Part shown: in pieces, positions 1 through 64,000 of the stretch
Numbering within the stretch: position 1 is the stretch's first letter
Layout: each line of letters opens with the position of its first letter
NCBI GenBank assembly: GCA_031426185.1
Contig: JANPKV010000389.1
Location: forward strand, 29,393 to 93,392
Direction of reading: 5' to 3'
From: Rhodobacterales bacterium
GTDB taxonomy: Bacteria > Pseudomonadota > Alphaproteobacteria > Rhodobacterales > Rhodobacteraceae
Length of the DNA: 64,000 bases
Position numbers and translations under genes: made by a program
Notes under the pieces: generated by a model
What the model saw: only the letters and a program-made list of their open reading frames with translations
Told to the model about the DNA's origin: nothing
Databases searched by the model: none

Positions 1-114
1 CTCGGACGGCTCGAACTTGTTCAGATCGACGCTCAGCTTGCCAGTCTGCGCCGTGGATGCAACCGGGGCGAGTGCAACGGCGACAAAGAGCGGTAGCAAA
101 AGGCGAACACTCAT
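1..114 (-). CDS. N-terminus of a secreted/periplasmic protein (gene runs off the left edge)
   Basis: Minus-strand ATG at 114 reads MSVRLLLPLFVAVALAPVASTAQTGKLSVDLNKFEPSE. This is a Sec-type signal peptide with no lipobox Cys. Divergent from tssA. Confidence 0.5.
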   Translation of the reverse strand, partial: MSVRLLLPLFVAVALAPVASTAQTGKLSVDLNKFEPSE

Positions 115-342
115 GATTTTGAACTGCCTCATTCCGGGCGCCCTCCAGCCATCCACGATGCGTAAGGTGATGCCAACATCCCGGATCGGTCAAGCCTGCA
201 TTTCCTTTGGAAGAACGCAGTTGCCAGCGATTCAAACAGTAGATTTGTGTGCGGGTTATGCTAACCTTCCGCAAGCTCAGGGGAGGGTGCTGTTGCAGCC
301 TCCATCGCGCTATGGGCTTAGAATTTCCTTATCGGTGTAAAA

Positions 343-1356
343 ATGCACTTGGATGACTATTGGACGGAACGAAGCATTGCCGGACCGAGTGGCGAGAATT
401 TGGAGTACGATCCCAGCTATGTCGCATTGTTTCTTGCGGCCCAGCCCAAGGAAGAGCGTCAGGCCGGCAAGGAGATCATAGCCGGAGAAGACCCGAATTT
501 TAAGGATGTGACGGAAAAGGCGTTGGCTGTGCTTGAGCGCAGCCATGACTTGCGGGTTGCGATGGTCCTGGCGCGGGCCCAGCTTAGCCTCGCGGGTTTT
601 GAGGGTCTGGTGGGGCCGGTGGCCTACATGCGGACCTGCCTCGAGACATTCTGGGATTCCTGCCATCCGATCCTTGATCCGGATGATGACAACGATCCCA
701 CGATGCGGATCAATGCGGTCGCCGGGCTTGCGGGGGCCGATATGCTGCGCCGCCTGCGCCTTGCCGCAATCACCGACAGTCCCACGTTCGGCCGGATGAA
801 CCTGCGCGACGTCGCCATCGTCGACGGCGAAATGCCGGTTCCGGAAGGTATGACGAATGCGCCGGACAGGGCAAAGCTGTCGGCGGCCTTCATGGACACC
901 AAGCCTGATGTGCTGAAGGCCCGCCTTGCCGCAGTAAGGCAGCTGATCACCGAAACCGGCGCGCTGGCGGCGGTGTTTGCGGAACGCACGCCTGGTGGTG
1001 ACGGTCCCGACCTTGATCCGTTGCTCCGGCTGCTGAAACGGGCTGCGAAAGTGCTTGCCGAGGCAATCGGCGAACCCGAGGTCGACACCATGTCAGATGT
1101 TCAAGCCGAGCCGGGGCAGGTGGCGACGGCTGCTGCGGCCCCCGTATCTGTGCCAGGGGCGATCAACTCGCCCGTGGATGTCCGAATGGCCCTTGACCGG
1201 ATCATCGAATACTACGCCAAATCCGAGCCTTCCAGCCCGCTGCCGCTTCTGTTGCAGCGCGCGCGCCGGCTGGTCGGGGCCGATTTCATGACGATCATGA
1301 AGGACATCGCCCCTTCGGGCATAGACAACGTCAAGACAATCAGCGGCCCCGAATAA
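343..1356 (+). CDS. tssA: T6SS protein TssA (ImpA N-terminal domain family, short TssA1-like form)
   Basis: 337 aa. The N-terminal block GPSGENLEYDPSYVALFLAAQPKEE...HDLRVAMVLARAQL fits the ImpA_N pattern. Heads the tssBC-hcp block. Confidence 0.85.
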   Translation: MHLDDYWTERSIAGPSGENLEYDPSYVALFLAAQPKEERQAGKEIIAGEDPNFKDVTEKALAVLERSHDLRVAMVLARAQLSLAGFEGLVGPVAYMRTCLETFWDSCHPILDPDDDNDPTMRINAVAGLAGADMLRRLRLAAITDSPTFGRMNLRDVAIVDGEMPVPEGMTNAPDRAKLSAAFMDTKPDVLKARLAAVRQLITETGALAAVFAERTPGGDGPDLDPLLRLLKRAAKVLAEAIGEPEVDTMSDVQAEPGQVATAAAAPVSVPGAINSPVDVRMALDRIIEYYAKSEPSSPLPLLLQRARRLVGADFMTIMKDIAPSGIDNVKTISGPE

Positions 1357-1422
1357 TCTGAGAATATAGCGCTGCCCGCTGGCAAGCGCGATCGATCGAG
1401 TCAACGTCAAAAGGAGACAGGG

Positions 1423-1929
1423 ATGGCCAGTTCACAAAAGTTCATTGCGCGCAATCGCGCGCCCCGGGTGCAGATAGAATACGATGTTGAGCTTTACGGT
1501 GCCGAGAAGAAAGTCCAGCTGCCTTTCGTGATGGGGGTCATGGCCGACCTTGCCGGCAAATCCGAAGTGGCGCAGCCCGGCATCGCAGACCGCAAATTCC
1601 TGGAAATCGACGTCGATAACTTCGACAGCCGGATGAAGGCGATGAAGCCGCGCGTGGCATTTCAGGTGCCCAACACGCTGACCGGTGAAGGCAACATGTC
1701 GGTCGACATCTCGTTCGAGAGCATGGACGACTTTTCTCCGGGCGCGATTGCGGCAAAGGTGCCGGCGCTGAAGGCGCTTCTGGACGCGCGCAACCAGCTG
1801 TCGAACCTGATCACCTACATGGATGGCAAGCCCGGTGCGGAAGAGCTGATTGCCAAGGCGATGGCGGACCCTGCCTTGCTGGCCTCGCTCGCAGCTGCCC
1901 CAGCACCCACCCAAGACGGAGAGGCATGA
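1423..1929 (+). CDS. tssB: T6SS contractile sheath small subunit TssB (VipA/ImpB)
   Basis: 168 aa. RAPRVQIEYDVELYGAEKKVQLPFVMGVMADL is the canonical TssB N-terminus. GGAG lies just upstream of the ATG. Confidence 0.95.
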   Translation: MASSQKFIARNRAPRVQIEYDVELYGAEKKVQLPFVMGVMADLAGKSEVAQPGIADRKFLEIDVDNFDSRMKAMKPRVAFQVPNTLTGEGNMSVDISFESMDDFSPGAIAAKVPALKALLDARNQLSNLITYMDGKPGAEELIAKAMADPALLASLAAAPAPTQDGEA

Positions 1930-1932
1930 TCC

Positions 1933-3420
1933 ATGGCCGAACAGGAAAAACAAGCCGGAGCCGGTGAAACGACTTTTGCTGACAGTGACTTTGCCAGTCT
2001 GCTGTCGAAAGAATTCCGCCCGCGCACCGATGATGCCAAATCCGCCGTGCAAACGGCTGTGCAGACACTCGCGCAACAGGCGTTGGCAAACACTGCGCTG
2101 ATTTCTGACGATGTGGTCCATTCGGTGCAGTCGATGGTCGCCGAGATCGACCGCAAGCTGTCGGACCAGATCAACAAGATCATCCACCACGCCGACTATC
2201 AGCAACTGGAAAGCGCCTGGCGTGGTCTCCATTATCTGGTCAACAACACTGAAACCGACGAGATGCTGAAGATCCGCGTGATGGCGATCTCCAAAAAGGA
2301 CCTCGCCAAGACACTCAAGAAGTTCAAGGGCGCAGCCTGGGACCAGTCGCCGATCTTCAAAAAGCTGTATGGCGAGGAGTTCGACGTGCTGGGCGGCGAG
2401 CCTTATGGTTGTCTGGTGGGCGATTACCACTTCAACCAGACCGGCCCGGACGTGGAACTGCTGGGAGAGATGGCCAAGATCGCCGCTGCGGCGCATGCGC
2501 CCTTCATCACCGGTGCCGACCCCTCGCTGATGCAGTTCGAAAGCTGGCAGGAACTGTCAAACCCCCGTGATCTGACCAAGATCATGAACACGCCCGAATA
2601 TGCCGCCTGGAAAAGCCTGCGTGAAAGCGAAGACAGCAAGTATATCGGCTTGGCGATGCCCCGCTTCCTTGCCCGGCGTCCCTATGGGGCCAAGTCCGAT
2701 CCCGTCGAGGCGTTCGCCTTCGAGGAAAACACCGGCAACGCCGAGTCGGAGAACTTCTCGTGGGCCAATGCGGCTTACGGGATGGCCACCAACATTACCC
2801 GGTCGTTCAAGGAGTATGGCTGGTGCAGCCGGATCCGCGGGGTAGAGTCCGGCGGCACCCTGTCTGGCCTGCCGACGCATACCTTCCCGACCGATGATGG
2901 CGGCGTGGACATGAAATGCCCGACCGAGATTGCCATCGGTGACCGGCGCGAGGCGGAACTGGCCAAGAACGGCCTGATGCCGCTGGTTCACCGCAAGAAT
3001 ACCGACATGGCCAGTTTCATCGGCGCGCAATCGCTGCACAAGCCGGCGGAGTATGACGACCCTGACGCAACGGCCAACGCAAATCTCGCCGCGCGTCTGC
3101 CGTACCTTTTTGCGACCTGCCGCTTTGCACACTATCTGAAATGCATGGTGCGCGACAAAGTCGGTTCCTACAAAAGCCGCGACGAGATGCAGCGCTGGTT
3201 GAAGAAGTGGATCGACCAGTACGTCGACTACACTGCTGCCCATTCCAGCGAAGCCGAAAAGGCACGCAAACCCCTGGCTGCAGCCGATGTCATCATCGAA
3301 GAAGATGAGTCCAATCCCGGCTACTATTCGTCCAAGTTCTTTTTGCGGCCACATTATCAGTTGGAGGGGCTGTCGGTTTCGCTGCGTCTCGTGTCAAAAC
3401 TTCCGGCGGAAAAGAAATAA
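1933..3420 (+). CDS. tssC: T6SS contractile sheath large subunit TssC (VipB/ImpC)
   Basis: 495 aa, starting 4 nt after the tssB stop. Typical TssC length and motifs (e.g. ADYQQLESAWRGLHYLV, FLRPHYQLEG near the C-terminus). Confidence 0.95.
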   Translation: MAEQEKQAGAGETTFADSDFASLLSKEFRPRTDDAKSAVQTAVQTLAQQALANTALISDDVVHSVQSMVAEIDRKLSDQINKIIHHADYQQLESAWRGLHYLVNNTETDEMLKIRVMAISKKDLAKTLKKFKGAAWDQSPIFKKLYGEEFDVLGGEPYGCLVGDYHFNQTGPDVELLGEMAKIAAAAHAPFITGADPSLMQFESWQELSNPRDLTKIMNTPEYAAWKSLRESEDSKYIGLAMPRFLARRPYGAKSDPVEAFAFEENTGNAESENFSWANAAYGMATNITRSFKEYGWCSRIRGVESGGTLSGLPTHTFPTDDGGVDMKCPTEIAIGDRREAELAKNGLMPLVHRKNTDMASFIGAQSLHKPAEYDDPDATANANLAARLPYLFATCRFAHYLKCMVRDKVGSYKSRDEMQRWLKKWIDQYVDYTAAHSSEAEKARKPLAAADVIIEEDESNPGYYSSKFFLRPHYQLEGLSVSLRLVSKLPAEKK

Positions 3421-3426
3421 CAACGG

Positions 3427-3462
3427 GCCGGGCATGTTGACAGCGCGTGCCCGGCACCTTTT
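3427..3462 (+). terminator. Stem-loop plus short T-run between tssC and hcp (attenuator or weak intrinsic terminator)
   Basis: gccgggca (3427-3434) pairs with tgcccggc (3448-3455) and is followed by accTTTTgg. Confidence 0.35.
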
Positions 3463-3507
3463 GGATTGCAACCGCCCTTCAGGGCATTAAACACACAGGA
3501 GAAGACA

Positions 3508-3999
3508 ATGGCTCTCGATATGTTCCTCGTCATTAAAGGTGAAATTAGCGGAGAGACTCAAGACAAGGTTTACAAGCCTCTGAAGGGTATCGATATTTTG
3601 GCTTGGTCTTGGGGCATGTCACAGTCGGGCAGCTTCCACTCGGGAGGGGGCGGCGGCGCCGGAAAGGCAAGCTTCCAAGACATTTCGGTTACCAAATGGA
3701 TTGATAAGTCGTCGCCGATCCTCATGCTTTACTGCGCGAACGGTGACCACTTCGAAGAAGCAATGCTGGTTGTCCGCAAAGCTGGAAAAACCCCGCTGGA
3801 GTATCTCAAGATCACCATGAAAAAGGTCCTGATCACCTCCGTGTCCACCGGCGGTTCGGGTGGTGAAGACAAGTTGACGGAAAACGTCTCGTTCAATTTT
3901 GCCGACGTCATTGTCGACTACATTGAACAGAAGGATGACGGGTCCGAAGGCGATAAGCCCTCGTTCAAGTGGAATATTGCCGAGAACGCGGCCGCGTAA
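3508..3999 (+). CDS. hcp: T6SS tube protein Hcp (TssD), Hcp1-like
   Basis: ATG at 3508 is preceded by AGGAGAAG. MALDMFLVIKGEISGE...LAWSWGMSQSGSFHSGGGGGAGK...VSTGGSGGEDKLTENV resembles P. aeruginosa Hcp1 as I recall it. The upstream part of the 3466 ORF is probably not translated. Confidence 0.95.
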   Translation: MALDMFLVIKGEISGETQDKVYKPLKGIDILAWSWGMSQSGSFHSGGGGGAGKASFQDISVTKWIDKSSPILMLYCANGDHFEEAMLVVRKAGKTPLEYLKITMKKVLITSVSTGGSGGEDKLTENVSFNFADVIVDYIEQKDDGSEGDKPSFKWNIAENAAA

Positions 4000-4020
4000 A
4001 AGCGCAGTTTTCCGACTCTC

Positions 4021-4049
4021 GGATGCCGTCCTTTTTTGCGGCGGCATCC
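4021..4049 (+). promoter_or_regulatory. Stem-loop immediately downstream of hcp (mRNA-stabilising or attenuating hairpin)
   Basis: ggatgccg (4021-4028) pairs with cggcatcc (4042-4049) around a T-rich loop. No trailing U-tract, so it is not a canonical terminator. Confidence 0.3.
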
Positions 4050-4080
4050 GAGGCCCCCTCTTCCTTGCTGGAGATTGCCC

Positions 4081-4890
4081 GTGACCGCGTCCGCACATCA
4101 GCTTTTGAAAGCCAACGATCTGGACGGCGCTTTGGCCGCCTTGCAGGCGCAGGTGCGGGCGAACCCGGCGGATGCCAAACTCCGTATCTTCCTGTTTCAG
4201 CTTCTGTGCGTGATGGGAGACTGGAAGCGCGCCATCACACAGCTGAAGCTGTGCGCAGAGCTTGACCCTGCCGCGATGACGATGGCCCAGACCTACCGCG
4301 AGGCGATCATTTGCGAGGTCTACCGTGAAAAGGTTTTCGCAGGCGAAAAAGCACCGTTGATCTTTGGCGAGCCCCAGGAATGGCTGGCCCTGTTGATCGA
4401 GGCCGTCAAGGCACTGGCGCAGGGCCGGGCAGAAGAGGCCGCCGCCTTGCGTGCGCGTGCCTTCGACGCCGCCCCCGCCACCACCGGAGAAATTGACGAC
4501 CAGCGATTTGAATGGATTGCCGACGCCGATCTGCGGCTCGGCCCGGTCCTTGAGATCATCATCAACGGCAAGTATTACTGGATGCCCTTCGCGGCTATCG
4601 ACACATTGCGATGTGACCCGCCCGTGGACCTGCGCGATGCGGTCTGGACGGCGGCCAGTGTCACCTTGCGCAACGGCGGCGAGTTCGTGGCGCTGATCCC
4701 GACCCGCTATGTCGGGACCACCGCGACGACACATGCGGCGGCAAAGCTGGCCCGCGCGACGGAATGGACCGATGTCGGGGCCGAAACCTTCGTGGGCACG
4801 GGACAGCGCCTGCTCGCCACGGATGCGGGCGACGTTGCCCTGATGGACCTGCGGGTCCTGCGGATGGACGCGGCGGACGTTGGCGCGTGA
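4081..4890 (+). CDS. tagJ: T6SS accessory protein TagJ (ImpE family, TPR-like N-terminus)
   Basis: GTG at 4081 has GGAG 7 nt upstream. The TTG at 4036 lies inside the hairpin. ImpE-type blocks are present: LLCVMGDWKRAITQL, FEWIADADLRLGPVLEIIINGKYYWMPF, PVDLRDAVW. Confidence 0.85.
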   Translation: MTASAHQLLKANDLDGALAALQAQVRANPADAKLRIFLFQLLCVMGDWKRAITQLKLCAELDPAAMTMAQTYREAIICEVYREKVFAGEKAPLIFGEPQEWLALLIEAVKALAQGRAEEAAALRARAFDAAPATTGEIDDQRFEWIADADLRLGPVLEIIINGKYYWMPFAAIDTLRCDPPVDLRDAVWTAASVTLRNGGEFVALIPTRYVGTTATTHAAAKLARATEWTDVGAETFVGTGQRLLATDAGDVALMDLRVLRMDAADVGA

Positions 4891-4913
4891 CCATGCAGAT
4901 GGGGCGGACCTGA

Positions 4914-5411
4914 ATGGCTGACAAGACCATCGCCGAACGTTTGCAGCCGTCGCTGCTGGACCGGCTTACCGACGAGTCGCCGGAGTCGGCGTCGGAACGC
5001 AAGGATGACCGCGTGATCGACCTGCGTCGCCTGCGCGAGATCATCCTGCGCGACCTGTCTTGGCTCTTGAACAGCAGCAACAGCGAGTCGACCTTTGACG
5101 TCGACCGGTATCCCAACGTTGCGAAATCCGTGCTGAATTACGGCGTGCGCGAGGTGTCGGGGGTTTTTTCGACAACCGACCGCGCGCTGATGATCCGTAC
5201 CTCGATTGCCGAAGCGATCACCCAGTTCGAGCCTCGGATCAAGCCGGGCACGCTGGATGTCGGCTTGCACACCGAAGAGCGCAAGTCCCAGTCCATGGTG
5301 GTGTTCGACATCCGGGCCGACATGTGGGCCCAGCCCCTGCCGATGGAGCTGTATCTGCGCACAGAAGTGGACGTGACTACCGGCCAAGTCGCGCTGGAAC
5401 GAAAAGGCTAG
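4914..5411 (+). CDS. tssE: T6SS baseplate protein TssE (gp25/GPW-like)
   Basis: 165 aa. LQPSLLDRLTDE...LRRLREIILRDLSWLLNS is the typical TssE N-terminus. Confidence 0.9.
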   Translation: MADKTIAERLQPSLLDRLTDESPESASERKDDRVIDLRRLREIILRDLSWLLNSSNSESTFDVDRYPNVAKSVLNYGVREVSGVFSTTDRALMIRTSIAEAITQFEPRIKPGTLDVGLHTEERKSQSMVVFDIRADMWAQPLPMELYLRTEVDVTTGQVALERKG

Positions 5412-5414
5412 CGC

Positions 5415-7298
5415 ATGGATACCCGCCTGCTCCGCCACTACGAAAGCGAGCTGTCCTACCTGCGCGAGATGGGGGCAGAGTTTGCACAAACCTTTCCCAA
5501 GATCGCGGCCCGGCTGGGTATGGACGGCGTGGAGGTTCTGGACCCCTATATCGAACGGCTGCTGGAGGGGGTGGCGTTCTTGTCGGCGCGGGTCCAGCTG
5601 GAACTGGAGCTGCAGCATCCGAACTTTACCAGCCAGTTGCTGGAAATCGTCTATCCGCATTACCTGACGCCCACGCCGTCAATGATGGTGGCGGCAGTGA
5701 TCCCCGACATGGCCAACCCTGCGCTGGCAGACGGGTTTGTCCTGCCGCGTCACACCACGATCCGGTCGGCGCTGACGGTCGGGCTGCAGACACCCTGCCA
5801 GTTCCGCACCGCGCATGACCTGACGCTGTGGCCGATCGAGATCGCCGAGGCCGAATATATCGACGGACGGGGCGCACTGGTCGCGGCCGGAGTGGCAATC
5901 GGGGCGAGCGATGCGCGCGCGGCGATCCGGCTCCGCCTTAGGCGGCCGGGTGACGCGCCGATCGGCGCGCTGCCGCTGGACCGCCTGACGCTGTTTCTGG
6001 GCGGCCAATCCGCCAAGGGCTGGCAATTGCATGAGCTTCTTTGCACCGATGTGGCGGGCTTGGTAGCCCGGTCGACCGACCGGCGGGCCGACTGGGTGCA
6101 GCCATTGCGCGGCAGGGTGGAACAGAAGGGCTTTGCCGCATCGGAGGCACTTTTGCCCACCCCACGCCAATCCTTCGACGGCTACCGGCTGTTGCAGGAA
6201 TATTTCGCCATGCCCGAACGTTTCCACTTCGTCGATCTGACCGGTCTGTCGGGTGCTTTGGCGCGGGCCGTGGGGTCCGACGTGGACATCTACATCCTGC
6301 TGCGCAAGGGCAGGGCGGAGATGGCGTCCGGCATCACGACGGATGCCTTCACGCTGCATGCCGTGCCCGCGATCAACTTGTTCGAAAAACGCTGCGACCG
6401 GGTCCTGATGAGCGATGCCGATACCGAACATCACATTGTTGCCGACCGGACCGCGCCGCTGGATTTCGAGGTCCACAGCCTGCTCTCGCTGGTAGGCATC
6501 AGCGAGGAAGGCGAGGACGACCGCGAGTTCCGGCCGTTCTTTTCGGCCGACGACTTCACCGCCGCAGGCTCAAGCCACAACGCCTACTTTACCATCAGCC
6601 GCAAGATGCGGCAGCGTACCGAACGCGAGCGTCTGCACGGCGCGCGCACCAGCTATCTGGGGTCCGAGCTGTTCGTGTCGCTGGTCGATCCGAGCAATGC
6701 CCCGTTTGCCGCAGGCATCCGCCAGCTTGCAGCGCGCGCGATGGTCAGCAACCGTGACCTGCCGCTCTTGCTTGCGACGGGCGCGAAGGACATGTTCCAT
6801 CTTCCTGACGGAGGCCCGGTCCTGGGGGTCCGAACCCCCGTCACGCCGACCCGCCCGCGCCCGACATTGGCGCAGGGCGATGCGGCTTGGCGGATCATCG
6901 GACATCTGAGCCTGAATTACCTGTCCATCGCCGATACCGGTGCGGCCGTCGGTTCGGGCGCGGCCGCCTTGCGGGAACTGGTCACACTCTATACCCCGAT
7001 GGCGGACCGGGCGATGGAAAAGCAGGTCGAAGGCATCCATGCCGTGGCCAGCCGCCCCATCGTGCGCCGCATCAGCGACGATCTGCTGTCGACCGCGGTG
7101 CGTGGGCTGGAGATCCGGCTGACCATGGACGAATCCGCCTTTGAGGGCGCAGGCTGCTATCTGCTCGGCGCCGTCCTGGAACAGTTCTTCCGGCGCTATG
7201 CCACTCTGAACAGCTTTACCGAAACCGTCCTTGCCACCCAGCAGAGAGGAGACATTGCCAGATGGCTACCGGAGACCGGACTGGGGCGGATGATCTGA
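5415..7298 (+). CDS. tssF: T6SS baseplate protein TssF (ImpG)
   Basis: 627 aa. MDTRLLRHYESELSYLREMGAEFAQTFPKIAARLG is the canonical TssF start. Confidence 0.95.
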   Translation: MDTRLLRHYESELSYLREMGAEFAQTFPKIAARLGMDGVEVLDPYIERLLEGVAFLSARVQLELELQHPNFTSQLLEIVYPHYLTPTPSMMVAAVIPDMANPALADGFVLPRHTTIRSALTVGLQTPCQFRTAHDLTLWPIEIAEAEYIDGRGALVAAGVAIGASDARAAIRLRLRRPGDAPIGALPLDRLTLFLGGQSAKGWQLHELLCTDVAGLVARSTDRRADWVQPLRGRVEQKGFAASEALLPTPRQSFDGYRLLQEYFAMPERFHFVDLTGLSGALARAVGSDVDIYILLRKGRAEMASGITTDAFTLHAVPAINLFEKRCDRVLMSDADTEHHIVADRTAPLDFEVHSLLSLVGISEEGEDDREFRPFFSADDFTAAGSSHNAYFTISRKMRQRTERERLHGARTSYLGSELFVSLVDPSNAPFAAGIRQLAARAMVSNRDLPLLLATGAKDMFHLPDGGPVLGVRTPVTPTRPRPTLAQGDAAWRIIGHLSLNYLSIADTGAAVGSGAAALRELVTLYTPMADRAMEKQVEGIHAVASRPIVRRISDDLLSTAVRGLEIRLTMDESAFEGAGCYLLGAVLEQFFRRYATLNSFTETVLATQQRGDIARWLPETGLGRMI

Positions 7299-8326
7299 CG
7301 CAATACGACCGGTTCTGTCAGACCCCTCAGGCATTCCACATCTTTCAGGCGCTTCGCGTTCTCGAAGCCCGATTTTCGGATGCGCCGCTCTTGGGCAGTT
7401 CCAAGCGCCCGCTGGAAGATCGTATCCGGCTGGGACAAGAGGCCGAGTTGGCGTTCGAGCGCACGACAATCCGCGATTTCACCCCGCCCGGCGCCAAGCC
7501 GGGGGTGCTGACCAACCGGTTTTTCGGGCTGTTCGGCCCGAACGGACCCCTGCCGACGCACCTGACGGAATACGCCCGCGACCGGGCGATCAATGGCCGT
7601 GACCCGACGTTTCTCGCTTTTGCCAACATGCTGACCCACCGCATGATGAGCCTGCTGTACCGGGCTTGGGCGACCGGGCAACCCAGCGCCAGTTATGACC
7701 GGGGGGCAGGGGGGCGGTTCGAGGGCAAGGTCGCCGCCTTCGCAGGCGCTGCGGGCAAAAGCCTGCGCGACCGGGATGCGATGCCTGACGCCGCACGCAG
7801 CCATTTTGCCGCCCATCTGTCCGCTGGCCCCCGGCATGCCGACGGGCTGGTCGCGATGGTGCAGGCGTTCTTTCGTGCGCCGGTCAACTTGCAGCAATTC
7901 GTGGGATCGTGGCTCGATCTGGAACCGGGAGACCGCTGGCAACTTGGCGCGGCGGCCGGTCTTGGCCGGGCCACCAGCATCGGGGAACGCGTCTGGAGCC
8001 GCAGCGCCAAGTTCCGTTTGCGCATCGGCCCCTTGAACCTTGCGGAATATCAGCGCCTGTTGCCCGGATCGCCGTCGGTTGAAAGACTGACCTCCGTAGT
8101 GCGGTCCTATGTGGGCGACGCGCTGGACTGGGACGTCAATGTCGTTCTGCGCGGCGATCAGGTCCCCCGCGCCGTGCTGGGCGGTGACACGCGACTGGGC
8201 CAGACCAGCTGGATCGGGCGCCGCGATCCGTCCCGGCCTGCCGCCGATCTTTTTCTTTCTCCGCAGTATCATTCAGAAACGGTCGTGTCGGCATCGCCGG
8301 GCACGGCGCAGCAAAGGACACTCTGA
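7262..8326 (+). CDS. tssG: T6SS baseplate protein TssG (ImpH)
   Basis: 354 aa. FHIFQALRVLEA motif. Overlaps the tssF 3' end by 37 nt. Confidence 0.9.
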   Translation: MATGDRTGADDLTQYDRFCQTPQAFHIFQALRVLEARFSDAPLLGSSKRPLEDRIRLGQEAELAFERTTIRDFTPPGAKPGVLTNRFFGLFGPNGPLPTHLTEYARDRAINGRDPTFLAFANMLTHRMMSLLYRAWATGQPSASYDRGAGGRFEGKVAAFAGAAGKSLRDRDAMPDAARSHFAAHLSAGPRHADGLVAMVQAFFRAPVNLQQFVGSWLDLEPGDRWQLGAAAGLGRATSIGERVWSRSAKFRLRIGPLNLAEYQRLLPGSPSVERLTSVVRSYVGDALDWDVNVVLRGDQVPRAVLGGDTRLGQTSWIGRRDPSRPAADLFLSPQYHSETVVSASPGTAQQRTL

Positions 8327-11013
8327 TGACCGAAATTAGCCGCGTTGCATTGTTCGGAAAACTGAACCGCCTTGGCTATCAGGCCGTCGAGGGGGCGGCG
8401 GTGTTCTGCAAGATGCGAGGCAACCCCTATGTCGAGGTCGTCCACTGGTTTGCCCAGCTTTTGCAGCTTCAGGACAACGACATCCTTCGGGTGATCAGCC
8501 ATTACAAGCTCGACAGCGGCAAGATCGCCGCCGACATGCAGAAGGCCCTGGACGCTCTGCCGCGCGGGGCCACCACGATCAGCGACCTGTCGCCCCATCT
8601 CGAGGATGTGGTCGAACGCGCCTGGGTCTATGGGTCGCTGCTTTATTCCTCCAACCAGGTGCGGACGGGCCACCTGATCCTGGGAATGTTGAAAACCAAG
8701 TCGTTGAAGAACATTCTTCTGGGCATATCGGCCGAATTCGGACGCGTGAATGCGGATGATCTGGCGGACAATTTCCACAAGGTCACCGACGGCTCACCCG
8801 AGGATCAGATGGGGGCACAGGACGGCTCGGTCACCGGAGGCGGTGCCGCGCCGGGCGAGACATCAGGCGCCGTGGCACCTCAACAGGGCAAGCAGCAGGC
8901 GCTCAAGCAGTTTTGCACCGACCTGACCCAACAGGCCCGTGAGGGCAAGATCGACCCCATCGTGGGTCGCGACGAAGAGATACGCCAGATTGTCGACGTG
9001 CTGATGCGTCGGCGTCAGAACAACCCGATCCTGACCGGCGAGGCGGGTGTGGGCAAGACGGCCGTCGTCGAGGGGTTTGCCCTTCGGATCGCGCGCGGTG
9101 ACGTACCACCGGCGCTGCGCGAGGCGCGTCTGCTGGCGCTGGACGTCGGTCTGCTGCAGGCGGGGGCCAGCATGAAGGGCGAGTTCGAGAGCCGCCTTCG
9201 GTCGGTGATCGACGAGGTTCAGGCCTCAACCGTGCCGGTCATCATGTTTATTGACGAGACGCATACCCTGGTCGGGGCAGGCGGGGCCGCAGGCACCGGC
9301 GACGCCGCCAACCTGCTGAAACCGGCGCTGGCGCGCGGTACGCTGCGCACGATCGGCGCCACCACCTGGGCCGAATACAAAAAGCACATCGAAAAGGATC
9401 CCGCCCTGACCCGGCGTTTCCAGGTGGTTGCGGTCGAGGAGCCGAGCATCCCGAAAGCCGTCATGATGATGCGCGGCATTGCGACGATGCTCGAAAAGCA
9501 CCACCGGGTGCAGGTGCTGGACGAGGGGTTGGAGGCCGCAGTGTCGATGTCGGCCCGCTACATACCCGCGCGCCAGTTGCCCGACAAGTCGGTGTCGGTC
9601 CTGGATACCGCCTGTGCCCGCGTGGCAATCAGCCAGCATGCGGTGCCCGCCGAAGTCGATGATGCGCGCAAGCGGATCGAGGCACTGCAGACCGAGCTGG
9701 AAATCATCGGTCGGGACGAGACCGCGGGCTTCAACGTCGACGCGCGTCGCGCGGGCGTGACCTTGATGAAGGAGGCCGAGGAACAAAGGCTGGCCGAGCT
9801 TGACGCCCGCTGGTCGGCCGAAAAGGTGATCGTGACCGAGATCCTTGATTTGCGGGCAAAGCTGCGCGAAGGCGGGGCCGCCGTGGACGACCCGGCGGCA
9901 CAAGCCGAAGCGACCGGAGTGCGGGCCGATCTGATGGAACAGCTCAAGGCGGCAAACGCCCGGCTGACCGCCGCCCAGGGGGAAAGCCCGCTGATCCTGC
10001 CGATTGTGGACGCGCAGGCGGTCGCATCGGTGATCGGCGATTGGACGGGCATCCCGGTCGGCCGGATGGTGCGCAATGAAATCGAGACCGTTCTCAATCT
10101 TGAACAACATCTGGCAAAGCGCGTGATCGGGCAGGATCACGCCATGAAGATGATCGCCAAGCGGATCCAGACCAGCCGTGCCGGTCTGGACAACCCGTCC
10201 AAGCCGATCGGGGTCTTCCTGCTCGCCGGAACGTCCGGTGTCGGCAAGACAGAGACGGCATTGGCATTGGCCGAAGCGATGTATGGCGGAGAGCAGAACG
10301 TCATCACCATCAACATGAGCGAGTACCAGGAAGCCCACACCGTCAGCAGCCTGAAAGGTGCCCCGCCCGGCTATGTCGGCTATGGCGAGGGCGGGGTGCT
10401 GACCGAGGCCGTGCGGAGAAAGCCCTATTCGGTCGTGCTGCTCGACGAGGTTGAAAAGGCCCACCCCGACGTCCACGAGGTGTTCTTTCAGGTCTTCGAC
10501 AAGGGCGTGATGGAAGATGGGGAAGGGCGGGTCATCGACTTCAAGAACACGATGATCCTGCTGACGTCCAATGCCGGATCCGACATGATTATGGATATGT
10601 GTTCGGACCCCGACCTGATGCCCGACCCCGAAGGCATCGCCAAGGCGCTGCGGGCGCCGTTGCTGAAAATCTTTCCCGCAGCACTTTTGGGTCGGTTGGT
10701 GACAATCCCTTATTATCCTCTGTCGCCGACGATGATCGGTGCCATCACGCGGCTCCAGCTTGACCGCATCAAGAAGCGAGTCTCGTCTGCGCATGGTGTG
10801 CCCTTCCGCTATTCCGATGCGGTGGTCGACACGATCGTCTCGCGCTGTCAGGAACTTGAATCTGGTGGACGCATGATCGATTCCATCGTAACAAATACAA
10901 TGCTTCCAGACATTTCCGCCGAGTTCTTGCGTCGCATGATGGAAGGCAAAAAGGTGGAGGCCGTCACCATCGACGTCGCGAACGGCGAATTTGTGTATGG
11001 ATTTGACGCCTGA
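8326..11013 (+). CDS. clpV: T6SS AAA+ ATPase ClpV (TssH)
   Basis: 895 aa. Two Walker A sites ([18 protein letters not shown]) and a ClpB-like N-domain. TGATG overlap with the tssG stop. Confidence 0.95.
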
Positions 11014-11055
11014 CCGCAGCTGGTCGGGACATTGGGTCAAGAGGGAGCCGACATC

Positions 11056-13134
11056 ATGGCAGAACCGCAGACGCCTGGTAGCTCGGCCTCGGGCAGCGCC
11101 TTCAAAGACATGCAGGTCAAATGCGCGATCATCGAGGAAGGGCTGAGCGAGCTATCCTGTGCCCGCGTCGAATTGCTGTCAAAGGACCGGGCCGTCGCGC
11201 TGAACACTCTGGTGGGCGAACAGCTTGAGGTGACGGTTCCGGGCGGTCACAACTTGGGCCGTCGTTTCATCGGAACCTGCGTTTCGGCCGAATACCTCGG
11301 ACGCTTTCGCGACTGGGGCCGATACCTGGTCGAGGTGCGCCCGAAGCTGTGGTTTCTGACCCAGGCGCGCGAATGTCGCGTCTTTCAGGACAAATCGGTG
11401 CCCGAGATCGTCAAGGACATCTTCGGTGATTACGGGTTTTCGGATTTCTTCACCACAAAACTGTCGGGAAGCTACGTCCAGCGGCCCTTCTGTCTGCAAT
11501 ACCGCGAAACCGATCTCGACTTCATCAGGCGTCTGATGGAGGAGGAAGGCATCTACTTCTTCTTCCAGCACATCGACAAAGGAGAAAGCTTTGTATTGGC
11601 GGATGACGCCTCGGCGCATGAGCCGATAAAGGGCGATGCCATTCTTGAATTCTTCGACGCGGCCGACTCTTTTGACCGCAGCCGGGAGCATCTTTTCGAA
11701 ATCGTCGCAAAGGAAGGCGTCACGACGGGCAAGGTCACCCTGTCGGACTACAACTTTGAAACATCGTCAGTGAAGCTCGCTGGCACGCGGGAGATGAAGA
11801 AGGGCAAACATAAAAAGACGGGAATCGAAATCTATGATTACCCGGGACACTTCCACGATGAGCCCCTGGGCCGGGAGCGCGCGCGTGTCCGGATGGAAGC
11901 CGAAGCGATAAAGCATGTAACCTGGCAGGCTGTCGGCAACATAAGACGTCTCGGGGTGGGGCAAACGTTCCAGATCAAGAACCATCCCCAGACGCAGGGC
12001 GAAAGCGGGTTCCTGTGCACGCGTGCTACCTATTACCTGCAAAACAACCCCGATGGGACCTCGGCGGGTGAGACGCCGAGCGTCATAGGCAAGGGGCTCG
12101 ATTTCGGTCCCGACAACACGGACACCTTCCGCGCCGTGTATGAGATCGTGCCGAAATCCAGCCCGTACCGCGCCCCTCTGCAGACCCCGTGGCCAGAAGT
12201 GGGCGGAATTCACACCGCTGTGGTGGTGGGATCGAAGGGCGAAGAAATCGATACGGACGAATATGGCCGTGTGAAGATCAAGTTCCACTGGGACCGGCGC
12301 GCGGCCAAGGACAATACCGTCAGCGTCTGGGTGCGCACGATGATGCCGTGGACCGGCAAGAACTGGGGCATGATCCATGTGCCCCGCGTCGGCCAGGAGG
12401 TGGTGGTGCAGTTCGAGGAAGGCGACCCGGACCGTCCGATCATCATCGGGATGCTCTATAACGACCAGACGAAGCCGCCCTACGCGCTGCCTGCCAACAA
12501 GACGCAGTCCGGCATCAAGACCAACTCCTCCAAAGATGGCGGTGGCTTCAACGAATTGATGATGGAGGACAACAAGGGCAAGGAACTCGTCCGGTTCAGA
12601 TCAGAACGGGATTACGAGCAGATCGTGCAGAACAATGCCACGATCACCGTCGGTACCCCGACCAAGGAAAAGGGCGACATGACGCTGACCGTGCATCGCA
12701 ACCTGACCGAGACCCTGGAGACCGGCGATCACACCTTTGATGTGAAGACCGGCAGTCAGGTGATCACCATCGAGACCGACAAGACCGAAACCATCAAAGG
12801 CAAATCGACCCAGACAATCACCGGCGACATGGTCGAGACGATCAAGTCTGGCAATTTTACCCGCACGGTCGAAAAGGGCCATGAAAAGACAACCTTGAAG
12901 GTGGGTAATCATACCCTGAAGGCCGACGCTGGGCAGATCACGATCGAAGCACAGCAGTCGATCACCTTGAAAGTCGGGCAAAGCTCCATCGTGATTGATC
13001 AGATGGGGGTCCAGATCAAAGCCATGACGATCGGCATCAACGCAGAGCTGAAACTCGATGCCAAGAGCATGATGACCACTGTGAAGGGCGATGCGATGGT
13101 GACCATCAAGGGCGGCCTCACGATGATCAACTAG
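11056..13134 (+). CDS. vgrG: T6SS spike protein VgrG (TssI), non-evolved (no C-terminal toxin domain)
   Basis: ATG at 11056 is preceded by GAGGGAG. gp27/gp5-like blocks are present (VKIKFHWDR, GMIHVPRVGQEVVVQFEEGDPDRPIIIGMLYN). The C-terminus is a beta-helix repeat ending right after the repeats. Confidence 0.93.
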   Translation: MAEPQTPGSSASGSAFKDMQVKCAIIEEGLSELSCARVELLSKDRAVALNTLVGEQLEVTVPGGHNLGRRFIGTCVSAEYLGRFRDWGRYLVEVRPKLWFLTQARECRVFQDKSVPEIVKDIFGDYGFSDFFTTKLSGSYVQRPFCLQYRETDLDFIRRLMEEEGIYFFFQHIDKGESFVLADDASAHEPIKGDAILEFFDAADSFDRSREHLFEIVAKEGVTTGKVTLSDYNFETSSVKLAGTREMKKGKHKKTGIEIYDYPGHFHDEPLGRERARVRMEAEAIKHVTWQAVGNIRRLGVGQTFQIKNHPQTQGESGFLCTRATYYLQNNPDGTSAGETPSVIGKGLDFGPDNTDTFRAVYEIVPKSSPYRAPLQTPWPEVGGIHTAVVVGSKGEEIDTDEYGRVKIKFHWDRRAAKDNTVSVWVRTMMPWTGKNWGMIHVPRVGQEVVVQFEEGDPDRPIIIGMLYNDQTKPPYALPANKTQSGIKTNSSKDGGGFNELMMEDNKGKELVRFRSERDYEQIVQNNATITVGTPTKEKGDMTLTVHRNLTETLETGDHTFDVKTGSQVITIETDKTETIKGKSTQTITGDMVETIKSGNFTRTVEKGHEKTTLKVGNHTLKADAGQITIEAQQSITLKVGQSSIVIDQMGVQIKAMTIGINAELKLDAKSMMTTVKGDAMVTIKGGLTMIN

Positions 13135-13146
13135 GATGGGACGGTG

Positions 13147-13749
13147 ATGTCGGAACGATTTGCCGATCTGAAGAAGATCCCGAAGCAGCCCGCCGCGCGT
13201 CTGCTCGCGCTTGGCAATGCGCGGCTGCAGTCGCGGCTGAAATCGCCCGCCAGCGCCAGTGTTGCGGATGTCCTGATCGAACTGGAGGCAGCGGATGCGC
13301 TGGTGGACATGCTGCGGCTGCTGTCGGTGGCGCTTCCCGGACGCGAGCGGGCCTGGTGGGCCTGCCTTGCCGCGCGCGATCTGCTGGGCCCGTCGCCCGA
13401 GAAGGTCCCCGCGACGCTGATCGCTGCCGAAAACTGGGTGCGCCAGCCCGGCGATCCGACGCGCGTCGCCCTGCGGGCCGCGCTGGATGCGGTCGAAAGC
13501 GACGACGACGTATCGCTTTGCGCGACATCGGCGATATTTGCGGATGGGACGCTGGGGCCCGGAGAGATGTCGCATCACGCGGCCCCGCCCGGTGCTGCCG
13601 AGACCGCGGCCTTTGGCATGAACGTCATGGCCATGGGCGTGAACAGCCGCGATTTCAGCGCCGAGGCGAACCGACTGATCGACCGCGCGCTGGACATTGC
13701 CCGGGGCGGCAATGGCAGGACCGCCGCCAGCAAAGGTGACCTCTCATGA
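13147..13749 (+). CDS. Hypothetical protein between vgrG and the PAAR gene (family not recognised)
   Basis: ~200 aa, Ala/Leu-rich and probably helical. No signal peptide or TM segment. Its stop overlaps the PAAR start (ATGA at 13746-13749), and codon bias resembles its neighbours. Confidence 0.7.
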   Translation: MSERFADLKKIPKQPAARLLALGNARLQSRLKSPASASVADVLIELEAADALVDMLRLLSVALPGRERAWWACLAARDLLGPSPEKVPATLIAAENWVRQPGDPTRVALRAALDAVESDDDVSLCATSAIFADGTLGPGEMSHHAAPPGAAETAAFGMNVMAMGVNSRDFSAEANRLIDRALDIARGGNGRTAASKGDLS

Positions 13750-14057
13750 GCTTTCCCCAGGCCCGCATGTCCGATCTGCACGTCTGCATGCCGCCCATGC
13801 TGCCCGCACCCACGCCGATCCTGCCGCCCTGCGCCGTGACGGTGATGGTGAACAACCTGTTCGCCGCACGGATGGGTGACATGGCACCGGGCGTTCCGAT
13901 GCCGCCCGCCCTTCCGGTCCCGGTTCCCCATCCGTTCATCAAGGGATCGGCGACGGTGTTGATCATGAATCAGCCCGCACTGCGCGCCATTGTCGACCCG
14001 TGTTCGTGCGGCGGCATGGTGGTGCTCGCGTCGTTCAACGTCTTGACCGGGGGCTGA
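13746..14057 (+). CDS. PAAR-domain spike-tip protein (minimal, no extension)
   Basis: 103 aa. Three PAAR-like repeats are visible: QARMSDLHVC, NNLFAARMGDM, NQPALRAIVDPCSCGG. Confidence 0.8.
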   Translation: MSFPQARMSDLHVCMPPMLPAPTPILPPCAVTVMVNNLFAARMGDMAPGVPMPPALPVPVPHPFIKGSATVLIMNQPALRAIVDPCSCGGMVVLASFNVLTGG

Positions 14058-14063
14058 CGCGGC

Positions 14064-15566
14064 ATGCCGGTGACGTTGCGGTTTCAGTCGACCGGTGTGG
14101 TGCCGGGCAACGCGCAGCCCGTCGTGATGCGCGGCGGGTCGTTGACGATCGGACGTGGCGAAGAGAATGACCTGCACCTGCCGGATCCTGACAAGCTGCT
14201 GTCCAAGCGCCACTGTGTCATCGAGGAACAAGACGACCATGTATCGGTGATCGACCTGTCGACCAACGGGACCTTCCTCAATTACAGCAAGTCGGCGCTC
14301 GGCCCCATTCCCTCGCCGCTGCACGATGGTGACATCCTGACGATGGGCCCCTACGAATTGCTCGTGGAGGTGACGGCGGCCCGTGCGCCAGCCGGAATCC
14401 CCGCTCCGCTGGAGGAAGGGCCCGCGTCGCATGGTCGTGCGGCCGGGGGAATGCTGGGGCTCGACCTGCTGGATGATCCCTCGCACGGGGGCGGCGTGGA
14501 TTTTCTGGACGACCTTCTGGGGGGCGGCGGGCCGAAAGGTCCACCAAGCCTGCAGCGCCCGCAATTGGGCGATGATGGGCTTCTGCCGCCGCTCGGGGTC
14601 GACGACCTGATGGCCCCGTCTGCGGAGACCGGTCCGCCGCAGGGGGCAAGCAGACCCGCCCATTCCCCGTCCGTGCAGGACCACTTCGCCCCGCCCGCCC
14701 GCGTGACCACGGCGATACCCGACGACTGGGATGATCTGCTGGACCCGTTGGCAAATCCTGGCGCGTCAGATCCTTTTGCCGCAGCGCCGCAGGACCTGCC
14801 TTCTGCGGGTGCGGGCAACCCTGTCCACATTCCGGATGATTTTCCGTCGCAGGGGCCAGGCGCTGCCGCAGTCCCCTTTGATCCGCCGCAGCAGTCTCCG
14901 TTCACGACGGTGCCGCCGGTCCAACCCGCCGTCGCGCCGCTTGACATGGTGACACGCCCGACCGCGGCCTCGGTGCCCGTGCCCGACGATGCCGCTGCGC
15001 GGGCGTTTCTCGCGGCGCTTGGCGCGCCGCAGATGGCCATTCCCGCAGAAGACCTGCGGCCGACCCTGTCGCGTCTGGGACAGGTTCTGCGCATCATGGT
15101 TCAGGGCCTTCGCGAAGTGCTGATGACCCGCACTTCGATCAAATCCGAATTCCGCATGCAGCAGACCATGATCACGTCAGGCGGCAACAATCCTCTGAAA
15201 TTCTCGATCAGCCTCGAGCAGGCAATCGAGGCCTTGGTCAAGCCCACCACGCAAGGGTATCTCGACCCGGTCGCGGCGGCCGAGCAGGCGCTGCGTGACA
15301 TCAAGGCCCACGAGGTCGCGATGATGACGGGCATGGAGGCCGCGCTGAAGGGTCTGCTGAAGCGTCTTGATCCGCAGCAGCTGGAAGGAAAACTCGAGAC
15401 AAGCAGCGGGTTTGGTTCTATCCTCAGAGGCAAGGAGGCCCGGTATTGGGACGCTTACCTCAAGATGTACGCAGAAATTTCCGATCAGGCCGAAAACGAT
15501 TTTCACGAGCTGTTCAGCCGAGAGTTCGCCCGCGCCTATCAGGACCAGCTTGACCGACTGAAGTGA
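14064..15566 (+). CDS. fha: T6SS FHA-domain protein Fha/TagH (ImpI)
   Basis: 500 aa. N-terminal FHA domain (GSLTIGRGEENDLHLPD...SKRHCVI...DLSTNGTFLN), a long Pro-rich linker, and a TagH-type C-terminal domain. Confidence 0.9.
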   Translation: MPVTLRFQSTGVVPGNAQPVVMRGGSLTIGRGEENDLHLPDPDKLLSKRHCVIEEQDDHVSVIDLSTNGTFLNYSKSALGPIPSPLHDGDILTMGPYELLVEVTAARAPAGIPAPLEEGPASHGRAAGGMLGLDLLDDPSHGGGVDFLDDLLGGGGPKGPPSLQRPQLGDDGLLPPLGVDDLMAPSAETGPPQGASRPAHSPSVQDHFAPPARVTTAIPDDWDDLLDPLANPGASDPFAAAPQDLPSAGAGNPVHIPDDFPSQGPGAAAVPFDPPQQSPFTTVPPVQPAVAPLDMVTRPTAASVPVPDDAAARAFLAALGAPQMAIPAEDLRPTLSRLGQVLRIMVQGLREVLMTRTSIKSEFRMQQTMITSGGNNPLKFSISLEQAIEALVKPTTQGYLDPVAAAEQALRDIKAHEVAMMTGMEAALKGLLKRLDPQQLEGKLETSSGFGSILRGKEARYWDAYLKMYAEISDQAENDFHELFSREFARAYQDQLDRLK

Positions 15567-15588
15567 TTTATCTGGAAGGATTCTGAGG

Positions 15589-16929
15589 ATGGCCTGGGAC
15601 AGCAAGGTGCTCTGGAGCGAGGGGATGTTCCTTCAGCCTCAGCATTTTCAGCAGGCCGACCGGCACGCCGAAGCGATGCTCAGCGGCGTGGCCCGGCGCA
15701 TCCTGCCTTATGCCTGGGGCGTCAGCGATCTGGACATCGACGCGGATGTCCTCAAGATCGGGCAGTTCGCGCTGAAATCGACCTCGGGTCTGTTTCAGGA
15801 TGGCACGGTCTTTCGCGTGCCCGAAGCCGAAGATCATCCGGCGGCGCTGGAGGTGCCTCCCGGCACAAAGGACTGCGTCGTCTATCTGTCGATCCCGCAG
15901 CGGCGGCAGGGCGCCCTGGACGTCGACATGTCGGGGGCGGCAAATTCGGCGGCCAGGATGCGTCCGTCCGAAATCGAGGTGACGGACACGGTCGGCACGG
16001 GGCGCAGGCCGGTGACGCTTGCCGTGGGCAAGCTGCGCCTGCATTTCGCGTTGCAGGTCGATGATCTGGCCGACCGTCTAGTCATCCCGATTGCGCGGAT
16101 TGTCGAAGTGCGTCCCGACCTGGAGGTCGTGCTGGATAGAGCGTTCATCCCGTCGTGCCTCGACATCCGCGCGGCGCCGCCTCTGGTGGGGCTCTTGGTC
16201 GAACTGGAGGGCCTGCTGGCCCATCGGATGACCGCGCTGGCCGGGCGGATGACCGCAGGTGCATCGGCGCGCGGCGCGGCCGAGATCCAGGACTTTCTGC
16301 TGTTGATGGCGATCAACCGCATGCTGCCCGTGGTGCGCCACCTGTCGATGCTCGAAAACCTGCACCCCGCGCAACTTTACCGGGATTGTGTGGCCATGGC
16401 CGGTGAGTTGGCCACCTTCATGGCGCCCGACAAGCAGGTGCCCCAGTTACCGCCCTATCGGCATCAGGATCTTTCGACCACATTTGTGCCGCCGATCCGT
16501 ATCCTGCGCCGGTATCTGTCGGCGGTGCTGGAACAGACCGCAGTGGCGATCCCGCTGGAGGCGCGCAAGTACGGCATATCGGTGGGAGTGATTGCCGACC
16601 GCAAGTTGATTGGCAATGCAGGCTTTGTGCTGGCCGTCAGCGCCGATGTTCCGACCGAGAACCTGCGGCGGCATTTCGCGGGACAGGCCAAACTCGCCCC
16701 TGTCGAAGAGATACGGCAACTGGTGAACTCGGCACTGCCTGGCATCGCCCTGAACCCATTGCCCGTCGCCCCCCGCCAGATCCCCTACATGGCGAATGTG
16801 GTCTATTTCGAGGTCGCCTCCGACAGTCCGTATTGGTCCGGCATGACCACATCCGGCGGCATCGCCGTGCATGTATCGGGTGAATATCCCGGGTTGAAGA
16901 TGGAGCTTTGGGCGATCCGGCAGGGATAG
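15589..16929 (+). CDS. tssK: T6SS baseplate protein TssK (ImpJ)
   Basis: 446 aa. VLWSEGMFLQPQHFQQADRH is the hallmark TssK N-terminus. Confidence 0.95.
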   Translation: MAWDSKVLWSEGMFLQPQHFQQADRHAEAMLSGVARRILPYAWGVSDLDIDADVLKIGQFALKSTSGLFQDGTVFRVPEAEDHPAALEVPPGTKDCVVYLSIPQRRQGALDVDMSGAANSAARMRPSEIEVTDTVGTGRRPVTLAVGKLRLHFALQVDDLADRLVIPIARIVEVRPDLEVVLDRAFIPSCLDIRAAPPLVGLLVELEGLLAHRMTALAGRMTAGASARGAAEIQDFLLLMAINRMLPVVRHLSMLENLHPAQLYRDCVAMAGELATFMAPDKQVPQLPPYRHQDLSTTFVPPIRILRRYLSAVLEQTAVAIPLEARKYGISVGVIADRKLIGNAGFVLAVSADVPTENLRRHFAGQAKLAPVEEIRQLVNSALPGIALNPLPVAPRQIPYMANVVYFEVASDSPYWSGMTTSGGIAVHVSGEYPGLKMELWAIRQG

Positions 16930-16938
16930 GAGACATAG

Positions 16939-18306
16939 ATGCCCGATGAAGACCCCTTTGCCGAGCAGGACGACACCGAAAAGACGGTGATCCGGCCCAA
17001 CCCGGCCGGCCGCAGGGCCGGGGTTGCGGCCCCTGCACCCCGCAGCACCGCCCCGGCCTCTGAGCCAGTAGCGGCCCCGGCCGCCAAACGCAGCGTCGAG
17101 CCGTCGATCGAGGCCGGGTTGACGGGGATGAACCCCTTGAACGCGGCGGCGGCAACGCTGTTTTCGCTGGTCAGCCGCATTCGCAACCGCGCACAGCATC
17201 TGGACCCCGAGGCGCTCCGCCGTTCGGTTGTCGCCGAAGTGCGGGGGTTCGAGGCGCGCGCCTTGCAGGCGGGCATCGATCCCCAAGCCGTCAAGGTTGC
17301 CCGCTATGGCATCTGCGCGACGCTGGACGATGTCGTGCTGAACACGCCCTGGGGCGGCACCTCGGTCTGGGCCCAGCAAAGCATGGTCGGAACCTTCCAC
17401 CGCGAAACGGTCGGTGGCGACCGGTTCTATGATCTTCTCGCGCGGCTGGAGCAGGACCCCGGTCGCAACATCGACCTGCTGGAATTTCTTTACATGTGCC
17501 TCTCGCTTGGTTTCGAGGGGCGTCTGCGCGTGGAACAGGGGGGTGCCGACAAGCATCTGAACGTCCGTGCCGGCCTTGCGCGGATCATCCGGGCCCAACG
17601 CGGCGAGGTGGAACAGTCCTTGTCTCCACATTGGCCGGGCGTGCAAAAGCCGCATCGCGCCCTGTCGGCGTGGAAGCCGTTCTGGATCGCGGTCGGGGCG
17701 GTTGCCGCACTTTTAGGCACGGGCTTTGTCGGGCTCAGCTGGGCGCTGTCAAACCAGACCGAGCGTCTGTTGGGCCAGATCAGCGCGCTGGACCCCGGCG
17801 GCGTGGCCACCCTGGAACGTCGCGCGCCGCCCGTTGTGCCGAAACCGACCGTGGATGACGAGGCGCAGCTGAAGCGCGTTTCCGGGTTCCTTGAAAAAGA
17901 GATTGAAGAGAAACTGGTGACGGTGTTTCAGGATGCCAACACGATCACGATCCGGCTGGCCGGGTCGGGCATGTTCGGGTCGGGGTCCGACAGTCTGAAA
18001 GAGGAGTTCCAGGTGCCGCTGCAACGCGTGGCGGCGGCGCTGAAAGAAACCACGGGGCCCATCATCGTGGTCGGCCATTCCGACAACCAGCCGATCAAGA
18101 CAGCCAGATTTCCGTCGAATATGCACCTGTCGTTGGCCCGGGCCGAAGCGGTCACGCGAACGCTGGCAGAGCTGGTGGAGGACAAGTCGCGGCTGTCTGC
18201 CGAAGGTCAGGCAGACAAGCATCCGATCGTAAGCAATGACACTGCCGAAGGGCGCGCCCAAAACCGGCGCATCGAGATCGTGCTGGTGCGGGAAAGGGCC
18301 CAATGA
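16939..18306 (+). CDS. tssL: T6SS membrane-complex protein TssL (DotU) fused to a C-terminal OmpA/MotB peptidoglycan-binding domain
   Basis: 455 aa. DotU core (ICATLDDVVLNTPWG, YMCLSLGFEGR), one TM segment, then an OmpA-like end (VVGHSDNQP...LSLARAEAV...NRRIEIVL). Confidence 0.92.
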   Translation: MPDEDPFAEQDDTEKTVIRPNPAGRRAGVAAPAPRSTAPASEPVAAPAAKRSVEPSIEAGLTGMNPLNAAAATLFSLVSRIRNRAQHLDPEALRRSVVAEVRGFEARALQAGIDPQAVKVARYGICATLDDVVLNTPWGGTSVWAQQSMVGTFHRETVGGDRFYDLLARLEQDPGRNIDLLEFLYMCLSLGFEGRLRVEQGGADKHLNVRAGLARIIRAQRGEVEQSLSPHWPGVQKPHRALSAWKPFWIAVGAVAALLGTGFVGLSWALSNQTERLLGQISALDPGGVATLERRAPPVVPKPTVDDEAQLKRVSGFLEKEIEEKLVTVFQDANTITIRLAGSGMFGSGSDSLKEEFQVPLQRVAAALKETTGPIIVVGHSDNQPIKTARFPSNMHLSLARAEAVTRTLAELVEDKSRLSAEGQADKHPIVSNDTAEGRAQNRRIEIVLVRERAQ

Positions 18307-21300
18307 TTCGTAACCTGCTGCGCGCCATGTTTTCAGGCATCGGCATCACGGTGATGGTGGCAGTGATCCTGTCCCTGTGCCTGTGGTTCCTCGGCGGTTT
18401 CCTCGGATTCGGCGACGCCCGTCCCTTTGACAGCGTGCTGGGACGCCTGGTCGGTCTGGCCGTGTTGTGGATCGTGGCATTGCTGGTCGTGCTGGTGATC
18501 CTGTTGACCGCGAAAAATCGCGATCAGGCCCTGGCCGAAGACATCGTCACCGCCGCTGATCCCGTCACCTCGGCCGATGACCAGATCGGCGACGAGCTGG
18601 CCGAGATGCGCAGCAAGCTAAAGACCGCCCTTGGAAAGTTGCGCAAGTCCAAGGGGGGAAGGCGAAATCTCTATGAGCTGCCCTGGTATGTCATCATCGG
18701 GCCGCCGGGGGCGGGCAAGACCACCGCGATCGTCAACTCGGGCCTGCAGTTTCCGCTGGCCGACGAGATGGGGGCAGGGGCAATCGGTGGTGTCGGCGGG
18801 ACGCGCAACTGCGACTGGTGGTTCACCAACAACGCGGTTCTGGTCGATACCGCCGGGCGCTATACGACGCAGGAAAGCGATGCCTCGGCCGACAATTCGG
18901 CCTGGCTCGGATTTCTGGCACTGCTGAAAAAGCACCGTAGCCGGCAGCCCATCAACGGGGCAGTGGTGGCGATCAGCCTGTCGGACCTGTCGATGCAGGA
19001 TGAAACCACGCAGAAGGCGCATGCGGTTGCCGTTCGCCGCCGCCTGCACGAGCTGCGCGAAAAGCTGGGGGTGCGTTTTCCGGTCTATGTGCTTTTCACA
19101 AAGGCTGATCTGCTTGCCGGGTTCACCGAATTTTTCGACGGGCTAGGCAAGGAACAGCGCGAGCAGGTCTGGGGCTTTACCCTGCCACTGCCGAAAGGCC
19201 GCACCGAAGCCTCGGCCGTGTCGGCCTTTGAAGACGAGTTCGGTCAGCTCACGTCGCGGCTGAATACCCTGTCTCTGGAGCGGATCCAGACCGAGACCGA
19301 CCCGCAACGCCGCAGCCTGATCGCCAGCTTTCCCGCGCAGGTCGCATCGGTGCGTCAAGTGGCGCACGACTTCCTGACGGAAGTGTTCCAAGAAAACCGC
19401 TTTGAACACCGCCAGCTTCTGCGGGGCGTCTATCTCACCTCCGGCACCCAGGAGGGCACGCCGATCGACCGGCTGATGATGGGAATGGCGCGGACCTTCG
19501 GGATCGGGCGGCAGGCCATCGGGTCGGGCCGGGGGACGGGGCGCAGCTATTTCCTCACCAACCTGTTTGAAAAGGTGATGTTCCCCGAGGCCGGACTGGT
19601 ATCAGCCGATGACAAGGTGGAGCGCCGCTATCGGTGGACGCAGCGCTTTGCAGTGGCGGCGACCGTGCTGATTGCCATTGGCATGGGGACGTTCTGGGTG
19701 CGCAGTTACCTGGGAAATTCCGCGCTCGCTGATCAGACCGCGTCACAGGTCGCGGCCTTTCAGGCCGAGGCCGCGCTGATCCCCGCGAGCCCGATCAGTG
19801 ACAGCGATCTGTTGCTGGCGGTGCCCGCCCTCGACATCTTGCGCGCCATGCCGGGCGCGGACGGGACCGAAGCCGAACGGCAAGCTGGCCTGGGCTGGGG
19901 CCTTTTTCAGGGCGGGGTGATCGCCAACGAGGCGCGGCTGGCCTATCGGGCTGCGCTCAACCAGCATTTTCTGCCGCGCCTGCTGCTGGGGCAGGAGGAT
20001 CTGATGCAGGCCAGCATCAATGATCCCGATGCGCTGTTCCAGGCGCTGAAGATCTACCTGATGCTTGGCCTGGCGGGCCCGATGGACAAGGCGCTGGTCA
20101 CCGAATTCCTGGCCGCGGAATGGGAACGGTCCTATGGCGGTGCGGCCCGCGAAGACCTGCGGGCGAGCCTGCTGCAGCATCTTGATGCGCTGTTGTCCCA
20201 GCCGATGGAGGCAATCGCGCTGAACAACGATCTGGTGACGCAGGTGCAGGGCATCCTGACCCAGATGCCGCAGTCTCAACGTGTCTATAACGGCATCATC
20301 AACTCGGAACAGGCCAAGGCCCTGCCGCAGTGGCGGTTGACCGATATCGGTGGCCCCGCCATTTCCCGCGCGATCGTGCGGTCATCTGGCAAGCCGTTGA
20401 ACGAGGGGATCGAGGGGATTTTCACTTATGCCGGGTTCCACGACGTGTTTCTGGAAGAGGCGCTGAAAGTCACGACCCAGATCCAGCGCGACAGTTTCGT
20501 TCTGGGCGCGGCGGCAACGGAGCAGTCGGACGCGGCCCTTCTGGCGATAAGCCGTGACGTGCTGGCGCTCTACTTCAACGATTTTGTTGCACGCTATGAC
20601 CAGATGCTGGGGGATATCGACATCATCCCGATGGAATCGCTGGCCCATTCGGTCGAGGTGACGAACGTGTTGTCCGGGCCTGCATCGCCCATCGTCAGCG
20701 TTCTGACAGCCATCGCCGACGAGACCCGTCTAACCGAAAACCGCGAGCCTGCAGCCGACCCAGCAGCCGATCCCGCCGCAGACCCTGCCGCCGATAATGC
20801 AGCCGGGGCGGTTGCCGATGCGACCCTTGCCGTCGTGGGTGCCCGGCTGCGGCGCGGGCTGTCTCCAGAGGCGCGGATTTTCAAGGACGCCCTCGAGGCG
20901 TCATCCGCGTCGGAGTCCGGTGGCGATCCGCGTCCACTGGGGTCCTATGTCGAGGATCGTTTCAAGCCGTTGCACGAGATGGTGCTGCGCACGGACGGCC
21001 AACCGTCGCAACTCGACGGCTTGATCGACGTGTTGGTAGAGGTCAACCAGGAACTGAACAAGCTGAGCTTTGCGGGCGGTGTCGGCAATCCTCAGGGGGA
21101 AAACACGGCGGTGCAGCGGCTGACCGAAACCGCCTCACGCCTGCCCGGCCCGATCCAGCGCTGGGCTGCGCAGATCACCACGGGGTCGTCGGGGATCGCC
21201 GCCGATGGCACCCGGTCGGGCATCAATGCGCGTTGGCAGTCCACCGTTCTGCCGTTCTGCGAACAGGCCACTGCGAATGTCTATCCGTTTGACCGACGCG

Positions 21301-21917
21301 CCAAGGCAGACATCGCCATGGCCGATTTTACCAAACTCTTCGCACCGGCAGGTCTGATCGACACCTTCTTTACCGAGAATCTGGCGAAGTTCGTCGACCA
21401 GCGCAGCCGCCCCTGGACCTTCAAGAAGGTCAACGATGCCGATCTTGGCATCTCTCCGGCGGTGCTGGAACAGATGCAGTTCGCTGCCGAAATTCGCGAT
21501 GCGTTCTTTGCCGGGGGACCTGCCCCACGCGTGCAGTTCCAGATCACGCCCGAGGCGCTTGATCCCAAGGCTGACGGCATCACGCTGGAAATCGACGGTC
21601 AGCCGGTGACGTTCAGGCACAAGGATGGCCAGCCCCGCCCGGGTGCGATCGTCTGGCCAGGGTCCGTGGGCCTGGCGCGGGTGTCGTTCGATCCGTCTTC
21701 GCAGGGCTCGGAAAGCACGCTGTCGCGCGATGGGCCCTGGGCCTGGTATCGCCTGCTTGATGCGGCGGAAATCCGCAAGACCAACGTGTCGGACCGCAGT
21801 CGGCTGATCTTCAACGTAGGGGGGCGGATCGTGATCTTTCAGATGCAGTCGGGGTCGGTCCTGAACCCGTTCAATCTGCCCGCCTTGCAAAAGTTTGCCT
21901 GTCCGAAGTCGTTCTGA
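18303..21917 (+). CDS. tssM: T6SS membrane-complex protein TssM (IcmF)
   Basis: 1204 aa. N-terminal TM segments, Walker A GPPGAGKTT, and a long periplasmic IcmF-type domain. ATGA overlap with tssL. Confidence 0.95.
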   Translation: MIRNLLRAMFSGIGITVMVAVILSLCLWFLGGFLGFGDARPFDSVLGRLVGLAVLWIVALLVVLVILLTAKNRDQALAEDIVTAADPVTSADDQIGDELAEMRSKLKTALGKLRKSKGGRRNLYELPWYVIIGPPGAGKTTAIVNSGLQFPLADEMGAGAIGGVGGTRNCDWWFTNNAVLVDTAGRYTTQESDASADNSAWLGFLALLKKHRSRQPINGAVVAISLSDLSMQDETTQKAHAVAVRRRLHELREKLGVRFPVYVLFTKADLLAGFTEFFDGLGKEQREQVWGFTLPLPKGRTEASAVSAFEDEFGQLTSRLNTLSLERIQTETDPQRRSLIASFPAQVASVRQVAHDFLTEVFQENRFEHRQLLRGVYLTSGTQEGTPIDRLMMGMARTFGIGRQAIGSGRGTGRSYFLTNLFEKVMFPEAGLVSADDKVERRYRWTQRFAVAATVLIAIGMGTFWVRSYLGNSALADQTASQVAAFQAEAALIPASPISDSDLLLAVPALDILRAMPGADGTEAERQAGLGWGLFQGGVIANEARLAYRAALNQHFLPRLLLGQEDLMQASINDPDALFQALKIYLMLGLAGPMDKALVTEFLAAEWERSYGGAAREDLRASLLQHLDALLSQPMEAIALNNDLVTQVQGILTQMPQSQRVYNGIINSEQAKALPQWRLTDIGGPAISRAIVRSSGKPLNEGIEGIFTYAGFHDVFLEEALKVTTQIQRDSFVLGAAATEQSDAALLAISRDVLALYFNDFVARYDQMLGDIDIIPMESLAHSVEVTNVLSGPASPIVSVLTAIADETRLTENREPAADPAADPAADPAADNAAGAVADATLAVVGARLRRGLSPEARIFKDALEASSASESGGDPRPLGSYVEDRFKPLHEMVLRTDGQPSQLDGLIDVLVEVNQELNKLSFAGGVGNPQGENTAVQRLTETASRLPGPIQRWAAQITTGSSGIAADGTRSGINARWQSTVLPFCEQATANVYPFDRRAKADIAMADFTKLFAPAGLIDTFFTENLAKFVDQRSRPWTFKKVNDADLGISPAVLEQMQFAAEIRDAFFAGGPAPRVQFQITPEALDPKADGITLEIDGQPVTFRHKDGQPRPGAIVWPGSVGLARVSFDPSSQGSESTLSRDGPWAWYRLLDAAEIRKTNVSDRSRLIFNVGGRIVIFQMQSGSVLNPFNLPALQKFACPKSF
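20748..20795 (+). repeat. Four imperfect 12-nt tandem units encoding (PAAD)x4 inside tssM
   Basis: cctgcagccgac / ccagcagccgat / cccgccgcagac / cctgccgccgat encode PAADPAADPAADPAAD. Confidence 0.8.
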
Positions 21918-22618
21918 TGGAAAGACGGATGTCCGGATTTGGCGCCTTCGGAAAGATCCCTGCCCTGGGGGACTTCTTCCAGCTTGATCCGCCGCCTGGC
22001 TTTGTCGGTCCTTGGGATCGCTGGCTGCAGGAGGGGTTGCTGGCATCACGGGCCATACTTGCCGAGCGTTGGCAGAACTGCTTTTTGTCAGCGCCGATCT
22101 GGCGGTTTACCCTTGCGGCTGATCTCGCAGGTCCACAGGCGGTGCAAGGCGTGCTGATGGCATCGGTGGACCGTTCGGGTCGGCAGTTTCCGCTGACGCT
22201 GGTGGGCTCGTTGCGCGGAGCGACGCCGCCTGATGTTTTGGCTGCCCATCGGGCCGCGGAACATAGTTTTTCCGATCTGGAAGCCATCGCGCTGGAGGCG
22301 CTGGAGGACAGCATGACCCAGGCAAGCCTTGCAGAGCGGTTGCGGGCCATTCCCGTCGTAGAAGCCCGGCGCGCGCCGCCTGTCACCAAGGCTGCCTCCG
22401 CCATGGCCTTGCGCGGCAGGCATGACCTCGCCGCCGCGCTCTCGGCGCGGTTGGCGGGGGGCGGTTATCCAAGACCGTCGATCTGGACGGCAATGCTGCG
22501 AGAGGGTGAATTGTTGTATGTCCAAGACGGCTTGCCATCACCGTCCCGCATGGCGGATCTCTACGACAGCGATGCGGCCCTCTGGCAAGATGCCCTGACG
22601 GAGGGAGCACTGCCGTGA
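21917..22618 (+). CDS. tagF: T6SS post-translational repressor TagF (ImpM/DUF2094)
   Basis: 233 aa. GFGAFGKIPALGDFF is the TagF signature N-terminus. 1-nt TGATG overlap with tssM. Confidence 0.88.
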   Translation: MERRMSGFGAFGKIPALGDFFQLDPPPGFVGPWDRWLQEGLLASRAILAERWQNCFLSAPIWRFTLAADLAGPQAVQGVLMASVDRSGRQFPLTLVGSLRGATPPDVLAAHRAAEHSFSDLEAIALEALEDSMTQASLAERLRAIPVVEARRAPPVTKAASAMALRGRHDLAAALSARLAGGGYPRPSIWTAMLREGELLYVQDGLPSPSRMADLYDSDAALWQDALTEGALP

Positions 22619-23328
22619 CCCATTCGCGTTACTGCGCCGTGACCCATGTCGGTCGGGTGCGCAGCGTAAACGAGGACAGCATCCTCGCGCTACCGGACCT
22701 GAATATCTGGGCGGTTTCCGACGGGATGGGTGGCCACGCGGCAGGCGATTTCGCCAGCCAGACCGTTATCGAGGCGATTGCCGGTCTGCCGCCCGACCAG
22801 GAGCCGAAGGACCTGATGTCTTCGCTGCGCGCCGCCATCCTGTCCGCCCACCAGACGATCCAGGCAGAGGCCGCCCGCCGTAGCGCCGGGATCGTGGGCG
22901 CAACCGTGGTGACCCTGATGCTGGCGAATGGCCATTTCGTGGCATTTTGGGCGGGCGATAGCCGGCTGTACCGGCTTCGCGACGGCCAGATCGAGATGCT
23001 GACGACGGATCATTCGATGGTGGCCGAACTCGTACTGGCCGGGCTGATCGACTGGGATGAGGCCGAACATCATCCGCAATCCAACGCGATCACCCGCGCC
23101 GTGGGCGTCGGGGACGCATTGGAGATCGACAAGGTGCGCGGCGAGGTTCGGCCCGGTGACCGCTTTCTGCTTTGTTCCGACGGCCTGACGAAATATGCGG
23201 GCTTTCAGGCGATCCGGCAAACGTTGGCAGGCGCGCCGATCGAAACGGTCTGTGACAGCTTGCTGCAGATGGCCCTTCACGGCGGCGGGGCTGACAACAT
23301 TTCGGTGATTGTGGTCGACGCAGTCTGA
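22615..23328 (+). CDS. pppA: PP2C-family Ser/Thr phosphatase PppA
   Basis: 237 aa. VSDGMGGHAAGDFAS, LLCSDGL and GGADNISVIVV are PP2C motifs. GTGA overlap with tagF. Confidence 0.9.
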   Translation: MTHSRYCAVTHVGRVRSVNEDSILALPDLNIWAVSDGMGGHAAGDFASQTVIEAIAGLPPDQEPKDLMSSLRAAILSAHQTIQAEAARRSAGIVGATVVTLMLANGHFVAFWAGDSRLYRLRDGQIEMLTTDHSMVAELVLAGLIDWDEAEHHPQSNAITRAVGVGDALEIDKVRGEVRPGDRFLLCSDGLTKYAGFQAIRQTLAGAPIETVCDSLLQMALHGGGADNISVIVVDAV

Positions 23329-23332
23329 TCGG

Positions 23333-25474
23333 TCAGGGCCGTTGTGTCGTCAGGATCGAACTGTCGAGCGACGTCACCGGCGAGGTGAGCGTTTCAAGTG
23401 CTGCAGCGTAGCCCCAGGCCGATTCAGTCGTTGGGCGCAAGGAGTCAAAGATCGGCTGGGCGGAGTGGAGCACCATCACCCTTGTCTTGCCCAGTGTCGT
23501 CTCATCCACGACAAAAGCAAGTCCGTCTTTCTCCTTTGCCTCGGCGATGCTGTAGGCCACCCGCACCGAGACCGGCCCGCTGCGCCCGTCGCGCAGGGCC
23601 TTCACGCTGTTGTCTGCGCGTTTCAGGTTTGGCAGTAGATGGAACACGTTGCCTGACACATCCAGCGCCGAGACATAGATGTAGCCATCCACCACATTCG
23701 CAGGAATGACCACGTCGATCACCGGGTTTTCGCCGACAACATAAGTTCCACCGGGGTTCGCGTCAGGCCGGTCGCCATAACCGAAAGCGATCTCAAAGCC
23801 GCCTCCCGGTGCCGTGGGAAGGACCGCGTCGAACAGACACAAGGTGGGGTTCAGCACCGCGGTTTCCACGCGCAGTTCCCTTGGACCGATCACTGCGCGC
23901 AATGCATCTTCCAAGGCCACCTGCGTGGCACTGTCCGCAACATGACCCGTCACGAACACGGTGCTGTCGACCGGATATCCGGCAGCGGAGGGCGGCGCGA
24001 GCAGCAGCTCGCCACAGTCTGCCATCTCGATCAGAATGGGCCGCAGCATCGCCGTAGTCAGGAACCGGGGCCCAAGGTCAATCCGGACGGTCCCGTTCAA
24101 CGCCGCGGGCAGGGGCAATTCCATCAGGCGTTGCTGCTCGTCCCGGTTCAGTGTCAGGCCGGTGACTTCGACCGAATTGCCGCTGGAGGCCACACGCCAC
24201 TCCGGCAGTTGGGAAACGGCATCGATCAGTGACAGCACGTCGGGGCCCCAGCTGTCTGCAATATCACCCGTCGCAATCGACAGGTCCGCCGCGCCGCCGA
24301 TGTCGGTCATCTTGCCGGTCAGAGCCTGTTGAATGTCCTCGGACGGAACGACGCCGCTGGCCTGGGCCGGGCTGTCGGCCTTGCGTTCGACGACCAAGAC
24401 AAATGGGTCGGCCACCGGATATTTCGGCCCGAACAGTCCGGCGAAATACGCGCCTCCGCCGCCCAGGGCCGCCGCTGCCACGACCAGCGCTGCAAACAGG
24501 CCGCCGCGCCCAGACCTTGCCGGGGCTGCTGGCACGGGCTTCGACGCGGTCTCGGGCCTTGCCGACGGGGCCGTGCGTGATGGCTGCGTGGTTGAGCGCG
24601 GCACGATGACGGTGCGGTCCGCATCGCCCGAGGCAGCCGGCACATGGCCACGGCGGATCGTCTCCAGCACCGTCGCCGCATTGGGCAAGCGCTTGGCCGG
24701 ATCGGGCTGCGTCATCTGGTCAATCAGAGATTTCAGCGGCTCGGGCACGCCTGACGTGTCAAGCGGCTGCGACTTGCGCGTGACAACCTCCATCGGGTTG
24801 TTGCCCACTTGGGGTGGTTTGCCCCGGAATGTCGCCAACAAAAGCGCCCCGAGCGCATAGATGTCGGCCCGCTCGTCGGTTTTGCCCGCCAACTGTTCCG
24901 GCGCGGCATAGGCATACTTGCCCGCAAATTCGTTGCCCACGATGGTCTCGGCACCAGGATTGGAATCCTTGGCAATGCCAAAATCGATGATGACGGCCTC
25001 GGCCGGATTTCCGTTCCGCAGGATGATGTTGTCGGGAGACAGGTCACGGTGGACAATCTTCTTGGCATGGGCGGCAGCCAGCGCATCGCTGACACGACCC
25101 GCCACGATCATCAGGTCCTCGGCCGACATGCCCCCCGATTTCAGTTTGACGTCCAGCCCCGGACCCTCGACGTAGTCCATGATCAGATAGACCGTCCCGT
25201 CATCGGTGCGCTGGTTGTCGAAATACCGGACGATCCCGTCATGCCGGATTTCTCGGATGTCCTCCTCGCGCCGCATGAGCGAGAGATAATCCTCGTTGCG
25301 CGAAAACTCCGACCGCAACGCCTTGAGCGCCACGACCCGCCCCGAGATTTCGCTGCGGGCGCGATACACCTCTGACGTGCCGCCGCGACCGAGGGCGGCC
25401 TCGATGCGGTAGGTGTTGTTCAGAACATCGCCCGGCTGAAAGATCGGATCATGCAGGGAAGGGGACCCGCTCAT
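23333..25474 (-). CDS. ppkA: Transmembrane Hanks-type Ser/Thr kinase PpkA with an atypical periplasmic domain
   Basis: 713 aa. Kinase motifs VALKAL, HRDLSPDNIIL, DFGIAK, YAAPEQ. Pro-rich linker, then one TM segment (GGLFAALVVAAAALGGGGAYFAGLF). The ~350-aa periplasmic region ends in a DUF4384-like block (DGYIYVSALDVSGNVFHLLPN). Convergent with pppA, with 4 nt between the stops. Confidence 0.9.
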   Translation of the reverse strand: MSGSPSLHDPIFQPGDVLNNTYRIEAALGRGGTSEVYRARSEISGRVVALKALRSEFSRNEDYLSLMRREEDIREIRHDGIVRYFDNQRTDDGTVYLIMDYVEGPGLDVKLKSGGMSAEDLMIVAGRVSDALAAAHAKKIVHRDLSPDNIILRNGNPAEAVIIDFGIAKDSNPGAETIVGNEFAGKYAYAAPEQLAGKTDERADIYALGALLLATFRGKPPQVGNNPMEVVTRKSQPLDTSGVPEPLKSLIDQMTQPDPAKRLPNAATVLETIRRGHVPAASGDADRTVIVPRSTTQPSRTAPSARPETASKPVPAAPARSGRGGLFAALVVAAAALGGGGAYFAGLFGPKYPVADPFVLVVERKADSPAQASGVVPSEDIQQALTGKMTDIGGAADLSIATGDIADSWGPDVLSLIDAVSQLPEWRVASSGNSVEVTGLTLNRDEQQRLMELPLPAALNGTVRIDLGPRFLTTAMLRPILIEMADCGELLLAPPSAAGYPVDSTVFVTGHVADSATQVALEDALRAVIGPRELRVETAVLNPTLCLFDAVLPTAPGGGFEIAFGYGDRPDANPGGTYVVGENPVIDVVIPANVVDGYIYVSALDVSGNVFHLLPNLKRADNSVKALRDGRSGPVSVRVAYSIAEAKEKDGLAFVVDETTLGKTRVMVLHSAQPIFDSLRPTTESAWGYAAALETLTSPVTSLDSSILTTQRP

Positions 25475-25520
25475 GCTGAGGGTTCCATGCTGGCGGCTTC
25501 ATGACGGGCGTTCATGCGGG

Positions 25521-26066
25521 TCAGCTGAGCGCCTGAAACTCGACCCGCCGATTTACATCCGCGCGGGGATTGGCTGCGTCAAACGGATACCGGGCGCCCA
25601 CACCCACCGCTTCCATCTTTTCTGCCGGTATTCCACAATCGGTTTCAAGGTGACGCTTCACCTCTTCGGCGCGCAGTTTCGACAAGGATTCGTTGTAGCT
25701 GTCGGATCCCGAGCTGTCGGTATGCCCGACGATGCGGAACATCTGCACGTCCGTCGTTTTCATGACATTGCACAGCGCCACCAGCAAAGGCTTCTGGTCC
25801 GGACGCAGTGCGGAACTGTCGAAATCGAAACTGATGTTGATGTTCACCTGCTCGTCCACCGGCAATTCGGCGATCACGACCTGTGCGGTGGGCGCGGCAA
25901 CCGGTTCGGTCGTCGGCACGATCGCCAGGCCGCGCGTTTTCTGCTTGGCGAACGCGGCGGCAATCTCTGCCTCCGTCATCCCCTCAGTGGTCTGGGCCGA
26001 CACCGGCGCAATAGTTTGAACAACTATGATGGCGATGGCAGAAAGCCACAGATCAATTCGTTTCAT
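25521..26066 (-). CDS. Periplasmic OmpA/MotB-like peptidoglycan-binding protein, apparently co-transcribed with ppkA
   Basis: 181 aa. Signal peptide (…APVSA-QT) with no lipobox. OmpA_C motifs are present (FDFDSSAL, IVGHTDSSGSDSYNESLSKLRAEEV, NRRVEF). Lies 46 nt upstream of ppkA. Confidence 0.85.
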   Translation of the reverse strand: MKRIDLWLSAIAIIVVQTIAPVSAQTTEGMTEAEIAAAFAKQKTRGLAIVPTTEPVAAPTAQVVIAELPVDEQVNINISFDFDSSALRPDQKPLLVALCNVMKTTDVQMFRIVGHTDSSGSDSYNESLSKLRAEEVKRHLETDCGIPAEKMEAVGVGARYPFDAANPRADVNRRVEFQALS

Positions 26067-26223
26067 TGTAGGCTTTCACTTTCCTGGCTTAATTTCCATG
26101 ACAACCAAGGTACACCGAATTGCGCATCTCTGCCAGCATCTTTGGCGCCTCTCGTGTTGACTCGATGCATGGGTTCGCGCACCTTTTCCGTTGAGTTTCC
26201 TAGCACAGGCCAAGCTTTGTCAG

Positions 26224-27084
26224 ATGCGCAGTGTGCGATTGATCATCATTGCCATCATTGCGCTGACCATTCCGCTGGTATGGCTGGTCGTGCAAAGTCT
26301 GCTCCCCGAAGGCGGCATCACCGACGCGGGCAGCGGGTCGGGCATCGACAGCGGCGCCAGGATCGAGATCGAGGTCCTGCGCCAGCAGGTGGAGGGGCTG
26401 CAGGAACAGATTGTCGCGCTGGAACAGGAGGTCGCCGCGATCGGATCAGGCAGCGCGTCCTATGACGTTGTGGTGCCGGATGTTACGGACGGCGCCGCCG
26501 GGGCTCCCGCCTTCAACGACGGAGAAAACGCGATCGGGGATGCCTATGCCCAGGTGGTTCTGATCGCGAACCGCCGCACCGTGAACAAGTCCATCTCGGT
26601 GGCCTCGCCCAGCTTTCTGGAAGGTTTTCTCGGCCGCCCGCGCGAGGTTCTCAGCGACGACTGCGAGCCGATGACCAATCCCAAGCTGAAGGAACTGCTG
26701 ATCGTCGAGCAGGTCGGTCCGATCAAGGTGCAGATGCTGCGCCCGGCGCTCGACAGCATGAAACGGGTGTTCGAAAAGGTAGAGGCGGCTGACCCTGACC
26801 TTTACGCCCGCATCAGCACCGCAGGCTCGTTATGCGTGCGCCGCATCCGCGGCACGACGGACCGCACCTCCACGCATTCGTTTGGCCTGGCGGTGGATCT
26901 GAACATCGACGGCCAGCTTGATACCTTTACCGACGGCAAGACGCAGTTGGGACTAACGATCCTTGCGGACTTTTTCATGGCAGAAGGCTGGATCTGGGGA
27001 GCAGGTTTCGGGCGCGAGGATTCCATGCATTTCGAGGTCAGCCGTCAACAACTCGAGGCGTGGCGCGCGGAAGGGAAGATCTGA
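26224..27084 (+). CDS. Membrane-anchored M15/LAS-family peptidoglycan peptidase (VanY/TagX-like)
   Basis: ATG at 26224 gives MRSVRLIIIAIIALTIPLVWLVV (N-terminal TM segment). A heptad-like stretch follows (IEVLRQQVEGLQEQIVALEQEV). The C-terminus has LAS motifs STHSFGLAVDL and EDSMHFE. Confidence 0.8.
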   Translation: MRSVRLIIIAIIALTIPLVWLVVQSLLPEGGITDAGSGSGIDSGARIEIEVLRQQVEGLQEQIVALEQEVAAIGSGSASYDVVVPDVTDGAAGAPAFNDGENAIGDAYAQVVLIANRRTVNKSISVASPSFLEGFLGRPREVLSDDCEPMTNPKLKELLIVEQVGPIKVQMLRPALDSMKRVFEKVEAADPDLYARISTAGSLCVRRIRGTTDRTSTHSFGLAVDLNIDGQLDTFTDGKTQLGLTILADFFMAEGWIWGAGFGREDSMHFEVSRQQLEAWRAEGKI

Positions 27085-27411
27085 GGGGCGGTTGGAGGTT
27101 GTGGGTCAGAACGTAAGGCGTTGGGGCGTTTACGATGGATGAACGAGACGAGGCGGACACGGAAAGCCAAATTCGCAGGGATAATGCACAGGGTTCTTGC
27201 ACGAATGAGGAGCAAGAAAGACCGCACAACTTTCCGAGAAGCGATGATTCCCCGGGTAGTCACCGCGCCATTTTTAAAATTCACGGCTGAGCCGGTTTCA
27301 GGTGCAGCTTTGTTCTGTCGTCGAGTTCGTCTCAAGAAGAGGTGCCTCCGTTAGAGTTCCGATGTGTTTCTTTAAAGACGGGCAGGCATTCCCCGTTCAA
27401 TTTAGGAGACA
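27085..27411. other. Lower-GC non-coding spacer preceding the effector islet
   Basis: Visibly AT-richer than flanking genes. Only short, compositionally implausible ORFs on either strand. Confidence 0.5.
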
Positions 27412-27537
27412 ATGGCGCAGCAAAATCTGCTGGTCGATAGGGCCAGAAAGTTTGCCAGTTCATTCGGAAAACTTTATCATGCCGGCTACCTGTTGCGAAT
27501 TGTTGGCGGTCTAAGCTTCGGGAGATCGATATCATGA
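27412..27537 (+). CDS. Candidate 41-codon micro-ORF translationally coupled to the Tlde1-like gene
   Basis: AGGAG lies 5 nt upstream of the ATG. Product is MAQQNLLVDRARKFASSFGKLYHAGYLLRIVGGLSFGRSIS. Its TGA overlaps the next ATG (ATGA at 27534-27537). It is below the 60-aa track cutoff and has rare-codon usage, so it is uncertain. Confidence 0.25.
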   Translation: MAQQNLLVDRARKFASSFGKLYHAGYLLRIVGGLSFGRSIS

Positions 27538-28019
27538 AGTCTACGGCACCCGATCTTTTCTACAACATCGTCGAAGAGCGTTTGTTCGGTAGCCTCGATT
27601 CGAAAAACTTCGATGCCCATGCCGTCTCAGGCGGGCGCGCCGGATCTAAGACACCCGGTGCCGTGAACCAGGTCTTGGCCAACAATCCTTTTCTGACTGA
27701 CGTGAAACTCGGCGCCGGTCACCCAGGTGGCCCGCTGCCTATGGCGCTGTACACGCTCAGTTGTCATGAGACGCGGCCAAACTGGATACGGCTCAATCCC
27801 GACGACCCTCTGGATCTGGGCGATCGGGCGGGATTCGCCATCCACGGGAGAGGCCAGCGTGGCAGTGATGGCTGTATCGTGCCGTTTGATTTCAACGTTG
27901 TTCTGCGCCTGTACACTTTGACCAGAGCGCGCGCGGTGGCGGGGCGCGCGGCGCCGTCGCTTCAGGTTTTCGCGACGGGGGATCTTGGGCGGTTCGAGAA
28001 GATGGCAAGGCTTGCCTGA
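27534..28019 (+). CDS. DUF2778/Tlde1-like L,D-transpeptidase-fold protein (candidate T6SS peptidoglycan-targeting effector)
   Basis: 161 aa with no signal peptide. GPLPMALYTL...WIRLNP...GFAIHGRGQRGSDGCIVP places His and Cys 10 residues apart, as in the Tlde1 catalytic pair as I recall it. Third-position GC is lower than in the core genes. Confidence 0.7.
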   Translation: MKSTAPDLFYNIVEERLFGSLDSKNFDAHAVSGGRAGSKTPGAVNQVLANNPFLTDVKLGAGHPGGPLPMALYTLSCHETRPNWIRLNPDDPLDLGDRAGFAIHGRGQRGSDGCIVPFDFNVVLRLYTLTRARAVAGRAAPSLQVFATGDLGRFEKMARLA

Positions 28020-28225
28020 TCCTACACAGCGTCCCGCCGGGCCCCGTCAGAAGAAAGTCGCTTGAGCCGGGTCGGGTTGCTTTCGGGAACAACGATACCA
28101 CCACCAAGCGCCTGCGCACCGGCGTGTCGAAGAAATCCGACCTTGGTGGCGTGCTGCAGACCAACACTTTGGGCGACGAAATCTGTTCCCATTCCTCACG
28201 CGACACCGACGCGGTTTACGAGAGA

Positions 28226-28867
28226 CTACCGACCATTGGGTTCGCCAAGACCGAGGCCGCTCGTCACGAATTCCGTCATCTCTCGCACGACAAAGTCGAT
28301 ATCAAGATCGTCGGTTGATTTAAGGTCCAGCATGAACTGGACTTCGCTTTGCCGCAGCGCGTAATGTTCGGTTATCGCCCAGATGTGAAATTGCAAAAGC
28401 ACGGGGTCGACGCGACGGATCAAACCCGCATCCGCCCAGCCGTTGATCATCGCGGCGGCCTTTTGCATCGTCGTGCGCGACCGTGTGAAGCGGTCGAGGA
28501 GCATTGGCGCCCCTCGCATTACCTCTTTCGCAAACAGCTTTACCACATCGGGATTCTGCAGACAGAACCGGACTTTTCGTTCGATGTAGGAGGCAATGAA
28601 GGTCCTTGGATCTTCCGTTTCAGAGATCCCGTCAAAGAGGTCTACCCATGCTCCCGTGACGTGCTCCAGTGCATCCTCGTAAAGCTCTTCCTTGCTGGAA
28701 ATATAATAGTGCAGGCGCGTCTTTGTAATTCCGGCCCTATCTGCGATTCTCTGGGTTGATGCCCCCATCAAGCCATTCTCTGCAAATTCACTGATGGCGG
28801 CTGAACGGATCAGTCCACGAACCTCTTCGCGCCGTTCCACAAGGTCAGGTCTTTGCTTCGACATCAA
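28226..28867 (-). CDS. TetR/AcrR-family transcriptional regulator
   Basis: 213 aa. N-terminal HTH AAISEFAENGLMGASTQRIADRAGITKTRLHYYISSKEELY. Confidence 0.9.
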   Translation of the reverse strand: MMSKQRPDLVERREEVRGLIRSAAISEFAENGLMGASTQRIADRAGITKTRLHYYISSKEELYEDALEHVTGAWVDLFDGISETEDPRTFIASYIERKVRFCLQNPDVVKLFAKEVMRGAPMLLDRFTRSRTTMQKAAAMINGWADAGLIRRVDPVLLQFHIWAITEHYALRQSEVQFMLDLKSTDDLDIDFVVREMTEFVTSGLGLGEPNGR

Positions 28868-29036
28868 ATTACACCATCGCGCTCTTCATCATCCCTGCAG
28901 GACAGGTTCCCTGGTTGCCCGCTCTTACAGGCTCGCGATTTCAACTTCCAGCCCTCGACGGCTCTGGCCAGACCAGCCAGAGGATTTGCGCAAGCCCCGG
29001 ACCGCCCTGTGAGGGGCGCCTGCGGGTCGATCTGGC

Positions 29037-30137
29037 TCACCCGAGGCTCAGCCCGGTTTCTGCTGCGAACAGATGCGCATGATCAAGGGACAGGCATGCC
29101 AGCACTTCGTCACCAACAGCAAGGCTGGCGCGTCCGCGTAAAGTCACGGCCAGGTCCCCGAAAGCGGTGGAGAGGGTGAGATGTGTATCGATGCCGGTCG
29201 ATTCGACCAATGCCACGACACCTTGAAGGCTGCCTTGTTCGGGTGAGCCTTCGGTCAGGCTTTGGACGAAGATGTGCTCGGGTCTGATGCCGATGAGACA
29301 TTCCGCGGAACCGTCAGCCAGTGCAGCAGCTTTCGGTAAGGTGCCTAGCATGATCAGGTCTCCCGCATTGCCTTCCAGCACGTGCTGGCCCGGGATCGCT
29401 CGTATCTTCCCTTTGATCAAATTCATCGGTGGTGCACCGATGAAGGTCGCCACGAACGCATTTGCCGGATGGTCGTAAAGCTGGTGCGGAGAGCCGATCT
29501 GCTCGATCCGGCCGCCCCGCATCACGACAACCACATCGGCCATTGTCATCGCCTCGACCTGATCATGGGTGACAAAGATCACCGTGGCACGGAGCGTCCG
29601 GTGCAGGCGCTTGATCTCGGCGCGCATCTGTATGCGGAGTTGCGCGTCAAGGTTCGACAAAGGCTCGTCGAACAGAAAGACATCCGGGTTACGCACGATG
29701 GCCCTGCCCATCGCCACACGCAGGCGCTGGCCACCCGACAACTGTCGGGGATAGCGGTCCAACATGTCATTCAGGCCCAAGATGCGGGCAGCCTCGGCGA
29801 TCTTGCCTTGCGCATCCGACGGGGACATCCTGGCCATCCGCAATGAAAAGCCAAGATTCTCGCGCACAGTCATGTGCGGATAGAGCGCGTAGTTCTGGAA
29901 GACCATGGCGACGCCGCGGTTTTTCGGGGCTGTGTCGTTGATAACCCTGTCGCCAATCCGGATCTCGCCAAAATCGATGTGTTCCAGCCCCGCGATCATG
30001 CGCAAAAGTGTCGACTTTCCACAGCCGGACGGCCCGATCAGCGCAACAAAAGCCCCGTCCGGAACCGAAAGGTTGACATCGCGCAAGGCCGCCGCCGCGC
30101 CATAGTCTTTGCCGACTCCAATGAACTCGACCTTCAC
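29037..30137 (-). CDS. Sugar-type ABC transporter ATP-binding protein (MalK/UgpC-like)
   Basis: GTG at 30137 overlaps the upstream stop (GTGA). Walker A GPSGCGKST, signature LSGGQRLRV, Walker B FLFDEP, and a MalK-like C-terminal regulatory domain. Confidence 0.9.
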   Translation of the reverse strand: MKVEFIGVGKDYGAAAALRDVNLSVPDGAFVALIGPSGCGKSTLLRMIAGLEHIDFGEIRIGDRVINDTAPKNRGVAMVFQNYALYPHMTVRENLGFSLRMARMSPSDAQGKIAEAARILGLNDMLDRYPRQLSGGQRLRVAMGRAIVRNPDVFLFDEPLSNLDAQLRIQMRAEIKRLHRTLRATVIFVTHDQVEAMTMADVVVVMRGGRIEQIGSPHQLYDHPANAFVATFIGAPPMNLIKGKIRAIPGQHVLEGNAGDLIMLGTLPKAAALADGSAECLIGIRPEHIFVQSLTEGSPEQGSLQGVVALVESTGIDTHLTLSTAFGDLAVTLRGRASLAVGDEVLACLSLDHAHLFAAETGLSLG

Positions 30138-31087
30138 GACCTGATGCCTCCGTGCCCAACCGAAACCACGGGCTGAGCCACGGCCTGCCATAGCCCGGTG
30201 TCAAGAGAATCAAGCGCTGCCGTGCCCGACGGGACAATGCCCGCGCGCGTATAGGCCGCGACATTCGACGCCCAGCGTACTGGATCAATGACGCCAAGCC
30301 CGCGCATCTGATCCGGTGCCTCGCCCAGCACCAGTCCGGCGACACAAGCCAGCGCCTCTTGTTCGCGTCTGGCATCCGCCATCGGGATACCGGTCGCATG
30401 AATGGCCTTTGCTGCACCCTGCGGGTCATTCACCGCAGAGCGCCACCCCCGAAAAGTCGCGTCGAGCATGTTCCGGTACAGCTTTGGTGCCGTGGCAACC
30501 GCAGCGTCCGAGGCAAAGATCACCTGCGCATAGGGATGGATCGCCGGACCCCGCAGCGTCAGCGTGTTGACCGCGACACCCCTGATGGCAAGTTCCAGCG
30601 GTTCCGAGACAGCATAGCCCTGAACCGCGTCCCAGCGACCGGAGGTCAGATTGCCAAGATCATGGGTGACCTCGCCAATCTCAAGTTCGCTGCGGGCAAT
30701 CCCGGCATCGTCCAGCAACGCCTCGAGAATGCGGATGCCGTCGCAATGCATCGCAACCCGTTTGCCGCGAAGGTCGACAAGTGCGTTGATCCGGGTTTCA
30801 GGCAACGACATGACGACCAAAGGCGTGGTCAGGAACATCGCGGCAAGGCCGCGCACGGCGATTCCGTCCTGCGCGCGGGCCTTGATCACCAGATTGTCTT
30901 CGGACGACCCTGCCGCAGCCACGTCGCGCGACAGCGTCTTTTCGACGATCGTGCGGCCATCCTCGACCCATGGCACTAGCCGCAGATCGATGCCGACATC
31001 ACGGTAAAGCCCGTTGGCCAGTGCCCAGCAGGGGCCCGCGAACTGCACATTTGGCACCCAGTCCAGCACAAGATCAAAGGGTTGCAT
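30134..31087 (-). CDS. NMT1/THI5-like (NitT/TauT-type binding-protein fold) protein without a signal peptide
   Basis: 317 aa. LVLDWVPNVQFAGPCWALANGLYRDVGIDLRLVP and DLRGKRVAMH fit the NMT1/THI5 pattern. The N-terminus is not hydrophobic. Confidence 0.7.
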   Translation of the reverse strand: MQPFDLVLDWVPNVQFAGPCWALANGLYRDVGIDLRLVPWVEDGRTIVEKTLSRDVAAAGSSEDNLVIKARAQDGIAVRGLAAMFLTTPLVVMSLPETRINALVDLRGKRVAMHCDGIRILEALLDDAGIARSELEIGEVTHDLGNLTSGRWDAVQGYAVSEPLELAIRGVAVNTLTLRGPAIHPYAQVIFASDAAVATAPKLYRNMLDATFRGWRSAVNDPQGAAKAIHATGIPMADARREQEALACVAGLVLGEAPDQMRGLGVIDPVRWASNVAAYTRAGIVPSGTAALDSLDTGLWQAVAQPVVSVGHGGIRS

Positions 31088-31111
31088 GGGACACTCTGCC
31101 TGGGGTCGGGG

Positions 31112-31918
31112 TCATGCGAAGTGATCCGGATCGACCGAGTCGATATAAGTGACCGGAATGTTCGGGAACCGCTGCTTCATCCAGTCGCAGCAAGCCTCCA
31201 TGCCGGGCGTCTCTGTCGAACAGTGGCCGCCCGTGATCAGCGCAAGCCCGCTGTCGCGTGCATATTCCACATCGCGCCATTCAAGGCATTCGCCGGTCAG
31301 CGCGGCCTGACAACCGTGACGTTGCGCGCGGCTGACGATGTCGATGGCGCCGGGGCTGCCCCAGTCCAGCGAAATCTTCTGCACTTCCAGATCCGGGTCG
31401 CCGATGAAGCGGATCCCGCTCTTGCCCAGCTTGGCCGCAATCTCTGCCGCCAGCACCTTCAGCGGTTTGGGATCGGTGCCATAAATATAGTCCGGTGCAA
31501 GCTTGCGGTCTTCCCAACCCAGCCTGCGGGCCAGGGCATGGCCCATGCCGTAATGCGGAAACTGGTCCCAGCCATCGTGCAGGCGATAGGCCACAAGTCC
31601 GTGGTCGTCGATCAGCTTTTGCTTCACGCGGGCAGCGGGGGTCGCCATCTTTTCGGCGAGGTCAAGCGCGGGGTAGTGGCGGTCGTCCCCATAGGGATAG
31701 AAGTACGGGTGAAAGTAGAACACCGGTTCATGCGCCACGATGAAGTTCAGGCCGGCTTCGGCGGCTTTCTTCAGGACGTGAAGGTTCGGGAGCCAGGTGA
31801 CCGCAATTCCTGTGATCTCGGTCTCGGGGTCACCGGCCATGATGCCGTCCACTTCGTCTTGTGGCGTGTGGGGTGGGGCCTCGCGGGCAATCCATTCGTG
31901 GAATTCCGATGCGCGCAT
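31112..31918 (-). CDS. NIF3-family (YbgI-like) dinuclear-metal protein
   Basis: 268 aa. ITGIAVT...AGLNFIVAHEP and a C-terminal ITGGHCSTETPGMEA...PVTYIDSVDP parallel E. coli YbgI blocks as I recall them. Confidence 0.8.
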   Translation of the reverse strand: MRASEFHEWIAREAPPHTPQDEVDGIMAGDPETEITGIAVTWLPNLHVLKKAAEAGLNFIVAHEPVFYFHPYFYPYGDDRHYPALDLAEKMATPAARVKQKLIDDHGLVAYRLHDGWDQFPHYGMGHALARRLGWEDRKLAPDYIYGTDPKPLKVLAAEIAAKLGKSGIRFIGDPDLEVQKISLDWGSPGAIDIVSRAQRHGCQAALTGECLEWRDVEYARDSGLALITGGHCSTETPGMEACCDWMKQRFPNIPVTYIDSVDPDHFA

Positions 31919-31939
31919 TTCAATCTCCGGATTGGGGTT

Positions 31940-32833
31940 TCAGTCATAGCCGCCTGCGGCGAAGCCCTTGACGAGGTACTTCTGCAAGAAAAGGAAGATC
32001 AGCAGGACCGGCAACGTCGTCACGGTGCTGGCCGCCATCAATAGCCCGAATTTGATGTTCTGGCCGCCTCCTGAAAGGGTCTCCAGGGTCACGGTCACAG
32101 TGCGCAGATGGTCCGCGCTGACGAGGATCGTGGGGTAAAGGTACTCGCTCCAGCACAGGATGAAGACGAAGATCGCCGTTGATGCCATGCTGGGCAGGGC
32201 TTGCGGCAGCGCGACAAAGACAAAGGCCTGAAAGCGCGATGCGCCGTCCACGATCGCGGCTTCTTCCATGGATTTCGGAATGGCCTCGAAACTGGCCCGC
32301 ATCATCCAGATACCCAGAGGCAGGGTAAAGCTCATGTAACTCAGGATCAGCCCGGCCCGGGTGTTGATCAGCCCGGCCTGCTGAAGCCCGAGATAGAACG
32401 GAATGATCAGGACAATCGACGGCACCATGTAGGCAAAGAGGCTCAGCTTTGCGATCCATTCGCCTGTGCGGGTGACAAACCGCGTCATCGCGTAACCGGC
32501 AAGTGCGGCGATGCTGACCGTCAAAAGCGTCGTGATCACCGAGACAAGCAGGGTGTTCGCGGCGTGACCGATGATGTTGGTCTGCGCGAACAACGCCGTG
32601 TAGTTCTCGAATGAGATCGCGCGCGGAACCAACGTCCGGTCGATTGCGATCTCGCGATAGGTCTTCAGCGATGTCGTCATCATCCAGTAGAACGGGAATC
32701 CTACAAGAACGACCAGCGCAGTCGCAGCGCCATATACCCCGATCTCGGACAGCCTGCCTTTGCGCACCGGATTGCGGCGATGCCCGGTACTTTGCGCATC
32801 AAGCGGCGCTGCGGGTGGCACCAGCACGTTCAT
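31940..32833 (-). CDS. Carbohydrate ABC transporter permease (MalG-like)
   Basis: ATG at 32833 overlaps the upstream stop (ATGA). Product begins MNVLVPP... and has multiple TM segments. The 93 N-terminal residues of the track ORF are an out-of-frame overlap artefact. Confidence 0.88.
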   Translation of the reverse strand: MNVLVPPAAPLDAQSTGHRRNPVRKGRLSEIGVYGAATALVVLVGFPFYWMMTTSLKTYREIAIDRTLVPRAISFENYTALFAQTNIIGHAANTLLVSVITTLLTVSIAALAGYAMTRFVTRTGEWIAKLSLFAYMVPSIVLIIPFYLGLQQAGLINTRAGLILSYMSFTLPLGIWMMRASFEAIPKSMEEAAIVDGASRFQAFVFVALPQALPSMASTAIFVFILCWSEYLYPTILVSADHLRTVTVTLETLSGGGQNIKFGLLMAASTVTTLPVLLIFLFLQKYLVKGFAAGGYD

Positions 32834-33813
32834 GACCCGTGCGCCGCGCGGCGCAGGCGTGCCCCGACCCGGAAGTATATCAGGGCCAAAAGGGTCACGA
32901 ACACCATCAGGAAGACCGCAACGGCCGAGGCATGCCCCATGCGGAACGAGCCGAAAGCCTCGCGATAGGCCAGGATCGGCAGGACCTCTGTCGCCCCGAC
33001 CGGGCCGCCGCCCGTCATGAGCCAGATCACTTCGAAATTGCGAAACGCCCAGATGGCGCGGATCAGAATGATGATCAGAAAGGCCGGTGCCAAAAGCGGC
33101 AGGGTCAGGCACCAGAAGCGGGCAAAAGGCCCTGCGCCATCAAGGGTCGCAGCCTCGTAGATGCTGTCGGGCAGGTTTTGCAGCGCCGCCAGAAGGGTAA
33201 TCGCCACGAAGGGAAACCATGCCCAGGCAGACACGAGGATCACGACAAACATGGCGGTGCTGTCGTCGCCAAGCCATGAGGCAGACGGTCCGGTCGCCCC
33301 CAGCTGGCGCATGACATCGTTCAATACGCCGCGACTGGAGAAGATGAACTTCCAGATAAAGACCACGATGATGGTCGGCACGATGTAGGGAAAGATCACG
33401 AGCGCCCGGAGAACGCTTCGGCCACGAAATTCCCGGTCCAGGAGCAATGCGACCGCAAGGCCGACAATCCCCGAAACGACGGTGGTGCCGAATGTGTAAA
33501 CCAGCCCGTTCCAGAACGCCCGCCAGAAATCGGCGTCAGCCATAAGCTCGGTAAAGTTGCCGAAACCGGCAAAGGACCAGTTCCGCCGCAAGGTGGATTG
33601 TTCAAAGAATGACAGCCCGAAGGTGTAGGCGACGGGCAGAAACACGAGAACGGCCACCAGAAGGGCAGCCGGAACGAGTGCGGCAATGACGAACGACAGA
33701 TCACCCTGGTGCCAGCGCGCCTTGTGACGCACGGGCGTGGTCGTGGACAATCGCGCGAGCCCTTGCGTGCCCGCCACCCTGGTCTTGCCCACCTGATCGG
33801 ACTCGAGCGACAT
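32830..33813 (-). CDS. Carbohydrate ABC transporter permease (MalF-like)
   Basis: 327 aa, six predicted TM segments, EAA-type loop (EAATLDGAGPFARFWCLTLPLL). Confidence 0.9.
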   Translation of the reverse strand: MSLESDQVGKTRVAGTQGLARLSTTTPVRHKARWHQGDLSFVIAALVPAALLVAVLVFLPVAYTFGLSFFEQSTLRRNWSFAGFGNFTELMADADFWRAFWNGLVYTFGTTVVSGIVGLAVALLLDREFRGRSVLRALVIFPYIVPTIIVVFIWKFIFSSRGVLNDVMRQLGATGPSASWLGDDSTAMFVVILVSAWAWFPFVAITLLAALQNLPDSIYEAATLDGAGPFARFWCLTLPLLAPAFLIIILIRAIWAFRNFEVIWLMTGGGPVGATEVLPILAYREAFGSFRMGHASAVAVFLMVFVTLLALIYFRVGARLRRAAHGS

Positions 33814-33887
33814 TCATAGCCTTCAGAGCAAACCAAAAACAGCTGTCGGGGCGCAACGACGCGCCCCGACAGTTCGCACGGGTTCGA

Positions 33888-35177
33888 CTATTTGGCGTCG
33901 ACCTCAGCCTGCAGCTTGATGATTTCTGCCTTTGCCCAGGCAGTTGCGGCTTCGGGCGTTTCGCCGTTCAGAAGCACACGCTGGATCATCTGCGGCAAGA
34001 TATTCGAGGCGTTCAGCGCACCCGAATAATAGTTCGGCGGATGGTTCGGCGATTCCCAACCCAGCGAGCGGCCATAAGACACGGCGTCGAACACCGTCTG
34101 CATGTCTTCCGGCTTCATCATCTTGATCAGGGGGTCATCCATGTAGAGTGGGCTTGTCCGGTAAGACACCAGCGGCGGCGTCAGATGCACCGGGACGGTG
34201 CGCAGGAACGGCAACAGGTTTTCCGGCAGCATCAGATATTCGAGGAACGCCTTGGACAAGTCCAATTCAGGCGAATTGGCCATGATTGCGTGCGACTTTC
34301 GGCTCAAGGGGCCGGCCCGCATCACACCCATCGGTTGGTCGAGCACCCGGGTGACCGGGACAAGCTCGGGATTGTCGCGCGCCGTATGCACCAGAAGACG
34401 TCCGCCATACATCGAGATTGCCACGCGCTCGGCAACGAAGGCATCGATGCTGTCCCACCACTCCCAAGTGGTGCTGTCGGGCGGCGAGTAGGCGTAAAGC
34501 TCTTTCAGGTAGTTCAGGGTGGCGATCGATTCCGGGCTGTCGACCAGTGGCTTCAGGTCGGTGTCAAAGACGAAGCCGCCGTTCTGCCAGAGGAAGACTT
34601 CATAGTGCCACGCGGTCCATTCGCCCGGGCCCGCAGCGATGGCAATGCCGTAGAAGTCATTGGCCGGATCGTTCAAGGCCTTGGCGGCTGCAAGAAATTC
34701 GGCCTGATTTTGCGGTGGTGCGATCCCCTTTTCGGCCAGAACGTCCTCGCGATACCACCACATCTCGGAGGTCAGAGCATAAGGGATGTCCCAGTAGACG
34801 TCCTTGTACGGGATCGAGGCCAACGGCACCACGTCATCGCCGTACTTGTCGAACCACCAGGTTGCTGGCTCCAGCAGACCCTGGTCGGCGTAGGTCAGCA
34901 GCCGTTCCAGTTGCATGCTGGCAATGTCCGGCGGGTTGCCTGCGCCCACGCGGACGGCCAGCGCTTCGTCCATGTTGCCCTGGAAATCAAGTTCGATGGT
35001 CACACCGGGGTTGGCAGCCTCAAAGGCATCGGCGGCAGCCTGATAAAAGGCCTGACTTTCTGGCGAGATCTCGTCGGTCATCACCTGAAGCGTTCGAGCC
35101 TCCTGAGCGGCGACCGGTAAAGCAAGCCCCAAGCTTAGTGCAAGCACTAGGGGCCTCGATAAGTGAACTTGTCTCAT
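33888..35177 (-). CDS. Extracellular solute-binding protein (family 1, sugar-type)
   Basis: ATG at 35177 (or 35183) follows GGGGAG. MRQVHLSRPLVLALSLGLALPVAAQEA is a signal peptide. Confidence 0.88.
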   Translation of the reverse strand: MRQVHLSRPLVLALSLGLALPVAAQEARTLQVMTDEISPESQAFYQAAADAFEAANPGVTIELDFQGNMDEALAVRVGAGNPPDIASMQLERLLTYADQGLLEPATWWFDKYGDDVVPLASIPYKDVYWDIPYALTSEMWWYREDVLAEKGIAPPQNQAEFLAAAKALNDPANDFYGIAIAAGPGEWTAWHYEVFLWQNGGFVFDTDLKPLVDSPESIATLNYLKELYAYSPPDSTTWEWWDSIDAFVAERVAISMYGGRLLVHTARDNPELVPVTRVLDQPMGVMRAGPLSRKSHAIMANSPELDLSKAFLEYLMLPENLLPFLRTVPVHLTPPLVSYRTSPLYMDDPLIKMMKPEDMQTVFDAVSYGRSLGWESPNHPPNYYSGALNASNILPQMIQRVLLNGETPEAATAWAKAEIIKLQAEVDAK

Positions 35178-35581
35178 TGTCATCTCCCCGTATTGTTCGG
35201 TTGACTGCAGGTACCGCTCGGTAGGATCTGGGTTTCGAGGTGTCTTAATGGCAAATTTGGCAGCCATTATTCCCTTGTTACTTGGCAAAGTGTTTCAAAT
35301 GCTGAGCATGAAGTCAAACCATTTGCTCTGTTTTTGGCGGGCAGGGCGGCAGGGCTGCCAGAACTGCAAGCATCTTCATCGGCGTTCACCCGCCTCGTTC
35401 ACTTTTTGAGCGCGTTGCGAAGGCAAAGGGCGACAAAATGATCTGGCCAAGTTGCGTAAAGCTGCCGCGCCCTGCCAGACATCACATTGCGATTGCCATT
35501 CGGTTCACCCGATTGCCGCCGTCAGACCCGGCGATCTTTTTGCGGGTGATATCGCAGCGCCACCGAGAGTCCCGGTGCCCT

Positions 35582-36199
35582 TCACAACGCCTTGAGGCGG
35601 CGTTCCACCTGCTTGAGAAAGCTGGCGCGATCAGCGTCCGAGGTGTGGTTCATGTTGTAGAGCTGTTGCCAGACCACCTTGCAACGGCGACTGAACAGCA
35701 AGCGCAGGCCGCGCGTCCACAGGCTTCGACCAGGATCGCGGATCAGCATGATCCACCACCACGGGCTGCCCGATGTGGTGATCCCCACGAAAAGTCGTAT
35801 CTGCGACATTTTTGGTTTCGGTCGACGGTGCTTGCCGTCTGACACCTCGAAGGTGACGCCCGGAAGCCAGACCCGTTCCAACCAGCCTTTCAGCATGGCC
35901 GGCGCGCCATAGTACCAGGTCGGATAGATCACTACCAAACCCTCGGCCCATTGGACATCGTCCACATGCTCGGGATTCCTGGCAATAATGGTATCGGTGC
36001 CGGTCAGATAGTTTTCCCATTCCTCGGTCGACAGGACAGGATCAAATCCTTCGCGATAGAGATCATGGCATCGCAGTTCGTGTCCCGACGCCCGCAAGGT
36101 GCGGCAGGCCAATTCATAAAGGGCAGCGCCATAGCTTTCCGTGCTGGGATGACAAAAGATAACCAGTATACGCACGCGCACCTCCTCATCCTGCGACAT
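35582..36199 (-). CDS. Flavodoxin-like-fold NAD(P)H dehydrogenase (quinone) family protein
   Basis: 205 aa. ILVIFCHPSTESYGAAL...VVIYPTWYYGAPAMLKGWLERV is typical of the Flavodoxin_2 (NQO/KefF-like) family. Confidence 0.8.
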   Translation of the reverse strand: MSQDEEVRVRILVIFCHPSTESYGAALYELACRTLRASGHELRCHDLYREGFDPVLSTEEWENYLTGTDTIIARNPEHVDDVQWAEGLVVIYPTWYYGAPAMLKGWLERVWLPGVTFEVSDGKHRRPKPKMSQIRLFVGITTSGSPWWWIMLIRDPGRSLWTRGLRLLFSRRCKVVWQQLYNMNHTSDADRASFLKQVERRLKAL

Positions 36200-36271
36200 G
36201 GCCCCGTTGCCACGACCTTTGCCGCGATTTCGGAGATCAGTGGCGTCATCACGACTGTCTCCGACGTTGGG

Positions 36272-37639
36272 TCAGGTTCTTGCCATCTCTGGCGTCCAGC
36301 CCCGGGTCTTTCCCGGATTCATCAGGCCATATGGGTCAGCCTGTTTCTTGAATTCGATCTGAGTATTGTCGATTTCCTTCATCCCGCCGTCCTCGATGGT
36401 GATGACATGCGGGTCAAAGATCGTGCAGCCGTCCAGGGCTTCCATCTCGTGGACGATCTCGTACATGCGCTCCGCGCTGGTCCAGCGGACAAGCGGCAAG
36501 GCAAAGATCTGCACCTCACCGTTCATGCGCGCCATCTCGTGGTGAAAGTGCAACTCATCGCCATAGCGTTTCTGCTGGCGCAGCGCCAAGGCGAGGTCAA
36601 AGGGACGGGGATAGGCGACCTGAAGGTACGTCCAGACGCCGGGTTCGTGTTTCAGGGCCTGCAAGGTGGTGTGGTTCCATCCGCATTCCCATGCCGGCGG
36701 CAAGTTTGCCGCTTCCATCTCGTGCAGGCTGTGCGACAGGCTGATTGTTCCCCCATGTTCGCGGACCCGGTCGGCAATAGCCGCCGCCTCTGCCGGAGCC
36801 ACCATCGAGAATACAGCGTCACGATCCGTCGGGAAGAATTCGGTCAAGCGCTTGTAAAAGCGCGCAAAGCGGCGCTCGACCACGGTCATCAGAAAGGCAT
36901 CGGCCCCGGCTTGCTGGGCCTCCACGGCGAAACCCAGAGCACGGTCATAGCCATCAAAAAGCGCGATCATGTGCAGCCAGTCGGTGGCTGGGGTCAGAGC
37001 ATAATCCATTGCGGTGATGATGCCGTTGGTACCGTAGGCATGCTGCGTTTTGAGGATGTCGCGTCCGCGCAATTCAATGATCTGCGGGGTCTCCTCAACC
37101 GTCACGATGCGGATGTAGGTGATGTTCTCGCCGTCGCGCAGCATGCCGTTGCGCAGACTGCCGATACCGCCCGATCCGCCGGCAACAAATCCGCCCATGG
37201 TCGCAATGCGCTTTGTCGACGGGAACATCGACAGCATCTGGCCGCTTTCGGCCACGGCCTTTTCTACCCGTTCGACCCGCGCGCCGGCCTCGCAAGTGAC
37301 ACGGCCCGGGACGATCTCCAGAATGCGGTCCAGCTTGGTTGTCTCAAGGATCACCCCACCCTCCATCGGCACGCATTGACCGTAGTTGCCGGTACCCCCA
37401 CCGCGTAGGGTCAATGGGATGCGCAACTTCGCCACGGCGGCGGCAACGGTGATTACCTCGGCTTCACTCTTGGGTATCACAACCAGTTGGCCAACATGGC
37501 CATCAAGCTGGGCTTTCAGAATGGGCGAATACCAGTAATAGTCCTTTGATTTGGCTTCTAGAAGCTTGGCATCGTCACGGCAGGCAGTCTCGCCGATCAG
37601 GGCCCGAAAGGCTGCAAGTTTTTCGGCAGAGACCGTCAT
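36272..37639 (-). CDS. FAD-binding oxidase (FAD_binding_4, GlcD/D-lactate dehydrogenase-like)
   Basis: 455 aa. IPLTLRGGGTGNYGQCVPMEGGVILETTKLDRILEI is the PCMH-type FAD-binding motif. Confidence 0.85.
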   Translation of the reverse strand: MTVSAEKLAAFRALIGETACRDDAKLLEAKSKDYYWYSPILKAQLDGHVGQLVVIPKSEAEVITVAAAVAKLRIPLTLRGGGTGNYGQCVPMEGGVILETTKLDRILEIVPGRVTCEAGARVERVEKAVAESGQMLSMFPSTKRIATMGGFVAGGSGGIGSLRNGMLRDGENITYIRIVTVEETPQIIELRGRDILKTQHAYGTNGIITAMDYALTPATDWLHMIALFDGYDRALGFAVEAQQAGADAFLMTVVERRFARFYKRLTEFFPTDRDAVFSMVAPAEAAAIADRVREHGGTISLSHSLHEMEAANLPPAWECGWNHTTLQALKHEPGVWTYLQVAYPRPFDLALALRQQKRYGDELHFHHEMARMNGEVQIFALPLVRWTSAERMYEIVHEMEALDGCTIFDPHVITIEDGGMKEIDNTQIEFKKQADPYGLMNPGKTRGWTPEMART

Positions 37640-37986
37640 GCGGCAACCTTTCCAAGGCTATGGGCAAGACCTGAACGGATGATACGGCGGGAGGAGCGCG
37701 CCAAATGCAGTGCCGCGTCCGAACTCGGGCGGCTGCGGCCGGGCTGCATGTCTCGCAGGTGGAGATTTGTGGTGGGCAAGACCGCAAGAACGAAACCCTG
37801 GTTGGCCGCCCTTTCAAGAAAGCGCGCCAACTCCGTCGCTGGGGGGATCACACGCGAACAGGGATGGCCGCAAAACAACCACCCGTCCATCCTTTGCCGC
37901 GACGTCAGGGCGACACCCCCGTCAGCGCGCACCCGGCCGCCGAATTCCTTGCGCATTCGGTCCAGGCGGATCAGTTGCCCAATCAT
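37636..37986 (-). CDS. Hypothetical protein (116 aa) coupled at both ends to its neighbours
   Basis: 4-nt overlaps at 37983-37986 and 37636-37639. High third-position GC when read by eye. No recognisable family. Confidence 0.4.
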   Translation of the reverse strand: MIGQLIRLDRMRKEFGGRVRADGGVALTSRQRMDGWLFCGHPCSRVIPPATELARFLERAANQGFVLAVLPTTNLHLRDMQPGRSRPSSDAALHLARSSRRIIRSGLAHSLGKVAA

Positions 37987-38807
37987 GGCTTGGCCCCCGG
38001 ATGCGCGGGATTGTCCAGAAGCGTCAGCGGCAGCGCGGCCACCTCGGCAAGCAGGGTGGCCAGCTCGCGCGCCGCGTGCGCGATGAACGCACTGCCCTTT
38101 TCGGCGGTCGCTGCAGCGGCGTTACCCATCGCGCCCGCCGGGTGCAGGTCCTGCGCCTGCCATCCCAGCCTCCCCGCCGGGCCAAGGCCCAGATGGCGGT
38201 TCGTCTCGGCCAGCCGGGCGTTCAGGGGCCGAAAATCGCCCGCGCGATCCATCGCCACAAGATCGCCCCGGAGCGCCAGCATCATGCTGGTTTCCATGTC
38301 GCCAGCATGGACGCCGTAGCGTGCCTCATCCTCGGTCATCAGCCCTTCGGGGTGACCCATGGCGAACCAGTTGGCGGAAACCGTCAGCATGCCGTGCTTT
38401 ACGCGCAGGTCCCGCGCCACGATATCCATCGGGGCGATCTGCCCGCCGTGGCTGTTCAGGAACACCAGTTTCCGGACCCCGGCGGCCGCGACGCAGTCGC
38501 CAAGTTCGGTCCACATCGCCATCAACGTGGCGGCGGAAAAGGTCAGCGTGCCGGGGTAGCGCGCATGCTCGTTGCTTTTGCCCACCGCACAGGTCGGCAA
38601 GAAGACCGCGAGGCAGGCATCGGGGATCTGCGGCAGGCTGGCCGCGATGATGCCGTCCAGGATATCCCGGTCCACTGACAGCGGCGGGTGGGGCCCGTGC
38701 TGCTCGACAGCGCCCACGGGCAGCACCGCGATCAGATTGCTCCGGTCCAATGCCGCGAAGTCTTGCGATGTGTAATCAGCCCAGAAGCGGTGCTTTAGTC
38801 TGGTCAT
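37983..38807 (-). CDS. Creatininase-family amidohydrolase
   Basis: 274 aa. AVLPVGAVEQHGPHPPLSVDRDI and FLNSHGGQ are creatininase-family signatures. Confidence 0.88.
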   Translation of the reverse strand: MTRLKHRFWADYTSQDFAALDRSNLIAVLPVGAVEQHGPHPPLSVDRDILDGIIAASLPQIPDACLAVFLPTCAVGKSNEHARYPGTLTFSAATLMAMWTELGDCVAAAGVRKLVFLNSHGGQIAPMDIVARDLRVKHGMLTVSANWFAMGHPEGLMTEDEARYGVHAGDMETSMMLALRGDLVAMDRAGDFRPLNARLAETNRHLGLGPAGRLGWQAQDLHPAGAMGNAAAATAEKGSAFIAHAARELATLLAEVAALPLTLLDNPAHPGAKP

Positions 38808-39148
38808 GTGCCGCCCTGTTCCAGCGGCAGTGGCCGCCCGGGGGCCAGCACTCCCCGAGCCACGACAATGGCGTCACGGTCGATGCGGGCGAGGTGGTCA
38901 GGACCCGTGCCGCCAGCGGGCTGTCGGACCTGGCCAGCACCTTGCGGCCTGAGCACCGCACCACAAATCAGCGTCATCAGCGTGACCATCGACACACCGG
39001 ACGCTTGGTGCCCAGCCACCTTCATCCCATCGGACTTGGCACGCAGGCGATCGGCGATATGGATTGTCCCGGCGCCAAGCCACAGCGCCTTCCGGACAAT
39101 GGCCGTCAGTTCGGTGAGCTTTACATCTATGGCGTCGACACGTTGCAT
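38804..39148 (-). CDS. Hypothetical 114-aa ORF, possibly a remnant of a 2-oxoacid dehydrogenase E1-type protein
   Basis: 4-nt overlap with the creatininase start. IVRKALWLGAGTIHIADRLRAKSDGMKVAGHQASGVSMVTLMT loosely parallels the AceE block IRWNA..MV.RA....ELGGH.AS..S.AT, recalled from memory. Confidence 0.3.
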   Translation of the reverse strand: MQRVDAIDVKLTELTAIVRKALWLGAGTIHIADRLRAKSDGMKVAGHQASGVSMVTLMTLICGAVLRPQGAGQVRQPAGGTGPDHLARIDRDAIVVARGVLAPGRPLPLEQGGT

Positions 39149-39289
39149 CCGGGGGACCCCGGCCCAGTCAGGGCGCGACGAAAAACATGTATCGCGGCCA
39201 ACTTTTTGTCAAACCATTTGGTCAGAGCAAACGGTTCTTCTTCTCGAGCGCACAGAAAGACATCCGCACCGACACCGCCTCTAGGTGTC

Positions 39290-40396
39290 TCAGGGCCGTT
39301 TCGCTCTTGCGGCATCCGGTTGCTTGCGCGCCTCGCCAGCGCGGCGGGACATCAGCGGGCGTTCGACGAGGCGCCAGGAAAGTTCCGCCATCGCGAAGGA
39401 AGTAAAGACCCAAATTGCCGCTCTCAGAAGGCGCCAGCCACTGCCGGCAAGAGCATACTCCGGCGGGACATAAATGAACCAGACATACGGCACAAAGTAG
39501 TGAAAGAGATAAAGGCCGTAAGAGATCTTGCCAATGTGAACGAGCACGGGATGGGAAAGCCATCCAAGCGTCCCGTCCCGAGCGGCCAGACATTGGCGGA
39601 TGAGGCAGGCCGAGGCGAGCGTGACAAAAATGGGTGCATAGACCCAGCGAAAGGATGCCGGCCTTTGTCCCATGATCTCAGGCCAAGGCGCGAGCAGAAC
39701 CAGGCCGAACCCCAGCAACGCTATCAGAAGCCGGCGGTCGAGCAGCAAGCGGTCCAGCCAAGCCAGCGCGGCAGACCGCATCGCGACGGCAATAAGCGCG
39801 CCAGCGGCCAGACTGTCTATCTGGGCCGGCATCAGGACATCGAGAAACACGTCTCCCCCGTTGGCGATCATCATCCGGAACGCTGGCGCGGAAACCAGGC
39901 ATACGACAATGACCGGCACCAGGTAGCGGCGCGGGGCAATGATCACGAGCGGGAACCACAGGAGGTAGAATTGCTGTTCGAGCGCAAGGGTCCAGAAATG
40001 TCCCGCACCCGTCCATTCCTGGACCCGGTAGATCTGAAAATTGGATAAGTAGATGACGTGGATCCACCATTCTGATGTCATATTTGCCAGGCCGAGCACC
40101 ATCGCGAGAATGATTGCCACATAAAGGGCAGGCGCCAGGCGCCAGAACCGGCGCGAAAAAAACCGGCGTGCAAGCGCGCCATGCGTGTCTGTGCCGCGCT
40201 CTTGCAGCAGGATGGACGTGATGAGAAATCCCGAAAGCACAAAGAATACCCGGACCCCGACCATGCCCGGCGACAAGCCGCGAACAAACTCGTTGAAGGT
40301 CAAGTGCTCGGCAAAGACGCTCAGGACCGCAAGCGCGCGAAGCCCGTCCAGGCGCGCACAATAGGTCAGGCCCGTTGGCGTCCCGGGCTTTATCAT
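39290..40396 (-). CDS. Acyltransferase family 3 membrane protein (O-acyltransferase)
   Basis: ATG at 40396 gives MIKPGTPTGLTYCARLDGLRALAVLSVFAEH. About 10 TM segments. Confidence 0.85.
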   Translation of the reverse strand: MIKPGTPTGLTYCARLDGLRALAVLSVFAEHLTFNEFVRGLSPGMVGVRVFFVLSGFLITSILLQERGTDTHGALARRFFSRRFWRLAPALYVAIILAMVLGLANMTSEWWIHVIYLSNFQIYRVQEWTGAGHFWTLALEQQFYLLWFPLVIIAPRRYLVPVIVVCLVSAPAFRMMIANGGDVFLDVLMPAQIDSLAAGALIAVAMRSAALAWLDRLLLDRRLLIALLGFGLVLLAPWPEIMGQRPASFRWVYAPIFVTLASACLIRQCLAARDGTLGWLSHPVLVHIGKISYGLYLFHYFVPYVWFIYVPPEYALAGSGWRLLRAAIWVFTSFAMAELSWRLVERPLMSRRAGEARKQPDAARAKRP

Positions 40397-40406
40397 GTGG
40401 GGCTGT

Positions 40407-41321
40407 TCATCTTTGCCGACGGCCTTGCTGCAGCGACCAAAGGCCGAAAGCAAAAAGCCCGGCAAAGTTTGCGGATACGACGCTACGCCAAGTCAGGCCA
40501 AGCCTGGCGTCAAAGGCCGGACCGCCAGTCAACTCTCTGGCCGCCGCGCCAATGGCCCAGTAAAAATGCTTCAGCAGCCATGGCTGTCTGCGATATTTGC
40601 CGTAAAGAGCGCCGTTTGCGTAGCAATAGCTTCGGTTCAAACGCCGGATGTCGGCCAGGGTCCTGCGGCCATGGTGATGCAGGACGCACATGTCGGGAAA
40701 GTACTGAAGCGGGATGTCGGCGATCCGTGCGCGAATGAAGTAATCGGTATCTTCACCGGCCAGAAAATGCGCGCCGACGCCGTAGCTGGGATCAAACTCC
40801 CCGATGATCTTGGCCACCTGCCGGGGAACGACAAAGTTGCAGCCCTGAATGAAGCCACCGGGATGAATGGTGACGTCGTAGTCTTGCGGCTCCGGTTCGT
40901 CCTTGATGGTGAAGGGCAGATCCTCATTGCTGGCAAGTGCGACGCGCCCGCCAATCACGACGTTGCGTGGACGCTCCGCGATATGACGCGCAAGATCGCG
41001 GATATAATCTGCCTCCATGGTGCAATCATCATCGGTGAAGACAAAATACTGACCGGTCGCGGCCCGCATCCCGGCATTGCGCGCCATGGCAAGTCCGCCC
41101 TGAGCAAGCGATATGAACCGCACGCCGCGCTGGTTGCCCACCACGTCGTCGTCGCGTAACCGAAGCGACGGCTTGCTTTCATTTTCGACTACGACGATCT
41201 CGGCCGGACAGTCAGGCGCACGGCGCGTTGCGGTGACAATCGATGTCACGCATCGCAGCAGTTGTTCCGGGCGGTCGCGCGTGCACACGATGATACTGAT
41301 GACCGGCTCAGGCATGGACAT
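40407..41321 (-). CDS. Glycosyltransferase family 2
   Basis: MSMPEPVISIIVCTRDRPEQLLRCV..., then FTDDDC (DxD-type motif). The start overlaps the upstream GT2 stop. Confidence 0.85.
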   Translation of the reverse strand: MSMPEPVISIIVCTRDRPEQLLRCVTSIVTATRRAPDCPAEIVVVENESKPSLRLRDDDVVGNQRGVRFISLAQGGLAMARNAGMRAATGQYFVFTDDDCTMEADYIRDLARHIAERPRNVVIGGRVALASNEDLPFTIKDEPEPQDYDVTIHPGGFIQGCNFVVPRQVAKIIGEFDPSYGVGAHFLAGEDTDYFIRARIADIPLQYFPDMCVLHHHGRRTLADIRRLNRSYCYANGALYGKYRRQPWLLKHFYWAIGAAARELTGGPAFDARLGLTWRSVVSANFAGLFAFGLWSLQQGRRQR

Positions 41322-42471
41322 CGTCCCGGGTCTGCGGCCTGTCCGGCAGGTCAATGCTGCGCGCCAGTTCCGTAATCCGGTCAAACGAGGGAATGACGCG
41401 GCGAACATCGCGAGACTCTCTCATCCGGTCATAACGAAGGCTGAGATCAACTGCCTTGTAGGCCAGCGCGGCGGCGGCGCTCCACCTTTCGGCGATGCGC
41501 AAAAGTGGCCGTTCCCGGCGCCGGATCATCCCCCAGGATTTGCTTTGATCGACGAAAGCCGCGGCCAGCGCATAATTCTCCGCCGAGCAAATCAGGCTGA
41601 AGAAGAAGTAAAAGAGCCCGTCAATGCCAAGACGAAAGGCGCGCTGTTGCCCGGGGTCTTGCAAGTGTGCCAAGGCATTCAGCCGACACATGAGATCGGC
41701 AGCACATGAGACTGTCTCGCCATTCAGTTTCTCGGCAATGCGTTCGAACCCCGTGCCCGCAGCGTCGGGATAGTGCCGCCGCAGACCCTCTTCGACGATC
41801 TTGACGTGGCTCCGCGTCATCGTGACCGCGCGCAGGGCGCTGACGCTGCTGTCGTGAACCCGATAGGCGAGCAGAGGGTCGCGCGTCTGGGTCACCTTGC
41901 ACTGGTCTGCAAGGCGTCGGAACAGGTCGAAATCCTCTGCTGCGGGATAGGATTCATCGTAATGCAGCATTCCTTTCGGGATCATGCTGCGCCGGTACAT
42001 GACGGTCGGGTGCCGGAGGATCGTGCAAAAACGCGACAAGACGCGCAGCTCGTCCGGTTCGGTCGCGTCCGGCAGGCCCTGCGCAAGCATCCGCCTCGCA
42101 GAATACATGGTGTCGAAATAGCACCCGCTGACCGCCAACTCCGGGTCCGCGGCAAAGGCGTCCAGCTGCGTCCTGAGGCGGTTTGGATAGGCAATGTCAT
42201 CGGCATCCATCCGCGCAACGAAGTCGCCGCTCGCTTGGTCGAGCTGTTCGTTCAAGGTGGCAATCAGGCCGCGGTTTTCGCGTTCGACGATCTTGATCCG
42301 CGGATCGCGCGCCGCCGCACGATGCAGGATTTCGCTCGAGCGATCCGACGAGCCATCGTTTGTCGCGATGAGCTCCAGTCCCTCGTGGTCTTGCATCAAG
42401 ATACTCGCAACCGCCAACGCCAGGTACTTTTCTGCATTGTAGACCGGAAGAATAACTGAAACTTTTTCCAA
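41308..42471 (-). CDS. Glycosyltransferase family 2 with a C-terminal helical extension
   Basis: 387 aa. VSVILPVYNAEKYLALAVASIL...NDGSSD...ARMDADD. Confidence 0.88.
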   Translation of the reverse strand: MEKVSVILPVYNAEKYLALAVASILMQDHEGLELIATNDGSSDRSSEILHRAAARDPRIKIVERENRGLIATLNEQLDQASGDFVARMDADDIAYPNRLRTQLDAFAADPELAVSGCYFDTMYSARRMLAQGLPDATEPDELRVLSRFCTILRHPTVMYRRSMIPKGMLHYDESYPAAEDFDLFRRLADQCKVTQTRDPLLAYRVHDSSVSALRAVTMTRSHVKIVEEGLRRHYPDAAGTGFERIAEKLNGETVSCAADLMCRLNALAHLQDPGQQRAFRLGIDGLFYFFFSLICSAENYALAAAFVDQSKSWGMIRRRERPLLRIAERWSAAAALAYKAVDLSLRYDRMRESRDVRRVIPSFDRITELARSIDLPDRPQTRDDVHA

Positions 42472-42653
42472 ATTGTTCTACCAGGCCATGGGGCCGAAAG
42501 CTTCATACGACCGACACACCATGATCAATAGGGCCCCGATTTCTGCATGTCGAGCGGGGCGTTGGACGAACGGCGGAAACAAGCATTGTCACCAGTTTGT
42601 AAAGCCTTAGGCTGCATCTGCGCTGCGCAGACTGATAAAAAGGCTGAAAGAAA

Positions 42654-44429
42654 GTGTTCCAGTCGTACTTTCATCCCACGCTCGTTTTGGCGATGCGCCC
42701 GTTCAGGTTGTATGTTCCCGGAGTGATCTTTCTGGGGTTGTTGGGAACTGCATTGGAGGGGATCGGGATCGGCTTGGTGATTCCCTTGCTGGATGTCGTC
42801 ATGTCCGACAACTCATCGGTCCAAGGCTGGATGCCCGGGCTGTTGGCATCCTTTGGGCAAGGCATCCCTTCTGAAAATCGTGGGCTTTTCATCGGCCTGT
42901 CGATCTTGGTGCTGGTCGTCCTGAAAAATCTGGTCGCCTATGCGAACGGGCTGCTTCAGGCATGGATCTACGGCAAATCCGGCCATGCCCTACGGGACCA
43001 GCTTTCCCGCAAGATGGTGGAAATGCACGCGTCATACTATCTGACCCAGCCGCCCTCACGACTGTTGAACGTCATCTCGAGTGAAAGCTGGCGGACATCG
43101 GATGCCGTGGGCGCGTGCCTTTCGATCCTGGTCAGCGGCGCTGCGGCGCTGATCTTTCTGACCTTTCTTTTCTTTTTGTCGCCGCAGCTGACCATCGTCG
43201 TGCTGGTGGGCATCGCGCTGATCCAGTTCGCCCATGATCGGTTGTCCAGCCATTTTTCCCGGCTTGGGCGCGAGATCACCACCCAGAACCGGGGCCTTGC
43301 CTTGCGGATGCTGCATCACATCACCGCATGGCGTCTTATCCGGCTGTTCCACCGCGAAGAGTTCGAGATCCAGCGTTTCGCGGACGCGTCCGAGAGAGTG
43401 CGTCAGGTAGCCTTGAATCTGGTCCGGCGTCAGATTGCGGTCGGCCCCTTGACCGAGGTGGCCCATGCGACGCTTTTCATGTTGGTGATCTATGCCGCCT
43501 GGGCGTTGGGCACATCGTTCGGAACTGCAGCCGCATTCATCATCCTGCTTTACCGGCTTCAGCCGCAGGTGCGCCAGATCCAGGGCGCGCTTTCGTCGCT
43601 GCGGGGCTGGAACGGGTCACTGGACGAGGTGCATTGGCTGCTTACTGCACGCCCGTCGCCCGCCAACCCGCCGGATGCGCTGCCTTCCCCCGAAATCAAC
43701 GAGGGGATCAGCTTTCGCAATGTCAGCTACAGCTATACGGTCGAGGGGCAAAGGACGGCGGCGCTGACAGACGTGTCGTTTGACGTGCCTGCCGGTACCT
43801 CGGTCGCCATTATTGGGCGGTCCGGCTCGGGCAAGTCGACCATTGCAAACCTCATCTGCGGCATCATTGATCCCTCAGAAGGCGAGATCTTGGTGGACGG
43901 CGTCCGTTTGGACAGGATCGAGCGAACATCGTGGCTTTCTCGGATCGCGATGGCGAGCCAGGAACTGGAACTGTTCGACGGAACGATTGCCGAAAACATC
44001 CTTTATGGCGAGCCGGATGCGCGCTTTGATCAAGCGCGCGCTGCAGCAGTGGCTGCCGACGCGGATGACTTCATCAGCCGATTGCCGAATGGCTACGAAA
44101 CGGTTGTCGGGGATCGAGGCCTCAACCTGTCTGCCGGTCAGCGTCAGCGGATCGCTTTGGCGCGCGCCCTGATGCGCAATCCTCGTCTGTTGATCCTCGA
44201 TGAGGCGACCAATGCCATGGATATCCTCTCGGAGGCAGTGGCACTCAAAATCCTTGCCACGCGGCGCACATCGGGCGCGACCATACTCATCAGTCACCAC
44301 CTTTCCTCGATCCGGCTTTGCGACCGTTACATCCGGATCAGCGAGGGTCGGGTCATCGAAGCTGGCTCGACAGCAGAGTTTGACGAAACCAGTCTGGCAG
44401 ACATTCTCAGCGCGGAAGTGCAAGACTGA
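42654..44429 (+). CDS. ABC exporter, fused permease/ATPase (MsbA-like)
   Basis: 591 aa (GTG start; alternative ATG at MRPFRLY). Six-TM domain, then Walker A GRSGSGKST, signature LSAGQRQRIALARAL and Walker B LILDEAT. Confidence 0.88.
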   Translation: MFQSYFHPTLVLAMRPFRLYVPGVIFLGLLGTALEGIGIGLVIPLLDVVMSDNSSVQGWMPGLLASFGQGIPSENRGLFIGLSILVLVVLKNLVAYANGLLQAWIYGKSGHALRDQLSRKMVEMHASYYLTQPPSRLLNVISSESWRTSDAVGACLSILVSGAAALIFLTFLFFLSPQLTIVVLVGIALIQFAHDRLSSHFSRLGREITTQNRGLALRMLHHITAWRLIRLFHREEFEIQRFADASERVRQVALNLVRRQIAVGPLTEVAHATLFMLVIYAAWALGTSFGTAAAFIILLYRLQPQVRQIQGALSSLRGWNGSLDEVHWLLTARPSPANPPDALPSPEINEGISFRNVSYSYTVEGQRTAALTDVSFDVPAGTSVAIIGRSGSGKSTIANLICGIIDPSEGEILVDGVRLDRIERTSWLSRIAMASQELELFDGTIAENILYGEPDARFDQARAAAVAADADDFISRLPNGYETVVGDRGLNLSAGQRQRIALARALMRNPRLLILDEATNAMDILSEAVALKILATRRTSGATILISHHLSSIRLCDRYIRISEGRVIEAGSTAEFDETSLADILSAEVQD

Positions 44430-44725
44430 ACGACCCACCAGGTCGGATGGACCCCGACGCTTTCTGACCAGGCAGGGGCATCAATCAGGTAGCGGGCAAA
44501 TATGCCGACGCGGGTGGGGGCAGAAGATGCACACGGGTGAGGTCTCGATGAAAGATCCGGGTCCGATCTGCGTGGACCCTAGCAGCCTCTTTTCATGACG
44601 TTGACCCAGCACCCGAGGACTGGTTACCTGCGTCGGCTGAACCGTGGTCGGCAGCGCTTTTCCGGCAACAGACAGGACGCGACTGTGTGCTTGTCGGGGT
44701 CCGGCAGCGATCCGAAAGGAACACG

Positions 44726-46273
44726 ATGCACATCGAAGATGATCGCCGCGACCCCGTAATTCTGATTGCAGCGGCGGGTCGTTCGGTGCGGATGCGCGGC
44801 TCGGACAAGTTGTTGCGCAAGATCGACGGGGTCCCCCAGCTGCGCCGCATCGCTCTGGCTGCATTCGCGACGGGTTGTCCGGTTGCCGTCACCTTGCCCC
44901 CGGACTGTCCATCGCGCCATGCGGCGCTGGAGGGGTTGGAGATCTGTCTGCTGACTGTGACAGAATGCAGCGAAGGGATCTCGGCTTCGTTGCGGACCGG
45001 TGCCGCATTCGCCGAAGATAGGCCGATGATGCTTGTTCTCGCGGACATGCCGGACCTTTCCGCCCAGGACTTGGCGCGTATGGTTGAACTGCATCGCCTC
45101 CGGCCCCATGACCTCTTGCGCGCGTCGGGAGCTGGGGGGGAGGGGCACCCTGTCCTCTTTCCTGCCGACCTGGTTGCTGAACTGCACGATCTGTCTGGTG
45201 ACATCGGCGCACGCAGCATCGTGACCAAACATGCCGACAAACTGCGCTCGGTGCCGATGCCAGGGCGAAACGCTGTCCTGGACCTCGATACGCCCGAAGC
45301 CTGGGCGAGCTGGGAGGCCGATCAGGCGCGATCGTCTGGCCAGTTTTCCGCTGGTGCGGAACTGGTGGCAGATCCCCTCAAATTCTTGCTCGCGACTTCG
45401 GGTCCGGCAGTCATCGCGGTGATCACCGGGGTTGAGGGAACCTCGTATCGCAGCGTCGGTACGCTGATGGTTCTGTTGGCAGACCGGACCGTCTGCGGCA
45501 GCCTTACGAATGGCTGCATCGAGGCGGACCTTGCCATGCATGCCGCAGAAGTCTTCGCGACGGGTCGTCCAAAGCATTTGCGTTATGGCGATGGGTCGCC
45601 CTATTTTGACATCCGTCTTCCCTGTGGGGGCGGCATCGACATTGGCCTTTTCCCCGTCAGTGATCGCCGGGTTCTGGAAGATGCCAGCTATGTGCTGGCC
45701 GGCCGGAACGCCATCTCTGTCAGTTTTGGCCCAGAAGGCGACATGCGGTTGGAACCGTTTCGCAATCCGGGTTGGAACGGCGCGCGCTTTTCAGTTGCTT
45801 TCCGTCCGGCGACGCGAGCCATCGTTTTCGGTGATGGCCTCGAAGCGGAGACTTTGACCCGGCTGATGCATGCGGCCGGGATACAAACCAAGCTGATTTC
45901 GGCACCTCTCGACCCGGCAGGGTTAGAGTCCCCGCTGACCTGTCGCCGCCCTCCGGGCCCGGACGATATCTTGCAAGCGCAGTTGCTTGCCGATCCTTGG
46001 ACAGCGGTCGTGACCCTGTATCACGATCATGACAAAGAAATTGATATCCTTGGTGAAATCCTTAGGGGGCCTGCCTTTTACGTCGGCGCGCAGGGTAGCA
46101 AACGGGTCGCGCAGCGTCGAACAGAACAGCTGAGATTGGCAGGGCTGGACGAGACCCACCTTGCCAAGCTTCATGCGCCTGCCGGACTGATCCCCTCCAC
46201 GCGCGACCCGCAAAGCCTTGCGGTTTCAATCCTCGCAGACGTCATCGCAGCACGCCTGAATTTGGACCGATAA
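44726..46273 (+). CDS. Fused MobA-like/MocA nucleotidyltransferase and XdhC/CoxI-family molybdenum-cofactor maturation protein
   Basis: N-terminal LIAAAGRSVRMRGSDKLL (MobA-like NTP transferase). C-terminal AVITGVEGTSYRSVGTLMVL...GSLTNGCIEADL plus a Rossmann-like AIVFGDGLEAETL (XdhC). Confidence 0.8.
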   Translation: MHIEDDRRDPVILIAAAGRSVRMRGSDKLLRKIDGVPQLRRIALAAFATGCPVAVTLPPDCPSRHAALEGLEICLLTVTECSEGISASLRTGAAFAEDRPMMLVLADMPDLSAQDLARMVELHRLRPHDLLRASGAGGEGHPVLFPADLVAELHDLSGDIGARSIVTKHADKLRSVPMPGRNAVLDLDTPEAWASWEADQARSSGQFSAGAELVADPLKFLLATSGPAVIAVITGVEGTSYRSVGTLMVLLADRTVCGSLTNGCIEADLAMHAAEVFATGRPKHLRYGDGSPYFDIRLPCGGGIDIGLFPVSDRRVLEDASYVLAGRNAISVSFGPEGDMRLEPFRNPGWNGARFSVAFRPATRAIVFGDGLEAETLTRLMHAAGIQTKLISAPLDPAGLESPLTCRRPPGPDDILQAQLLADPWTAVVTLYHDHDKEIDILGEILRGPAFYVGAQGSKRVAQRRTEQLRLAGLDETHLAKLHAPAGLIPSTRDPQSLAVSILADVIAARLNLDR

Positions 46274-46343
46274 AGGAAATAGACGTCGGCCCCCTGCAGG
46301 CGAGCCTTGTGTTTGCTCGCTTGTCCGACAAGCCCAGGATCCA

Positions 46344-48023
46344 CTAGGGGTTTGGCCAAAGGCGTGCGGCTTCCTCTGCGCTGTATCGGCCCAGGCGCAC
46401 ATCCTCGGCCACCAGCGCGGGGTCGCGGGCGGCGGGCGGGCCATAGCCGCCGCCGCCGGGGGTCCGCACCCGGACCCGATCGCCGGGTTTCAGCGCGATG
46501 TCCTGTGCCTTGGACAAATGCTCGGGGATAAGCGTGACACCATCACGGATCACCTCGACCCGGTTCACGGCACCATCTTGTCCCCCCAGCGCGCCCTGGG
46601 GGCCAACCCGGCCATGATCCATCACGAAACTTGCCCGTGCCTCGCCGCGTAAAAGCTCGATTTCGTAGTCCAGCCCGAACCCGCCGCGATGCTCGCCCGC
46701 CCCGCCAGAGCCTTCGTGCAGCGCGTAGCGGCGGTAGAGGACCGGATAGGTCTGCTCCATGATCTCAACGGGCGGAGCCTTGGAGATGCCGATGGTCGAG
46801 CACCCGTTGGCGATCCCGTCGCCCCCCGCAAAGCCGCCATAGCCACCGCCCGAGATCTGGTACATCACATAGTCGCGGCCCTTGTCCGGGTCGTGCCCGC
46901 CAAGGCCGAAATTGCCCGAGGTACCCGCCGGGGCGGCTGTCACCCGGTCGGGAAGCGCCTGCACCAAAGCAGCAAACACTGCCTCCGCAATGCGCTGGCT
47001 GACCTCGGCTGCGCACCCGCTGACCGGGCGGGGATATTGGGCATCGAGGAACGTACCCTCGATCCCGGTCACGGCCAGCGGCTCGAAAGCGCCCGCCGAG
47101 ATGGGCACATCCGGGAAGATATGCCGCATCGCGAGATAGACCGCCGACAGCGTCGTCGCGCGGACCGAGTTCATCGGGCCCAGGCAAGGCCGCGACGATC
47201 CGGTAAAATCAAACGTCAGGCCTTCTGCGCCCTTGGTCACGGTCAGCGCGATCGTCAGCGGTTCGTTCACGACGCCGTCGCTGTCCACGATGGCCCGTGA
47301 AAGGTAGGTGCCATCCGGGATCTGGCCGATCATCGCCCGCATCTGCAGCGCGGCCAGCCTTCGCATCTCGGCAATCGCCTCGGTCACCGTCGCATCGCCA
47401 TAACGGTCGAGAACCATGCCCAGCCGCTCTGCCCCGACCAGAAGCGCCGAGGCCTGGGCCTTCACATCACCGATCCGTTGTTCCGACACGCGGATGTTGG
47501 AGCAGATGATCTGGTAGATCTCCTGATCCAGCACGCCCGCCTTGAACAGCTTGACCGGCGGGATGCGCAGCCCCTCTTGCTCGGCGCTGATGGCACTTGC
47601 GGAAAAGCCGCCGGGCACCGCGCCCCCGGTATCTGGCCAATGTCCCGTGTTCGAAAGCCAGCAAAAGATCCGGCCATCGCGCCAGACCGGCATCGCAAAG
47701 CGCACATCCATCAGATGGGTGCCGCCAAGGTAGGGATCGTTGACGATGTAGATGTCGCCGGGTTGGGGCGGGGCGGTCAGACCCGCGGCGATCCGCTCCA
47801 GGATCGTGCGTGTCGAAAACTGCATGACGCCTACAAAGACCGGCAACCCCTTGGACCCTTGGGCGATCAGGCTGCCATCTGTCGCGGAGTAGATCCCGTC
47901 AGAACGGTCGTCCGCTTCGGCAATGACCGGCGAAAAGGCGGCGCGCGAGAAGGTCAGATCCATTTCATCACAGATCTGCTGCAGGCCTGCCTGGATGACC
48001 GCAAGGGTGACGGGGTCGATCAT
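46344..48023 (-). CDS. Hydantoinase B/oxoprolinase-family subunit (HyuB-like)
   Basis: 559 aa. MIDPVTLAVIQAGLQQICDEMDLTFSRAAFSPVIAEADDRSDG is the canonical Hydantoinase_B start. Confidence 0.92.
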   Translation of the reverse strand: MIDPVTLAVIQAGLQQICDEMDLTFSRAAFSPVIAEADDRSDGIYSATDGSLIAQGSKGLPVFVGVMQFSTRTILERIAAGLTAPPQPGDIYIVNDPYLGGTHLMDVRFAMPVWRDGRIFCWLSNTGHWPDTGGAVPGGFSASAISAEQEGLRIPPVKLFKAGVLDQEIYQIICSNIRVSEQRIGDVKAQASALLVGAERLGMVLDRYGDATVTEAIAEMRRLAALQMRAMIGQIPDGTYLSRAIVDSDGVVNEPLTIALTVTKGAEGLTFDFTGSSRPCLGPMNSVRATTLSAVYLAMRHIFPDVPISAGAFEPLAVTGIEGTFLDAQYPRPVSGCAAEVSQRIAEAVFAALVQALPDRVTAAPAGTSGNFGLGGHDPDKGRDYVMYQISGGGYGGFAGGDGIANGCSTIGISKAPPVEIMEQTYPVLYRRYALHEGSGGAGEHRGGFGLDYEIELLRGEARASFVMDHGRVGPQGALGGQDGAVNRVEVIRDGVTLIPEHLSKAQDIALKPGDRVRVRTPGGGGYGPPAARDPALVAEDVRLGRYSAEEAARLWPNP

Positions 48024-50038
48024 GCCGCGACCTCGATGATCAGATTGCCATCCCCGTCCGAGGTGACCCGCGCCCCGGGGTCCACCACGATGGTCGTATC
48101 CATTTGTTCAATGATGACAGGTCCTTTCAGATCGATCTTAAAGGGAAGGTGATCGCGCCAGTAAACCGGTGTCGTGTGCCAGCCGTCGAACCAGACCTTG
48201 CGGTGCGACGCGGGTTCGGCCCTGTCCCGCCGGCCCCTGGGGTCGATCAGCCGCGACAGATCCAAGGTTGGTCGCTCACCAATGACAGAGACATTGAGGT
48301 TCACCAGATTGGCGCGGATCGTCGGAAGATCGACACGGAACCTTGCGTGGTAGGCGGCCTCGAAAAGCCGCTGAAGCGCGTCACGGTCGGGCGTTGCCGA
48401 CGGCAGATGGACCCGCAGGAGATGCGTCTGCCCGACAAATTGCATGTCAGCGGAGTACTCTGCCCGAACCGAGGTCAGCGCAATCTTTTCAAGACCGATC
48501 AGCCGGCGACCTTCGGCTTCCTGCTCGCTCAGAACGCCATGGACATGAGCGATGTCGACCGCATCAAGAGGTCGGTTCAACGTACGCACGAAATCGTGCC
48601 GCAGGTCTGCCAACACGCAACCGAGTGCATTGGTGATGCCGGGACGGGCAGGGATCAAGACGGTAGGAACGTTCAGTTCTCTTGCCAAAGCGACGGCATG
48701 CAAGGGACCTGCGCCGCCAAAGGCGAACAGCGCAAAATCGCGCGGATCGGCGCCCATCGAGATCGAGACCATCCGGATCGCGCCGGACATATGGGTGTTG
48801 GCCAGACGGATGACGGCCTCGGCCGCGGCCTCGACTGACAGGCCCAGGGGGGCCGCGATCTGCGCTTGCATGGCTACAAAGGCCGGCTCCGCTGCCTGGC
48901 CGAAACGGCTCGCAGGCAAACGGCCAAGGATCAGGTTCGCGTCCGAAATCGTGACCCTGGTACCGCCCCGGCCATAGCAGACCGGCCCCGGGGTGGAGCC
49001 CGCGCTTTCCGGACCGACCCGCAGCATGCCGCCCGCGTCGATCCGAGCGATGGAGCCTCCGCCTGCGCCCACGGTGCGCACATCGACCATCGGCACATGG
49101 ATCGGCATGGCATATTCAACCTCGATCTCGTTCGAAACCGGCGCAACCCCGTTCCGGATCATCGCGACATCGGTCGAGGTGCCGCCCATGTCGTACGTCA
49201 AGAGATTGGACAACCCGGCCCGCCGCCCGGTCGCCACGGCGGCCATCACGCCCGAGGCAGGGCCGGACATGACCGTCTTCACCGCCTCTTTCGCGACATC
49301 CTTGGCAGCGACCATCCCGCCATTGCCATTCATCACCAACAAGTCGCGGGCATAGCCCTTGGCGGCCAGTTGATCGGCCAATCGGGCCACATAGCGCTCC
49401 AGCAAGGGTTGGACCGAGGCATTGACGGCAGCGGTCACCCCGCGTTCATACTCGCGGGATTCCGACAGAAGTTTATGCCCCAAGGTGATGTAATCATTGG
49501 GCCAAATGCGCTGGGCGATCTCGCCCGCGCGCAATTCATGCGCGGGGTTTGCATAAGCATGAAGAAAGTGGATCACCAAGGCCTCGCAGCCCGCATCGCA
49601 CAGCCGCATGATCGCCAGTCGAAGGCCATCCTCGTCCAGTGGGGTCAAAACCTGGCCTCGCGCGTCCATCCGCTCGGGCACTTCCAGCCGCAGGTCCCGG
49701 GGGATGATTGGGACAAAATGCCCTTTCATGCCATAGGCTTGCGGGCGGGTGCGGCGACCAAGCTCCAACACGTCGCGAAAGCCCATCGTCGTGATCAGCC
49801 CGGTCTTTGCAAGTCGCCGCTCCAGCACCGCATTGGTCGTGGTCGTCGTGCCATGAACGATCAGGTCAATTTCGGAAAGGTTTGCCTCAGCCTCGGCAAA
49901 GGCATTCAGCACGCCGCCTGACTGGTTCGGCAGCGTGGTCGGCACCTTGGCCAGCCGCACCGCACCGGTCGTGGTATCAAAGATCACCAGATCGGTGAAG
50001 GTTCCGCCTACGTCAACGCCTGCGACAAGCCCGGTCAT
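48020..50038 (-). CDS. Hydantoinase A/oxoprolinase-family subunit (HyuA-like, ATP-binding)
   Basis: 672 aa. VAGVDVGGTFTDLVIFD. 4-nt overlap with hyuB. Confidence 0.92.
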   Translation of the reverse strand: MTGLVAGVDVGGTFTDLVIFDTTTGAVRLAKVPTTLPNQSGGVLNAFAEAEANLSEIDLIVHGTTTTTNAVLERRLAKTGLITTMGFRDVLELGRRTRPQAYGMKGHFVPIIPRDLRLEVPERMDARGQVLTPLDEDGLRLAIMRLCDAGCEALVIHFLHAYANPAHELRAGEIAQRIWPNDYITLGHKLLSESREYERGVTAAVNASVQPLLERYVARLADQLAAKGYARDLLVMNGNGGMVAAKDVAKEAVKTVMSGPASGVMAAVATGRRAGLSNLLTYDMGGTSTDVAMIRNGVAPVSNEIEVEYAMPIHVPMVDVRTVGAGGGSIARIDAGGMLRVGPESAGSTPGPVCYGRGGTRVTISDANLILGRLPASRFGQAAEPAFVAMQAQIAAPLGLSVEAAAEAVIRLANTHMSGAIRMVSISMGADPRDFALFAFGGAGPLHAVALARELNVPTVLIPARPGITNALGCVLADLRHDFVRTLNRPLDAVDIAHVHGVLSEQEAEGRRLIGLEKIALTSVRAEYSADMQFVGQTHLLRVHLPSATPDRDALQRLFEAAYHARFRVDLPTIRANLVNLNVSVIGERPTLDLSRLIDPRGRRDRAEPASHRKVWFDGWHTTPVYWRDHLPFKIDLKGPVIIEQMDTTIVVDPGARVTSDGDGNLIIEVAA

Positions 50039-50737
50039 TCAGACACCCACATAGGTTCGAAATACATCAGCACCTGGCTTCAACTCCTTGGCAGAAAGGA
50101 TTTTCTCGATCCGCCCGCCCGTCATGAAGGCCACGGTATCCGCCAGCTTCAGCACCGCATCGACCCGCTGTTCGACAAGCACCACCGCGACGCCCTGCGC
50201 CTTCAGTGTCAGGACCGCGTCCTGGATGAGCGTGATCATCGAGGGCTGCAGCCCCTCGGTTGGCTCGTCAAGGAGCAGAACCTTCGGCGCAAGACACAGC
50301 GCGCGGGCAATCGCCAGCATCTGCTGCTCGCCCCCCGACAGGGTCTGGGCCGTCTGGGTCAGCCGTTCGCGCAGGCGGGGGAAAAGGGTCAGCACGTGGT
50401 CAAGAGTGGTCGGGTCATTGCCCTGAACAAGGCCGCCGACCGCAAGGTTTTCGGCCACGGTCAGCGGGCCGAACAGGCGGCGTCCCTGGGGGACGTAGGC
50501 CAGGCCGCGCTTTGCGATCTCATGCGCGGGCAGGCCTTGAAGCGCGACGCCGCTGAGGTGGACCGAACCGTCGCTTGCGGGGACAAGGCCCATGAGACAT
50601 TTGAGGAAGGTCGATTTTCCGACGCCGTTCCGGCCCATCAGACAGGTGATCTGGCCCGCCTCGGCCCGGAAATCGACCCCGCGCAGGACGGTCACCAGGC
50701 CATAGCCCGCCGTCAGGTCTTTGACCTCAAGCGCCAA
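50039..50737 (-). CDS. Branched-chain-type ABC transporter ATP-binding protein (LivF-like)
   Basis: Probable TTG start at 50737, overlapping the livG-like stop. LEVKDLTAGYG, GRNGVGKST, LSGGEQQMLAIARAL. Its stop abuts the hyuA start with no gap. Confidence 0.85.
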   Translation of the reverse strand: MALEVKDLTAGYGLVTVLRGVDFRAEAGQITCLMGRNGVGKSTFLKCLMGLVPASDGSVHLSGVALQGLPAHEIAKRGLAYVPQGRRLFGPLTVAENLAVGGLVQGNDPTTLDHVLTLFPRLRERLTQTAQTLSGGEQQMLAIARALCLAPKVLLLDEPTEGLQPSMITLIQDAVLTLKAQGVAVVLVEQRVDAVLKLADTVAFMTGGRIEKILSAKELKPGADVFRTYVGV

Positions 50738-51431
50738 GATAAGCCTCTTGGACCAAGGGGTTTGCGCGAATTTCTTCAGGCGTTCCGGTGGCGAGCACCT
50801 GGCCAAAGTTCAGCACCGTGATCCGGGTTGCAAGGTCCATCACCACCTCCATGTTGTGCTCGATGAGAAGGACCGTGGTTTCGGGAACAAGGCTTTCCAC
50901 CAACCGCTTGAAGCCCTCGATCTCGGACGCCGCAAGGCCTTGCGTGGGTTCATCCAGGATCAAGACCCGCGGGTTCAGCGCAAGGCCCATCGCAAGCTCC
51001 AAAAGTCGCTGGTGGCCGTAGGCAAGGGTCTGCGCTTCCTGCTCCTCCAGCCCCACAAGGCCCACGCGGGCCAGCGCGGCTTGCGTGCGACCGTGCAGGT
51101 CTTTTGCGCCCTGAGCCTGTACGGCAAGGGCCACGTTGTCAAAGACCGTCAGGCGCGGAAAGATCGAGGTGATCTGAAACGTGTAGGCGATGCCCTTCCT
51201 GACGCGGATATGGGCGGGAAGGTGGGTGATGTCCTCCGTCCCAAGGTGGATGGTTCCGGACTGGGCCATGCGGCGGCCAGAAAGCAGGCTTACAAACGTG
51301 GTCTTGCCCGCGCCGTTCGGTCCGATCAGCGCGTGGATCTCGCCTGCCATCAGGCTGAAATCGACGCCATCTACCGCCTTCAAGCCGCCAAAATGCAGCG
51401 TCAGGTCGTGCGTTTCGATCAGGGAAGCCAT
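50727..51431 (-). CDS. Branched-chain-type ABC transporter ATP-binding protein (LivG-like)
   Basis: ATG at 51431 gives MASLIETHDLTLHFGGLKAVDGV...GPNGAGKTT. The upstream part of the 468-aa track ORF is an artefact. Confidence 0.88.
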   Translation of the reverse strand: MASLIETHDLTLHFGGLKAVDGVDFSLMAGEIHALIGPNGAGKTTFVSLLSGRRMAQSGTIHLGTEDITHLPAHIRVRKGIAYTFQITSIFPRLTVFDNVALAVQAQGAKDLHGRTQAALARVGLVGLEEQEAQTLAYGHQRLLELAMGLALNPRVLILDEPTQGLAASEIEGFKRLVESLVPETTVLLIEHNMEVVMDLATRITVLNFGQVLATGTPEEIRANPLVQEAYLGA

Positions 51432-52351
51432 TTGAGCCACCTTTCCCGGATCGTACCCAGGATCCCCTTGGGGGCAAATAGGACGAGTACCACAAGGGCC
51501 AGCCCGACCAGGAACAGATAGGCCGTGGTAAGGCCGGAGGCGGCCTCGATCAGCGCGAACATCAATGCCGCGCCGAGAAGGGGGCCGATTGTCGTGCCCG
51601 CCCCACCCAACAGGACATAAAGCATCGGCAGGATCGAATACTGGATCGTCGTGAAGCTCGCGCCGACATAGCCAAAGAGGAGTGCATAAGCGGCCCCCGC
51701 GGCGCCTGCGTAAAGGCCCGAAATCGTCAGTGCGGCAAGCTTCACCGCAAAGGGATTGTAGCCCAGCATCCGTGACCGCTCTTCGTTCTCGCGCATCGCG
51801 ACCATGGTCCGGCCAAACGGTGAGCGGACGAGGGCGAGGCTGACCAGAAGGCCCAAGGCAAACAGCGCAAGCGCCGCGAAAAAGCGGGGCGTGTCGGTGG
51901 AAAGGTCGAACCCAGCAAATGTGCGACTGGCGGCAGCGAGGGTAAATCCCTCGTCCCCGCCGGTCGTGGGGGCAAAGTAAAGGATCGTCAGATACCCGGC
52001 TTGGGCGAACATGAGCGTCACGATCATGAAGCTGACCCCGGCGGTGCGCAGCGCCAAAAGCCCCACGGCGGCGGCCATCACACCGCCTGCAACGGTTCCG
52101 ACAATCAGCGCGGGTCCTGCGGAAAAGCCCCAAAGCTGCGCGGAAAGCCCCGCTGCATACATCCCCGCACCCAAAAGGAGCGCGTGGCCGAGCGACAGCA
52201 GCCCGGTATAGCCGAACGCGAGATTATAGCCCATGGCAAAGACCGCCAGAACCATGATCCGGGCAAGGTTGGTCGTGTGATAGGGCGACAGCAGGAACTG
52301 CGCGGCGAAAAGTACTGCAATCAAGACGAGGTGCAGGGCCCAGACTTTCAC
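51419..52351 (-). CDS. Branched-chain-type ABC transporter permease (LivM-like)
   Basis: 310 aa polytopic protein. 4-nt overlap with the livH-like gene. Confidence 0.88.
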   Translation of the reverse strand: MKVWALHLVLIAVLFAAQFLLSPYHTTNLARIMVLAVFAMGYNLAFGYTGLLSLGHALLLGAGMYAAGLSAQLWGFSAGPALIVGTVAGGVMAAAVGLLALRTAGVSFMIVTLMFAQAGYLTILYFAPTTGGDEGFTLAAASRTFAGFDLSTDTPRFFAALALFALGLLVSLALVRSPFGRTMVAMRENEERSRMLGYNPFAVKLAALTISGLYAGAAGAAYALLFGYVGASFTTIQYSILPMLYVLLGGAGTTIGPLLGAALMFALIEAASGLTTAYLFLVGLALVVLVLFAPKGILGTIRERWLKWLP

Positions 52352-53226
52352 GCTTTGGCTCCGAACAGGCCTTGCGGGCGAAAGACGAGGACCATGGCGA
52401 CCAGCAGCGTGGCGAGGATTTTGGCCAGCGTCGGCGCAAAGAACATCGAGATCACGCCGTCAGAAAGCCCGATCACGAGGGCGGCGATCAGGGTCCCGCG
52501 CAGGCTGCCCAAGCCACCGATGATCACCACGATGAAGGACAAAAGAAGCGTGTCGCCGCCCATCAGGTAATGCGCCTGCTGGATCGGCACGATCAGCACC
52601 CCCGCAAGGGCTGCAAGCCCGGCTCCCAAGGCGAAGGTGCCCATGTAGACCCGGTCAACATTGATCCCGAAGGCGCTTGCAGTGGTGCGGTCGACTTGCG
52701 TGGCGCGCATGATAAGGCCCGCCTTGGTGCGCGTGATGAAGGCCCAAAGGGCGAGAAGAACCACGCAGGCGGCGAAGACCACAAAAAGCTTGTAGCCGGA
52801 ATAGCCAAACCACGGCAGCTGGATGCGCCACTCGAACGGGGCCTGCACCGGGTTGGCGTTCGGGCCGTAAAGGCTAAGCGTCGCCTGCTCGATCATGTAG
52901 AGCAGCCCGATGGTGGCGACGATTGTCGCCTCGGGGTCATAGTTCAGCCGCTTCAGAATGAGCCCGTCCGTCGCGGCCGCCAAGGCGCCGACGACAAGAG
53001 GTGCCACGATCAGGGCCGCCATAAAGGCAAGCGCGGCGTGACCAGGAACATGGGCTGCGACAACCCAGGCCAGGACCGCGCCCAGCATGTAGAATGCTCC
53101 GTGCGCGACGTTGACGACGCGCATGACGCCGAACACGAGCGAGAGCCCGCTTGCGGCCAATGCAAGGACCGCAGCAGTCACAAGGCCCTCCATCAGGGCG
53201 AGGAGCAGGAAAGGTCCGAAAGCCAT
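52348..53226 (-). CDS. Branched-chain-type ABC transporter permease (LivH-like)
   Basis: 292 aa polytopic protein. GVMRVVNVAHGAFYMLGA is typical. Confidence 0.88.
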   Translation of the reverse strand: MAFGPFLLLALMEGLVTAAVLALAASGLSLVFGVMRVVNVAHGAFYMLGAVLAWVVAAHVPGHAALAFMAALIVAPLVVGALAAATDGLILKRLNYDPEATIVATIGLLYMIEQATLSLYGPNANPVQAPFEWRIQLPWFGYSGYKLFVVFAACVVLLALWAFITRTKAGLIMRATQVDRTTASAFGINVDRVYMGTFALGAGLAALAGVLIVPIQQAHYLMGGDTLLLSFIVVIIGGLGSLRGTLIAALVIGLSDGVISMFFAPTLAKILATLLVAMVLVFRPQGLFGAKA

Positions 53227-53313
53227 TTGGGTCCAACTAGTGGGAGGGTAGGCAGACTGCCCGCCCTGTGTGGCGCGGAATGGAGGGCGGGCAATCTGCC
53301 CGCCCTTTCGGCC

Positions 53314-54591
53314 TCAGAACGCCATCGTCGTATAGTCGACGGCATCCTCATAGGCGCCATCGGCCATGCTGGTTTGGTGGACCCGCACCAGCTTGCCGCC
53401 CTGCACTTGGGAAATGCTCTGGGTGCCGAAAACCTGGTGGGTTTTGCCGTTGAACATCTTTGCGCCCTGCGGGCGTTCGATCCCGTAGGGCAGATCGGTC
53501 ATCGCCTCCATCGCCTCGACAAACTTCTGCCGATCAGCGGGGCCGGTGTAACCCGAGGCCTCCATGCCGGCCTTGATCGCGAAAAGCGTCTCCCAGGTGG
53601 AGAACATGTGGGAATAGGTCGAAACATCTGCCGCATCGCTGACCGACGCGCCGTTGTCGTCGACGCCGACCGCGGCCCGGTAAGTTGCCTCATGTTCGCC
53701 CGCATCCGCCGGTTTCACCCGGTTGTGGCCTTCCCAGAAGTAGCTGCCTTCCAGGAATTCGAGGCCCGGGGTCGCGGTATCCACCGCCTCCAGGCTGTCG
53801 ATGAAGCCGAAGAACTGCGGCTTGGCACCGGAGCCGTAGAATTCGCCCAATTCCTTGACGAAGGTCAGAACGGCGGGGCCGACCATGACGTGGTACAGGA
53901 CTTCGGTTTCCGCCGGGATCTGGGGCAAGTAGCGGGTAAAGCTGGTTTCCGTCGGCGGGATCGCGATCTGGGCGATGACCTCGCCGCCCATTTCGGCCAT
54001 CTTGGCGGTGAAGAAGTCGCGGTGGTCGTGGCCGAAGGCGAAGTCGGGGTAGACCATCGTGACCTTCTTCCCGAGATTCGCGCTGATCCAGGGAGCCATG
54101 GCCTGGATCTGGCTGCGCACATCAGTGATCCCAGGCTGTAGCGTCCAGCGGTTCAGCATGCCCGAGGCGACGTGGTAGCCTTCCGAGCAGACGAGGTAGG
54201 GCACCTTCAGCTCGCCCGCCCTTGGCGCAGAGCCGATGACCACATGTGAAAAGAGCGTCCCCATGACAACGTCGCAGCCATCCGATTGGGTCAGCTTGTC
54301 CACCACTTCCGAGCCGCGCTTGGGGTCGGTTGCGTCATCCTCAAAAAGGATCTCCACCGGGCGGCCGGCGATCCCGCCGCCATCGTTGATCAGCTTGAGC
54401 GCGGCCTGTGCCGTGCGCTCATACCAGCGGCCATAGCTGGCCCCGATGCCGGTCCGATGCAGCTGAAAGCCGATCTTGATCGGCGCTGCTTGCGCGCCGA
54501 CATGCCCAGGCAGTGCCGCCGCCAGCAGCCCCGCGCCGCTTGCCATCAGAAGGTGGCGGCGGGTGGGATGAAGAAGTGTGTTTCTTGTCAT
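53314..54591 (-). CDS. Periplasmic binding protein, type 1 (LivK/Peripla_BP_6-like)
   Basis: ATG at 54591 follows GGAGAG. MTRNTLLHPTRRHLLMASGAGLLAAALPGHVGAQA is a Tat-like signal, followed by IKIGFQ. Confidence 0.85.
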   Translation of the reverse strand: MTRNTLLHPTRRHLLMASGAGLLAAALPGHVGAQAAPIKIGFQLHRTGIGASYGRWYERTAQAALKLINDGGGIAGRPVEILFEDDATDPKRGSEVVDKLTQSDGCDVVMGTLFSHVVIGSAPRAGELKVPYLVCSEGYHVASGMLNRWTLQPGITDVRSQIQAMAPWISANLGKKVTMVYPDFAFGHDHRDFFTAKMAEMGGEVIAQIAIPPTETSFTRYLPQIPAETEVLYHVMVGPAVLTFVKELGEFYGSGAKPQFFGFIDSLEAVDTATPGLEFLEGSYFWEGHNRVKPADAGEHEATYRAAVGVDDNGASVSDAADVSTYSHMFSTWETLFAIKAGMEASGYTGPADRQKFVEAMEAMTDLPYGIERPQGAKMFNGKTHQVFGTQSISQVQGGKLVRVHQTSMADGAYEDAVDYTTMAF

Positions 54592-54671
54592 GTTCGTCTC
54601 TCCACTGTTGCGGCCTCGTATCGGGCCCTTGATAGTCATGAGGCGTGCTGGCCTCGGAAAAGGTCTGTCGA

Positions 54672-56078
54672 TCACCCGGTTTTTGCGGTGGACAGCAGCC
54701 AAAGGCCCAAAACGGTATAGGCGACCATCAGGATGGTCATCGGCAGATGTGCGACGGGCCTTGCGTCGCGACCCGCCAGTTTCAGCACCAGAACCACCGC
54801 CAAGAGATGCGCGCCAAGGATCGCGGCGAACTGTGCCCCGTAGATCATGGGCATCACGCGGGGGTTGGTAACGAACCCGAACGAGACGTAGAACGGCGGC
54901 AGACCCAGAAAGCTGTCGCCGGTGAACAGCGGGTCATTCAGCGCGGCCAGCGTGTATTGGCCGGCGGTCAGCAGCATCATCAGGTAATGCGCCGCATGGT
55001 ACCCGGCGGCGATTGCAAGAAACGACAGCATGACCGGCCCGGCGGCAAACCCGCCCCCCATCCGTCGTCCCAACAAGATCGCCCCCAGGATCAGCGCCAG
55101 CGTCGACACCCAGACCGCCAGCAACCCGACGGTATTGATCCCCATCACCGCACTGCGCCCGGTCGGCTCCAACGGGTTTTGCCCGATCAGCGCTTGCCAC
55201 CAGAACGTCTCCATCAGCCCGTCAAAGGTCAGGGCGGCAAGCGCGAGGCTGACAAAGACCATCGCTGAAACAGTCAGTGGCGGCATCCCAAGCACCTGCG
55301 TGCCTGGCCACCCACGCATCAGACGGGCACGACGGCCGCTGATGTCCAGCCAAAGCGGGGAGACCTTGGCGATAAGGGCGAAAAGGAATGTAAGAAACTC
55401 ACCCTTTTCCAGCCACTCCTCGCCCTCAAGCGTGGCGAGAACAAAGATCACCAGCCAATAGCCCAAAGCCACCGAGGCAAGAACAGCCGGGTCGTCGGGG
55501 TAAAGCGAGACCAGTTGAAACCAGGCAAACCCGGCGTAGCCAATGACCGCAGGCCAGTGACCAAAGCGCGACAGCCCGATCTGACCGGTTCGGCTCAACA
55601 AAGTCCGTGCAATGCGAACCGGCGCGATCCACGGATTGATTGACCGCCAGACATTGCCAAAAAGCATCGACGCCAAAGGCACCGCAATCCACACACCCGT
55701 CCAGAAAACCAGCGTCATCAAGTTGTGCATCGGGTCCCGCTCGCCGAAAAAGCCGACAAAGAGGAGACCGAGGAAAATGAGAAAAGCCAGATAGGAGGTC
55801 AGGCTATCGGGCAGGATGACCGGTCGTTCCCAAACGAGTCGCTCTTCCATCGCAGGCATGCGGTGGGCGAGGGCGCCCAGGACGGCCGTCAGGGTAACGG
55901 TCAGCGCGGCGGCGGTAATGTAGTGGCCCGTGGGCAATGTCAGGATCACCGACGGGGGCAGGGCGCAGGCAAACGCCACGCCTGGAAGGATCAACGTCGC
56001 GGCACTCGTGGCACCAAGAATTCTGACGAATTCCCGGCAAAAGCCCTGACGGAGATTGGCGTGTGGCTTCACTTTCAA
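54672..56078 (-). CDS. Polytopic integral membrane protein of unknown family
   Basis: 468 aa with more than 10 hydrophobic segments. A TTG start overlaps the upstream stop (TTGA), so the start is uncertain. Confidence 0.65.
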   Translation of the reverse strand: MKVKPHANLRQGFCREFVRILGATSAATLILPGVAFACALPPSVILTLPTGHYITAAALTVTLTAVLGALAHRMPAMEERLVWERPVILPDSLTSYLAFLIFLGLLFVGFFGERDPMHNLMTLVFWTGVWIAVPLASMLFGNVWRSINPWIAPVRIARTLLSRTGQIGLSRFGHWPAVIGYAGFAWFQLVSLYPDDPAVLASVALGYWLVIFVLATLEGEEWLEKGEFLTFLFALIAKVSPLWLDISGRRARLMRGWPGTQVLGMPPLTVSAMVFVSLALAALTFDGLMETFWWQALIGQNPLEPTGRSAVMGINTVGLLAVWVSTLALILGAILLGRRMGGGFAAGPVMLSFLAIAAGYHAAHYLMMLLTAGQYTLAALNDPLFTGDSFLGLPPFYVSFGFVTNPRVMPMIYGAQFAAILGAHLLAVVLVLKLAGRDARPVAHLPMTILMVAYTVLGLWLLSTAKTG

Positions 56079-56656
56079 CGCAACCCATCCTCCCCTTTCG
56101 CCTGGTTGATCTCCAACCCTCCCATCCGCGAATGCACACGCCCGCCGCGGGCCATGGCAAGCGCAAACAGAACTTCATGACTGCGCGGCGCGTCGGAGCA
56201 GGCGACCGTGATGACGTCAAACCGTGACCGGACATAGGCCGCGTTCAGATGCCCAAGCGGGATGTCCAGCGTCGCGCCCAGGCCTCCAACCTTCATCGTG
56301 CTTGGCACGATCGCACGGCATTCACCCAGTCGGTCGCGCATGCCGTAACCGCCTGCGACATGCCAAAGCGCGCCATGCTCGCTTTCACCGGCTTCGCCGA
56401 CGATGGCCCCCTTGCCATAGGCATCGATGCCCGCCCGACCGCCCAATGCGGCAACAAGACGGTCCGTCAGGTCCAGTGCGAGAGGCTTCAGCGCGTCCAT
56501 CGCGAACTGCAGATCGGGCGTGTAGCGCCCCGCAAAAGGGTTGGCGCAGATCGCATAAATCGCGCCCCGAACCGGCGCAGGCGCTACGACAGGCCCGCCC
56601 TCGTGCAGGATCTCCTCGATCTGCACCACGATCTTGCGCAACGCGAACTCAGCCAC
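56075..56656 (-). CDS. Amino-acid-synthesis family protein (AA_synth/DUF1185-like)
   Basis: 193 aa. EGGPVVAPAPVRGAIYAICANPFAGRY...GKGAIVGEAGESEHGALWH fits that family as I recall it. Confidence 0.7.
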   Translation of the reverse strand: MAEFALRKIVVQIEEILHEGGPVVAPAPVRGAIYAICANPFAGRYTPDLQFAMDALKPLALDLTDRLVAALGGRAGIDAYGKGAIVGEAGESEHGALWHVAGGYGMRDRLGECRAIVPSTMKVGGLGATLDIPLGHLNAAYVRSRFDVITVACSDAPRSHEVLFALAMARGGRVHSRMGGLEINQAKGEDGLR

Positions 56657-57605
56657 CGGTCACCCCCAAAGCGGAAATCCCGCTCACCCTGGTTTCATCC
56701 TGCAAGAAAAGTGCCGCCCCTTCAATCAGGCCGCGCGCCCGGAACCCTTCCGCAGCGGCAAGGCCCGCATCGAGCGCTTGCGCCCGGTCATCTGCCGAAA
56801 TCGGCGGCACCTCGACCGTGACCCGCCGGTCGCCAAGATCGCTGTCCGATTGCAGGTCCCGCGCCGGACGCCGCAGGATGCCCGGATGATCAACGTCAAC
56901 CGCATTCGCGATCATCGTCGCGGCGGCGTCCGCCATCGCCGCCGTCCGCGCGAGCACCGTCACCGCATCGGCGATACCAAACGAAAAACTGCGCCCCCGC
57001 CAGCCCGAAGTCGCAATTCCCCGGACCGGATCGCTTGCGCGCAGTGTCACCCGGTCAAGCCCACCGGTGACCGCCAAAGCGCAGGTCAGGCTTTCATCAG
57101 GGCCGAGCCAGAGCGCGATGTCCCCGCCATTGTTGGCATAGGCTCGCACTATCCCCGGGCCGACCAGCGCCGACAAGACATGCTCGGCCACGGCTCCCGC
57201 GACCGCCGCCATGGGGGTGAGGAAGGCAGGCCGGAACGGGGCCACTGCCGCTGTCATGCATCGGGCGATCACGCCTTCGACCCCGGCGCCGTCGGTGCGC
57301 AGGGCGGGAAGCTCGGCCACCAGTTCTTCTAGCACCGTCGCAAATCGCGCGGCCCCCCGCGCAAAGCCCGCCCGGACGGCTGAAGCCTCGCCAAATGCTT
57401 CGGCCACGATGTCGATCGGCCCGTGTTGCAAATGAAGGCGGCCATCGGGCAGGAGGGCCGCCATCGCGCTGCTTTTGGCGTAAGCATCGCGCCTTTTGAC
57501 CAGCGCGGGCCTTTTGGCCAAAGCAGCAAGGGCCAGGCCGGGAACTTGCGGCTGTGCGCGCCAGTTGGGCTGTGTGGTTTCAGAGGCGCTTGTCACTGCG
57601 GCCAT
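56649..57605 (-). CDS. UPF0280-family (ApbE-like fold) protein
   Basis: LLPDGRLHLQHGPIDIVAEAFG is the family-typical N-terminal block. An alternative ATG at 57464 would give a shorter protein. Confidence 0.65.
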   Translation of the reverse strand: MAAVTSASETTQPNWRAQPQVPGLALAALAKRPALVKRRDAYAKSSAMAALLPDGRLHLQHGPIDIVAEAFGEASAVRAGFARGAARFATVLEELVAELPALRTDGAGVEGVIARCMTAAVAPFRPAFLTPMAAVAGAVAEHVLSALVGPGIVRAYANNGGDIALWLGPDESLTCALAVTGGLDRVTLRASDPVRGIATSGWRGRSFSFGIADAVTVLARTAAMADAAATMIANAVDVDHPGILRRPARDLQSDSDLGDRRVTVEVPPISADDRAQALDAGLAAAEGFRARGLIEGAALFLQDETRVSGISALGVTGG

Positions 57606-59026
57606 GGGACGACCCTTGCGCTTGTCGGGTATTCCCCACCCTCGATCACCGACTGGTCCAGCGTGCGAATGCTTTCTTCGTGTCCGCCCATTGCCAGGTA
57701 AGCCTCACGCGGCAAGGTGAATTCCAAAGGTGCGACAAGCGCCGGGGTCGGCACGTAACCGAAAGCGCCTTTCGGCAGACGGGTCACGTCCACCATGAAA
57801 GTGATTCCGCCGCCCGGCCAGACGAACGTCTCGGCCCCGCCGCTGGTCAGCCGGGTGACCTGACCCTGCACCGACTGCGTCAGCCGCACCGGATTTCTCG
57901 TCACCCCCGCCCGCAGACTGCCCCCCGCGCCGCCCATGAAAAGGACCGTGCAGAGCGAGGGCTCGCAGTTTTCCGCGATCAGCTCGACCGATTTCCGCAA
58001 GCTTTCCGGCAGCGGCTGCGGCACCGGCTGCAACTGCGTATCGAGCACATAATAGGCGTATTGCTCGCCCGTGGTGGACACCATCAAGAGCCGCAGCCCC
58101 GGCCGCGCGCCTTTCTTCGGGTTCCAGTCGCCCAGTATCTCCAGCGGATTGGTCAGCCGGGTTCCGCCCCAGCCTTGCCCCGGCTCCGAGACGCGGAAAT
58201 AGCGGCCCGGCGTGGATCGGTGGCCCTTGATCTTGATGCCCGTCGGCTCCCAACCGATGACCTTTCCGGCCTGATGCTCGCTCACGACGCCGGTAATGTG
58301 GTCATCGACCACCACCACCTCGTCCACCAAGCCCTGCCACTGCACGGCAAACATGCCGATCGTGGCCGATCCGCAGCCGACCCGCATCCGACGTTCCTGC
58401 ACCCCATCCACGATGGGCGCAGATCCCGCCTGCACAATCACGCGGCTGCCGCCTTCGATCTCCATCTCAACCGCTTCGCCGTTGCAAAGCGCCAGCATGG
58501 CGGCGCACGTGACCCTGCCTTCCGCCTTGCTGCCGCCCGTCAGGTGATGGACGCCCCCAAGCGACAGCATTTGCGAGCCGTATTCTGCGGTGGTCACATG
58601 GCCAACGGGCTCGCCCTGAACCCGGACGACCGCCCCTTCGCTCCCCAGAAAGCGGTCGGTGTCGACCTTCACCTTGACCCCGCAATAGGAAAAGATCGCT
58701 TCGGTCACGACGGTGATCATGTCCGCGCCATCTATCCGCGAGGACACGATAAAGGGCGCGGGCTTGTAGTCGGGATAGGTCGTGCCTGCGCCGATCCCGG
58801 TGACAAAGGCATCGGCCGGCACGGGCGAGCCGTCCCAGTCCCGCAGGGCAAAAGGGACCACCCGACCTTTCGCTTCGACGGTATGCGACAGCATCACAAC
58901 CGGATCGGTCCGCACGATCCGGCCACCCTCATTGGCATAGCGGTCGCAGGCCCCGGTCTGGCCGGGCGCGATGTAGCACATCACCGGGCAGGCATCGCAG
59001 CGGATCTTTTCGGGCGCGTCGGTCAC
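57593..59026 (-). CDS. Cys-rich Fe-S protein of the family annotated as 6-hydroxynicotinate reductase (Hnr-like)
   Basis: GTG at 59026 lies 5 nt after GGAGGG. MTDAPEKIRCDACPVMCYIAPGQTGACDRY carries a CxxCxxxC...C cluster. The family assignment is from memory. Confidence 0.6.
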   Translation of the reverse strand: MTDAPEKIRCDACPVMCYIAPGQTGACDRYANEGGRIVRTDPVVMLSHTVEAKGRVVPFALRDWDGSPVPADAFVTGIGAGTTYPDYKPAPFIVSSRIDGADMITVVTEAIFSYCGVKVKVDTDRFLGSEGAVVRVQGEPVGHVTTAEYGSQMLSLGGVHHLTGGSKAEGRVTCAAMLALCNGEAVEMEIEGGSRVIVQAGSAPIVDGVQERRMRVGCGSATIGMFAVQWQGLVDEVVVVDDHITGVVSEHQAGKVIGWEPTGIKIKGHRSTPGRYFRVSEPGQGWGGTRLTNPLEILGDWNPKKGARPGLRLLMVSTTGEQYAYYVLDTQLQPVPQPLPESLRKSVELIAENCEPSLCTVLFMGGAGGSLRAGVTRNPVRLTQSVQGQVTRLTSGGAETFVWPGGGITFMVDVTRLPKGAFGYVPTPALVAPLEFTLPREAYLAMGGHEESIRTLDQSVIEGGEYPTSARVVPWPQ

Positions 59027-59099
59027 TTTGACCCTCCGCCGGGGGCCGGCCCCCGGACCCCCGGGATATTTGCGGACAGGAGATGAGGCTTTGTGTGCA

Positions 59100-61763
59100 T
59101 CATGACCTGCTTGTGATGGCGGCGCGCAGGCGGTGTGGCAGCGCGGGGACTTGCGTGATCTCGACGCCCGTCGCATGGCGGATCGCGTTCAGGATGGCCG
59201 GCGCGGTCGGGATCAGCACATGCTCGCCCAAGCCCTTGGCTCCGAATGGACCTTCGGGATCTGGCACCTCGATCAACAGGCTTTCGATGGGGGGCACGTC
59301 GCCGAATGTGGGGATCAGATAGTCGTGCAGGTTCTCTGTCCGGTTGGGCAGGTACTCTTCCATCAGCGCAAGGCCGATGCCCTGCGCAATGCCGCCCTCG
59401 ATCTGGCCCCGGGCGAGCATGGGATTGATCGCGCGGCCAAGGTCATGGGCGGCGGTGATCTTCAGCAGGCGGACCGTGCCCAGCGTCTGGTCTACGTCCA
59501 GTTCGACCAACTGTGCGCCATAGCCGTAAACGGCGTAAGGCGTGCCCTGGCCGTTTGCATCAAGCCTTGTGGTGGGTGGATCATAAGTCGCCTCGGCCGA
59601 CAGTGCGAGGCCGTGGGGATCACGGGGCAGGCCGGCAAGGTCGATCCGGGTTGACGTCGCCCCGGCGCGAACAACGAGCGAGGCAGCCTCAAGCGCCAGA
59701 ACTGCGTCTTGGCCTGCATTGGCCCGGCGCAGGATCGCAGTGCGTAAAGCCTCTGCCGCCGCCTTGGCAGCCCGCCCCGAGACAAAGGTCTGCCGACTGG
59801 CCGAGGATTTTCCGGCATCGGGGGTCAGCGCGGTATCAGGCCCGATCAGGCGAAAGGTCGCCAGCGGCAGGCCCAGGGCTTCTGCCGCGATCTGGGCGAT
59901 GACGGTGTTTGAGCCCTGTCCGATATCCGTGGCACCCTGATGCAGGACCACCTCGCCCTGATGCGATATCCCGATGCGGATGGTCGACGGGTTCGGCAAC
60001 GCGGTGTTTCCGCAGCCATACCAGCATGACGCGACGCCGACACCCCGCCCCGGGCCGGCCTCGGCCAGAGCGCGCACCCAATGTGGGCGCAGGGCAGTCA
60101 GGCATTCGTGGATGCCCGTCGCCCGCAGGGCTTGCCCAGTTGCCGTGACATCGCCATCGCGCAAGGCGTTCAGGATCCGGAACTCCAGCCGGTCGATTTT
60201 GGCCTTTTCGGCCAGCCGGTCATAGAGCGTCTCTTGCCAAAGCGCCCCTTGCGGCACGCCAAACCCCCGGAACGCTCCGGAAACGGGGCCATGGGTGTGG
60301 ATCGCCCGCGCCTTGGCCATGACGTTCGGTGTGAGATAGGGCCCTGATACATGCACCGGAACGCGGTTCGCCACCGTCGGGCCCCAGCTGGAATAGGCCC
60401 CGGTGTTGAACAGGCCCTCGAATTCCACCGCTGTGATCTTGCCATGGGCATCGCATCCGATCCGCCCCTGCATTTCCGCCGGATGGCGCTTGGTGGTCGA
60501 GGTCATGCTTTCCTGGCGCGAATAGACCATCCGGCTGGGCCGACCGGTATTCAGCGTCACCAGTCCGATCAAAGGCTGCAGCGAAATGTCGAGTTTGGAT
60601 CCGAACCCGCCACCCACCGCCGACGGGATGATCCTGACCCGCTCCATCGGCAGCCCAAGGATCGCTGCCGTGTCTTCGCGGTCCATCGCGGGGGCCTGCG
60701 TGCAGGCGCGGATGACAAGCGTGTCACCGTCCATCCATGCAGCACCTGCTTCGGGCTCGATATAGGCATGTTCGACAAAGGCCGTGGTCATGGTTCCGGT
60801 GACGACATGCGCGCTTGTTGCCAGCGCTGCGGCGGCATCGCCCTTGATCACACGCCCTTCGATCAAAAGATTGCCGGGGCGACCCGGATGCAAGGGTTCG
60901 GCCCCTTCCGCCTCTTGCGGCGTGGTCACGGCCGGCAGGGGCTCCCAATGGACGGGAAAGCCGGAAAGGTCGGGCTCCGTCCCCGGCTCAAACGCCACCA
61001 AAGCCACGCATTCCCCCCGGAACCGGGCGGGGGACGGCGCAATTGCGGGCTGGTCGGCGAAGGGTGGGATGACGGAAAACGCATTGCGACCGGGGATATC
61101 GGCCGCGGTAAAGATCGCCGCAACGCCAGGGCGACTGCGGAACGCCTGAAGCGCGCCGATCTGAAAGGCCGCGTGAGCATAAGGCGAGCGGATGGCTTTC
61201 ACGACCAGCGCGCCTGTGGGCCACTCGTCGGCGCCAAAGCTGTCACCGGCAACCTTGGCCGCGCCATCCAGCCGCTGGACAGAAGCCCCAACCCCGCCCT
61301 CCGACACCACCGTCTCAGCGCCTTGTCCTGCCGAAACGACGGCCGCGATGATGCTGCGATAGCCCGTGCAGCGGCATAGGACGCCGCCAAGCGCGGTTTC
61401 CACCTCCTTGCTCGAAGGCTGGGCGTTCCGCGTAAGCAACTCGGCCGCCGTCAGCAGCATTCCCGGGGTGCATATCCCGCATTGCGCCGCACCATGGGCC
61501 TGGAAACTGGCGCGCAGGCGGACGAGTTCCGGCGTCGCCGCTTCGATGGTCGTCACGTGGCGCCCGGCGACGCGGGTGGCAGGGGTGAGGCAGGCGCAGA
61601 CCGCTTCACCGTCCAAAAGCACGGTACAGGCCCCGCAATCGCCCGCGTCGCAGCCAACTTTGGTGCCGGTCTTGCCCAGCCGCTCGCGCAGGGTTTCCGA
61701 CAGCCGCTCGGTCGGAGGGGCGTCCACCGTCACGCGTGCATTGTTCAGCGTGAAGGAGATCAT
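59100..61763 (-). CDS. Xanthine-dehydrogenase-family hydroxylase, fused [2Fe-2S] and molybdopterin-binding subunits
   Basis: ATG at 61763 overlaps the FAD-subunit stop (ATGA). MISFTLNN...GCDAGDCGACTVLLDG...CGICTPG...CRCTGY are the two 2Fe-2S motifs. These are followed directly by the a/b-hammerhead and Moco domains (VQRLDGAAKVAG...). Confidence 0.9.
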   Translation of the reverse strand: MISFTLNNARVTVDAPPTERLSETLRERLGKTGTKVGCDAGDCGACTVLLDGEAVCACLTPATRVAGRHVTTIEAATPELVRLRASFQAHGAAQCGICTPGMLLTAAELLTRNAQPSSKEVETALGGVLCRCTGYRSIIAAVVSAGQGAETVVSEGGVGASVQRLDGAAKVAGDSFGADEWPTGALVVKAIRSPYAHAAFQIGALQAFRSRPGVAAIFTAADIPGRNAFSVIPPFADQPAIAPSPARFRGECVALVAFEPGTEPDLSGFPVHWEPLPAVTTPQEAEGAEPLHPGRPGNLLIEGRVIKGDAAAALATSAHVVTGTMTTAFVEHAYIEPEAGAAWMDGDTLVIRACTQAPAMDREDTAAILGLPMERVRIIPSAVGGGFGSKLDISLQPLIGLVTLNTGRPSRMVYSRQESMTSTTKRHPAEMQGRIGCDAHGKITAVEFEGLFNTGAYSSWGPTVANRVPVHVSGPYLTPNVMAKARAIHTHGPVSGAFRGFGVPQGALWQETLYDRLAEKAKIDRLEFRILNALRDGDVTATGQALRATGIHECLTALRPHWVRALAEAGPGRGVGVASCWYGCGNTALPNPSTIRIGISHQGEVVLHQGATDIGQGSNTVIAQIAAEALGLPLATFRLIGPDTALTPDAGKSSASRQTFVSGRAAKAAAEALRTAILRRANAGQDAVLALEAASLVVRAGATSTRIDLAGLPRDPHGLALSAEATYDPPTTRLDANGQGTPYAVYGYGAQLVELDVDQTLGTVRLLKITAAHDLGRAINPMLARGQIEGGIAQGIGLALMEEYLPNRTENLHDYLIPTFGDVPPIESLLIEVPDPEGPFGAKGLGEHVLIPTAPAILNAIRHATGVEITQVPALPHRLRAAITSRS

Positions 61764-62587
61764 CCAAGCGCCTCCATCACCGCACGGCGGACCAATTCCA
61801 CTGCGGCCTCGTGCCGGTAAGCCGACGTCGCCCTGACGTCGTCGATAGGTGCAAGTGCAACCTGCACGTCCGGGGCGGAAATCCTGCCAACTGCATCGGC
61901 CACAGGACAGCCGCGCAGCGCCGCTTCGACCAGGGGCAACCGGGCCGCAACCGCCGAACAGGACCCGACCGCCACCGCAGCCTCGGACACGCGCCCGCGC
62001 TCGACCACAAGCCGCGCCGCCACCATGGCAATGGAGATGACCAGATGGGTCCGCGCGCCAAGTTTCACAAACGCCGACCTCCCGCGCAAGGCACTGTCGG
62101 GGATCACGACGGCAGCCAATATCTCGCCCGGTGCCAGCGCGATCTTTCGCGGGCCAAGGAGGAAATCCGTGATGGCAAGCCGTCGGGTTCCGGTTGCCGA
62201 AAGCAGCTCGACTTCTGCATCCATTGCCAGAAGCGGCGGCACCCCGTCGGCAGCGGGCGAGGCGTTGCAGAGATTGCCGCCAAGCGTGCCCGCATTCTGT
62301 ATCTGCCGCCCGCCGACCTGAAGTGCTGCCTGCTGAAGCGCGCGGCAGGCCTCGGGCAGATCGGCGGCAGCAATCACCGACCAGGGCGTCGCAGCACCGA
62401 TCCGCAGACCGCCGCCTCGCCTGATCCCGGCGAAACCAGGCAAAGCCGTCACATCCAGCAAAGATCCTGCGAGGCACGACCCGGCACCAGGGTAAAGATC
62501 CGTCCCACCCGCCAGCACCCGCCAGCCGCCCCCGGCCATCAGCCGCAGCGCATCTGTCACCGTGTCGGGGCGGGCATAGTCCGGCAT
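61760..62587 (-). CDS. Molybdopterin dehydrogenase FAD-binding subunit (CoxM/XdhB-like)
   Basis: MPDYARPDTVTDALRLMA...LAGGTDLYP...IQNAGTLGGNLCNASPAADG. Alternative ATG at 62605. Confidence 0.88.
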   Translation of the reverse strand: MPDYARPDTVTDALRLMAGGGWRVLAGGTDLYPGAGSCLAGSLLDVTALPGFAGIRRGGGLRIGAATPWSVIAAADLPEACRALQQAALQVGGRQIQNAGTLGGNLCNASPAADGVPPLLAMDAEVELLSATGTRRLAITDFLLGPRKIALAPGEILAAVVIPDSALRGRSAFVKLGARTHLVISIAMVAARLVVERGRVSEAAVAVGSCSAVAARLPLVEAALRGCPVADAVGRISAPDVQVALAPIDDVRATSAYRHEAAVELVRRAVMEALG

Positions 62588-62687
62588 CACTGGCCCTGAA
62601 TTCATTTGTATAGAAACAAGGTTGCGGCCAAGTTTTGCGCCTGTCAACAGTCTTGCAAGGCCGAACCACAGCGCGTATCGAACTTGG

Positions 62688-63107
62688 ATGAATGGGGCTG
62701 AGCCTTATCGCCTTGATGACCAGATCGGCTTTGTCCTGCGGCGCGTGACGCAGCGACATCTGGCGATCTTTGCCGCCGCCATCCCCGAGGTCACCACCAC
62801 ACAGTTCGCGGTCCTTGCCAGGCTCTTGGAAACCGGGCCGCAATCGCAAAACCATCTTGGCCGAGCCACTGCGATGGATGCGGCGACGATAAAGGGCGTT
62901 GTGGGCAGGCTGGCAAAGCTTGGCTATGTCGCCACGGCGGCTGACCCGGACGACCGTCGTCGCCTGACGGTTACCCTGACCGATGTCGGAGCGGCGCTCT
63001 TTGAAGCGCGGGCGGCAACCGCGCTTCAGGTGTCGGCGGACACTCTGGCCCCCTTGTCACCCGAGGAACGTATCACGCTCAAGGCCCTCTTGGCCCGCCT
63101 GGCCTGA
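62688..63107 (+). CDS. MarR-family transcriptional regulator
   Basis: ATG at 62688. YRLDDQIGFVLRRVTQRH...TTTQFAVLARLLETGPQSQNHLGRATAMDAATIKGVVGRL...DRRRLTVTLT. Divergent from the hydroxylase operon. Confidence 0.88.
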   Translation: MNGAEPYRLDDQIGFVLRRVTQRHLAIFAAAIPEVTTTQFAVLARLLETGPQSQNHLGRATAMDAATIKGVVGRLAKLGYVATAADPDDRRRLTVTLTDVGAALFEARAATALQVSADTLAPLSPEERITLKALLARLA

Positions 63108-63271
63108 GCGCAGTGGGTGGAGTGGGCATTTGGCCGGCGCGACCACGGGGCAGCGGCGAGATCCCCCAATAGATCCGTGAAACGACTTGGCCGACCTGTC
63201 GCATTGTTTGTGCCGCCGGCTGCGGTCGCTTCATCGGACGCCTTTCCTGCCTCGCCTCTCCCCTGCGCGCA

Positions 63272-64000
63272 TCAATGCGGAGGGTCGGCATGGCGCAGCG
63301 CGATATCGGCGTGGGAGCCGGCGCTCTGGCGTTCGATCATGCGGTGGACGAGAGGCGGCGAGGATCCCCGATGCAGGCGCAGCAAGGTGTCGGAGACTGC
63401 GGCATCGGCGACCGTGCGGCGCATGTTGTGCCGCAGGTAGTCCTCCCAGGTGGCGACGTGGTAGCTTTCGGTCCACATGTCCGGATGTTCCAGATCGCGC
63501 AAAAGCACCCATTGCCGCGCTCCATCGCGCCTGCGGATCCGGCGGCGTTCGGTCATGGCGGCAAGGAAGACCGTGATGTCCGCTGGATCGATGTGATAGT
63601 CGATCATGACCAGGATCGGGCCACTGCGCGGGCGCAGGTCAAGCTGAAGCTCCGGCGCGCGGAACCGGTCCAGCGGCGACAGATCGATGTCCGCAAAAGA
63701 CGGTAACGGCAGGCGCAGCCCGACGAACGCCCCCGCAACCAGCCACAGCGCCGCGAGCAAAAGCGCCCGCGGGATCCCGATCGCCCCGGCGACCAGGCCC
63801 CAAAGCGCGCTGCCCGCAGCCATCCCCCCGAAAGCCGCCATCTGGTAAAACGCAAGTGTGCGGCCCAGGACCCAGCGCGGCGAGGAAAGCTGCACCGTGA
63901 CGTTGAAAAGCGACAGCGTCATGACCCAGGCCGCCCCCGCCAGCGCCACAGCGGGCAAGCCCGTCCAGAGGCTTGAGCTGACCGCAAGCACGACAAGGGC
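63272..64000 (-). CDS. MFS transporter with a C-terminal cytoplasmic extension (5' end beyond the window)
   Basis: TM segments (…LAFYQMAAFGGMAAGSALWGLVAGAIG…) are followed by a ~130-aa soluble tail. The reading frame is open to the window edge. Confidence 0.7.
   Translation of the reverse strand, partial: ALVVLAVSSSLWTGLPAVALAGAAWVMTLSLFNVTVQLSSPRWVLGRTLAFYQMAAFGGMAAGSALWGLVAGAIGIPRALLLAALWLVAGAFVGLRLPLPSFADIDLSPLDRFRAPELQLDLRPRSGPILVMIDYHIDPADITVFLAAMTERRRIRRRDGARQWVLLRDLEHPDMWTESYHVATWEDYLRHNMRRTVADAAVSDTLLRLHRGSSPPLVHRMIERQSAGSHADIALRHADPPH

Follow-up and report, generated by a model that had tools for sequence, protein, structure and literature searches.

The Rhodobacterales DNA analysed here carries a type VI secretion system (T6SS) gene cluster of the i3 group, of the kind found in marine roseobacters, without the usual outer-membrane lipoprotein TssJ. 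The lineage has probably lost TssJ cleanly and kept ancestral wall-directed accessories, including a TagX-like peptidase. How a T6SS membrane complex reaches and opens the outer membrane without TssJ has been solved in part, for Acinetobacter only. The lineage described here provides a natural comparison set, in which close alphaproteobacterial clusters with and without tssJ carry the same wall-binding and wall-cutting accessories, and the differences between cluster types narrow the search to a clean tssJ deletion and a linked ExbBD/TonB-like module. The starting observation is itself of modest value, as neither the absence of tssJ nor the kinds of accessory are new, both being known from tssJ-less roseobacter clusters (PMC9515649), TagN/TagY (PMC11872809) and TagX (PMC5061870), and the argument that the accessories replace TssJ fails.

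Gene content and the empty tssJ position

The window (the whole 64-kb stretch of DNA) encodes a complete H1-like (i3) T6SS gene set at 343-27084, identified by gene calls and Pfam/NCBIfam searches (Table 1). The cluster is an intact system of the roseobacter 'T6SS1' type, and the part from fha to the M15 peptidase gene is its membrane-complex and regulatory half. Pfam matches for the core and tip genes were all full-length and above curated cut-offs. The H1 gene order of P. aeruginosa is tssA-B-C-hcp-tagJ-tssE-F-G-clpV-vgrG and fha-(tssJ)-tssK-L-M-tagF-pppA-ppkA, and the window follows it apart from tssJ. Beyond the M15 gene, a CDS that is possibly part of the same island is weakly suggested to be a Tlde1-like effector.

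Table 1. Features of the T6SS cluster and its flanks (window coordinates)
Feature	Position	Strand	Remarks
Signal-peptide protein, ~146 aa	1..132	-	First ~44 codons; opens divergent ExbB-ExbD-ExbD-DUF4384 module
tssA	343-1356	+	
Core and tip genes: tssA, tssB, tssC, hcp, tagJ/impE, tssE, tssF, tssG, clpV, vgrG, DUF6931, PAAR	343..14057	+	Pfam
Fha/TagH	14064..15566	+	FHA domain and T6SS_FHA_C
fha-tssK junction	15567..15588		22 nt; slot held by tssJ in sister clusters
TssK	15589..16929	+	PF05936, E 3.5e-146
TssL, long form	16939..18306	+	DotU, TM segment, OmpA/MotB-like peptidoglycan-binding domain
TssM	18303..21917	+	1204 aa; TIGR03348, 1195 bits
TagF and PP2C phosphatase (PppA)	21917..23328	+	Pfam
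PpkA Ser/Thr kinase	23333..25474	-	Periplasmic DUF4384-like region, residues 577-689
Periplasmic OmpA-domain protein, TagN type	25521..26066	-	Co-oriented with ppkA
Divergent intergenic region	26067..26223		157 bp, between OmpA-ppkA unit and M15 gene
M15_4/LAS zinc peptidase	26224..27084	+	Predicted inner-membrane anchor; TagX analogue/TagY orthologue
Candidate Tlde1-like effector	27534..28019	+	PF10908, E 0.056 (under cutoff); motif FAIHGRGQRGSDGCIVP

Two members of the canonical TssJLM complex, TssM (IcmF-type) and TssL (DotU-type, PF09850 E 4.9e-66), are encoded in the cluster, and no TssJ lipoprotein (PF12790/TIGR03352) was found near tssK or anywhere else in the 64-kb window. The first-pass annotation had reported a locus without TssJ, a 22-nt spacing from the fha stop to the tssK start and no lipobox ORF in 1-28 kb, and all three statements stand. 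Gene calls returned the same spacing, and the genes of the cluster are packed too densely to conceal a further one. When 1-28 kb was scanned for lipoboxes in six frames, no credible lipoprotein was found, the sole matches being out-of-frame ORFs within tagF. An HMM built from seven diverse TssJ proteins, with positive controls at E 1e-57 to 1e-62, gave no match below E=1 either in the window or in the related loci that lack TssJ, and none in ~230 kb of plasmid and chromosome DNA bearing the same cluster type.

Relatives were sought with Rhizobium-type TssJ sequence patterns in one genome per GTDB species, and the best 80 of the 196 loci found were read, a pattern-driven sample that a divergent TssJ would escape. 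In 80/80 of these TssJ-bearing loci tssJ directly precedes tssK. The Rhodobacterales among them are Sulfitobacter, Lentibacter, Phaeovulum, Litorisediminicola, three Ruegeria species and MAGs; Leisingera and Phaeobacter do not occur in the best 80. The window's TssJ-less gene order, with the OmpA(-)/M15(+) pair, is also present in three other plasmid lineages, those of Phaeobacter sp. G2, Leisingera aquaemixtae and Rhodobacteraceae SC52, and there too the tagH-tssK junction is clean (gaps 28-44 nt). The constant position of tssJ and the recurrence of the clean junction argue that the empty slot is not due to chance. TssJ is present in the closest relatives to either side, P. aeruginosa H1 and the clusters of the Rhizobium type, so that the gene was probably lost cleanly in this lineage.

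It is unlikely that this system is served by a TssJ from another place in the genome, whether diverged in sequence or relocated. The DNA examined is 64 kb of one 99-kb metagenome contig, and the published cluster survey (HAMBURGER) lists in-cluster genes only. [quoted passage not shown] Against this, tssJ adjoins tssK in every one of the 80 relatives read (none of them Leisingera or Phaeobacter), and the ~230 kb of DNA carrying this cluster type is devoid of TssJ matches. Absence of TssJ has been seen before: roseobacter T6SS1 clusters were already reported without tssJ (PMC9515649), and the gene is missing in 27.5% of 1096 non-Acinetobacter T6SS genomes (PMC10564176). The earlier statement that only Acinetobacter combines TssJ absence with peptidoglycan-binding and peptidoglycan-cutting accessories is thus outdated.

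Wall-directed proteins

The three peptidoglycan-directed modules noted at first pass (a TssL-OmpA/MotB fusion, a separate periplasmic OmpA-like protein and a membrane-anchored M15 peptidase) were all recovered. They are real and conserved, and are plausibly part of the envelope complex. TssL has a DotU domain at 66-268 and an OmpA domain (PF00691) at 345-443, and scores 159.1 bits against TIGR03350 (cutoff 139.8), making it a long-form ('evolved') TssL. The OmpA protein, assigned by Pfam, carries a signal peptidase I signal (VSA/Q) without a lipobox cysteine, and so is not a lipoprotein; a signal peptide, a C-terminal OmpA domain and a gene inside the T6SS cluster identify it as TagN-type. Its orthologues in both cluster types, with and without TssJ, are 46-60% identical, those of the TssJ-bearing Rhizobium phaseoli, Rhodobacter sp. 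CZR27 and Sulfitobacter sp. S223 clusters being 46-49% identical. The alignment with the OmpA-family accessory of Ralstonia is confined to the OmpA domain, and the Ralstonia protein adds a BON domain. As TagN is (nearly) dispensable in Acinetobacter (PMC13584744, PMC10564176), the OmpA protein may matter little here.

The M15 protein is predicted to consist of one N-terminal hydrophobic/TM helix (2-26), a coiled coil (44-74) and a catalytic domain (~115-286), the C-terminal region matching PF13539 (E 2.4e-10, 41.3 bits; cutoff 25). The metal ligands and general base of the LAS active site are conserved: H218, D225, D266 and H269, in the motifs SxHxxGxAxD and DSMHFE, are invariant in 17 sequences, and the AlphaFold model matches Hedgehog-N, VanXY and LdcB, all of the LAS fold. 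Orthologues from R. phaseoli, CZR27 and S223 align over their full length at 33-40% identity. Among the best 120 protein clusters of 1486 matches, which are 62-100% identical, the organism-named ones are all Rhodobacterales. The likeness to Acinetobacter TagX proposed at first pass holds at the level of Pfam family and predicted layout, TagX being a membrane-anchored protein with PF13539 (VanY-like) and the M15 protein, encoded in the cluster, having that domain C-terminal to its predicted anchor; the TagX-type M15 protein of Ralstonia matches the same family. Orthology to TagX was not supported, as the Ralstonia M15 gene is only remotely similar (hhalign E 0.004, probability 8%) and Ralstonia is absent among the organisms named for the tblastn matches (60 of the 170 records and all but 7 of the organism names). 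Assignment to the TagY type is based on full-length homology to the R. phaseoli, CZR27 and S223 proteins and on a fixed position by the OmpA and PP2C genes; the divergent OmpA/M15 pairing also recurs in sister clusters.

Cleavage of peptidoglycan is common among T6SS effectors, and the M15 peptidase might be secreted to attack other bacteria, alone or as one half of an effector-immunity pair, instead of assisting assembly. A possible Tlde1-like gene adjoins it, and a BLAST screen marked 'a peptidase' of the Leisingera cluster as effector-like (PMC9515649). This is nevertheless very improbable, given the predicted N-terminal membrane anchor and coiled coil, a place beside the OmpA and PP2C genes that is constant over two cluster types at 33-40% identity, and the lack of any PAAR, VgrG or adaptor linkage or immunity-like neighbour.

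The clusters of R. phaseoli, CZR27 and S223 encode the long-form TssL, the OmpA protein and the M15 peptidase, and all have an annotated tssJ between tagH and tssK, indicating that the modules are older than the loss of TssJ and not specific to it. Likewise, TssJ occurs in the Ralstonia T6SS cluster alongside an OmpA-family protein and an M15/PF13539 gene, the two that we take to be its TagN and TagX. In Sinorhizobium fredii USDA257, where proteins of this kind received the names TagN and TagY, they too occur together with TssJ (PMC11872809). The modules therefore do not track the absence of TssJ and, because they coexist with it elsewhere, they alone have probably not taken over its outer-membrane role. 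Given these orthologues, the idea of a stand-in for TssJ is not supported, and of the wall-anchored alternative architecture proposed at first pass, the missing TssJ and the three modules are real, while the modules prove to be shared with tssJ-bearing clusters.

It is accordingly improbable that the modules replace TssJ and anchor the complex on the cell wall instead of through an outer-membrane lipoprotein, even though every TssJ-less Rhodobacterales cluster examined has a long-form TssL and a wall hydrolase (M15 in the window's type; M23 in the Sagittula/Paracoccus type, Sagittula adding an SLT domain). A precedent is the TssJ-less Acinetobacter system, which depends on TagX (PMC5061870), but the compensators proposed for Acinetobacter are TsmK and the TssM GS-linker, not TagN/TagX (PMC10564176), and both are missing here; every ORF of the cluster was assigned to a family other than TsmK (a pseudo-ketoacyl-synthase). 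Sequence comparison gives the first-pass interpretation partial support, the three proteins being inherited accessories that are probably ancestral to alphaproteobacterial i3 systems. TagX, a T6SS-associated L,D-endopeptidase, cleaves the L-Ala-D-Glu bond in peptidoglycan and is needed for Hcp secretion (PMC5061870). By analogy, the M15 peptidase may let the TssLM complex through the sacculus by local cleavage of peptide stems, after which TssL, whose OmpA/MotB-like domain is predicted to bind peptidoglycan, and the OmpA protein would anchor the complex to the wall. For roseobacter T6SSs of this type, PMC9515649 states that no function had been described.

The ExbB/ExbD/DUF4384 module

Divergent from tssA is a module comprising a small beta-sandwich protein, ExbB, two ExbD proteins, a TonB-like DUF4384 protein, a caspase and a YceI-OmpA protein. 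Most of the module lies to the left of the window, with the first 132 nt inside; the window is 98.7% identical to scaffold L004, where the sequence runs on into ExbB and ExbD, and the minus-strand translation of 1..132 matches L004 1007-1447. No description of the module was found in the literature. It adjoins tssA in Phaeobacter, Leisingera, Sedimentitalea, Falsihalocynthiibacter, Aquicoccus and a metagenome contig, and in SC52 it has been relocated to the other side of the cluster with linkage kept. The second TssJ-less cluster type, that of Sagittula and Paracoccus, has a distantly related form embedded in it, in which a small protein is combined with ExbB, two proteins of the ExbD type and a long Pfam-less protein, and the caspase and YceI-OmpA genes are missing. 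The module was not found in the 40-48 kb viewed around three TssJ-bearing clusters. Judged by gene content, it is this conserved module that sets the TssJ-less lineage apart.

The module could be the envelope partner specific to this lineage, either as a sensor feeding PpkA in the manner of TagQRST or as a proton-motive-force link to the outer membrane, a possibility that is somewhat less likely than not. In its favour, the periplasmic region of PpkA is homologous to the DUF4384 domain of the module (E 5e-7). The association of the module with the T6SS is, however, one of linkage. The small protein is a generic Ig-like sandwich (best PDB match IrmA) with no TssJ structure among the 50 matches listed, the same family heads an ordinary ExbBD-TonB iron-uptake operon in Tateyamaria, and the module contains no lipoprotein gene. 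Slightly more tentatively, the TssJ-less T6SSs of Rhodobacterales may depend on a dedicated ExbB-ExbD-ExbD motor and a TonB-like DUF4384 protein, driven by proton-motive force and joined, in the window's cluster type, by the small periplasmic beta-sandwich protein, a periplasmic caspase and the YceI-OmpA protein. Such a module might act like TagQRST and report events in the envelope to PpkA, the kinase with the DUF4384-like region, or might couple the TssLM complex to the outer membrane at the usual place of TssJ.

Comparison with known systems

The closest described systems are the roseobacter T6SS1 clusters of Leisingera, Ruegeria and Tateyamaria (Suria et al. 2022, PMC9515649), which share with the window the gene order, TagJ, FHA and PAAR, the group-3 (H1-like) placement and the absence of tssJ. 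The OmpA/M15 pair is likewise present in the plasmid examples read here. Two features of theirs are missing from the window, the long TssCL sheath fusion and an ion-transporter insert that separates clpV from vgrG. The wall-directed accessories and the ExbBD module are not discussed in that study.

Group-3 clusters of Rhizobiales and Rhodobacterales (S. fredii USDA257, PMC11872809; R. phaseoli, CZR27, S223) resemble the window in the long-form TssL, OmpA protein, divergent M15 gene, PpkA, PP2C and TagF. Unlike the window, they have tssJ in the slot between tagH and tssK, encode an additional ImcF-related protein, TagM, lack tagJ and show no ExbBD module in the regions viewed.

The Acinetobacter T6SS (PMC5061870, PMC10564176) also combines the absence of TssJ with a PF13539 peptidase, membrane-anchored there and predicted to be so here, and an OmpA-domain accessory in the cluster. 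Unlike it, the window has neither TsmK nor the TssM GS-linker, and an OmpA domain is part of its TssL. A single TM helix is predicted for the M15 protein and two for TagX (PMC5061870); relatedness to TagX, remote at most, was gauged through the TagX-type M15 protein of Ralstonia.

Roseobacter TssBC proteins are closest to those of H1 (PMC9515649). P. aeruginosa H1 encodes TssJ1 along with the TagQRST sensor but lacks OmpA/M15 accessories, the reverse of the window, in which TagQRST is absent and PpkA carries a DUF4384-like periplasmic domain. The Sci-1 system of EAEC follows the logic proposed for the window, in that membrane-complex assembly requires both a wall-binding domain and a wall-cutting enzyme (TagL and recruited MltE; PMC13584744). 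EAEC, however, has TssJ, places the binding domain on TagL and recruits as its hydrolase a housekeeping lytic transglycosylase whose gene lies outside the cluster.

Gene content of the cluster and the tssJ position

A complete type VI secretion (T6SS) cluster occupies nt 343-27084 of the window, as determined from ORF listing and Pfam/NCBIfam scans. All genes lie on the plus strand except ppkA and the OmpA-domain gene, and the gene order is that of the P. aeruginosa H1-T6SS minus tssJ. The right edge of the island is at about 28.1 kb, where genes for a TetR regulator and an ABC transporter start. Just past the M15 gene (27534-28019, plus strand) is a 161-aa ORF that carries the motif FAIHGRGQRGSDGCIVP and shows a sub-threshold match to Pfam Tlde1 (E 0.056). 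Going by these features, it may be a T6SS effector with an L,D-transpeptidase fold; no immunity gene was identified for it. The DUF6931 gene (13144-13749, plus strand), situated between vgrG and PAAR, keeps its position in related plasmids, and its product may serve as an adaptor or chaperone for the tip. The window has vgrG directly after clpV (11013-11032), and the same interval in Leisingera and Phaeobacter (comparison DNA records L001, 5909-12070, and L002, 1754-8246) carries a hypothetical gene, an ion transporter gene and a gene for a long sheath fusion, TssCL.

Genes of the T6SS cluster (positions are those of the window)
Feature	Position	Strand	Basis
tssA, tssB, tssC, hcp, tagJ/impE, tssE, tssF, tssG, clpV, vgrG, DUF6931 gene, PAAR		+	ORFs, Pfam/NCBIfam
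fha/tagH	14064-15566	+	ORFs, Pfam/NCBIfam
tssK	15589-16929	+	ORFs, Pfam/NCBIfam
tssL	16939-18306	+	ORFs, Pfam/NCBIfam
tssM	18303-21917	+	ORFs, Pfam/NCBIfam
tagF, then PP2C phosphatase	3' of tssM	+	ORFs, Pfam/NCBIfam
ppkA	23333-25474	-	ORFs, Pfam/NCBIfam
OmpA-domain gene	25521-26066	-	ORFs, Pfam/NCBIfam
M15 peptidase gene	26224-27084	+, divergent from OmpA gene	ORFs, Pfam/NCBIfam

The first-pass annotation had noted that the locus specifies neither TssJ nor any other lipoprotein and that it carries three wall-directed modules, and these observations proved accurate in every element. The stop codon of fha is separated from the start of tssK by 22 nt. A six-frame scan of the first 28 kb revealed no credible lipobox signal peptide, the sole matches being out-of-frame ORFs within tagF. 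A profile built from seven TssJ sequences (Rhizobium, Rhodobacter, Sulfitobacter, Mesorhizobium, Ralstonia, Vibrio and Cronobacter), whose positive controls scored E values of 1e-57 to 1e-62, gave no match below E=1 in the entire 64-kb window or in related loci. When genomes were searched with a TssJ query, the best 80 all (80/80) had tssJ directly 5' of tssK, so the empty fha-tssK slot represents a true deletion and does not reflect a different arrangement of the genes. It is improbable that TssJ is encoded elsewhere in the genome of this organism. A sequence-pattern scan of GTDB (best 80 loci), of a kind that would miss a divergent TssJ, found the Rhizobium-type TssJ in neither Leisingera nor Phaeobacter.

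A conserved lipoprotein at another position in this cluster type was also considered and rejected. Only the plasmid of Rhodobacteraceae bacterium SC52 has a lipoprotein gene adjoining the M15 gene, and there is none in the extended left arm. The SC52 protein (record L010, 42799-43425, minus strand) is a Gly-rich, coiled-coil protein of 208 aa with the lipobox VSAC, encoded immediately 3' of the M15 gene. It shows no conservation, the same slot being taken by the TetR gene in the window and by a gene for a non-lipoprotein in Phaeobacter.

Wall-directed proteins and TssJ

TssL is of the long form, consisting of a DotU domain followed by a peptidoglycan-binding domain of the OmpA/MotB type, and scores above the NCBI TIGR03350 cut-off. 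The separate OmpA protein (181 aa) starts with MKRIDLWLSAIAIIVVQTIAPVSA/QTTE, a signal peptidase I signal with no lipobox cysteine. On reading the sequences, the motifs TD..G....N..LS..RA and NRR(V/I)E, which are typical of peptidoglycan-binding OmpA-like domains, are present in the TssL domain as well as in the OmpA protein. An invariant cysteine pair of the OmpA protein (C99 and C144) is consistent with a periplasmic disulfide, as is another in the M15 protein (C147 and C204).

In the M15 protein, a hydrophobic N-terminal helix and a coiled coil precede a C-terminal PF13539 domain with the motifs of LAS zinc peptidases (SxHxxGxAxD and DSMHFE); H218, D225, D266 and H269 are invariant in the M15 proteins of both TssJ-less and TssJ-bearing cluster types. 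The AlphaFold model (pLDDT 73 overall, >85 over most of the catalytic domain) shows a TM helix (residues 2-26), a long helix (44-74) and the C-terminal domain. A PDB sequence search returned coiled-coil noise only and a fold search was used instead, in which the best matches of the C-terminal domain were Hedgehog-N, VanXY and LdcB, i.e., the classic LAS fold.

The same annotation proposed that these modules stand in place of TssJ. Stand-in modules should track the absence of TssJ, but their orthologues co-occur with tssJ. A second, related cluster type came to light when the M15 protein was used as a tblastn query: the clusters of Rhizobium phaseoli, Rhodobacter sp. CZR27 and Sulfitobacter sp. 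S223 contain an annotated tssJ, in the order tagH-tssJ-tssK-tssL-tssM. TssL of these three sisters also combines DotU and OmpA domains. Their OmpA proteins have a signal peptide, are 46-49% identical to that of the window and share with it an N-terminal QK..TRGL motif and a cysteine pair, while their membrane-anchored M15 proteins align end to end with 33-40% identity. Divergent transcription of the OmpA and M15 genes is common to both cluster types. Proteins of this kind, TagN and TagY, occur in the TssJ-containing system of S. fredii USDA257 (PMC11872809), and in Ralstonia TssJ and a short TssL are accompanied by OmpA-family and M15/PF13539 genes that are taken to be its TagN and TagX. The proposal is therefore only partly right: the accessories are real and probably TagX-/TagN-like, yet they do not replace TssJ. 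They are older than its loss and not specific to it, and may have made the loss tolerable.

Compensation by an altered TssM C-terminus was ruled out, since, aligned with TssM from the TssJ-bearing sisters (32-43% identity), the last ~240 residues show no indels. In the same alignment, window TssM lacks a Gly/Ser linker of the kind known from Acinetobacter (PMC10564176), and there is no TsmK in the window cluster.

An ExbB/ExbD-DUF4384 module beside tssA

Judged from sequence comparison, the difference found for the TssJ-less lineage is a module at the left edge of the cluster and not TssM. Nucleotides 1-132 (minus strand) encode the N-terminal 44 residues of a secreted protein of 146 aa, and the module continues to the left of the window. 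In a metagenome scaffold (L004) 98.7% identical to the window, the gene for this small protein heads a divergent operon beside tssA, with module sequence at 2-1447. The module order is the 146-aa protein, ExbB, ExbD, ExbD, a DUF4384 protein, a periplasmic caspase-family protein and a YceI-OmpA protein; the DUF4384 protein has a TonB-like layout (TM segment, Pro/Ala-rich stretch, DUF4384 domain). The same tssA-adjacent operon is found on Phaeobacter and Leisingera plasmids, on the chromosomes of Sedimentitalea nanhaiensis and Falsihalocynthiibacter arcticus, in Aquicoccus and in another metagenome contig, and the module was seen in >8 genera (further comparison records L003, 14099-20394, and L105-L108). 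In SC52 it has shifted to the opposite side of the T6SS cluster, with the linkage kept. It was not found around the three TssJ-bearing clusters (40-48 kb viewed).

Sagittula and Paracoccus carry a distant version inside a second TssJ-less cluster type, comprising the small protein, ExbB, a pair of ExbD-type proteins and a long protein that matches no Pfam family, and lacking the caspase and YceI-OmpA genes. This cluster type also has a long-form TssL and an M23 hydrolase, to which an SLT domain is added in Sagittula. Besides these, it encodes a 2117-3039-aa protein beside tssK and has a DUF1036 gene (Sagittula sp. P11, L099-L101; Paracoccus alcaliphilus, L103).

The small protein 5' of tssA was considered as a hidden, non-lipidated TssJ and rejected: AlphaFold models it (pLDDT 77) as an Ig-like sandwich of a generic kind, it has no TssJ HMM match, and IrmA heads the 50 structural matches listed, none of which is a TssJ structure. 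In Tateyamaria, the same small-protein family is found ahead of an iron-uptake operon of the ordinary ExbBD-TonB type, and there is no lipoprotein among the module genes. For these reasons the module is a lead and not a finding. Periplasmic residues 577-689 of PpkA are homologous to the C-terminal domain of the module's DUF4384 protein (BLASTP E 5e-7), and TagQRST genes are absent from the cluster. The shared DUF4384 domain favours a sensory role upstream of PpkA, which appears more plausible than a structural role in place of TssJ. In the literature, searching for ExbB/ExbD as accessories of T6SSs yielded generic lists of virulence genes only and no description of the module. The linkage has not been previously reported as far as searched, and is the most interesting thread of the locus.

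Comparison with described systems

The closest annotated DNA to the window is from Roseobacteraceae plasmids. Phaeobacter sp. G2, Leisingera aquaemixtae and SC52 have the same gene order, with tagH-tssK gaps of 28-44 nt and, 3' of tssK, long-form tssL, tssM, tagF, PP2C, kinase (minus strand), OmpA (minus strand) and M15 (plus strand) genes. The M15 protein has 1486 database relatives, and in the best 120 clusters of these (62-100% identical) every organism-named relative is from Rhodobacterales. The roseobacter T6SS1 clusters examined by Suria et al. 2022 (Leisingera, Ruegeria and Tateyamaria) all have the core genes minus tssJ and were placed beside H1-T6SS (PMC9515649), so the missing tssJ is an already published trait of the clade; according to the same paper, roseobacter systems of this type are not known to fire. 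T6SSs without TssJ are common: of 1096 genomes from outside Acinetobacter that have tssB and tssM, 27.5% lack it (PMC10564176). Both halves of the architecture, the lack of tssJ and the wall accessories, are already described for close relatives.

The window M15 enzyme is not an orthologue of TagX; when its profile was compared with that of the TagX-type M15 from Ralstonia, the catalytic motifs aligned, but the probability was low (E 0.004). Acinetobacter TagX belongs to the same Pfam family, is anchored in the membrane with its catalytic domain in the periplasm, cuts L-Ala-D-Glu and is required for Hcp export (PMC5061870). Given the shared family and its own predicted membrane anchor, the window enzyme very likely acts like TagX.

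Follow-up and report, generated by a model that had tools for sequence, protein, structure and literature searches.

A T6SS-linked PpkA kinase with a predicted BON-like/DUF4384 ectodomain and a conserved OmpA-like gene partner in Paracoccaceae

In this study, a stretch of 64,000 nucleotides from a Rhodobacterales bacterium (GenBank assembly GCA_031426185.1, contig JANPKV010000389.1, positions 29,393 to 93,392; hereafter the window) was analysed around ppkA, a kinase gene of a type VI secretion system (T6SS). By its open reading frame, translation and Pfam Pkinase match, ppkA (23333..25474, minus strand) encodes a bitopic Hanks-type Ser/Thr kinase of 713 aa, and it is a single copy in the genome (100% self-match). 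It converges on pppA (22615..23328, plus strand), encoding a PP2C phosphatase (Pfam PP2C_2, E 3.4e-14; NCBIfam Stp1, E 5.8e-61), with 4 nt (23329-23332) between the two stop codons; next to pppA lies tagF (21917..22618, plus strand; Pfam TagF_N, E 2.8e-36). On the other side, a gene for a secreted OmpA-C-like protein of 181 aa (25521..26066, minus strand; Pfam OmpA, E 1.6e-17) ends 46 nt before the ppkA ATG (spacer 25475..25520, minus strand). Both distances agree exactly with what an earlier note on this DNA had given. A weak scan detected no terminator-like site in the 46-nt gap, and nothing exceeded shuffle expectation in a promoter and terminator scan. Among the sequencing runs listed for 23000-26300 there was none of RNA, and 20 DNA-type metagenome runs contain this stretch in full or in part. 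Divergent from the ompA-like gene is a gene for a TagX-like membrane-anchored M15 peptidase (26191..27084, plus strand; Peptidase_M15_4, PF13539, E 2.4e-10), which likely starts at the ATG at 26224 and has a transmembrane (TM) segment at residues 15-35. The earlier note did not mention this neighbour. PDB sequence searches with the M15 protein and orf27534 gave no useful match.

In the T6SS cluster, Pfam identified tssA, tssB, tssC, hcp, tagJ, tssE, tssF, tssG, clpV and vgrG along with a PAAR gene, fha, tssK, tssL, tssM, tagF and pppA. Beside the same cluster, a second BON_like-DUF4384 protein of TonB-like build is encoded. The product of fha (14064..15566, plus strand; FHA domain and T6SS_FHA_C by Pfam) is a candidate substrate or phospho-reader of the kinase, and tssL (16939..18306, plus strand; Pfam DotU and OmpA) encodes a long form with OmpA extension, whose N-terminal motif DPFAE..D..KTVIRPNP contains Thr16 as candidate phospho-acceptor. 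This Thr is invariant in all six N-termini compared; the pT+3 residue is Arg/Lys, unlike the Agrobacterium site, which speaks against the explanation preferred below. For the alphaproteobacterium Agrobacterium tumefaciens, the available part of PMC3953482 gives TssL Thr14 as the shown phosphorylation substrate, so that signalling through Fha phosphorylation, as proposed earlier, is one option only: the PpkA substrate could be Fha or TssL. A TagR-type FGE-sulfatase gene was found neither among the window ORFs scanned nor in the 15 kb upstream, the sole PF03781 match of the genome being located on another contig (C100). The absence of TagQRST that the earlier note had stressed is therefore borne out for the TagR-type gene; it is not unusual, since this complex is restricted to Pseudomonas according to the accessible text of PMC6082577, and its lack is to be expected here.

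The kinase domain of PpkA (residues 22-264; 24683..25411, minus strand; Pfam Pkinase, E 6.8e-37), predicted to be cytoplasmic, retains its catalytic motifs (K51, HRD142, DFG164, APE191) and looks active. It is followed by a Pro/Ala/Ser/Thr/Arg-rich linker (~266-322) and a single TM span (residues ~324-348; 24431..24505, minus strand), which was located by a Kyte-Doolittle scan (best 19-residue window 1.85 at residue 326) and has an Arg-rich N-terminal side. The only two cysteines, Cys487 and Cys546, are invariant and both lie C-terminal of the TM span. PpkA is thus predicted to be bitopic in the inner membrane, having a C-terminal periplasmic domain. The Pkinase match, the intact motifs and the fha/tagF/pppA context uphold the previous identification of a T6SS-linked Hanks kinase; kinase domain, topology, cluster genes (PppA, Fha, TagF) and inheritance with the T6SS all point to membership in the PpkA/TagE family.

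The 365-aa ectodomain was modelled by AF2 with a pLDDT of 92.3. It contains three tandem alpha/beta modules resembling BON domains and ring-building motifs (residues ~358-540 including Cys487; 23855..24403, minus strand; AF2 and Foldseek), followed by a divergent DUF4384 beta-sandwich (residues ~550-713; 23336..23827, minus strand; hhalign and fold matches), with Cys546 directly N-terminal of the latter. The three modules of ~50-65 aa each and one beta-sandwich account for the whole model; the alpha/beta character noted before holds, while the number of modules has to be raised from two to three. Pfam placed DUF4384 (PF14326) on residues 595-628 with 16.6 bits (E 0.0086), which is under the 27-bit cutoff, and hhalign against nine proteins carrying DUF4384 at 28-53.6 bits yielded a probability of 99.9% (E 3.2e-34, 186 columns). 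By this profile-profile comparison, the DUF4384-like block already noticed from the sequence is real. Its neighbours in the protein atlas are DUF4384 clusters (PF14326), and the beta-sandwich gave Ig/MG-like fold matches (Z about 8). A PDB sequence search with the ectodomain returned chance T-cell-receptor matches only (E >= 0.66). A vWA ectodomain was rejected, as had been anticipated: no vWA family matched at Pfam E <= 0.1, the model is made up of the modules and the sandwich, and the homology is to DUF4384.

In Foldseek searches with the ectodomain, the top matches were periplasmic domains of type III secretion system (T3SS) inner rings, namely YscD (E 2.8e-4), CdsD and PrgH; OsmY and DolP (E ~1e-3) as well as DolP of N. 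gonorrhoeae were also matched, the T3SS ring modules scoring just as well as OsmY and DolP. Like PpkA, YscD combines a cytoplasmic phospho-signalling-type domain, one TM segment and three periplasmic alpha/beta ring modules. The B/BON domain of M. tuberculosis Rv0899 (ArfA/OmpATb), in which a BON domain is joined to an OmpA-like domain, aligned with the PpkA modules over 106 residues (Z 8.8, rmsd 2.7). For YscD/PrgH and Rv0899 the likeness is at the fold level only (12-14% identity), and neither a kinase nor a T6SS is involved. By BLASTP, the BON-like modules match repeats of the multi-BON/OmpA protein P0256. Pfam gave no BON match (PF04972 or BON_like PF21923) for PpkA at E <= 0.1, and matches below threshold in 9 of 38 distant relatives scanned.

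BON domains of DolP and OsmY are tied to membranes rather than to peptidoglycan, a point against a wall-directed role of PpkA. The modules might bind phospholipid and report outer- or inner-membrane damage, making PpkA a functional equivalent of the Pseudomonas TagQRST damage response with the OmpA-like protein as accessory only. The matches to OsmY and both DolP proteins and the sub-threshold BON hits in distant relatives would agree with this, as would the case of P. aeruginosa, where membrane damage is established as the trigger (PMC13713981, available part). We hold such a lipid sensor to be distinctly unlikely, since PpkA itself lacks a Pfam BON match, the fold is common to ring modules that do not bind lipid, and the conserved peptidoglycan-directed neighbours (OmpA-like, M15 and caspase-Sel1-PG_binding_1 proteins) would be left unexplained.

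The OmpA-like protein consists of a signal peptide, a conserved helix with a QKTRGL motif, a flexible linker and the OmpA domain (residues 80-173 by Pfam). In an alignment of 44 sequences, Q42, R45, G46, L47, C99 and C144 are invariant, as are the motifs GHTD...YN..LS..RA and NRRVEF, which we take to be the peptidoglycan-binding motif. The AF2 model reaches pLDDT >90 in the OmpA domain and <50 at residues 46-61. For co-folding, as the earlier note had proposed, an alignment of the PpkA ectodomain (39 rows) was combined with residues 26-181 of the OmpA-like protein (44 rows). The ipSAE values were 0.60, 0.55 and 0.56 (median 0.56) versus 0.00 for the best of three controls, with a contact agreement of at least 92% between runs and a partner pLDDT of at least 66. 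When the method was calibrated, 116 of 157 solved complexes passed the mark, as did 2 of 215 mismatched pairs; ipSAE values of 0.60 or less accounted for only 18 of the 157 and for both of the mismatches. For a co-fold with custom alignments, these counts apply only roughly. The result lends weak support to a contact between the two proteins, a modest upward nudge rather than evidence of binding.

The gene arrangement proved to be conserved. In 72 of the 74 loci that include upstream DNA, the gene directly upstream of ppkA is an OmpA-like one on the same strand (the median gap, computed for 70 related loci, being 45 nt); the M15 peptidase gene is divergent from it in 67 of 72 loci, and pppA is convergent in 54 of 69; the OmpA-like operon partner and the inverted orientation of ppkA described for the window are thus typical. 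For co-occurrence, one genome per genus was sampled from one family (401 genomes), and 62 of these genera proved to carry the sensor. TssC was present in 61 of the 62 sensor-positive versus 43 of 339 sensor-negative genomes, and an OmpA-like orthologue (E <= 1e-25) in 58 of 62 versus 2 of 339, four sensor-positive genomes lacking a match at this threshold. The motif occurs in 237 species-level genomes. Adjacency of the pair is not universal, because in a more distant sensor subfamily (30-35% identity) the OmpA-like gene is separated from the sensor gene, by 22-36 kb in 7 genomes, with both of them and TssC on one contig. Outside the family, a class-wide search of 348 genomes gave only three matches, all of them weak (E 1e-6 to 1e-8). 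Judged from these searches, the strong sensor form is family-restricted in the 348-genome sample, and the ppkA/ompA-like arrangement is a trait of the Paracoccaceae lineage. Related domains also occur in fusions: BON-like repeats with OmpA domains in P0256 and P0264, and BON plus DUF4384, or DUF4384, joined to TssL/DotU in P0260 and P0274.

In 15 of 69 loci, pppA, tagF and tssM do not flank the ompA-like/ppkA pair, which is still kept together. The neighbour in the three such loci examined is a Peptidase_C14 (caspase) gene, which carries Sel1 and PG_binding_1 in L006 and L058 and the caspase domain only in L021; of 80 loci, 45 have it, and orthocaspase-DUF4384 fusions are on record (PMC7475262). 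The ompA-like gene, kinase, M15 and caspase-Sel1 could accordingly form a T6SS-independent cassette for cell-wall surveillance that merely lies beside the T6SS in this genome. We regard this as very improbable in view of the distribution of TssC, which is also present in all five genomes with the module away from tssM, and of the close convergence of ppkA and pppA in the window; moreover, a scan around unlinked copies revealed no alternative FHA or PP2C partner.

The M15 gene bears on another reading. In Acinetobacter and Burkholderia, TagN/TagX systems, to which the present genes are likened by architecture and description, likewise combine a peptidoglycan-binding accessory with a membrane-anchored M15_4 peptidase, and their T6SS clusters have no recognisable TssJ (PMC5061870; review PMC13584744). 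The OmpA-like partner fits the TagN type by its OmpA-C-like domain and its location in a T6SS cluster. The M15 protein shares architecture and Pfam family with Acinetobacter TagX, i.e. an N-terminal membrane anchor and a C-terminal PF13539 domain, with one TM segment compared to two predicted for TagX (PMC5061870). Operon coupling to a PpkA kinase does not figure in the descriptions of the TagN/TagX systems. TssJ (PF12790) was not found in the genome, which is 90% complete, TssJ being a divergent protein. The TagX-like neighbour thus allows a purely structural reading of the OmpA-like gene, and together with the lack of a detectable TssJ it fits a kinase-independent role of the TagN/TagX type. 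The OmpA-like and M15 proteins would then serve a machine without TssJ as structural helpers, opening the wall and gripping it, while the ectodomain would dock the kinase on the T6SS membrane complex or the envelope without sensing, for which PrgH/YscD ring modules or the TssW-PpkA contacts in Acidovorax offer precedents; the linkage to ppkA would reflect shared timing and not kinase control. The T3SS ring domains as top Foldseek matches and the fusions of DUF4384 to TssL/DotU point in this direction, as do the TonB-like BON_like-DUF4384 protein, whose gene was close to the T6SS in four of the five genomes checked, and the distant subfamily with its remote OmpA-like gene. On the other hand, the tight co-directional coupling in 70 loci and the preservation of the pair in the 15 loci away from tssM-tagF-pppA argue for a link to the kinase. 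Wall anchoring alone would be redundant because TssL has its own OmpA domain, a point that also counts against the tether reading preferred below, and the phenotypes on record for TagN are inconsistent as well as weak (review PMC13584744). A scaffold of this kind is possible, though we consider it rather doubtful.

Among known systems, the P. aeruginosa H1-T6SS also has a membrane Hanks kinase, whose T6SS cluster includes PppA, Fha and TagF. This PpkA has a periplasmic domain that is presumably of the vWA type, whereas the ectodomain here has three BON-like modules plus DUF4384 and no vWA match in Pfam. The cluster here lacks a TagR-type FGE-sulfatase gene, its conserved partner is an OmpA-like wall binder, and ppkA is in a separate convergent operon. 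In P. aeruginosa, the input to the periplasmic domain comes from a partner in the periplasm, which is proposed to dimerise the kinase (PMC13713981, available part). Serratia marcescens is likewise without TagQRST in the accessible text of PMC6082577; there, RtkS, a small secreted protein encoded beside the genes of the threonine-phosphorylation pathway, binds the periplasmic domain of PpkA and is needed for PpkA stability and activity. As far as it is described in that text, RtkS has no recognised domain, in contrast to the OmpA-C-like domain and N-terminal motif of the present partner. In Acidovorax citrulli, the periplasmic domain of PpkA contacts the envelope protein TssW, which sets the T6SS assembly site (PMC12607579); TssW is described as an outer-membrane anchor, and the term 'OmpA' does not occur in that paper; by this description it differs from the partner found here. 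A. tumefaciens shares the alphaproteobacterial imp-type cluster with long-form TssL, TagF, PppA, Fha and TagJ. Its tagF and pppA are fused and ppkA is named beside them in the T6SS cluster (PMC3953482, available part), whereas the present locus has tagF and pppA as two genes, with ppkA inverted and forming a pair with the ompA-like gene.

Our preferred reading, which we regard as an even bet, is that PpkA/TagE is the threonine-phosphorylation-pathway kinase of an Agrobacterium-like T6SS in a member of the Paracoccaceae and is controlled through an OmpA-like wall tether. The OmpA-like protein would grip the cell wall via its C-terminal domain, while its N-terminal helix with QKTRGL, on a flexible tether, would bind the PpkA ectodomain. 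Periplasmic partners of PpkA have precedents in TagR/TagQ (PMC13713981), RtkS (PMC6082577) and TssW (PMC12607579), as far as the available parts of these papers describe them. Thereby, kinase molecules would be held and clustered at the wall, at the insertion site of the membrane complex, and clustering or dimerisation may lead to trans-autophosphorylation by analogy with the TagR-dimer model of P. aeruginosa. PpkA would then phosphorylate either Fha or TssL (at its conserved N-terminal Thr), by which TagF would be overcome, and PppA would reset the system. The pair would either read a signal (wall remodelling or damage) or merely position the kinase.

A bolder version, which we think quite unlikely, makes DUF4384 a dedicated periplasmic docking or receiver domain of the T6SS within an unrecognised four-part envelope module that replaces TssJ and TagQRST. 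The parts would be the ectodomain of PpkA, the OmpA-like tether, the TagX-like peptidase and, as the fourth, a caspase-Sel1(-PG_binding_1) protease that is secreted, together with a TonB-like BON-DUF4384 protein driven by ExbB-ExbD. Action on DUF4384 by the caspase-like protease, or by the TonB-like protein that the proton-motive force drives, would license kinase activation at sites of wall remodelling or attack.

In the literature search, 'DUF4384' and 'type VI secretion' were found nowhere in the same paper, and among the papers listed none couples Rhodobacterales with PpkA. A bioRxiv kinase atlas lists a 'Proteo1' family whose tails are of the DUF4384 or FGE-sulfatase type, the terms 'type VI' and 'PpkA' being absent from its accessible part. 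No paper describing the BON-DUF4384 PpkA system was found, and the system is a variant of the known threonine-phosphorylation pathway. The inputs to PpkA outside Pseudomonas are an open question in T6SS regulation. To our knowledge, the list has so far grown by RtkS (Serratia) and TssW (Acidovorax) alone, and the locus offers a third, widespread input design. This design is directly testable, because the model of the ectodomain is of high confidence, a single obvious candidate for the partner exists, and non-pathogenic hosts are in culture. DUF4384 gains its first concrete functional context through its fusion with a T6SS kinase, with TssL and with a TonB-like anchor encoded next to the same cluster. 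On comparative sequence grounds, the build of the ectodomain and its cell-wall-binding partner suggest a possible new way of turning the T6SS on.

The ppkA gene (23333-25474, minus strand) encodes a protein of 713 aa and converges on the PP2C phosphatase gene pppA (22615-23328, plus strand; Pfam, NCBIfam), with 4 nt between the two stop codons in the ORF map. In the sequence, its start lies 46 nt past the end of an OmpA-like ORF on the same strand (25521-26066, 181 aa; Pfam OmpA), which in turn lies beside a divergently oriented M15 peptidase gene (26191-27084, plus strand). The M15 product is membrane-anchored at its N-terminus and has a PF13539 domain at the C-terminus. All coordinates of the earlier note were upheld by the ORF map and translations. 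The left half of the window holds a full T6SS cluster according to Pfam, comprising tssA, tssB, tssC, hcp, tagJ, tssE, tssF, tssG, clpV and vgrG, followed by DUF6931, PAAR, fha, tssK, long-form tssL, tssM, tagF and pppA; the gene before pppA gave the TagF_N match (Pfam/NCBIfam). The DUF6931 and PAAR genes (13144-14057), located directly 3' of vgrG and 5' of fha, are likely a spike-loading or adaptor pair. No match to TssJ (PF12790) was found across the genome (89.97% completeness), which is no proof of absence because the TssJ family is divergent. The absence of TagQRST, pointed out previously, is ordinary, since PMC6082577 already describes this complex as Pseudomonas-specific and PpkA ectodomains as differing between species.

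PpkA carries a kinase domain (Pkinase, residues 22-264, E 6.8e-37; Pfam) in which K51 as catalytic Lys and the motifs HRD, DFG and APE are present, a single hydrophobic span (~324-348), and Cys at positions 487 and 546 only. For modelling of the periplasmic ectodomain by AlphaFold2, an alignment of residues 346-713 with 38 homologues (A1) was used as input. The model (mean pLDDT 92.3, pTM 0.70) contains three small alpha/beta modules (ectodomain residues ~14-55, 64-122 and 129-195) followed by a beta-rich domain (~205-368). The top Foldseek matches were the T3SS periplasmic ring modules YscD (E 2.8e-4), CdsD and PrgH, and the BON proteins OsmY, DolP and Rv0899 were likewise among the matches. 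In a fold search independent of Foldseek, the best match was the B/BON domain of Rv0899 (106 residues at rmsd 2.7 Å, Z 8.8, model range 13-123), and residues 205-368 were matched to Ig/macroglobulin-type sandwiches (Z ~8), a generic likeness. The first two modules were also aligned by BLASTP (best E 5e-7) with the repeated unit of the distant relative P0256, in which Pfam detects BON (E 1.3e-28) and, at the C-terminus, an OmpA domain. DUF4384 was sub-threshold in PpkA by Pfam (16.6 bits vs a cutoff of 27, residues 595-628); hhalign of A1 against nine above-threshold DUF4384 proteins aligned ectodomain residues 159-357 with a probability of 99.9% (E 3.2e-34), and PF14326 was common to the protein atlas clusters nearest to the ectodomain. 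Fold matches and sequence evidence thus agree, so that the earlier description of alpha/beta modules plus a DUF4384-like block is right, with three modules instead of two. The reading of the earlier note also depended on the ectodomain not being a vWA domain after all; no vWA family was found in PpkA at E <= 0.1 (Pfam, NCBIfam), and this identity is ruled out by the family search, the model and the DUF4384 homology.

It had further been proposed that PpkA and its OmpA-like partner sense cell-wall status or damage and act through Fha. Damage sensing by the pair found no direct support. In the chief competing reading, the module would serve purely for positioning or structure, which the T3SS-ring-like fold of the ectodomain fits equally well. 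The same applies to fusions detected among 38 distant representatives scanned with Pfam, where the BON-DUF4384 module was joined to TssL/DotU (P0260, P0274); it was also joined to a class 3 nucleotide cyclase (P0267) or stood alone. OmpA domains joined to BON-like repeats were seen in P0256 and P0264. In a protein collection clustered at 90%, 559 ectodomain homologues were detected at E <= 1e-3, with all organism names supplied by the sources being of Paracoccaceae/Rhodobacteraceae or the generic 'Pseudomonadota bacterium'; a 50%-representative library gave 183 matches, mostly kinases of ~700 aa. In our literature search, for which coverage of subscription journals was thin, neither a published link between DUF4384 and type VI secretion nor a description of this Paracoccaceae arrangement was found.

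For neighborhood analysis, 237 stretches with a relative were collected from species-representative genomes and 80 loci were retained for counting. Among the collected records are isolates of Sedimentitalea, Sulfitobacter, Marivita and Albidovulum. The OmpA-like gene lies directly upstream of the kinase gene on the same strand in 72 of the 74 loci having >700 nt upstream, with gaps of 1-267 nt (median 45; scripted for 70 loci) and with its position in L035 and L055 taken from tblastn coordinates; in the exceptions it is 867 nt away (L033) or missing (L070). The divergent M15 peptidase gene is present in 67/72 loci having >2 kb upstream and convergent pppA in 54/69 having >1 kb downstream, while 15 loci keep the ompA-like/ppkA pair together without the pppA/tagF/tssM flank.

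Besides its domain anatomy and conserved operon structure, the PpkA module shows co-inheritance with the T6SS. Among 401 family genomes (one per genus), the sensor was detected in 62 (ectodomain E <= 1e-10), TssC (PF05943) in 104 and the OmpA-like orthologue in 60 (E <= 1e-25); 348 other alphaproteobacterial genomes gave only three weak ectodomain matches. TssC occurs in 61/62 sensor-positive (exception G061) vs 43/339 sensor-negative genomes, and the OmpA-like orthologue in 58/62 vs 2/339, these being raw counts cross-tabulated by hand for which no statistical test is given, since related genomes are not independent. TssC is kept in 5/5 genomes with an unlinked module. Strict pairing with the OmpA-like gene is counted against by its varied placement in a distant sensor subfamily (30-35% identity), where gene and kinase share a contig at a distance of 22-36 kb (seven genomes), the gene is just downstream of the kinase (two) or on another contig (four), or it was not found (two). 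Many relatives (G133, G241, G340 and others) have a second, weaker VipB/TssC-like match (~145-170 bits) inside the T6SS cluster, at ~13-16 kb from the true tssC and within an open frame of great length; in the genome of the window there is one match in all.

A Peptidase_C14 (caspase) gene adjoins the pair in the three annotated loci among the 15 without flank, together with Sel1 and PG_binding_1 domains in L006 and L058 and as a caspase domain alone in L021. Orthocaspase-DUF4384 fusions are known (PMC7475262). Caspase-type genes occur in 45/80 loci, including the closest relatives L002-L005, and in these 45 the homologue, often with PG_binding_1, adjoins the M15 gene. None was found at the matching place in the window. 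The contig itself carries a C14+Sel1 gene with 37% identity, 19-21 kb ahead of the window (8102-10174 of the upstream stretch L091), its product being secreted-looking with Sel1 repeats and intact His and Cys motifs (AGHG, DSCR). Where relatives have the caspase gene, the window contains a 161-aa ORF (27534-28019, plus strand) within a stretch of lower GC (26001-30000), which gave no family match in Pfam, NCBIfam or PDB. Its HG...SDGC motif presumably resembles L,D-transpeptidase-type catalytic sites, and the ORF could encode cargo of the T6SS or stem from an unrelated insertion. Immediately before the window, whose position 1 is L091 15394, genes for ExbB, two ExbD and a TonB-like protein form an operon on the minus strand (L091:12190-15081) that diverges from tssA. 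The latter (476 aa) has an N-terminal anchor, a long Ala/Pro-rich spacer and a C-terminus with BON_like (E 3.4e-4) and DUF4384 (E 1.2e-3), matching the DUF4384 of PpkA by BLASTP (E 1e-5); homologues lie ~4-13 kb from TssC or the PpkA sensor in 4/5 complete genomes checked.

The OmpA-like protein was analyzed in an alignment of 44 sequences (A3). A signal peptide without lipobox Cys is followed by a conserved helix, an invariant Q..RGL (QKTRGL in the window), a variable linker and the OmpA domain (residues 80-173, E 1.6e-17; Pfam), which has two invariant Cys and the motifs TD...YN..LS..RA and NRRVEF, which we take to be a peptidoglycan-binding signature. AlphaFold2 predicted the OmpA domain with pLDDT >90, a short helix at 32-42 and disorder at 46-61, and this modelled anatomy is that of a putative wall-bound domain bearing a tethered short binding motif. 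Co-folding with the PpkA ectodomain gave a median ipSAE of 0.56 vs 0.00 for the best control, a weak pass that shifts the odds of a contact only slightly. The M15 protein shares family PF13539 and general build with Acinetobacter TagX, a peptidoglycan hydrolase essential for the T6SS (PMC5061870). In Acinetobacter, TagX is accompanied by the OmpA-like TagN, and no TssJ is recognisable (PMC5061870, PMC13584744). This TagN/TagX parallel fits a positional or structural role of the module equally well.

In the proposed signaling mechanism, the OmpA-like protein would hold peptidoglycan and its N-terminal motif would hold or cluster the PpkA ectodomain at the wall, possibly close to the site of its opening by the TagX-like enzyme. 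Such clustering may then lead to trans-autophosphorylation of the kinase, by analogy with the TagR dimer model, in which two PpkA periplasmic domains are brought together (PMC13713981), and with RtkS, which stabilises Serratia PpkA (PMC6082577). The TssL N-terminus in the window (16939-17010) reads DPFAE..D..KTVIRPNP, and the motif DPFAE..D..[KR]TVI[KR]PNPGGR with its invariant Thr is kept in 6/6 TssL compared (the window and 5/5 relatives). In Pseudomonas, Serratia and Acidovorax, PpkA targets Fha. The TssL of A. tumefaciens is phosphorylated on Thr14 in a PpkA-dependent manner, and Fha reads this mark (PMC3953482). By analogy with this Thr14, the Thr of the TssL motif is a candidate, and nothing more, for the site phosphorylated by PpkA.

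Follow-up and report, generated by a model that had tools for sequence, protein, structure and literature searches.

A probable MarR-controlled operon for nicotinate uptake and degradation in a Rhodobacterales bacterium, with HyuAB as the candidate ring-opening enzyme in place of enamidase

Thirteen co-directional genes, packed on the minus strand at positions 46344-62587 of the 64-kb stretch of DNA that was analyzed (64,000 nucleotides, hereafter the window), probably form an operon under the control of a MarR-family regulator that serves the uptake of nicotinate and the first steps of its degradation via 1,4,5,6-tetrahydro-6-oxonicotinate (THON), with ATP-driven ring opening by the hydantoinase-type enzyme HyuAB. 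In the proposed process, nicotinate would be imported by a Liv-type ABC system consisting of a binding protein, two permeases, two ATPases, and an associated polytopic membrane protein. Subsequently, an FAD subunit and a fused FeS/Moco subunit would hydroxylate nicotinate at C6, and the resulting 6-hydroxynicotinate would be reduced to THON by Hnr, the covalent flavin of which would be installed by UPF0280. Finally, HyuAB would hydrolyze the cyclic amide of THON using ATP, giving the enamine of 2-formylglutarate, followed by loss of ammonia. An earlier note on this DNA had suggested three chemical steps, namely Mo-dependent hydroxylation, reduction of the ring, and ATP-dependent lactam opening, and the comparative evidence presented here lends support to each as a prediction.

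The first gene of the array (61760..62587, minus strand) encodes the FAD subunit of a nicotinate dehydrogenase-like Mo-hydroxylase, with FAD_binding_5 and CO_deh_flav_C domains, and overlaps by 4 nt the gene for a fused 2x[2Fe-2S] and molybdopterin-binding subunit (59100..61763, minus strand; Fer2, Fer2_2, Ald_Xan_dh_C, and MoCoBD_1/2). The hydroxylase is a three-cofactor enzyme of the XDH family, which bears out the first step as suggested earlier. In the PDB, the best single match of the fused subunit was the D. gigas aldehyde oxidoreductase (AOR, 385 bits), and the hydroxylase subunits matched chains A, B, and D of the E. barkeri nicotinate dehydrogenase 3HRD, whose split chains scored 239.5 + 210.7 + 105.3 bits. 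Such a hydroxylase was present in 53 of 56 related loci; in two plasmid-borne loci of Neorhizobium and a member of the Comamonadaceae (together L082 and L083), the place of the XDH type is taken by a NicA/NicB-type hydroxylase, and this replacement likewise agrees with hydroxylation as the opening reaction. A fusion of MocA (Moco cytidylyltransferase) and XdhC (44687..46273, plus strand; NTP_transf_3, XdhC_CoxI, XdhC_C), convergent on HyuB, is a plausible candidate for the hydroxylase maturase, with a TIGR03310 score of 88 bits that lies under the cutoff of that model. The earlier note had placed this maturase at the tail of the array, where it is indeed found in the window; none of the other loci examined, most of them cut short before HyuB ends, had it beside the cluster.

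The third gene (57593..59026, minus strand) encodes a homologue of proteins named 6-hydroxynicotinate reductase, and most likely starts at GTG 59026 rather than ATG 59176, because a GGAGG ribosome-binding site precedes the former and a 100%-identical database protein (P0001, 477 aa) has that length. More than 8000 homologues were found, and the name, where one is given by NCBI, JGI, Prokka, or DFAST, is 6-hydroxynicotinate reductase. Identity to members carrying a ferredoxin (Fer4) domain was 37-47% over the full length of about 450 residues (E 1e-113 to 1e-90). The link to the E. barkeri enzyme is drawn from these annotation names and from the published 42% identity between a Bradyrhizobiaceae member of the family and E. 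barkeri Hnr (PMC3511419). The CxxCxxxC...C motif of the catalytic part is present, with C20, C23, C27, and C37 invariant in 52 sequences; Cys 228 is also invariant (numbering of the 487-aa query). Searches of Pfam, NCBIfam, and PDB sequences, and of PDB folds, returned no match for Hnr. It should be noted that the N-terminal 2x[4Fe-4S] Fer4 domain, detected by domain search in P0126 and P0133, is absent from the window Hnr, the alignment of which to these two proteins begins at about their residue 60. The Hnr-like assignment made earlier is thus upheld at the level of the family, and so is the reduction step modeled on E. barkeri, with the correction that the absence of the ferredoxin domain had been missed. 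The electron donor of Hnr is a matter for inference, and neither an Fpr nor a ferredoxin gene was found in the 64-kb window.

Hnr is accompanied by two conserved partners. The first, UPF0280 (56649..57605, minus strand), belongs to the ApbE superfamily, with 351 bits against NF003322 (cutoff 290). E. barkeri Hnr reportedly carries a covalent flavin. An AF2 model of UPF0280 (pLDDT 82.5) retrieved 2O34 first in Foldseek, followed at ranks 3-41 exclusively by ApbE/Ftp/FmnB chains, with probabilities at or near 1 for most and modest TM-scores of 0.3-0.5. The family is named "ApbE superfamily" by JGI and "AbpE_bact" in Pfam (PF27030), and the match to Pfam ApbE (PF02424) was insignificant (E 2.5, 8 bits versus a cutoff of 25.6). 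Residues 1-43 are disordered in the protein as called, which makes ATG 57464 a possible true start. UPF0280 adjoins Hnr in all 56 loci of the window clade and in 21 of 23 loci of the Fer4 type. Judging from the modeled fold, which is that of the ApbE/Ftp FAD:protein FMN transferases, UPF0280 may act as a flavinylation (maturation) factor for Hnr, although it differs from ApbE in lacking a significant Pfam ApbE match and in location, ApbE being periplasmic whereas the genomic context suggests that UPF0280 is cytoplasmic. The second partner, an AA_synth/DUF1185 protein (56075..56656, minus strand; PF06684, E 9e-62), matches 3BYQ and 2QTP in the PDB; the structure described for this family is a hexamer with a fold like that of Bacillus chorismate mutase (PMC2954203). 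It is a near-universal companion, linked to Hnr in 51/56 clade loci and 20/23 Fer4-type loci.

The last two genes encode the proposed alpha and beta subunits of the THON lactamase, HyuA (48020..50038, minus strand; Hydant_A_N, Hydantoinase_A, Hydant_A_C) and HyuB (46344..48023, minus strand; Hydantoinase_B, E 2.5e-155). The two genes are adjacent with a 4-nt overlap, and HyuA abuts LivF with zero spacing. The best NCBIfam match of HyuA was caprolactamase alpha, but scores of 486 and 302 bits against the CapAB equivalogs NF050156 and NF050157 are so far under the cutoffs of 1000 that the substrate is not readable from homology. The nearest solved structure to HyuB is 6YRA_B (E 5e-74), and the nearest solved relatives of HyuAB are 6YRA and an N-methylhydantoinase. 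HyuA and HyuB orthologues linked to Hnr clusters are 62-88% and 71-91% identical, respectively, and cluster-linked HyuAB form one orthologous set (62-91% identity, versus 40% for a paralogue).

The distribution of HyuAB and enamidase (Ena) provides evidence for ring opening. Linkage was assessed in 56 alphaproteobacterial loci of the window clade with full flanks, and in 23 metagenomic loci with a ferredoxin-domain Hnr. In the window clade, HyuAB was linked in 38/56 loci, Ena in 2/56, both in 0/56, and neither within 10 kb in 16/56, while the Fer4-type loci carried an Ena homologue in 22/23 cases and HyuAB in 0/23. Moreover, near-identical roseobacter clusters carry Ena in Sulfitobacter but HyuAB in Pseudosulfitobacter and Sagittula. 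The Sulfitobacter amidohydrolase matches the E. barkeri enamidase 2VUN over its full length (E 1e-106), and a tblastn search of the 64-kb window with two enamidase-like proteins, one of them validated against 2VUN, found no enamidase. The linkage of HyuAB is kept in at least five architectures, among them after LivF, directly after AA_synth, and coupled to the Moco gene; HyuAB also lies upstream of Hnr, or beside the core in divergent or convergent orientation. Because HyuAB and Ena are mutually exclusive, and because HyuAB recurs in these various arrangements, the most likely role of HyuAB is that of an ATP-dependent THON lactamase taking the place of enamidase, in line with the third of the steps suggested earlier. 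No report of THON as a substrate of the hydantoinase/oxoprolinase family was found in the literature searched.

A different assignment, which we regard as improbable, is that nicotinate is degraded via THON while HyuAB acts on another lactam or cyclic amide (5-oxoproline or some side product, for example), and AA_synth, or an enamidase or other hydrolase encoded elsewhere, opens the ring. The loci with neither gene nearby indicate that a ring-opening gene can be unlinked, HyuAB scores under every equivalog cutoff, and AA_synth is a near-constant companion with no assigned function. Against this, none of the 56 full-flank loci has both Ena and HyuAB, the 23 Fer4-type loci have no HyuAB, and one is exchanged for the other between otherwise equivalent roseobacter clusters. 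AA_synth occurs in Ena-type and HyuAB-type clusters alike and so substitutes for neither, and translational coupling of HyuAB to pathway genes, including the Moco subunit gene, is seen in several independent arrangements.

The earlier description of the substrate as nicotinate-like was correct regarding the type of pathway but too loose, since nicotinate itself is very probably the compound degraded. This identification is supported by the PncA nicotinamidase (NF008623, 221 bits versus a cutoff of 174), which adjoins the core in 13/56 full-flank loci, and by the NicAB-type hydroxylase found in place of the XDH type. Strain SG-6C carries the cluster and mineralizes nicotinate via 6-hydroxynicotinate, A. 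caulinodans is cited as a user of the THON route, and the Hnr-family protein sits in a nicotinate cluster conserved in A. caulinodans, B. japonicum, R. palustris, and SG-6C (PMC3511419). Slightly less credible than a different role for HyuAB is the use of another N-heterocyclic carboxylate (picolinate or isonicotinate, the carboxylate of a pyrazine or pyrimidine, or a nicotinate bearing substituents) under the same logic of hydroxylation, reduction, and hydrolysis. The specificity of a Mo-hydroxylase is not readable from sequence, its best single PDB match here is an aldehyde oxidoreductase, no NCBIfam equivalog was matched, and some roseobacter variants of the cluster contain an extra Rieske oxygenase gene. 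The PncA and NicAB-type associations and the published physiology of SG-6C and A. caulinodans nevertheless weigh against such a substrate, as do the very close enamidase homologue of the sister clusters and the unusual conservation of Hnr, the 65-89% identity of which among the compared genome loci argues for one conserved substrate.

Import would depend on the five Liv-type genes in the middle of the array. A periplasmic solute-binding protein of the Liv/Peripla_BP_6 type (53314..54591, minus strand; E 1.8e-48; start ATG 54591) is the presumed nicotinate receptor. It is followed on the same strand by LivH-like (52348-53226) and LivM-like (51419-52351) permeases with BPD_transp_2 domains, and by LivG-like (50727-51431) and LivF-like (50039-50737) ATPases with ABC_tran domains; a BCA_ABC_TP_C domain was also found among these four, and the junctions between them overlap. 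Upstream of the receptor gene lies that of a polytopic membrane protein (54672..56078, minus strand) with about 10-12 transmembrane segments predicted by hydropathy analysis, for which Pfam and NCBIfam gave no match. The binding-protein gene accompanies it in 29 of the 30 loci that have it, and a 32%-identical homologue adjoins livK in Neorhizobium.

Divergent from the operon head is the gene for a NicR-like, MarR-family regulator (62688..63107, plus strand; MarR_2 and MarR matches), which most likely starts at ATG 62688 and has 139 aa, giving a divergent intergenic region of 100 bp; the Fuscovulum MarR gene, of 420 nt (about 139 aa), is comparable in length. The regulator adjoins the core in 43/56 related loci, and a Pleomorphomonas homologue, 55% identical, is annotated NicR, which sustains the analogy with NicR drawn in the earlier note. 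A putative promoter for the operon (62619..62647, minus strand) consists of the -35 element TTGACA (62647-62642), a 17-nt spacer, and a -10 element, CAACCT (62624-62619), the weakness of which explains why a consensus scanner did not call it. In an alignment of 41 MarR/FAD intergenic regions, TTGACAG was almost invariant, and an imperfect palindrome with the consensus TGTTTGYATRCAAACA was conserved just downstream of the -10 element, where it represents a putative MarR operator (62603..62618, minus strand). The window holds only one copy of this palindrome, with 3 mismatches, which is not significant alone, given at least one match in 19/100 shuffles.

The layout of the genes is consistent with a single transcript. 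All reading frames are intact, and the junctions from the FAD subunit to HyuB measure -4, +73, -13, -8, -4, +80, +87, -4, -13, -11, 0, and -4 nt, so that neighboring genes overlap or abut at 9 of 12 junctions; the three gaps of 73-87 nt fall at the Moco/Hnr, membrane protein/binding protein, and binding protein/LivH borders. The open reading frames, domain searches, and recomputed spacings agree with the packed array, the domains, and the overlaps, zero spacing, and gaps under 90 nt that had been listed earlier. As regards the risk raised then that the blocks are unrelated units, a sigma-70 consensus scan, which could miss promoters within the three gaps, found no excess of promoters within the array, and there was no excess of terminators either. 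The 87-nt gap contains a strong hairpin; its reading as a terminator was rejected since it lacks a T-tract, and it was interpreted as an ABC-operon stem-loop. Such stem-loops are often present after the binding-protein genes of ABC operons. The 13 genes keep this order in dozens of Rhodobacterales genomes, and a Fuscovulum ytuae plasmid has it as well. Alternatively, the array could consist of three unrelated units that adjoin by chance and have separate promoters and functions (hydroxylase with Hnr, Liv transporter, HyuAB). This reading would fit the three wider gaps and the related loci devoid of the transporter block (L014, L020, L023, L043), but it is very unlikely in view of this recurring order, the persistent linkage of the modules after rearrangement in other lineages, the abutment of LivF and HyuA, the lack of internal signals, and the hairpin without a T-tract.

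Comparison with known systems places these genes more precisely. A proteobacterial cluster for nicotinate degradation by the THON route has already been noted (Alhapel et al. 2006; Shettigar et al. 2012), in A. caulinodans (AZC_2790-2804), B. japonicum (blr3818-3830), R. palustris (RPB_1658-1671), and strain SG-6C, and its published description gives it genes for the first three enzymes of E. barkeri, enamidase included. The window core (FAD, FeS/Moco, Hnr, UPF0280, AA_synth, Liv transporter, MarR) is such a cluster: the hosts are aerobic alphaproteobacteria, and the hydroxylase, Hnr homologue, Liv-type transporter genes, UPF0280, and AA_synth are found in the window too, which differs in having HyuAB and no enamidase homologue. 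With the E. barkeri cluster (NdhFSLM, Hnr, Ena) it shares the Hnr family, the matches to 3HRD, and, as proposed, the first two reactions and their intermediate. Unlike that cluster, which has NdhS and split NdhL/NdhM, FeS and Moco are fused in one window polypeptide, Hnr is without the 2x[4Fe-4S] N-terminal domain, and HyuAB stands in place of enamidase; the downstream fermentation genes, those for the B12 mutase and others, had no homologue among the window genes checked. The P. putida nic cluster (NicAB, NicC, NicX, NicD, NicF, NicE, NicR) resembles the array in a MarR-type, NicR-like repressor beside catabolic genes, in a first step leading to 6-hydroxynicotinate, and in the NicAB-type hydroxylases of some sister clusters. 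Its aerobic route via 2,5-dihydroxypyridine is not that of the window, and no NicC-type monooxygenase or NicX-type ring-cleavage dioxygenase domain occurs in the 13 genes. With the lactam hydrolases of the hydantoinase/oxoprolinase family (CapAB/6YRA, N-methylhydantoinase HyuAB, 5-oxoprolinase), HyuAB has in common the two-subunit A/B organization, full-length domain matches, and, in the proposed reaction, the chemistry of cyclic-amide hydrolysis; it is not orthologous to CapAB, and its proposed substrate, THON, is a six-membered enamide lactam.

The steps after 2-formylglutarate would be encoded outside the array, and in related clusters this intermediate is probably converted to glutaryl-CoA through a methylmalonate-semialdehyde-dehydrogenase-like enzyme. 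The statement in the earlier note that no characterized operon has this composition therefore needs to be narrowed, since the core cluster type is known and only its HyuAB variant appears to be undescribed. In this variant, HyuAB would take over the function of the metal-dependent enamidase of E. barkeri and most other Hnr clusters.

On the minus strand between 62587 and 46344, thirteen intact co-directional genes were identified by ORF analysis, and the packed array described in the earlier note was borne out by both its intact frames and its measured junctions, which in gene order are -4, +73, -13, -8, -4, +80, +87, -4, -13, -11, 0 and -4 nt. The gene labels proposed there agree with Pfam and NCBIfam, except for the genes of the Hnr-like protein (Hnr, 6-hydroxynicotinate reductase) and the membrane protein, to which no model in local copies of either database was matched. 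The remaining genes of this minus-strand array encode a FAD subunit, a fused 2x[2Fe-2S]/Moco subunit, UPF0280 (NF003322, over cutoff), AA_synth (PF06684), a Peripla_BP_6 binding protein, two BPD_transp_2 permeases, two ABC ATPases and hydantoinases A and B (HyuA and HyuB). Three starts were re-assigned. That of Hnr is most likely GTG 59026, as judged from a GGAGG site and the matching length of P0001, a database protein of 477 aa with 100% identity; that of the binding-protein gene is ATG 54591, and that of marR is most likely ATG 62688. No excess of internal terminators or promoters was detected in the array by promoter and terminator scan, and the array is judged to be a real operon. Two of its gaps contain hairpins. 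The hairpin GGGCGGGCAGATTGCCCGCCC and a related second copy are located 3' of the binding-protein gene (53227-53313, 87 nt); it is GC-rich, with a predicted energy of -47.5 kcal/mol and no T-tract after it. The GC-rich hairpin CCCGGGGGTCCGGGGGCCGGCCCCCGG, also with no T-tract after it, is located in the gap 59027-59099, directly upstream of the Hnr ribosome-binding site. The MocA-XdhC fusion said to converge on the operon tail was found there by Pfam, while its membership of a conserved cluster was rejected, since it was not found beside the cluster in the other loci examined, most of which stop short of the HyuB end.

The assignment of Hnr was analyzed in detail. More than 8000 homologues were obtained, of which the best 120 are 82-100% identical, and the named sources among these 120 carry the name "6-hydroxynicotinate reductase". 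Exhaustive searching of representatives clustered at 50% identity revealed relatives of approximately 510 aa that are 35-46% identical (37-47% in a 52-sequence alignment) and possess an additional N-terminal segment of approximately 60 residues, which is a 4Fe-4S ferredoxin domain in both relatives scanned (P0126 and P0133). Several of these are likewise named 6-hydroxynicotinate reductase, and the cysteines C20, C23, C27, C37 and C228 are invariant across the window Hnr and the longer relatives in that alignment, with C228 set in an invariant G-C-G-S-A-(S/T) stretch. Furthermore, a family member from Bradyrhizobiaceae shares 42% identity with Hnr of E. barkeri, and its cluster is kept in A. 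caulinodans, B. japonicum and R. palustris (Shettigar 2012, PMC3511419). The Hnr-like ORF thus does match Hnr homologues, contrary to what would have refuted the reading in the earlier note. The profile search listed no protein named as E. barkeri Hnr, and no match to the Hnr sequence was found in Pfam, NCBIfam (local copies) or PDB sequences. The AF2 model of Hnr (pLDDT 83) gave no significant PDB fold match, and therefore no mechanism is inferred from structure; a weak likeness was observed between a small barrel and the C-terminal domain of the glycine-cleavage T protein. It can be observed that the family (57593-59026), with its more than 8000 very strongly conserved members, is not yet represented by a model in the local Pfam or NCBIfam.

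Eighty related loci with Hnr identities of 65-89% were obtained by scanning genomes, the nearest being from Tabrizicola, Rhodobacter and Paracoccaceae. The core order FAD, FeS/Moco, Hnr, UPF0280, AA_synth is nearly invariant among them, and in many Rhodobacterales it is followed, as in the window, by the membrane protein, binding protein, LivHMGF and HyuAB. A plasmid of Fuscovulum ytuae (YMD61) carries the identical 13-gene order together with MarR, with PGAP names for every gene. Co-occurrence was counted in the 56 loci (one of them the window) in which Hnr is flanked by 9 kb or more on either side: UPF0280 is present in 56/56, the hydroxylase in 53, AA_synth in 51, MarR in 43 and HyuA or HyuB in 38. 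Enamidase (Ena), the usual opener of the ring of 1,4,5,6-tetrahydro-6-oxonicotinate (THON) in E. barkeri, has a homologue in only two of the 56; it never occurs together with HyuAB (0/56), and 16 loci have neither. GC3-based gene calling on high-GC loci produced many antisense artefacts and was used solely for spotting recurrent extra genes. In the lineage with the ferredoxin domain, which was sampled from metagenomes, the genes canonically run aldehyde dehydrogenase, FeS, FAD, Mo, Ena, Hnr, UPF0280, AA_synth. In the 23 of its loci where Hnr has 3 kb or more of flank on either side, Ena is present in 22/23, UPF0280 in 21/23, AA_synth in 20/23 and HyuAB in 0/23.

On Sulfitobacter and Comamonadaceae plasmids an "amidohydrolase" is present and HyuAB absent, and a full-length match to E. 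barkeri enamidase 2VUN (E 1e-106) was obtained with the amidohydrolase of Sulfitobacter. In Pseudosulfitobacter and Sagittula, the clusters are otherwise equivalent (Fpr, Hnr, UPF0280, a pair of AA_synth genes, a Rieske gene, ABC transporter and MarR) but lack the amidohydrolase, and HyuA and HyuB follow the FAD and Moco genes in translational coupling. The order AA_synth, HyuA, HyuB recurs in Pleomorphomonas, Neorhizobium and the loci L014, L023 and L043, that of Methylobacterium is HyuA, HyuB, Hnr, and in several loci assigned to Rhizobiales-type genera or unclassified alphaproteobacterial MAGs HyuB and HyuA lie divergent or convergent beside the core. The Hnr-linked HyuAB proteins are 62-91% identical to those of the window, a Neorhizobium paralogue only 40%. 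No enamidase homologue was found in the window. Judged from this distribution of Ena and HyuAB across both lineages, the enamidase is apparently displaced non-orthologously by HyuAB within the ferredoxin-less alphaproteobacterial clade. We infer that HyuAB would catalyze the ATP-dependent opening of THON, which fits the chemistry, THON being a cyclic amide and ATP-dependent hydrolysis of such amides being the reaction of the HyuAB family; its closest relatives are caprolactamase (NCBIfam, under cutoff), PDB 6YRA and an N-methylhydantoinase. No literature placing HyuAB in the nicotinate pathway was found in searches on hydantoinase and nicotinate, UPF0280 and roseobacter nicotinate catabolism. 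The earlier note knew of no characterised operon with such a composition, but clusters of this type are already on record (PMC3511419). The window operon can be grouped with the known proteobacterial nicotinate/THON clusters; it lacks their enamidase and, because that defining feature is missing, is regarded as a new variant.

Besides the Hnr and Ena homologies, two lines of evidence point to nicotinate as the substrate. PncA nicotinamidase (221 bits against an NCBIfam equivalog cutoff of 174) adjoins the core in 13 of the 56 full-flank loci, and a NicA/NicB-type hydroxylase of 1185 aa takes the place of the XDH type in Neorhizobium and on a Comamonadaceae plasmid. With D. gigas aldehyde oxidoreductase, which is fused in the same way, the window Moco protein reaches 385 bits; with E. 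barkeri nicotinate dehydrogenase, whose chains are split, it reaches 239.5 + 210.7 + 105.3 bits, a sum that can be compared only roughly. In the ferredoxin-type clusters, the aldehyde dehydrogenase passes the model for CoA-acylating methylmalonate-semialdehyde dehydrogenase (MMSDH), which suggests a conversion of 2-formylglutarate to glutaryl-CoA there, and the Azorhizobium route, running via glutarate (cited in PMC3511419), is consistent with such a step. No homologues of Fpr, PncA or the MMSDH-like aldehyde dehydrogenase were found in the window, nor were glutarate-pathway genes among the upstream genes checked (Pfam at 29-42 kb, the rest by ORF inspection only). Ferredoxin-NADP reductase (Fpr) is encoded beside the cluster in 10/56 loci. 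Since Hnr here has no ferredoxin domain and its gene directly follows the hydroxylase genes, the hydroxylase might hand its two electrons directly to Hnr, in which case the conversion of nicotinate to THON would be a redox-neutral net hydration. The functional interpretation offered earlier, hydroxylation, ring reduction and ATP-dependent lactam opening of a nicotinate-like substrate, is judged correct, and a nicotinate/THON catabolic operon with HyuAB in the place of the enamidase is the probable overall model. In the roseobacter clusters an additional "aromatic ring-hydroxylating dioxygenase subunit alpha" (Rieske) gene adjoins the ABC transporter genes, after MarR in L085 (16064-17131) and after the second AA_synth gene in L089 (18559-19629) and L091 (18561-19631); it is absent from the window.

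Regarding the accessory genes, the AF2 model of UPF0280 (pLDDT 82.5, residues 1-43 disordered) retrieved 2O34 by Foldseek, followed at ranks 3-41 solely by ApbE, Ftp and FmnB flavin transferases with modest TM-scores. Its profile against PDB sequences matched 2O34 only and did not reach ApbE; the family is named "ApbE superfamily" by JGI and AbpE_bact in a newer Pfam entry. E. barkeri Hnr reportedly carries covalently bound flavin, and UPF0280 accompanies Hnr in both deep lineages, on which grounds flavinylation of Hnr by UPF0280 is tentatively proposed, with somewhat less than even confidence. AA_synth (DUF1185) might serve as a partner subunit or process enamines or imines rather than being an "amino-acid synthesis" protein, roles consistent with its chorismate-mutase/YjgF-like fold. 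In the structural-genomics paper on BB2672 and SPO0826, "amino-acid metabolism" was drawn from neighbour genes, namely MarR-type regulators and genes of a "branched-chain amino-acid ABC transporter" (PMC2954203). These neighbours are similar to MarR and the Liv-type transporter in the Hnr cluster, and SPO0831 has been described as an XDH-family subunit (PMC4809877). For these reasons, the family name "amino acid synthesis" of the window gene (56075-56656) is probably a context artefact. Two AA_synth paralogues were observed in L082 (Neorhizobium), L083, L085, L089 and L091, the two Sulfitobacter copies being approximately 49% identical; the window and most close relatives have the first type only, and L086 and L088, the two ferredoxin-type loci checked against both, the second type only. 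The membrane protein, with approximately 10-12 predicted TM segments, is assigned to the uptake module because the binding-protein gene accompanies it in 29 of 30 loci. The combined proposal would give functions to three orphan families: a distinct HyuAB clade as the ATP-dependent THON lactamase that took over from enamidase in aerobic Alphaproteobacteria, UPF0280 (COG2122) as a cytoplasmic ApbE-like Hnr flavin transferase and DUF1185/AA_synth as an obligatory component of the Hnr pathway, direct hydroxylase-Hnr coupling being a further possibility; as a whole it is unlikely.

A putative operon promoter was found by cross-locus alignment, the promoter and terminator scan having given nothing useful. 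In 41 aligned MarR/FAD intergenic regions TTGACAG is near-invariant (window 62647-62642, minus strand), a weak -10 comes 17 nt after TTGACA, and immediately downstream lies the conserved palindrome TGTTTGYATRCAAACA (window 62603-62618), the sole copy of this operator pattern within the window. The layout is that of a classic, putative MarR repressor site over the operon promoter. An apparent promoter of marR itself was also noted in the region 62652-62690 (TTGCAA 62652-62657, TATCGA 62676-62681), and motifs similar to these, GCAAG and GATA, are repeatedly found in the aligned loci; its -10 ends only approximately 7 nt before ATG 62688, which suggests a near-leaderless marR mRNA.

Elsewhere in the window, a large plus-strand gene set (343-27084) resembles a type VI secretion cluster by ORF sizes and N-terminal sequences only. 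It includes a TssB-like 168-aa ORF (1423-1929) and ORFs of 495 aa (1933-3420), 895 aa (8326-11013), 700 aa (11032-13134) and 1204 aa (18303-21917), all on the plus strand; on the same grounds, a 237-aa ORF (22615-23328) was taken as a phosphatase and a 713-aa minus-strand ORF (23333-25474) as a Ser/Thr kinase. A minus-strand block at 29037-38807 is unrelated to the nicotinate operon; by Pfam, it comprises a MalK-type ABC ATPase, an NMT1/THI5-like protein, a NIF3 protein, a permease, an SBP_bac_1 binding protein, a flavodoxin-like FMN reductase, a FAD_binding_4 oxidase and a creatininase-family amidohydrolase (37983-38807, minus strand).

Nicotinate (vitamin B3) is an abundant N-heterocycle, and the enzymology of the THON route has been worked out mainly in one anaerobe. 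Yet thousands of members of this Hnr family occur in Alphaproteobacteria from soil, freshwater and the sea. In practical terms the importance is moderate; the pathway logic was already known and is not overturned here. If HyuAB opens the ring, this would be a clear non-orthologous displacement of a metal amidohydrolase by an ATP-driven lactamase, and a new substrate class for a biocatalytic family acting on caprolactam, hydantoins and oxoproline. In that case, automatic annotations such as "amino acid synthesis", "branched-chain amino acid transporter", "hydantoinase" and "acetophenone carboxylase" would be corrected, and UPF0280 and DUF1185 would gain testable functions.
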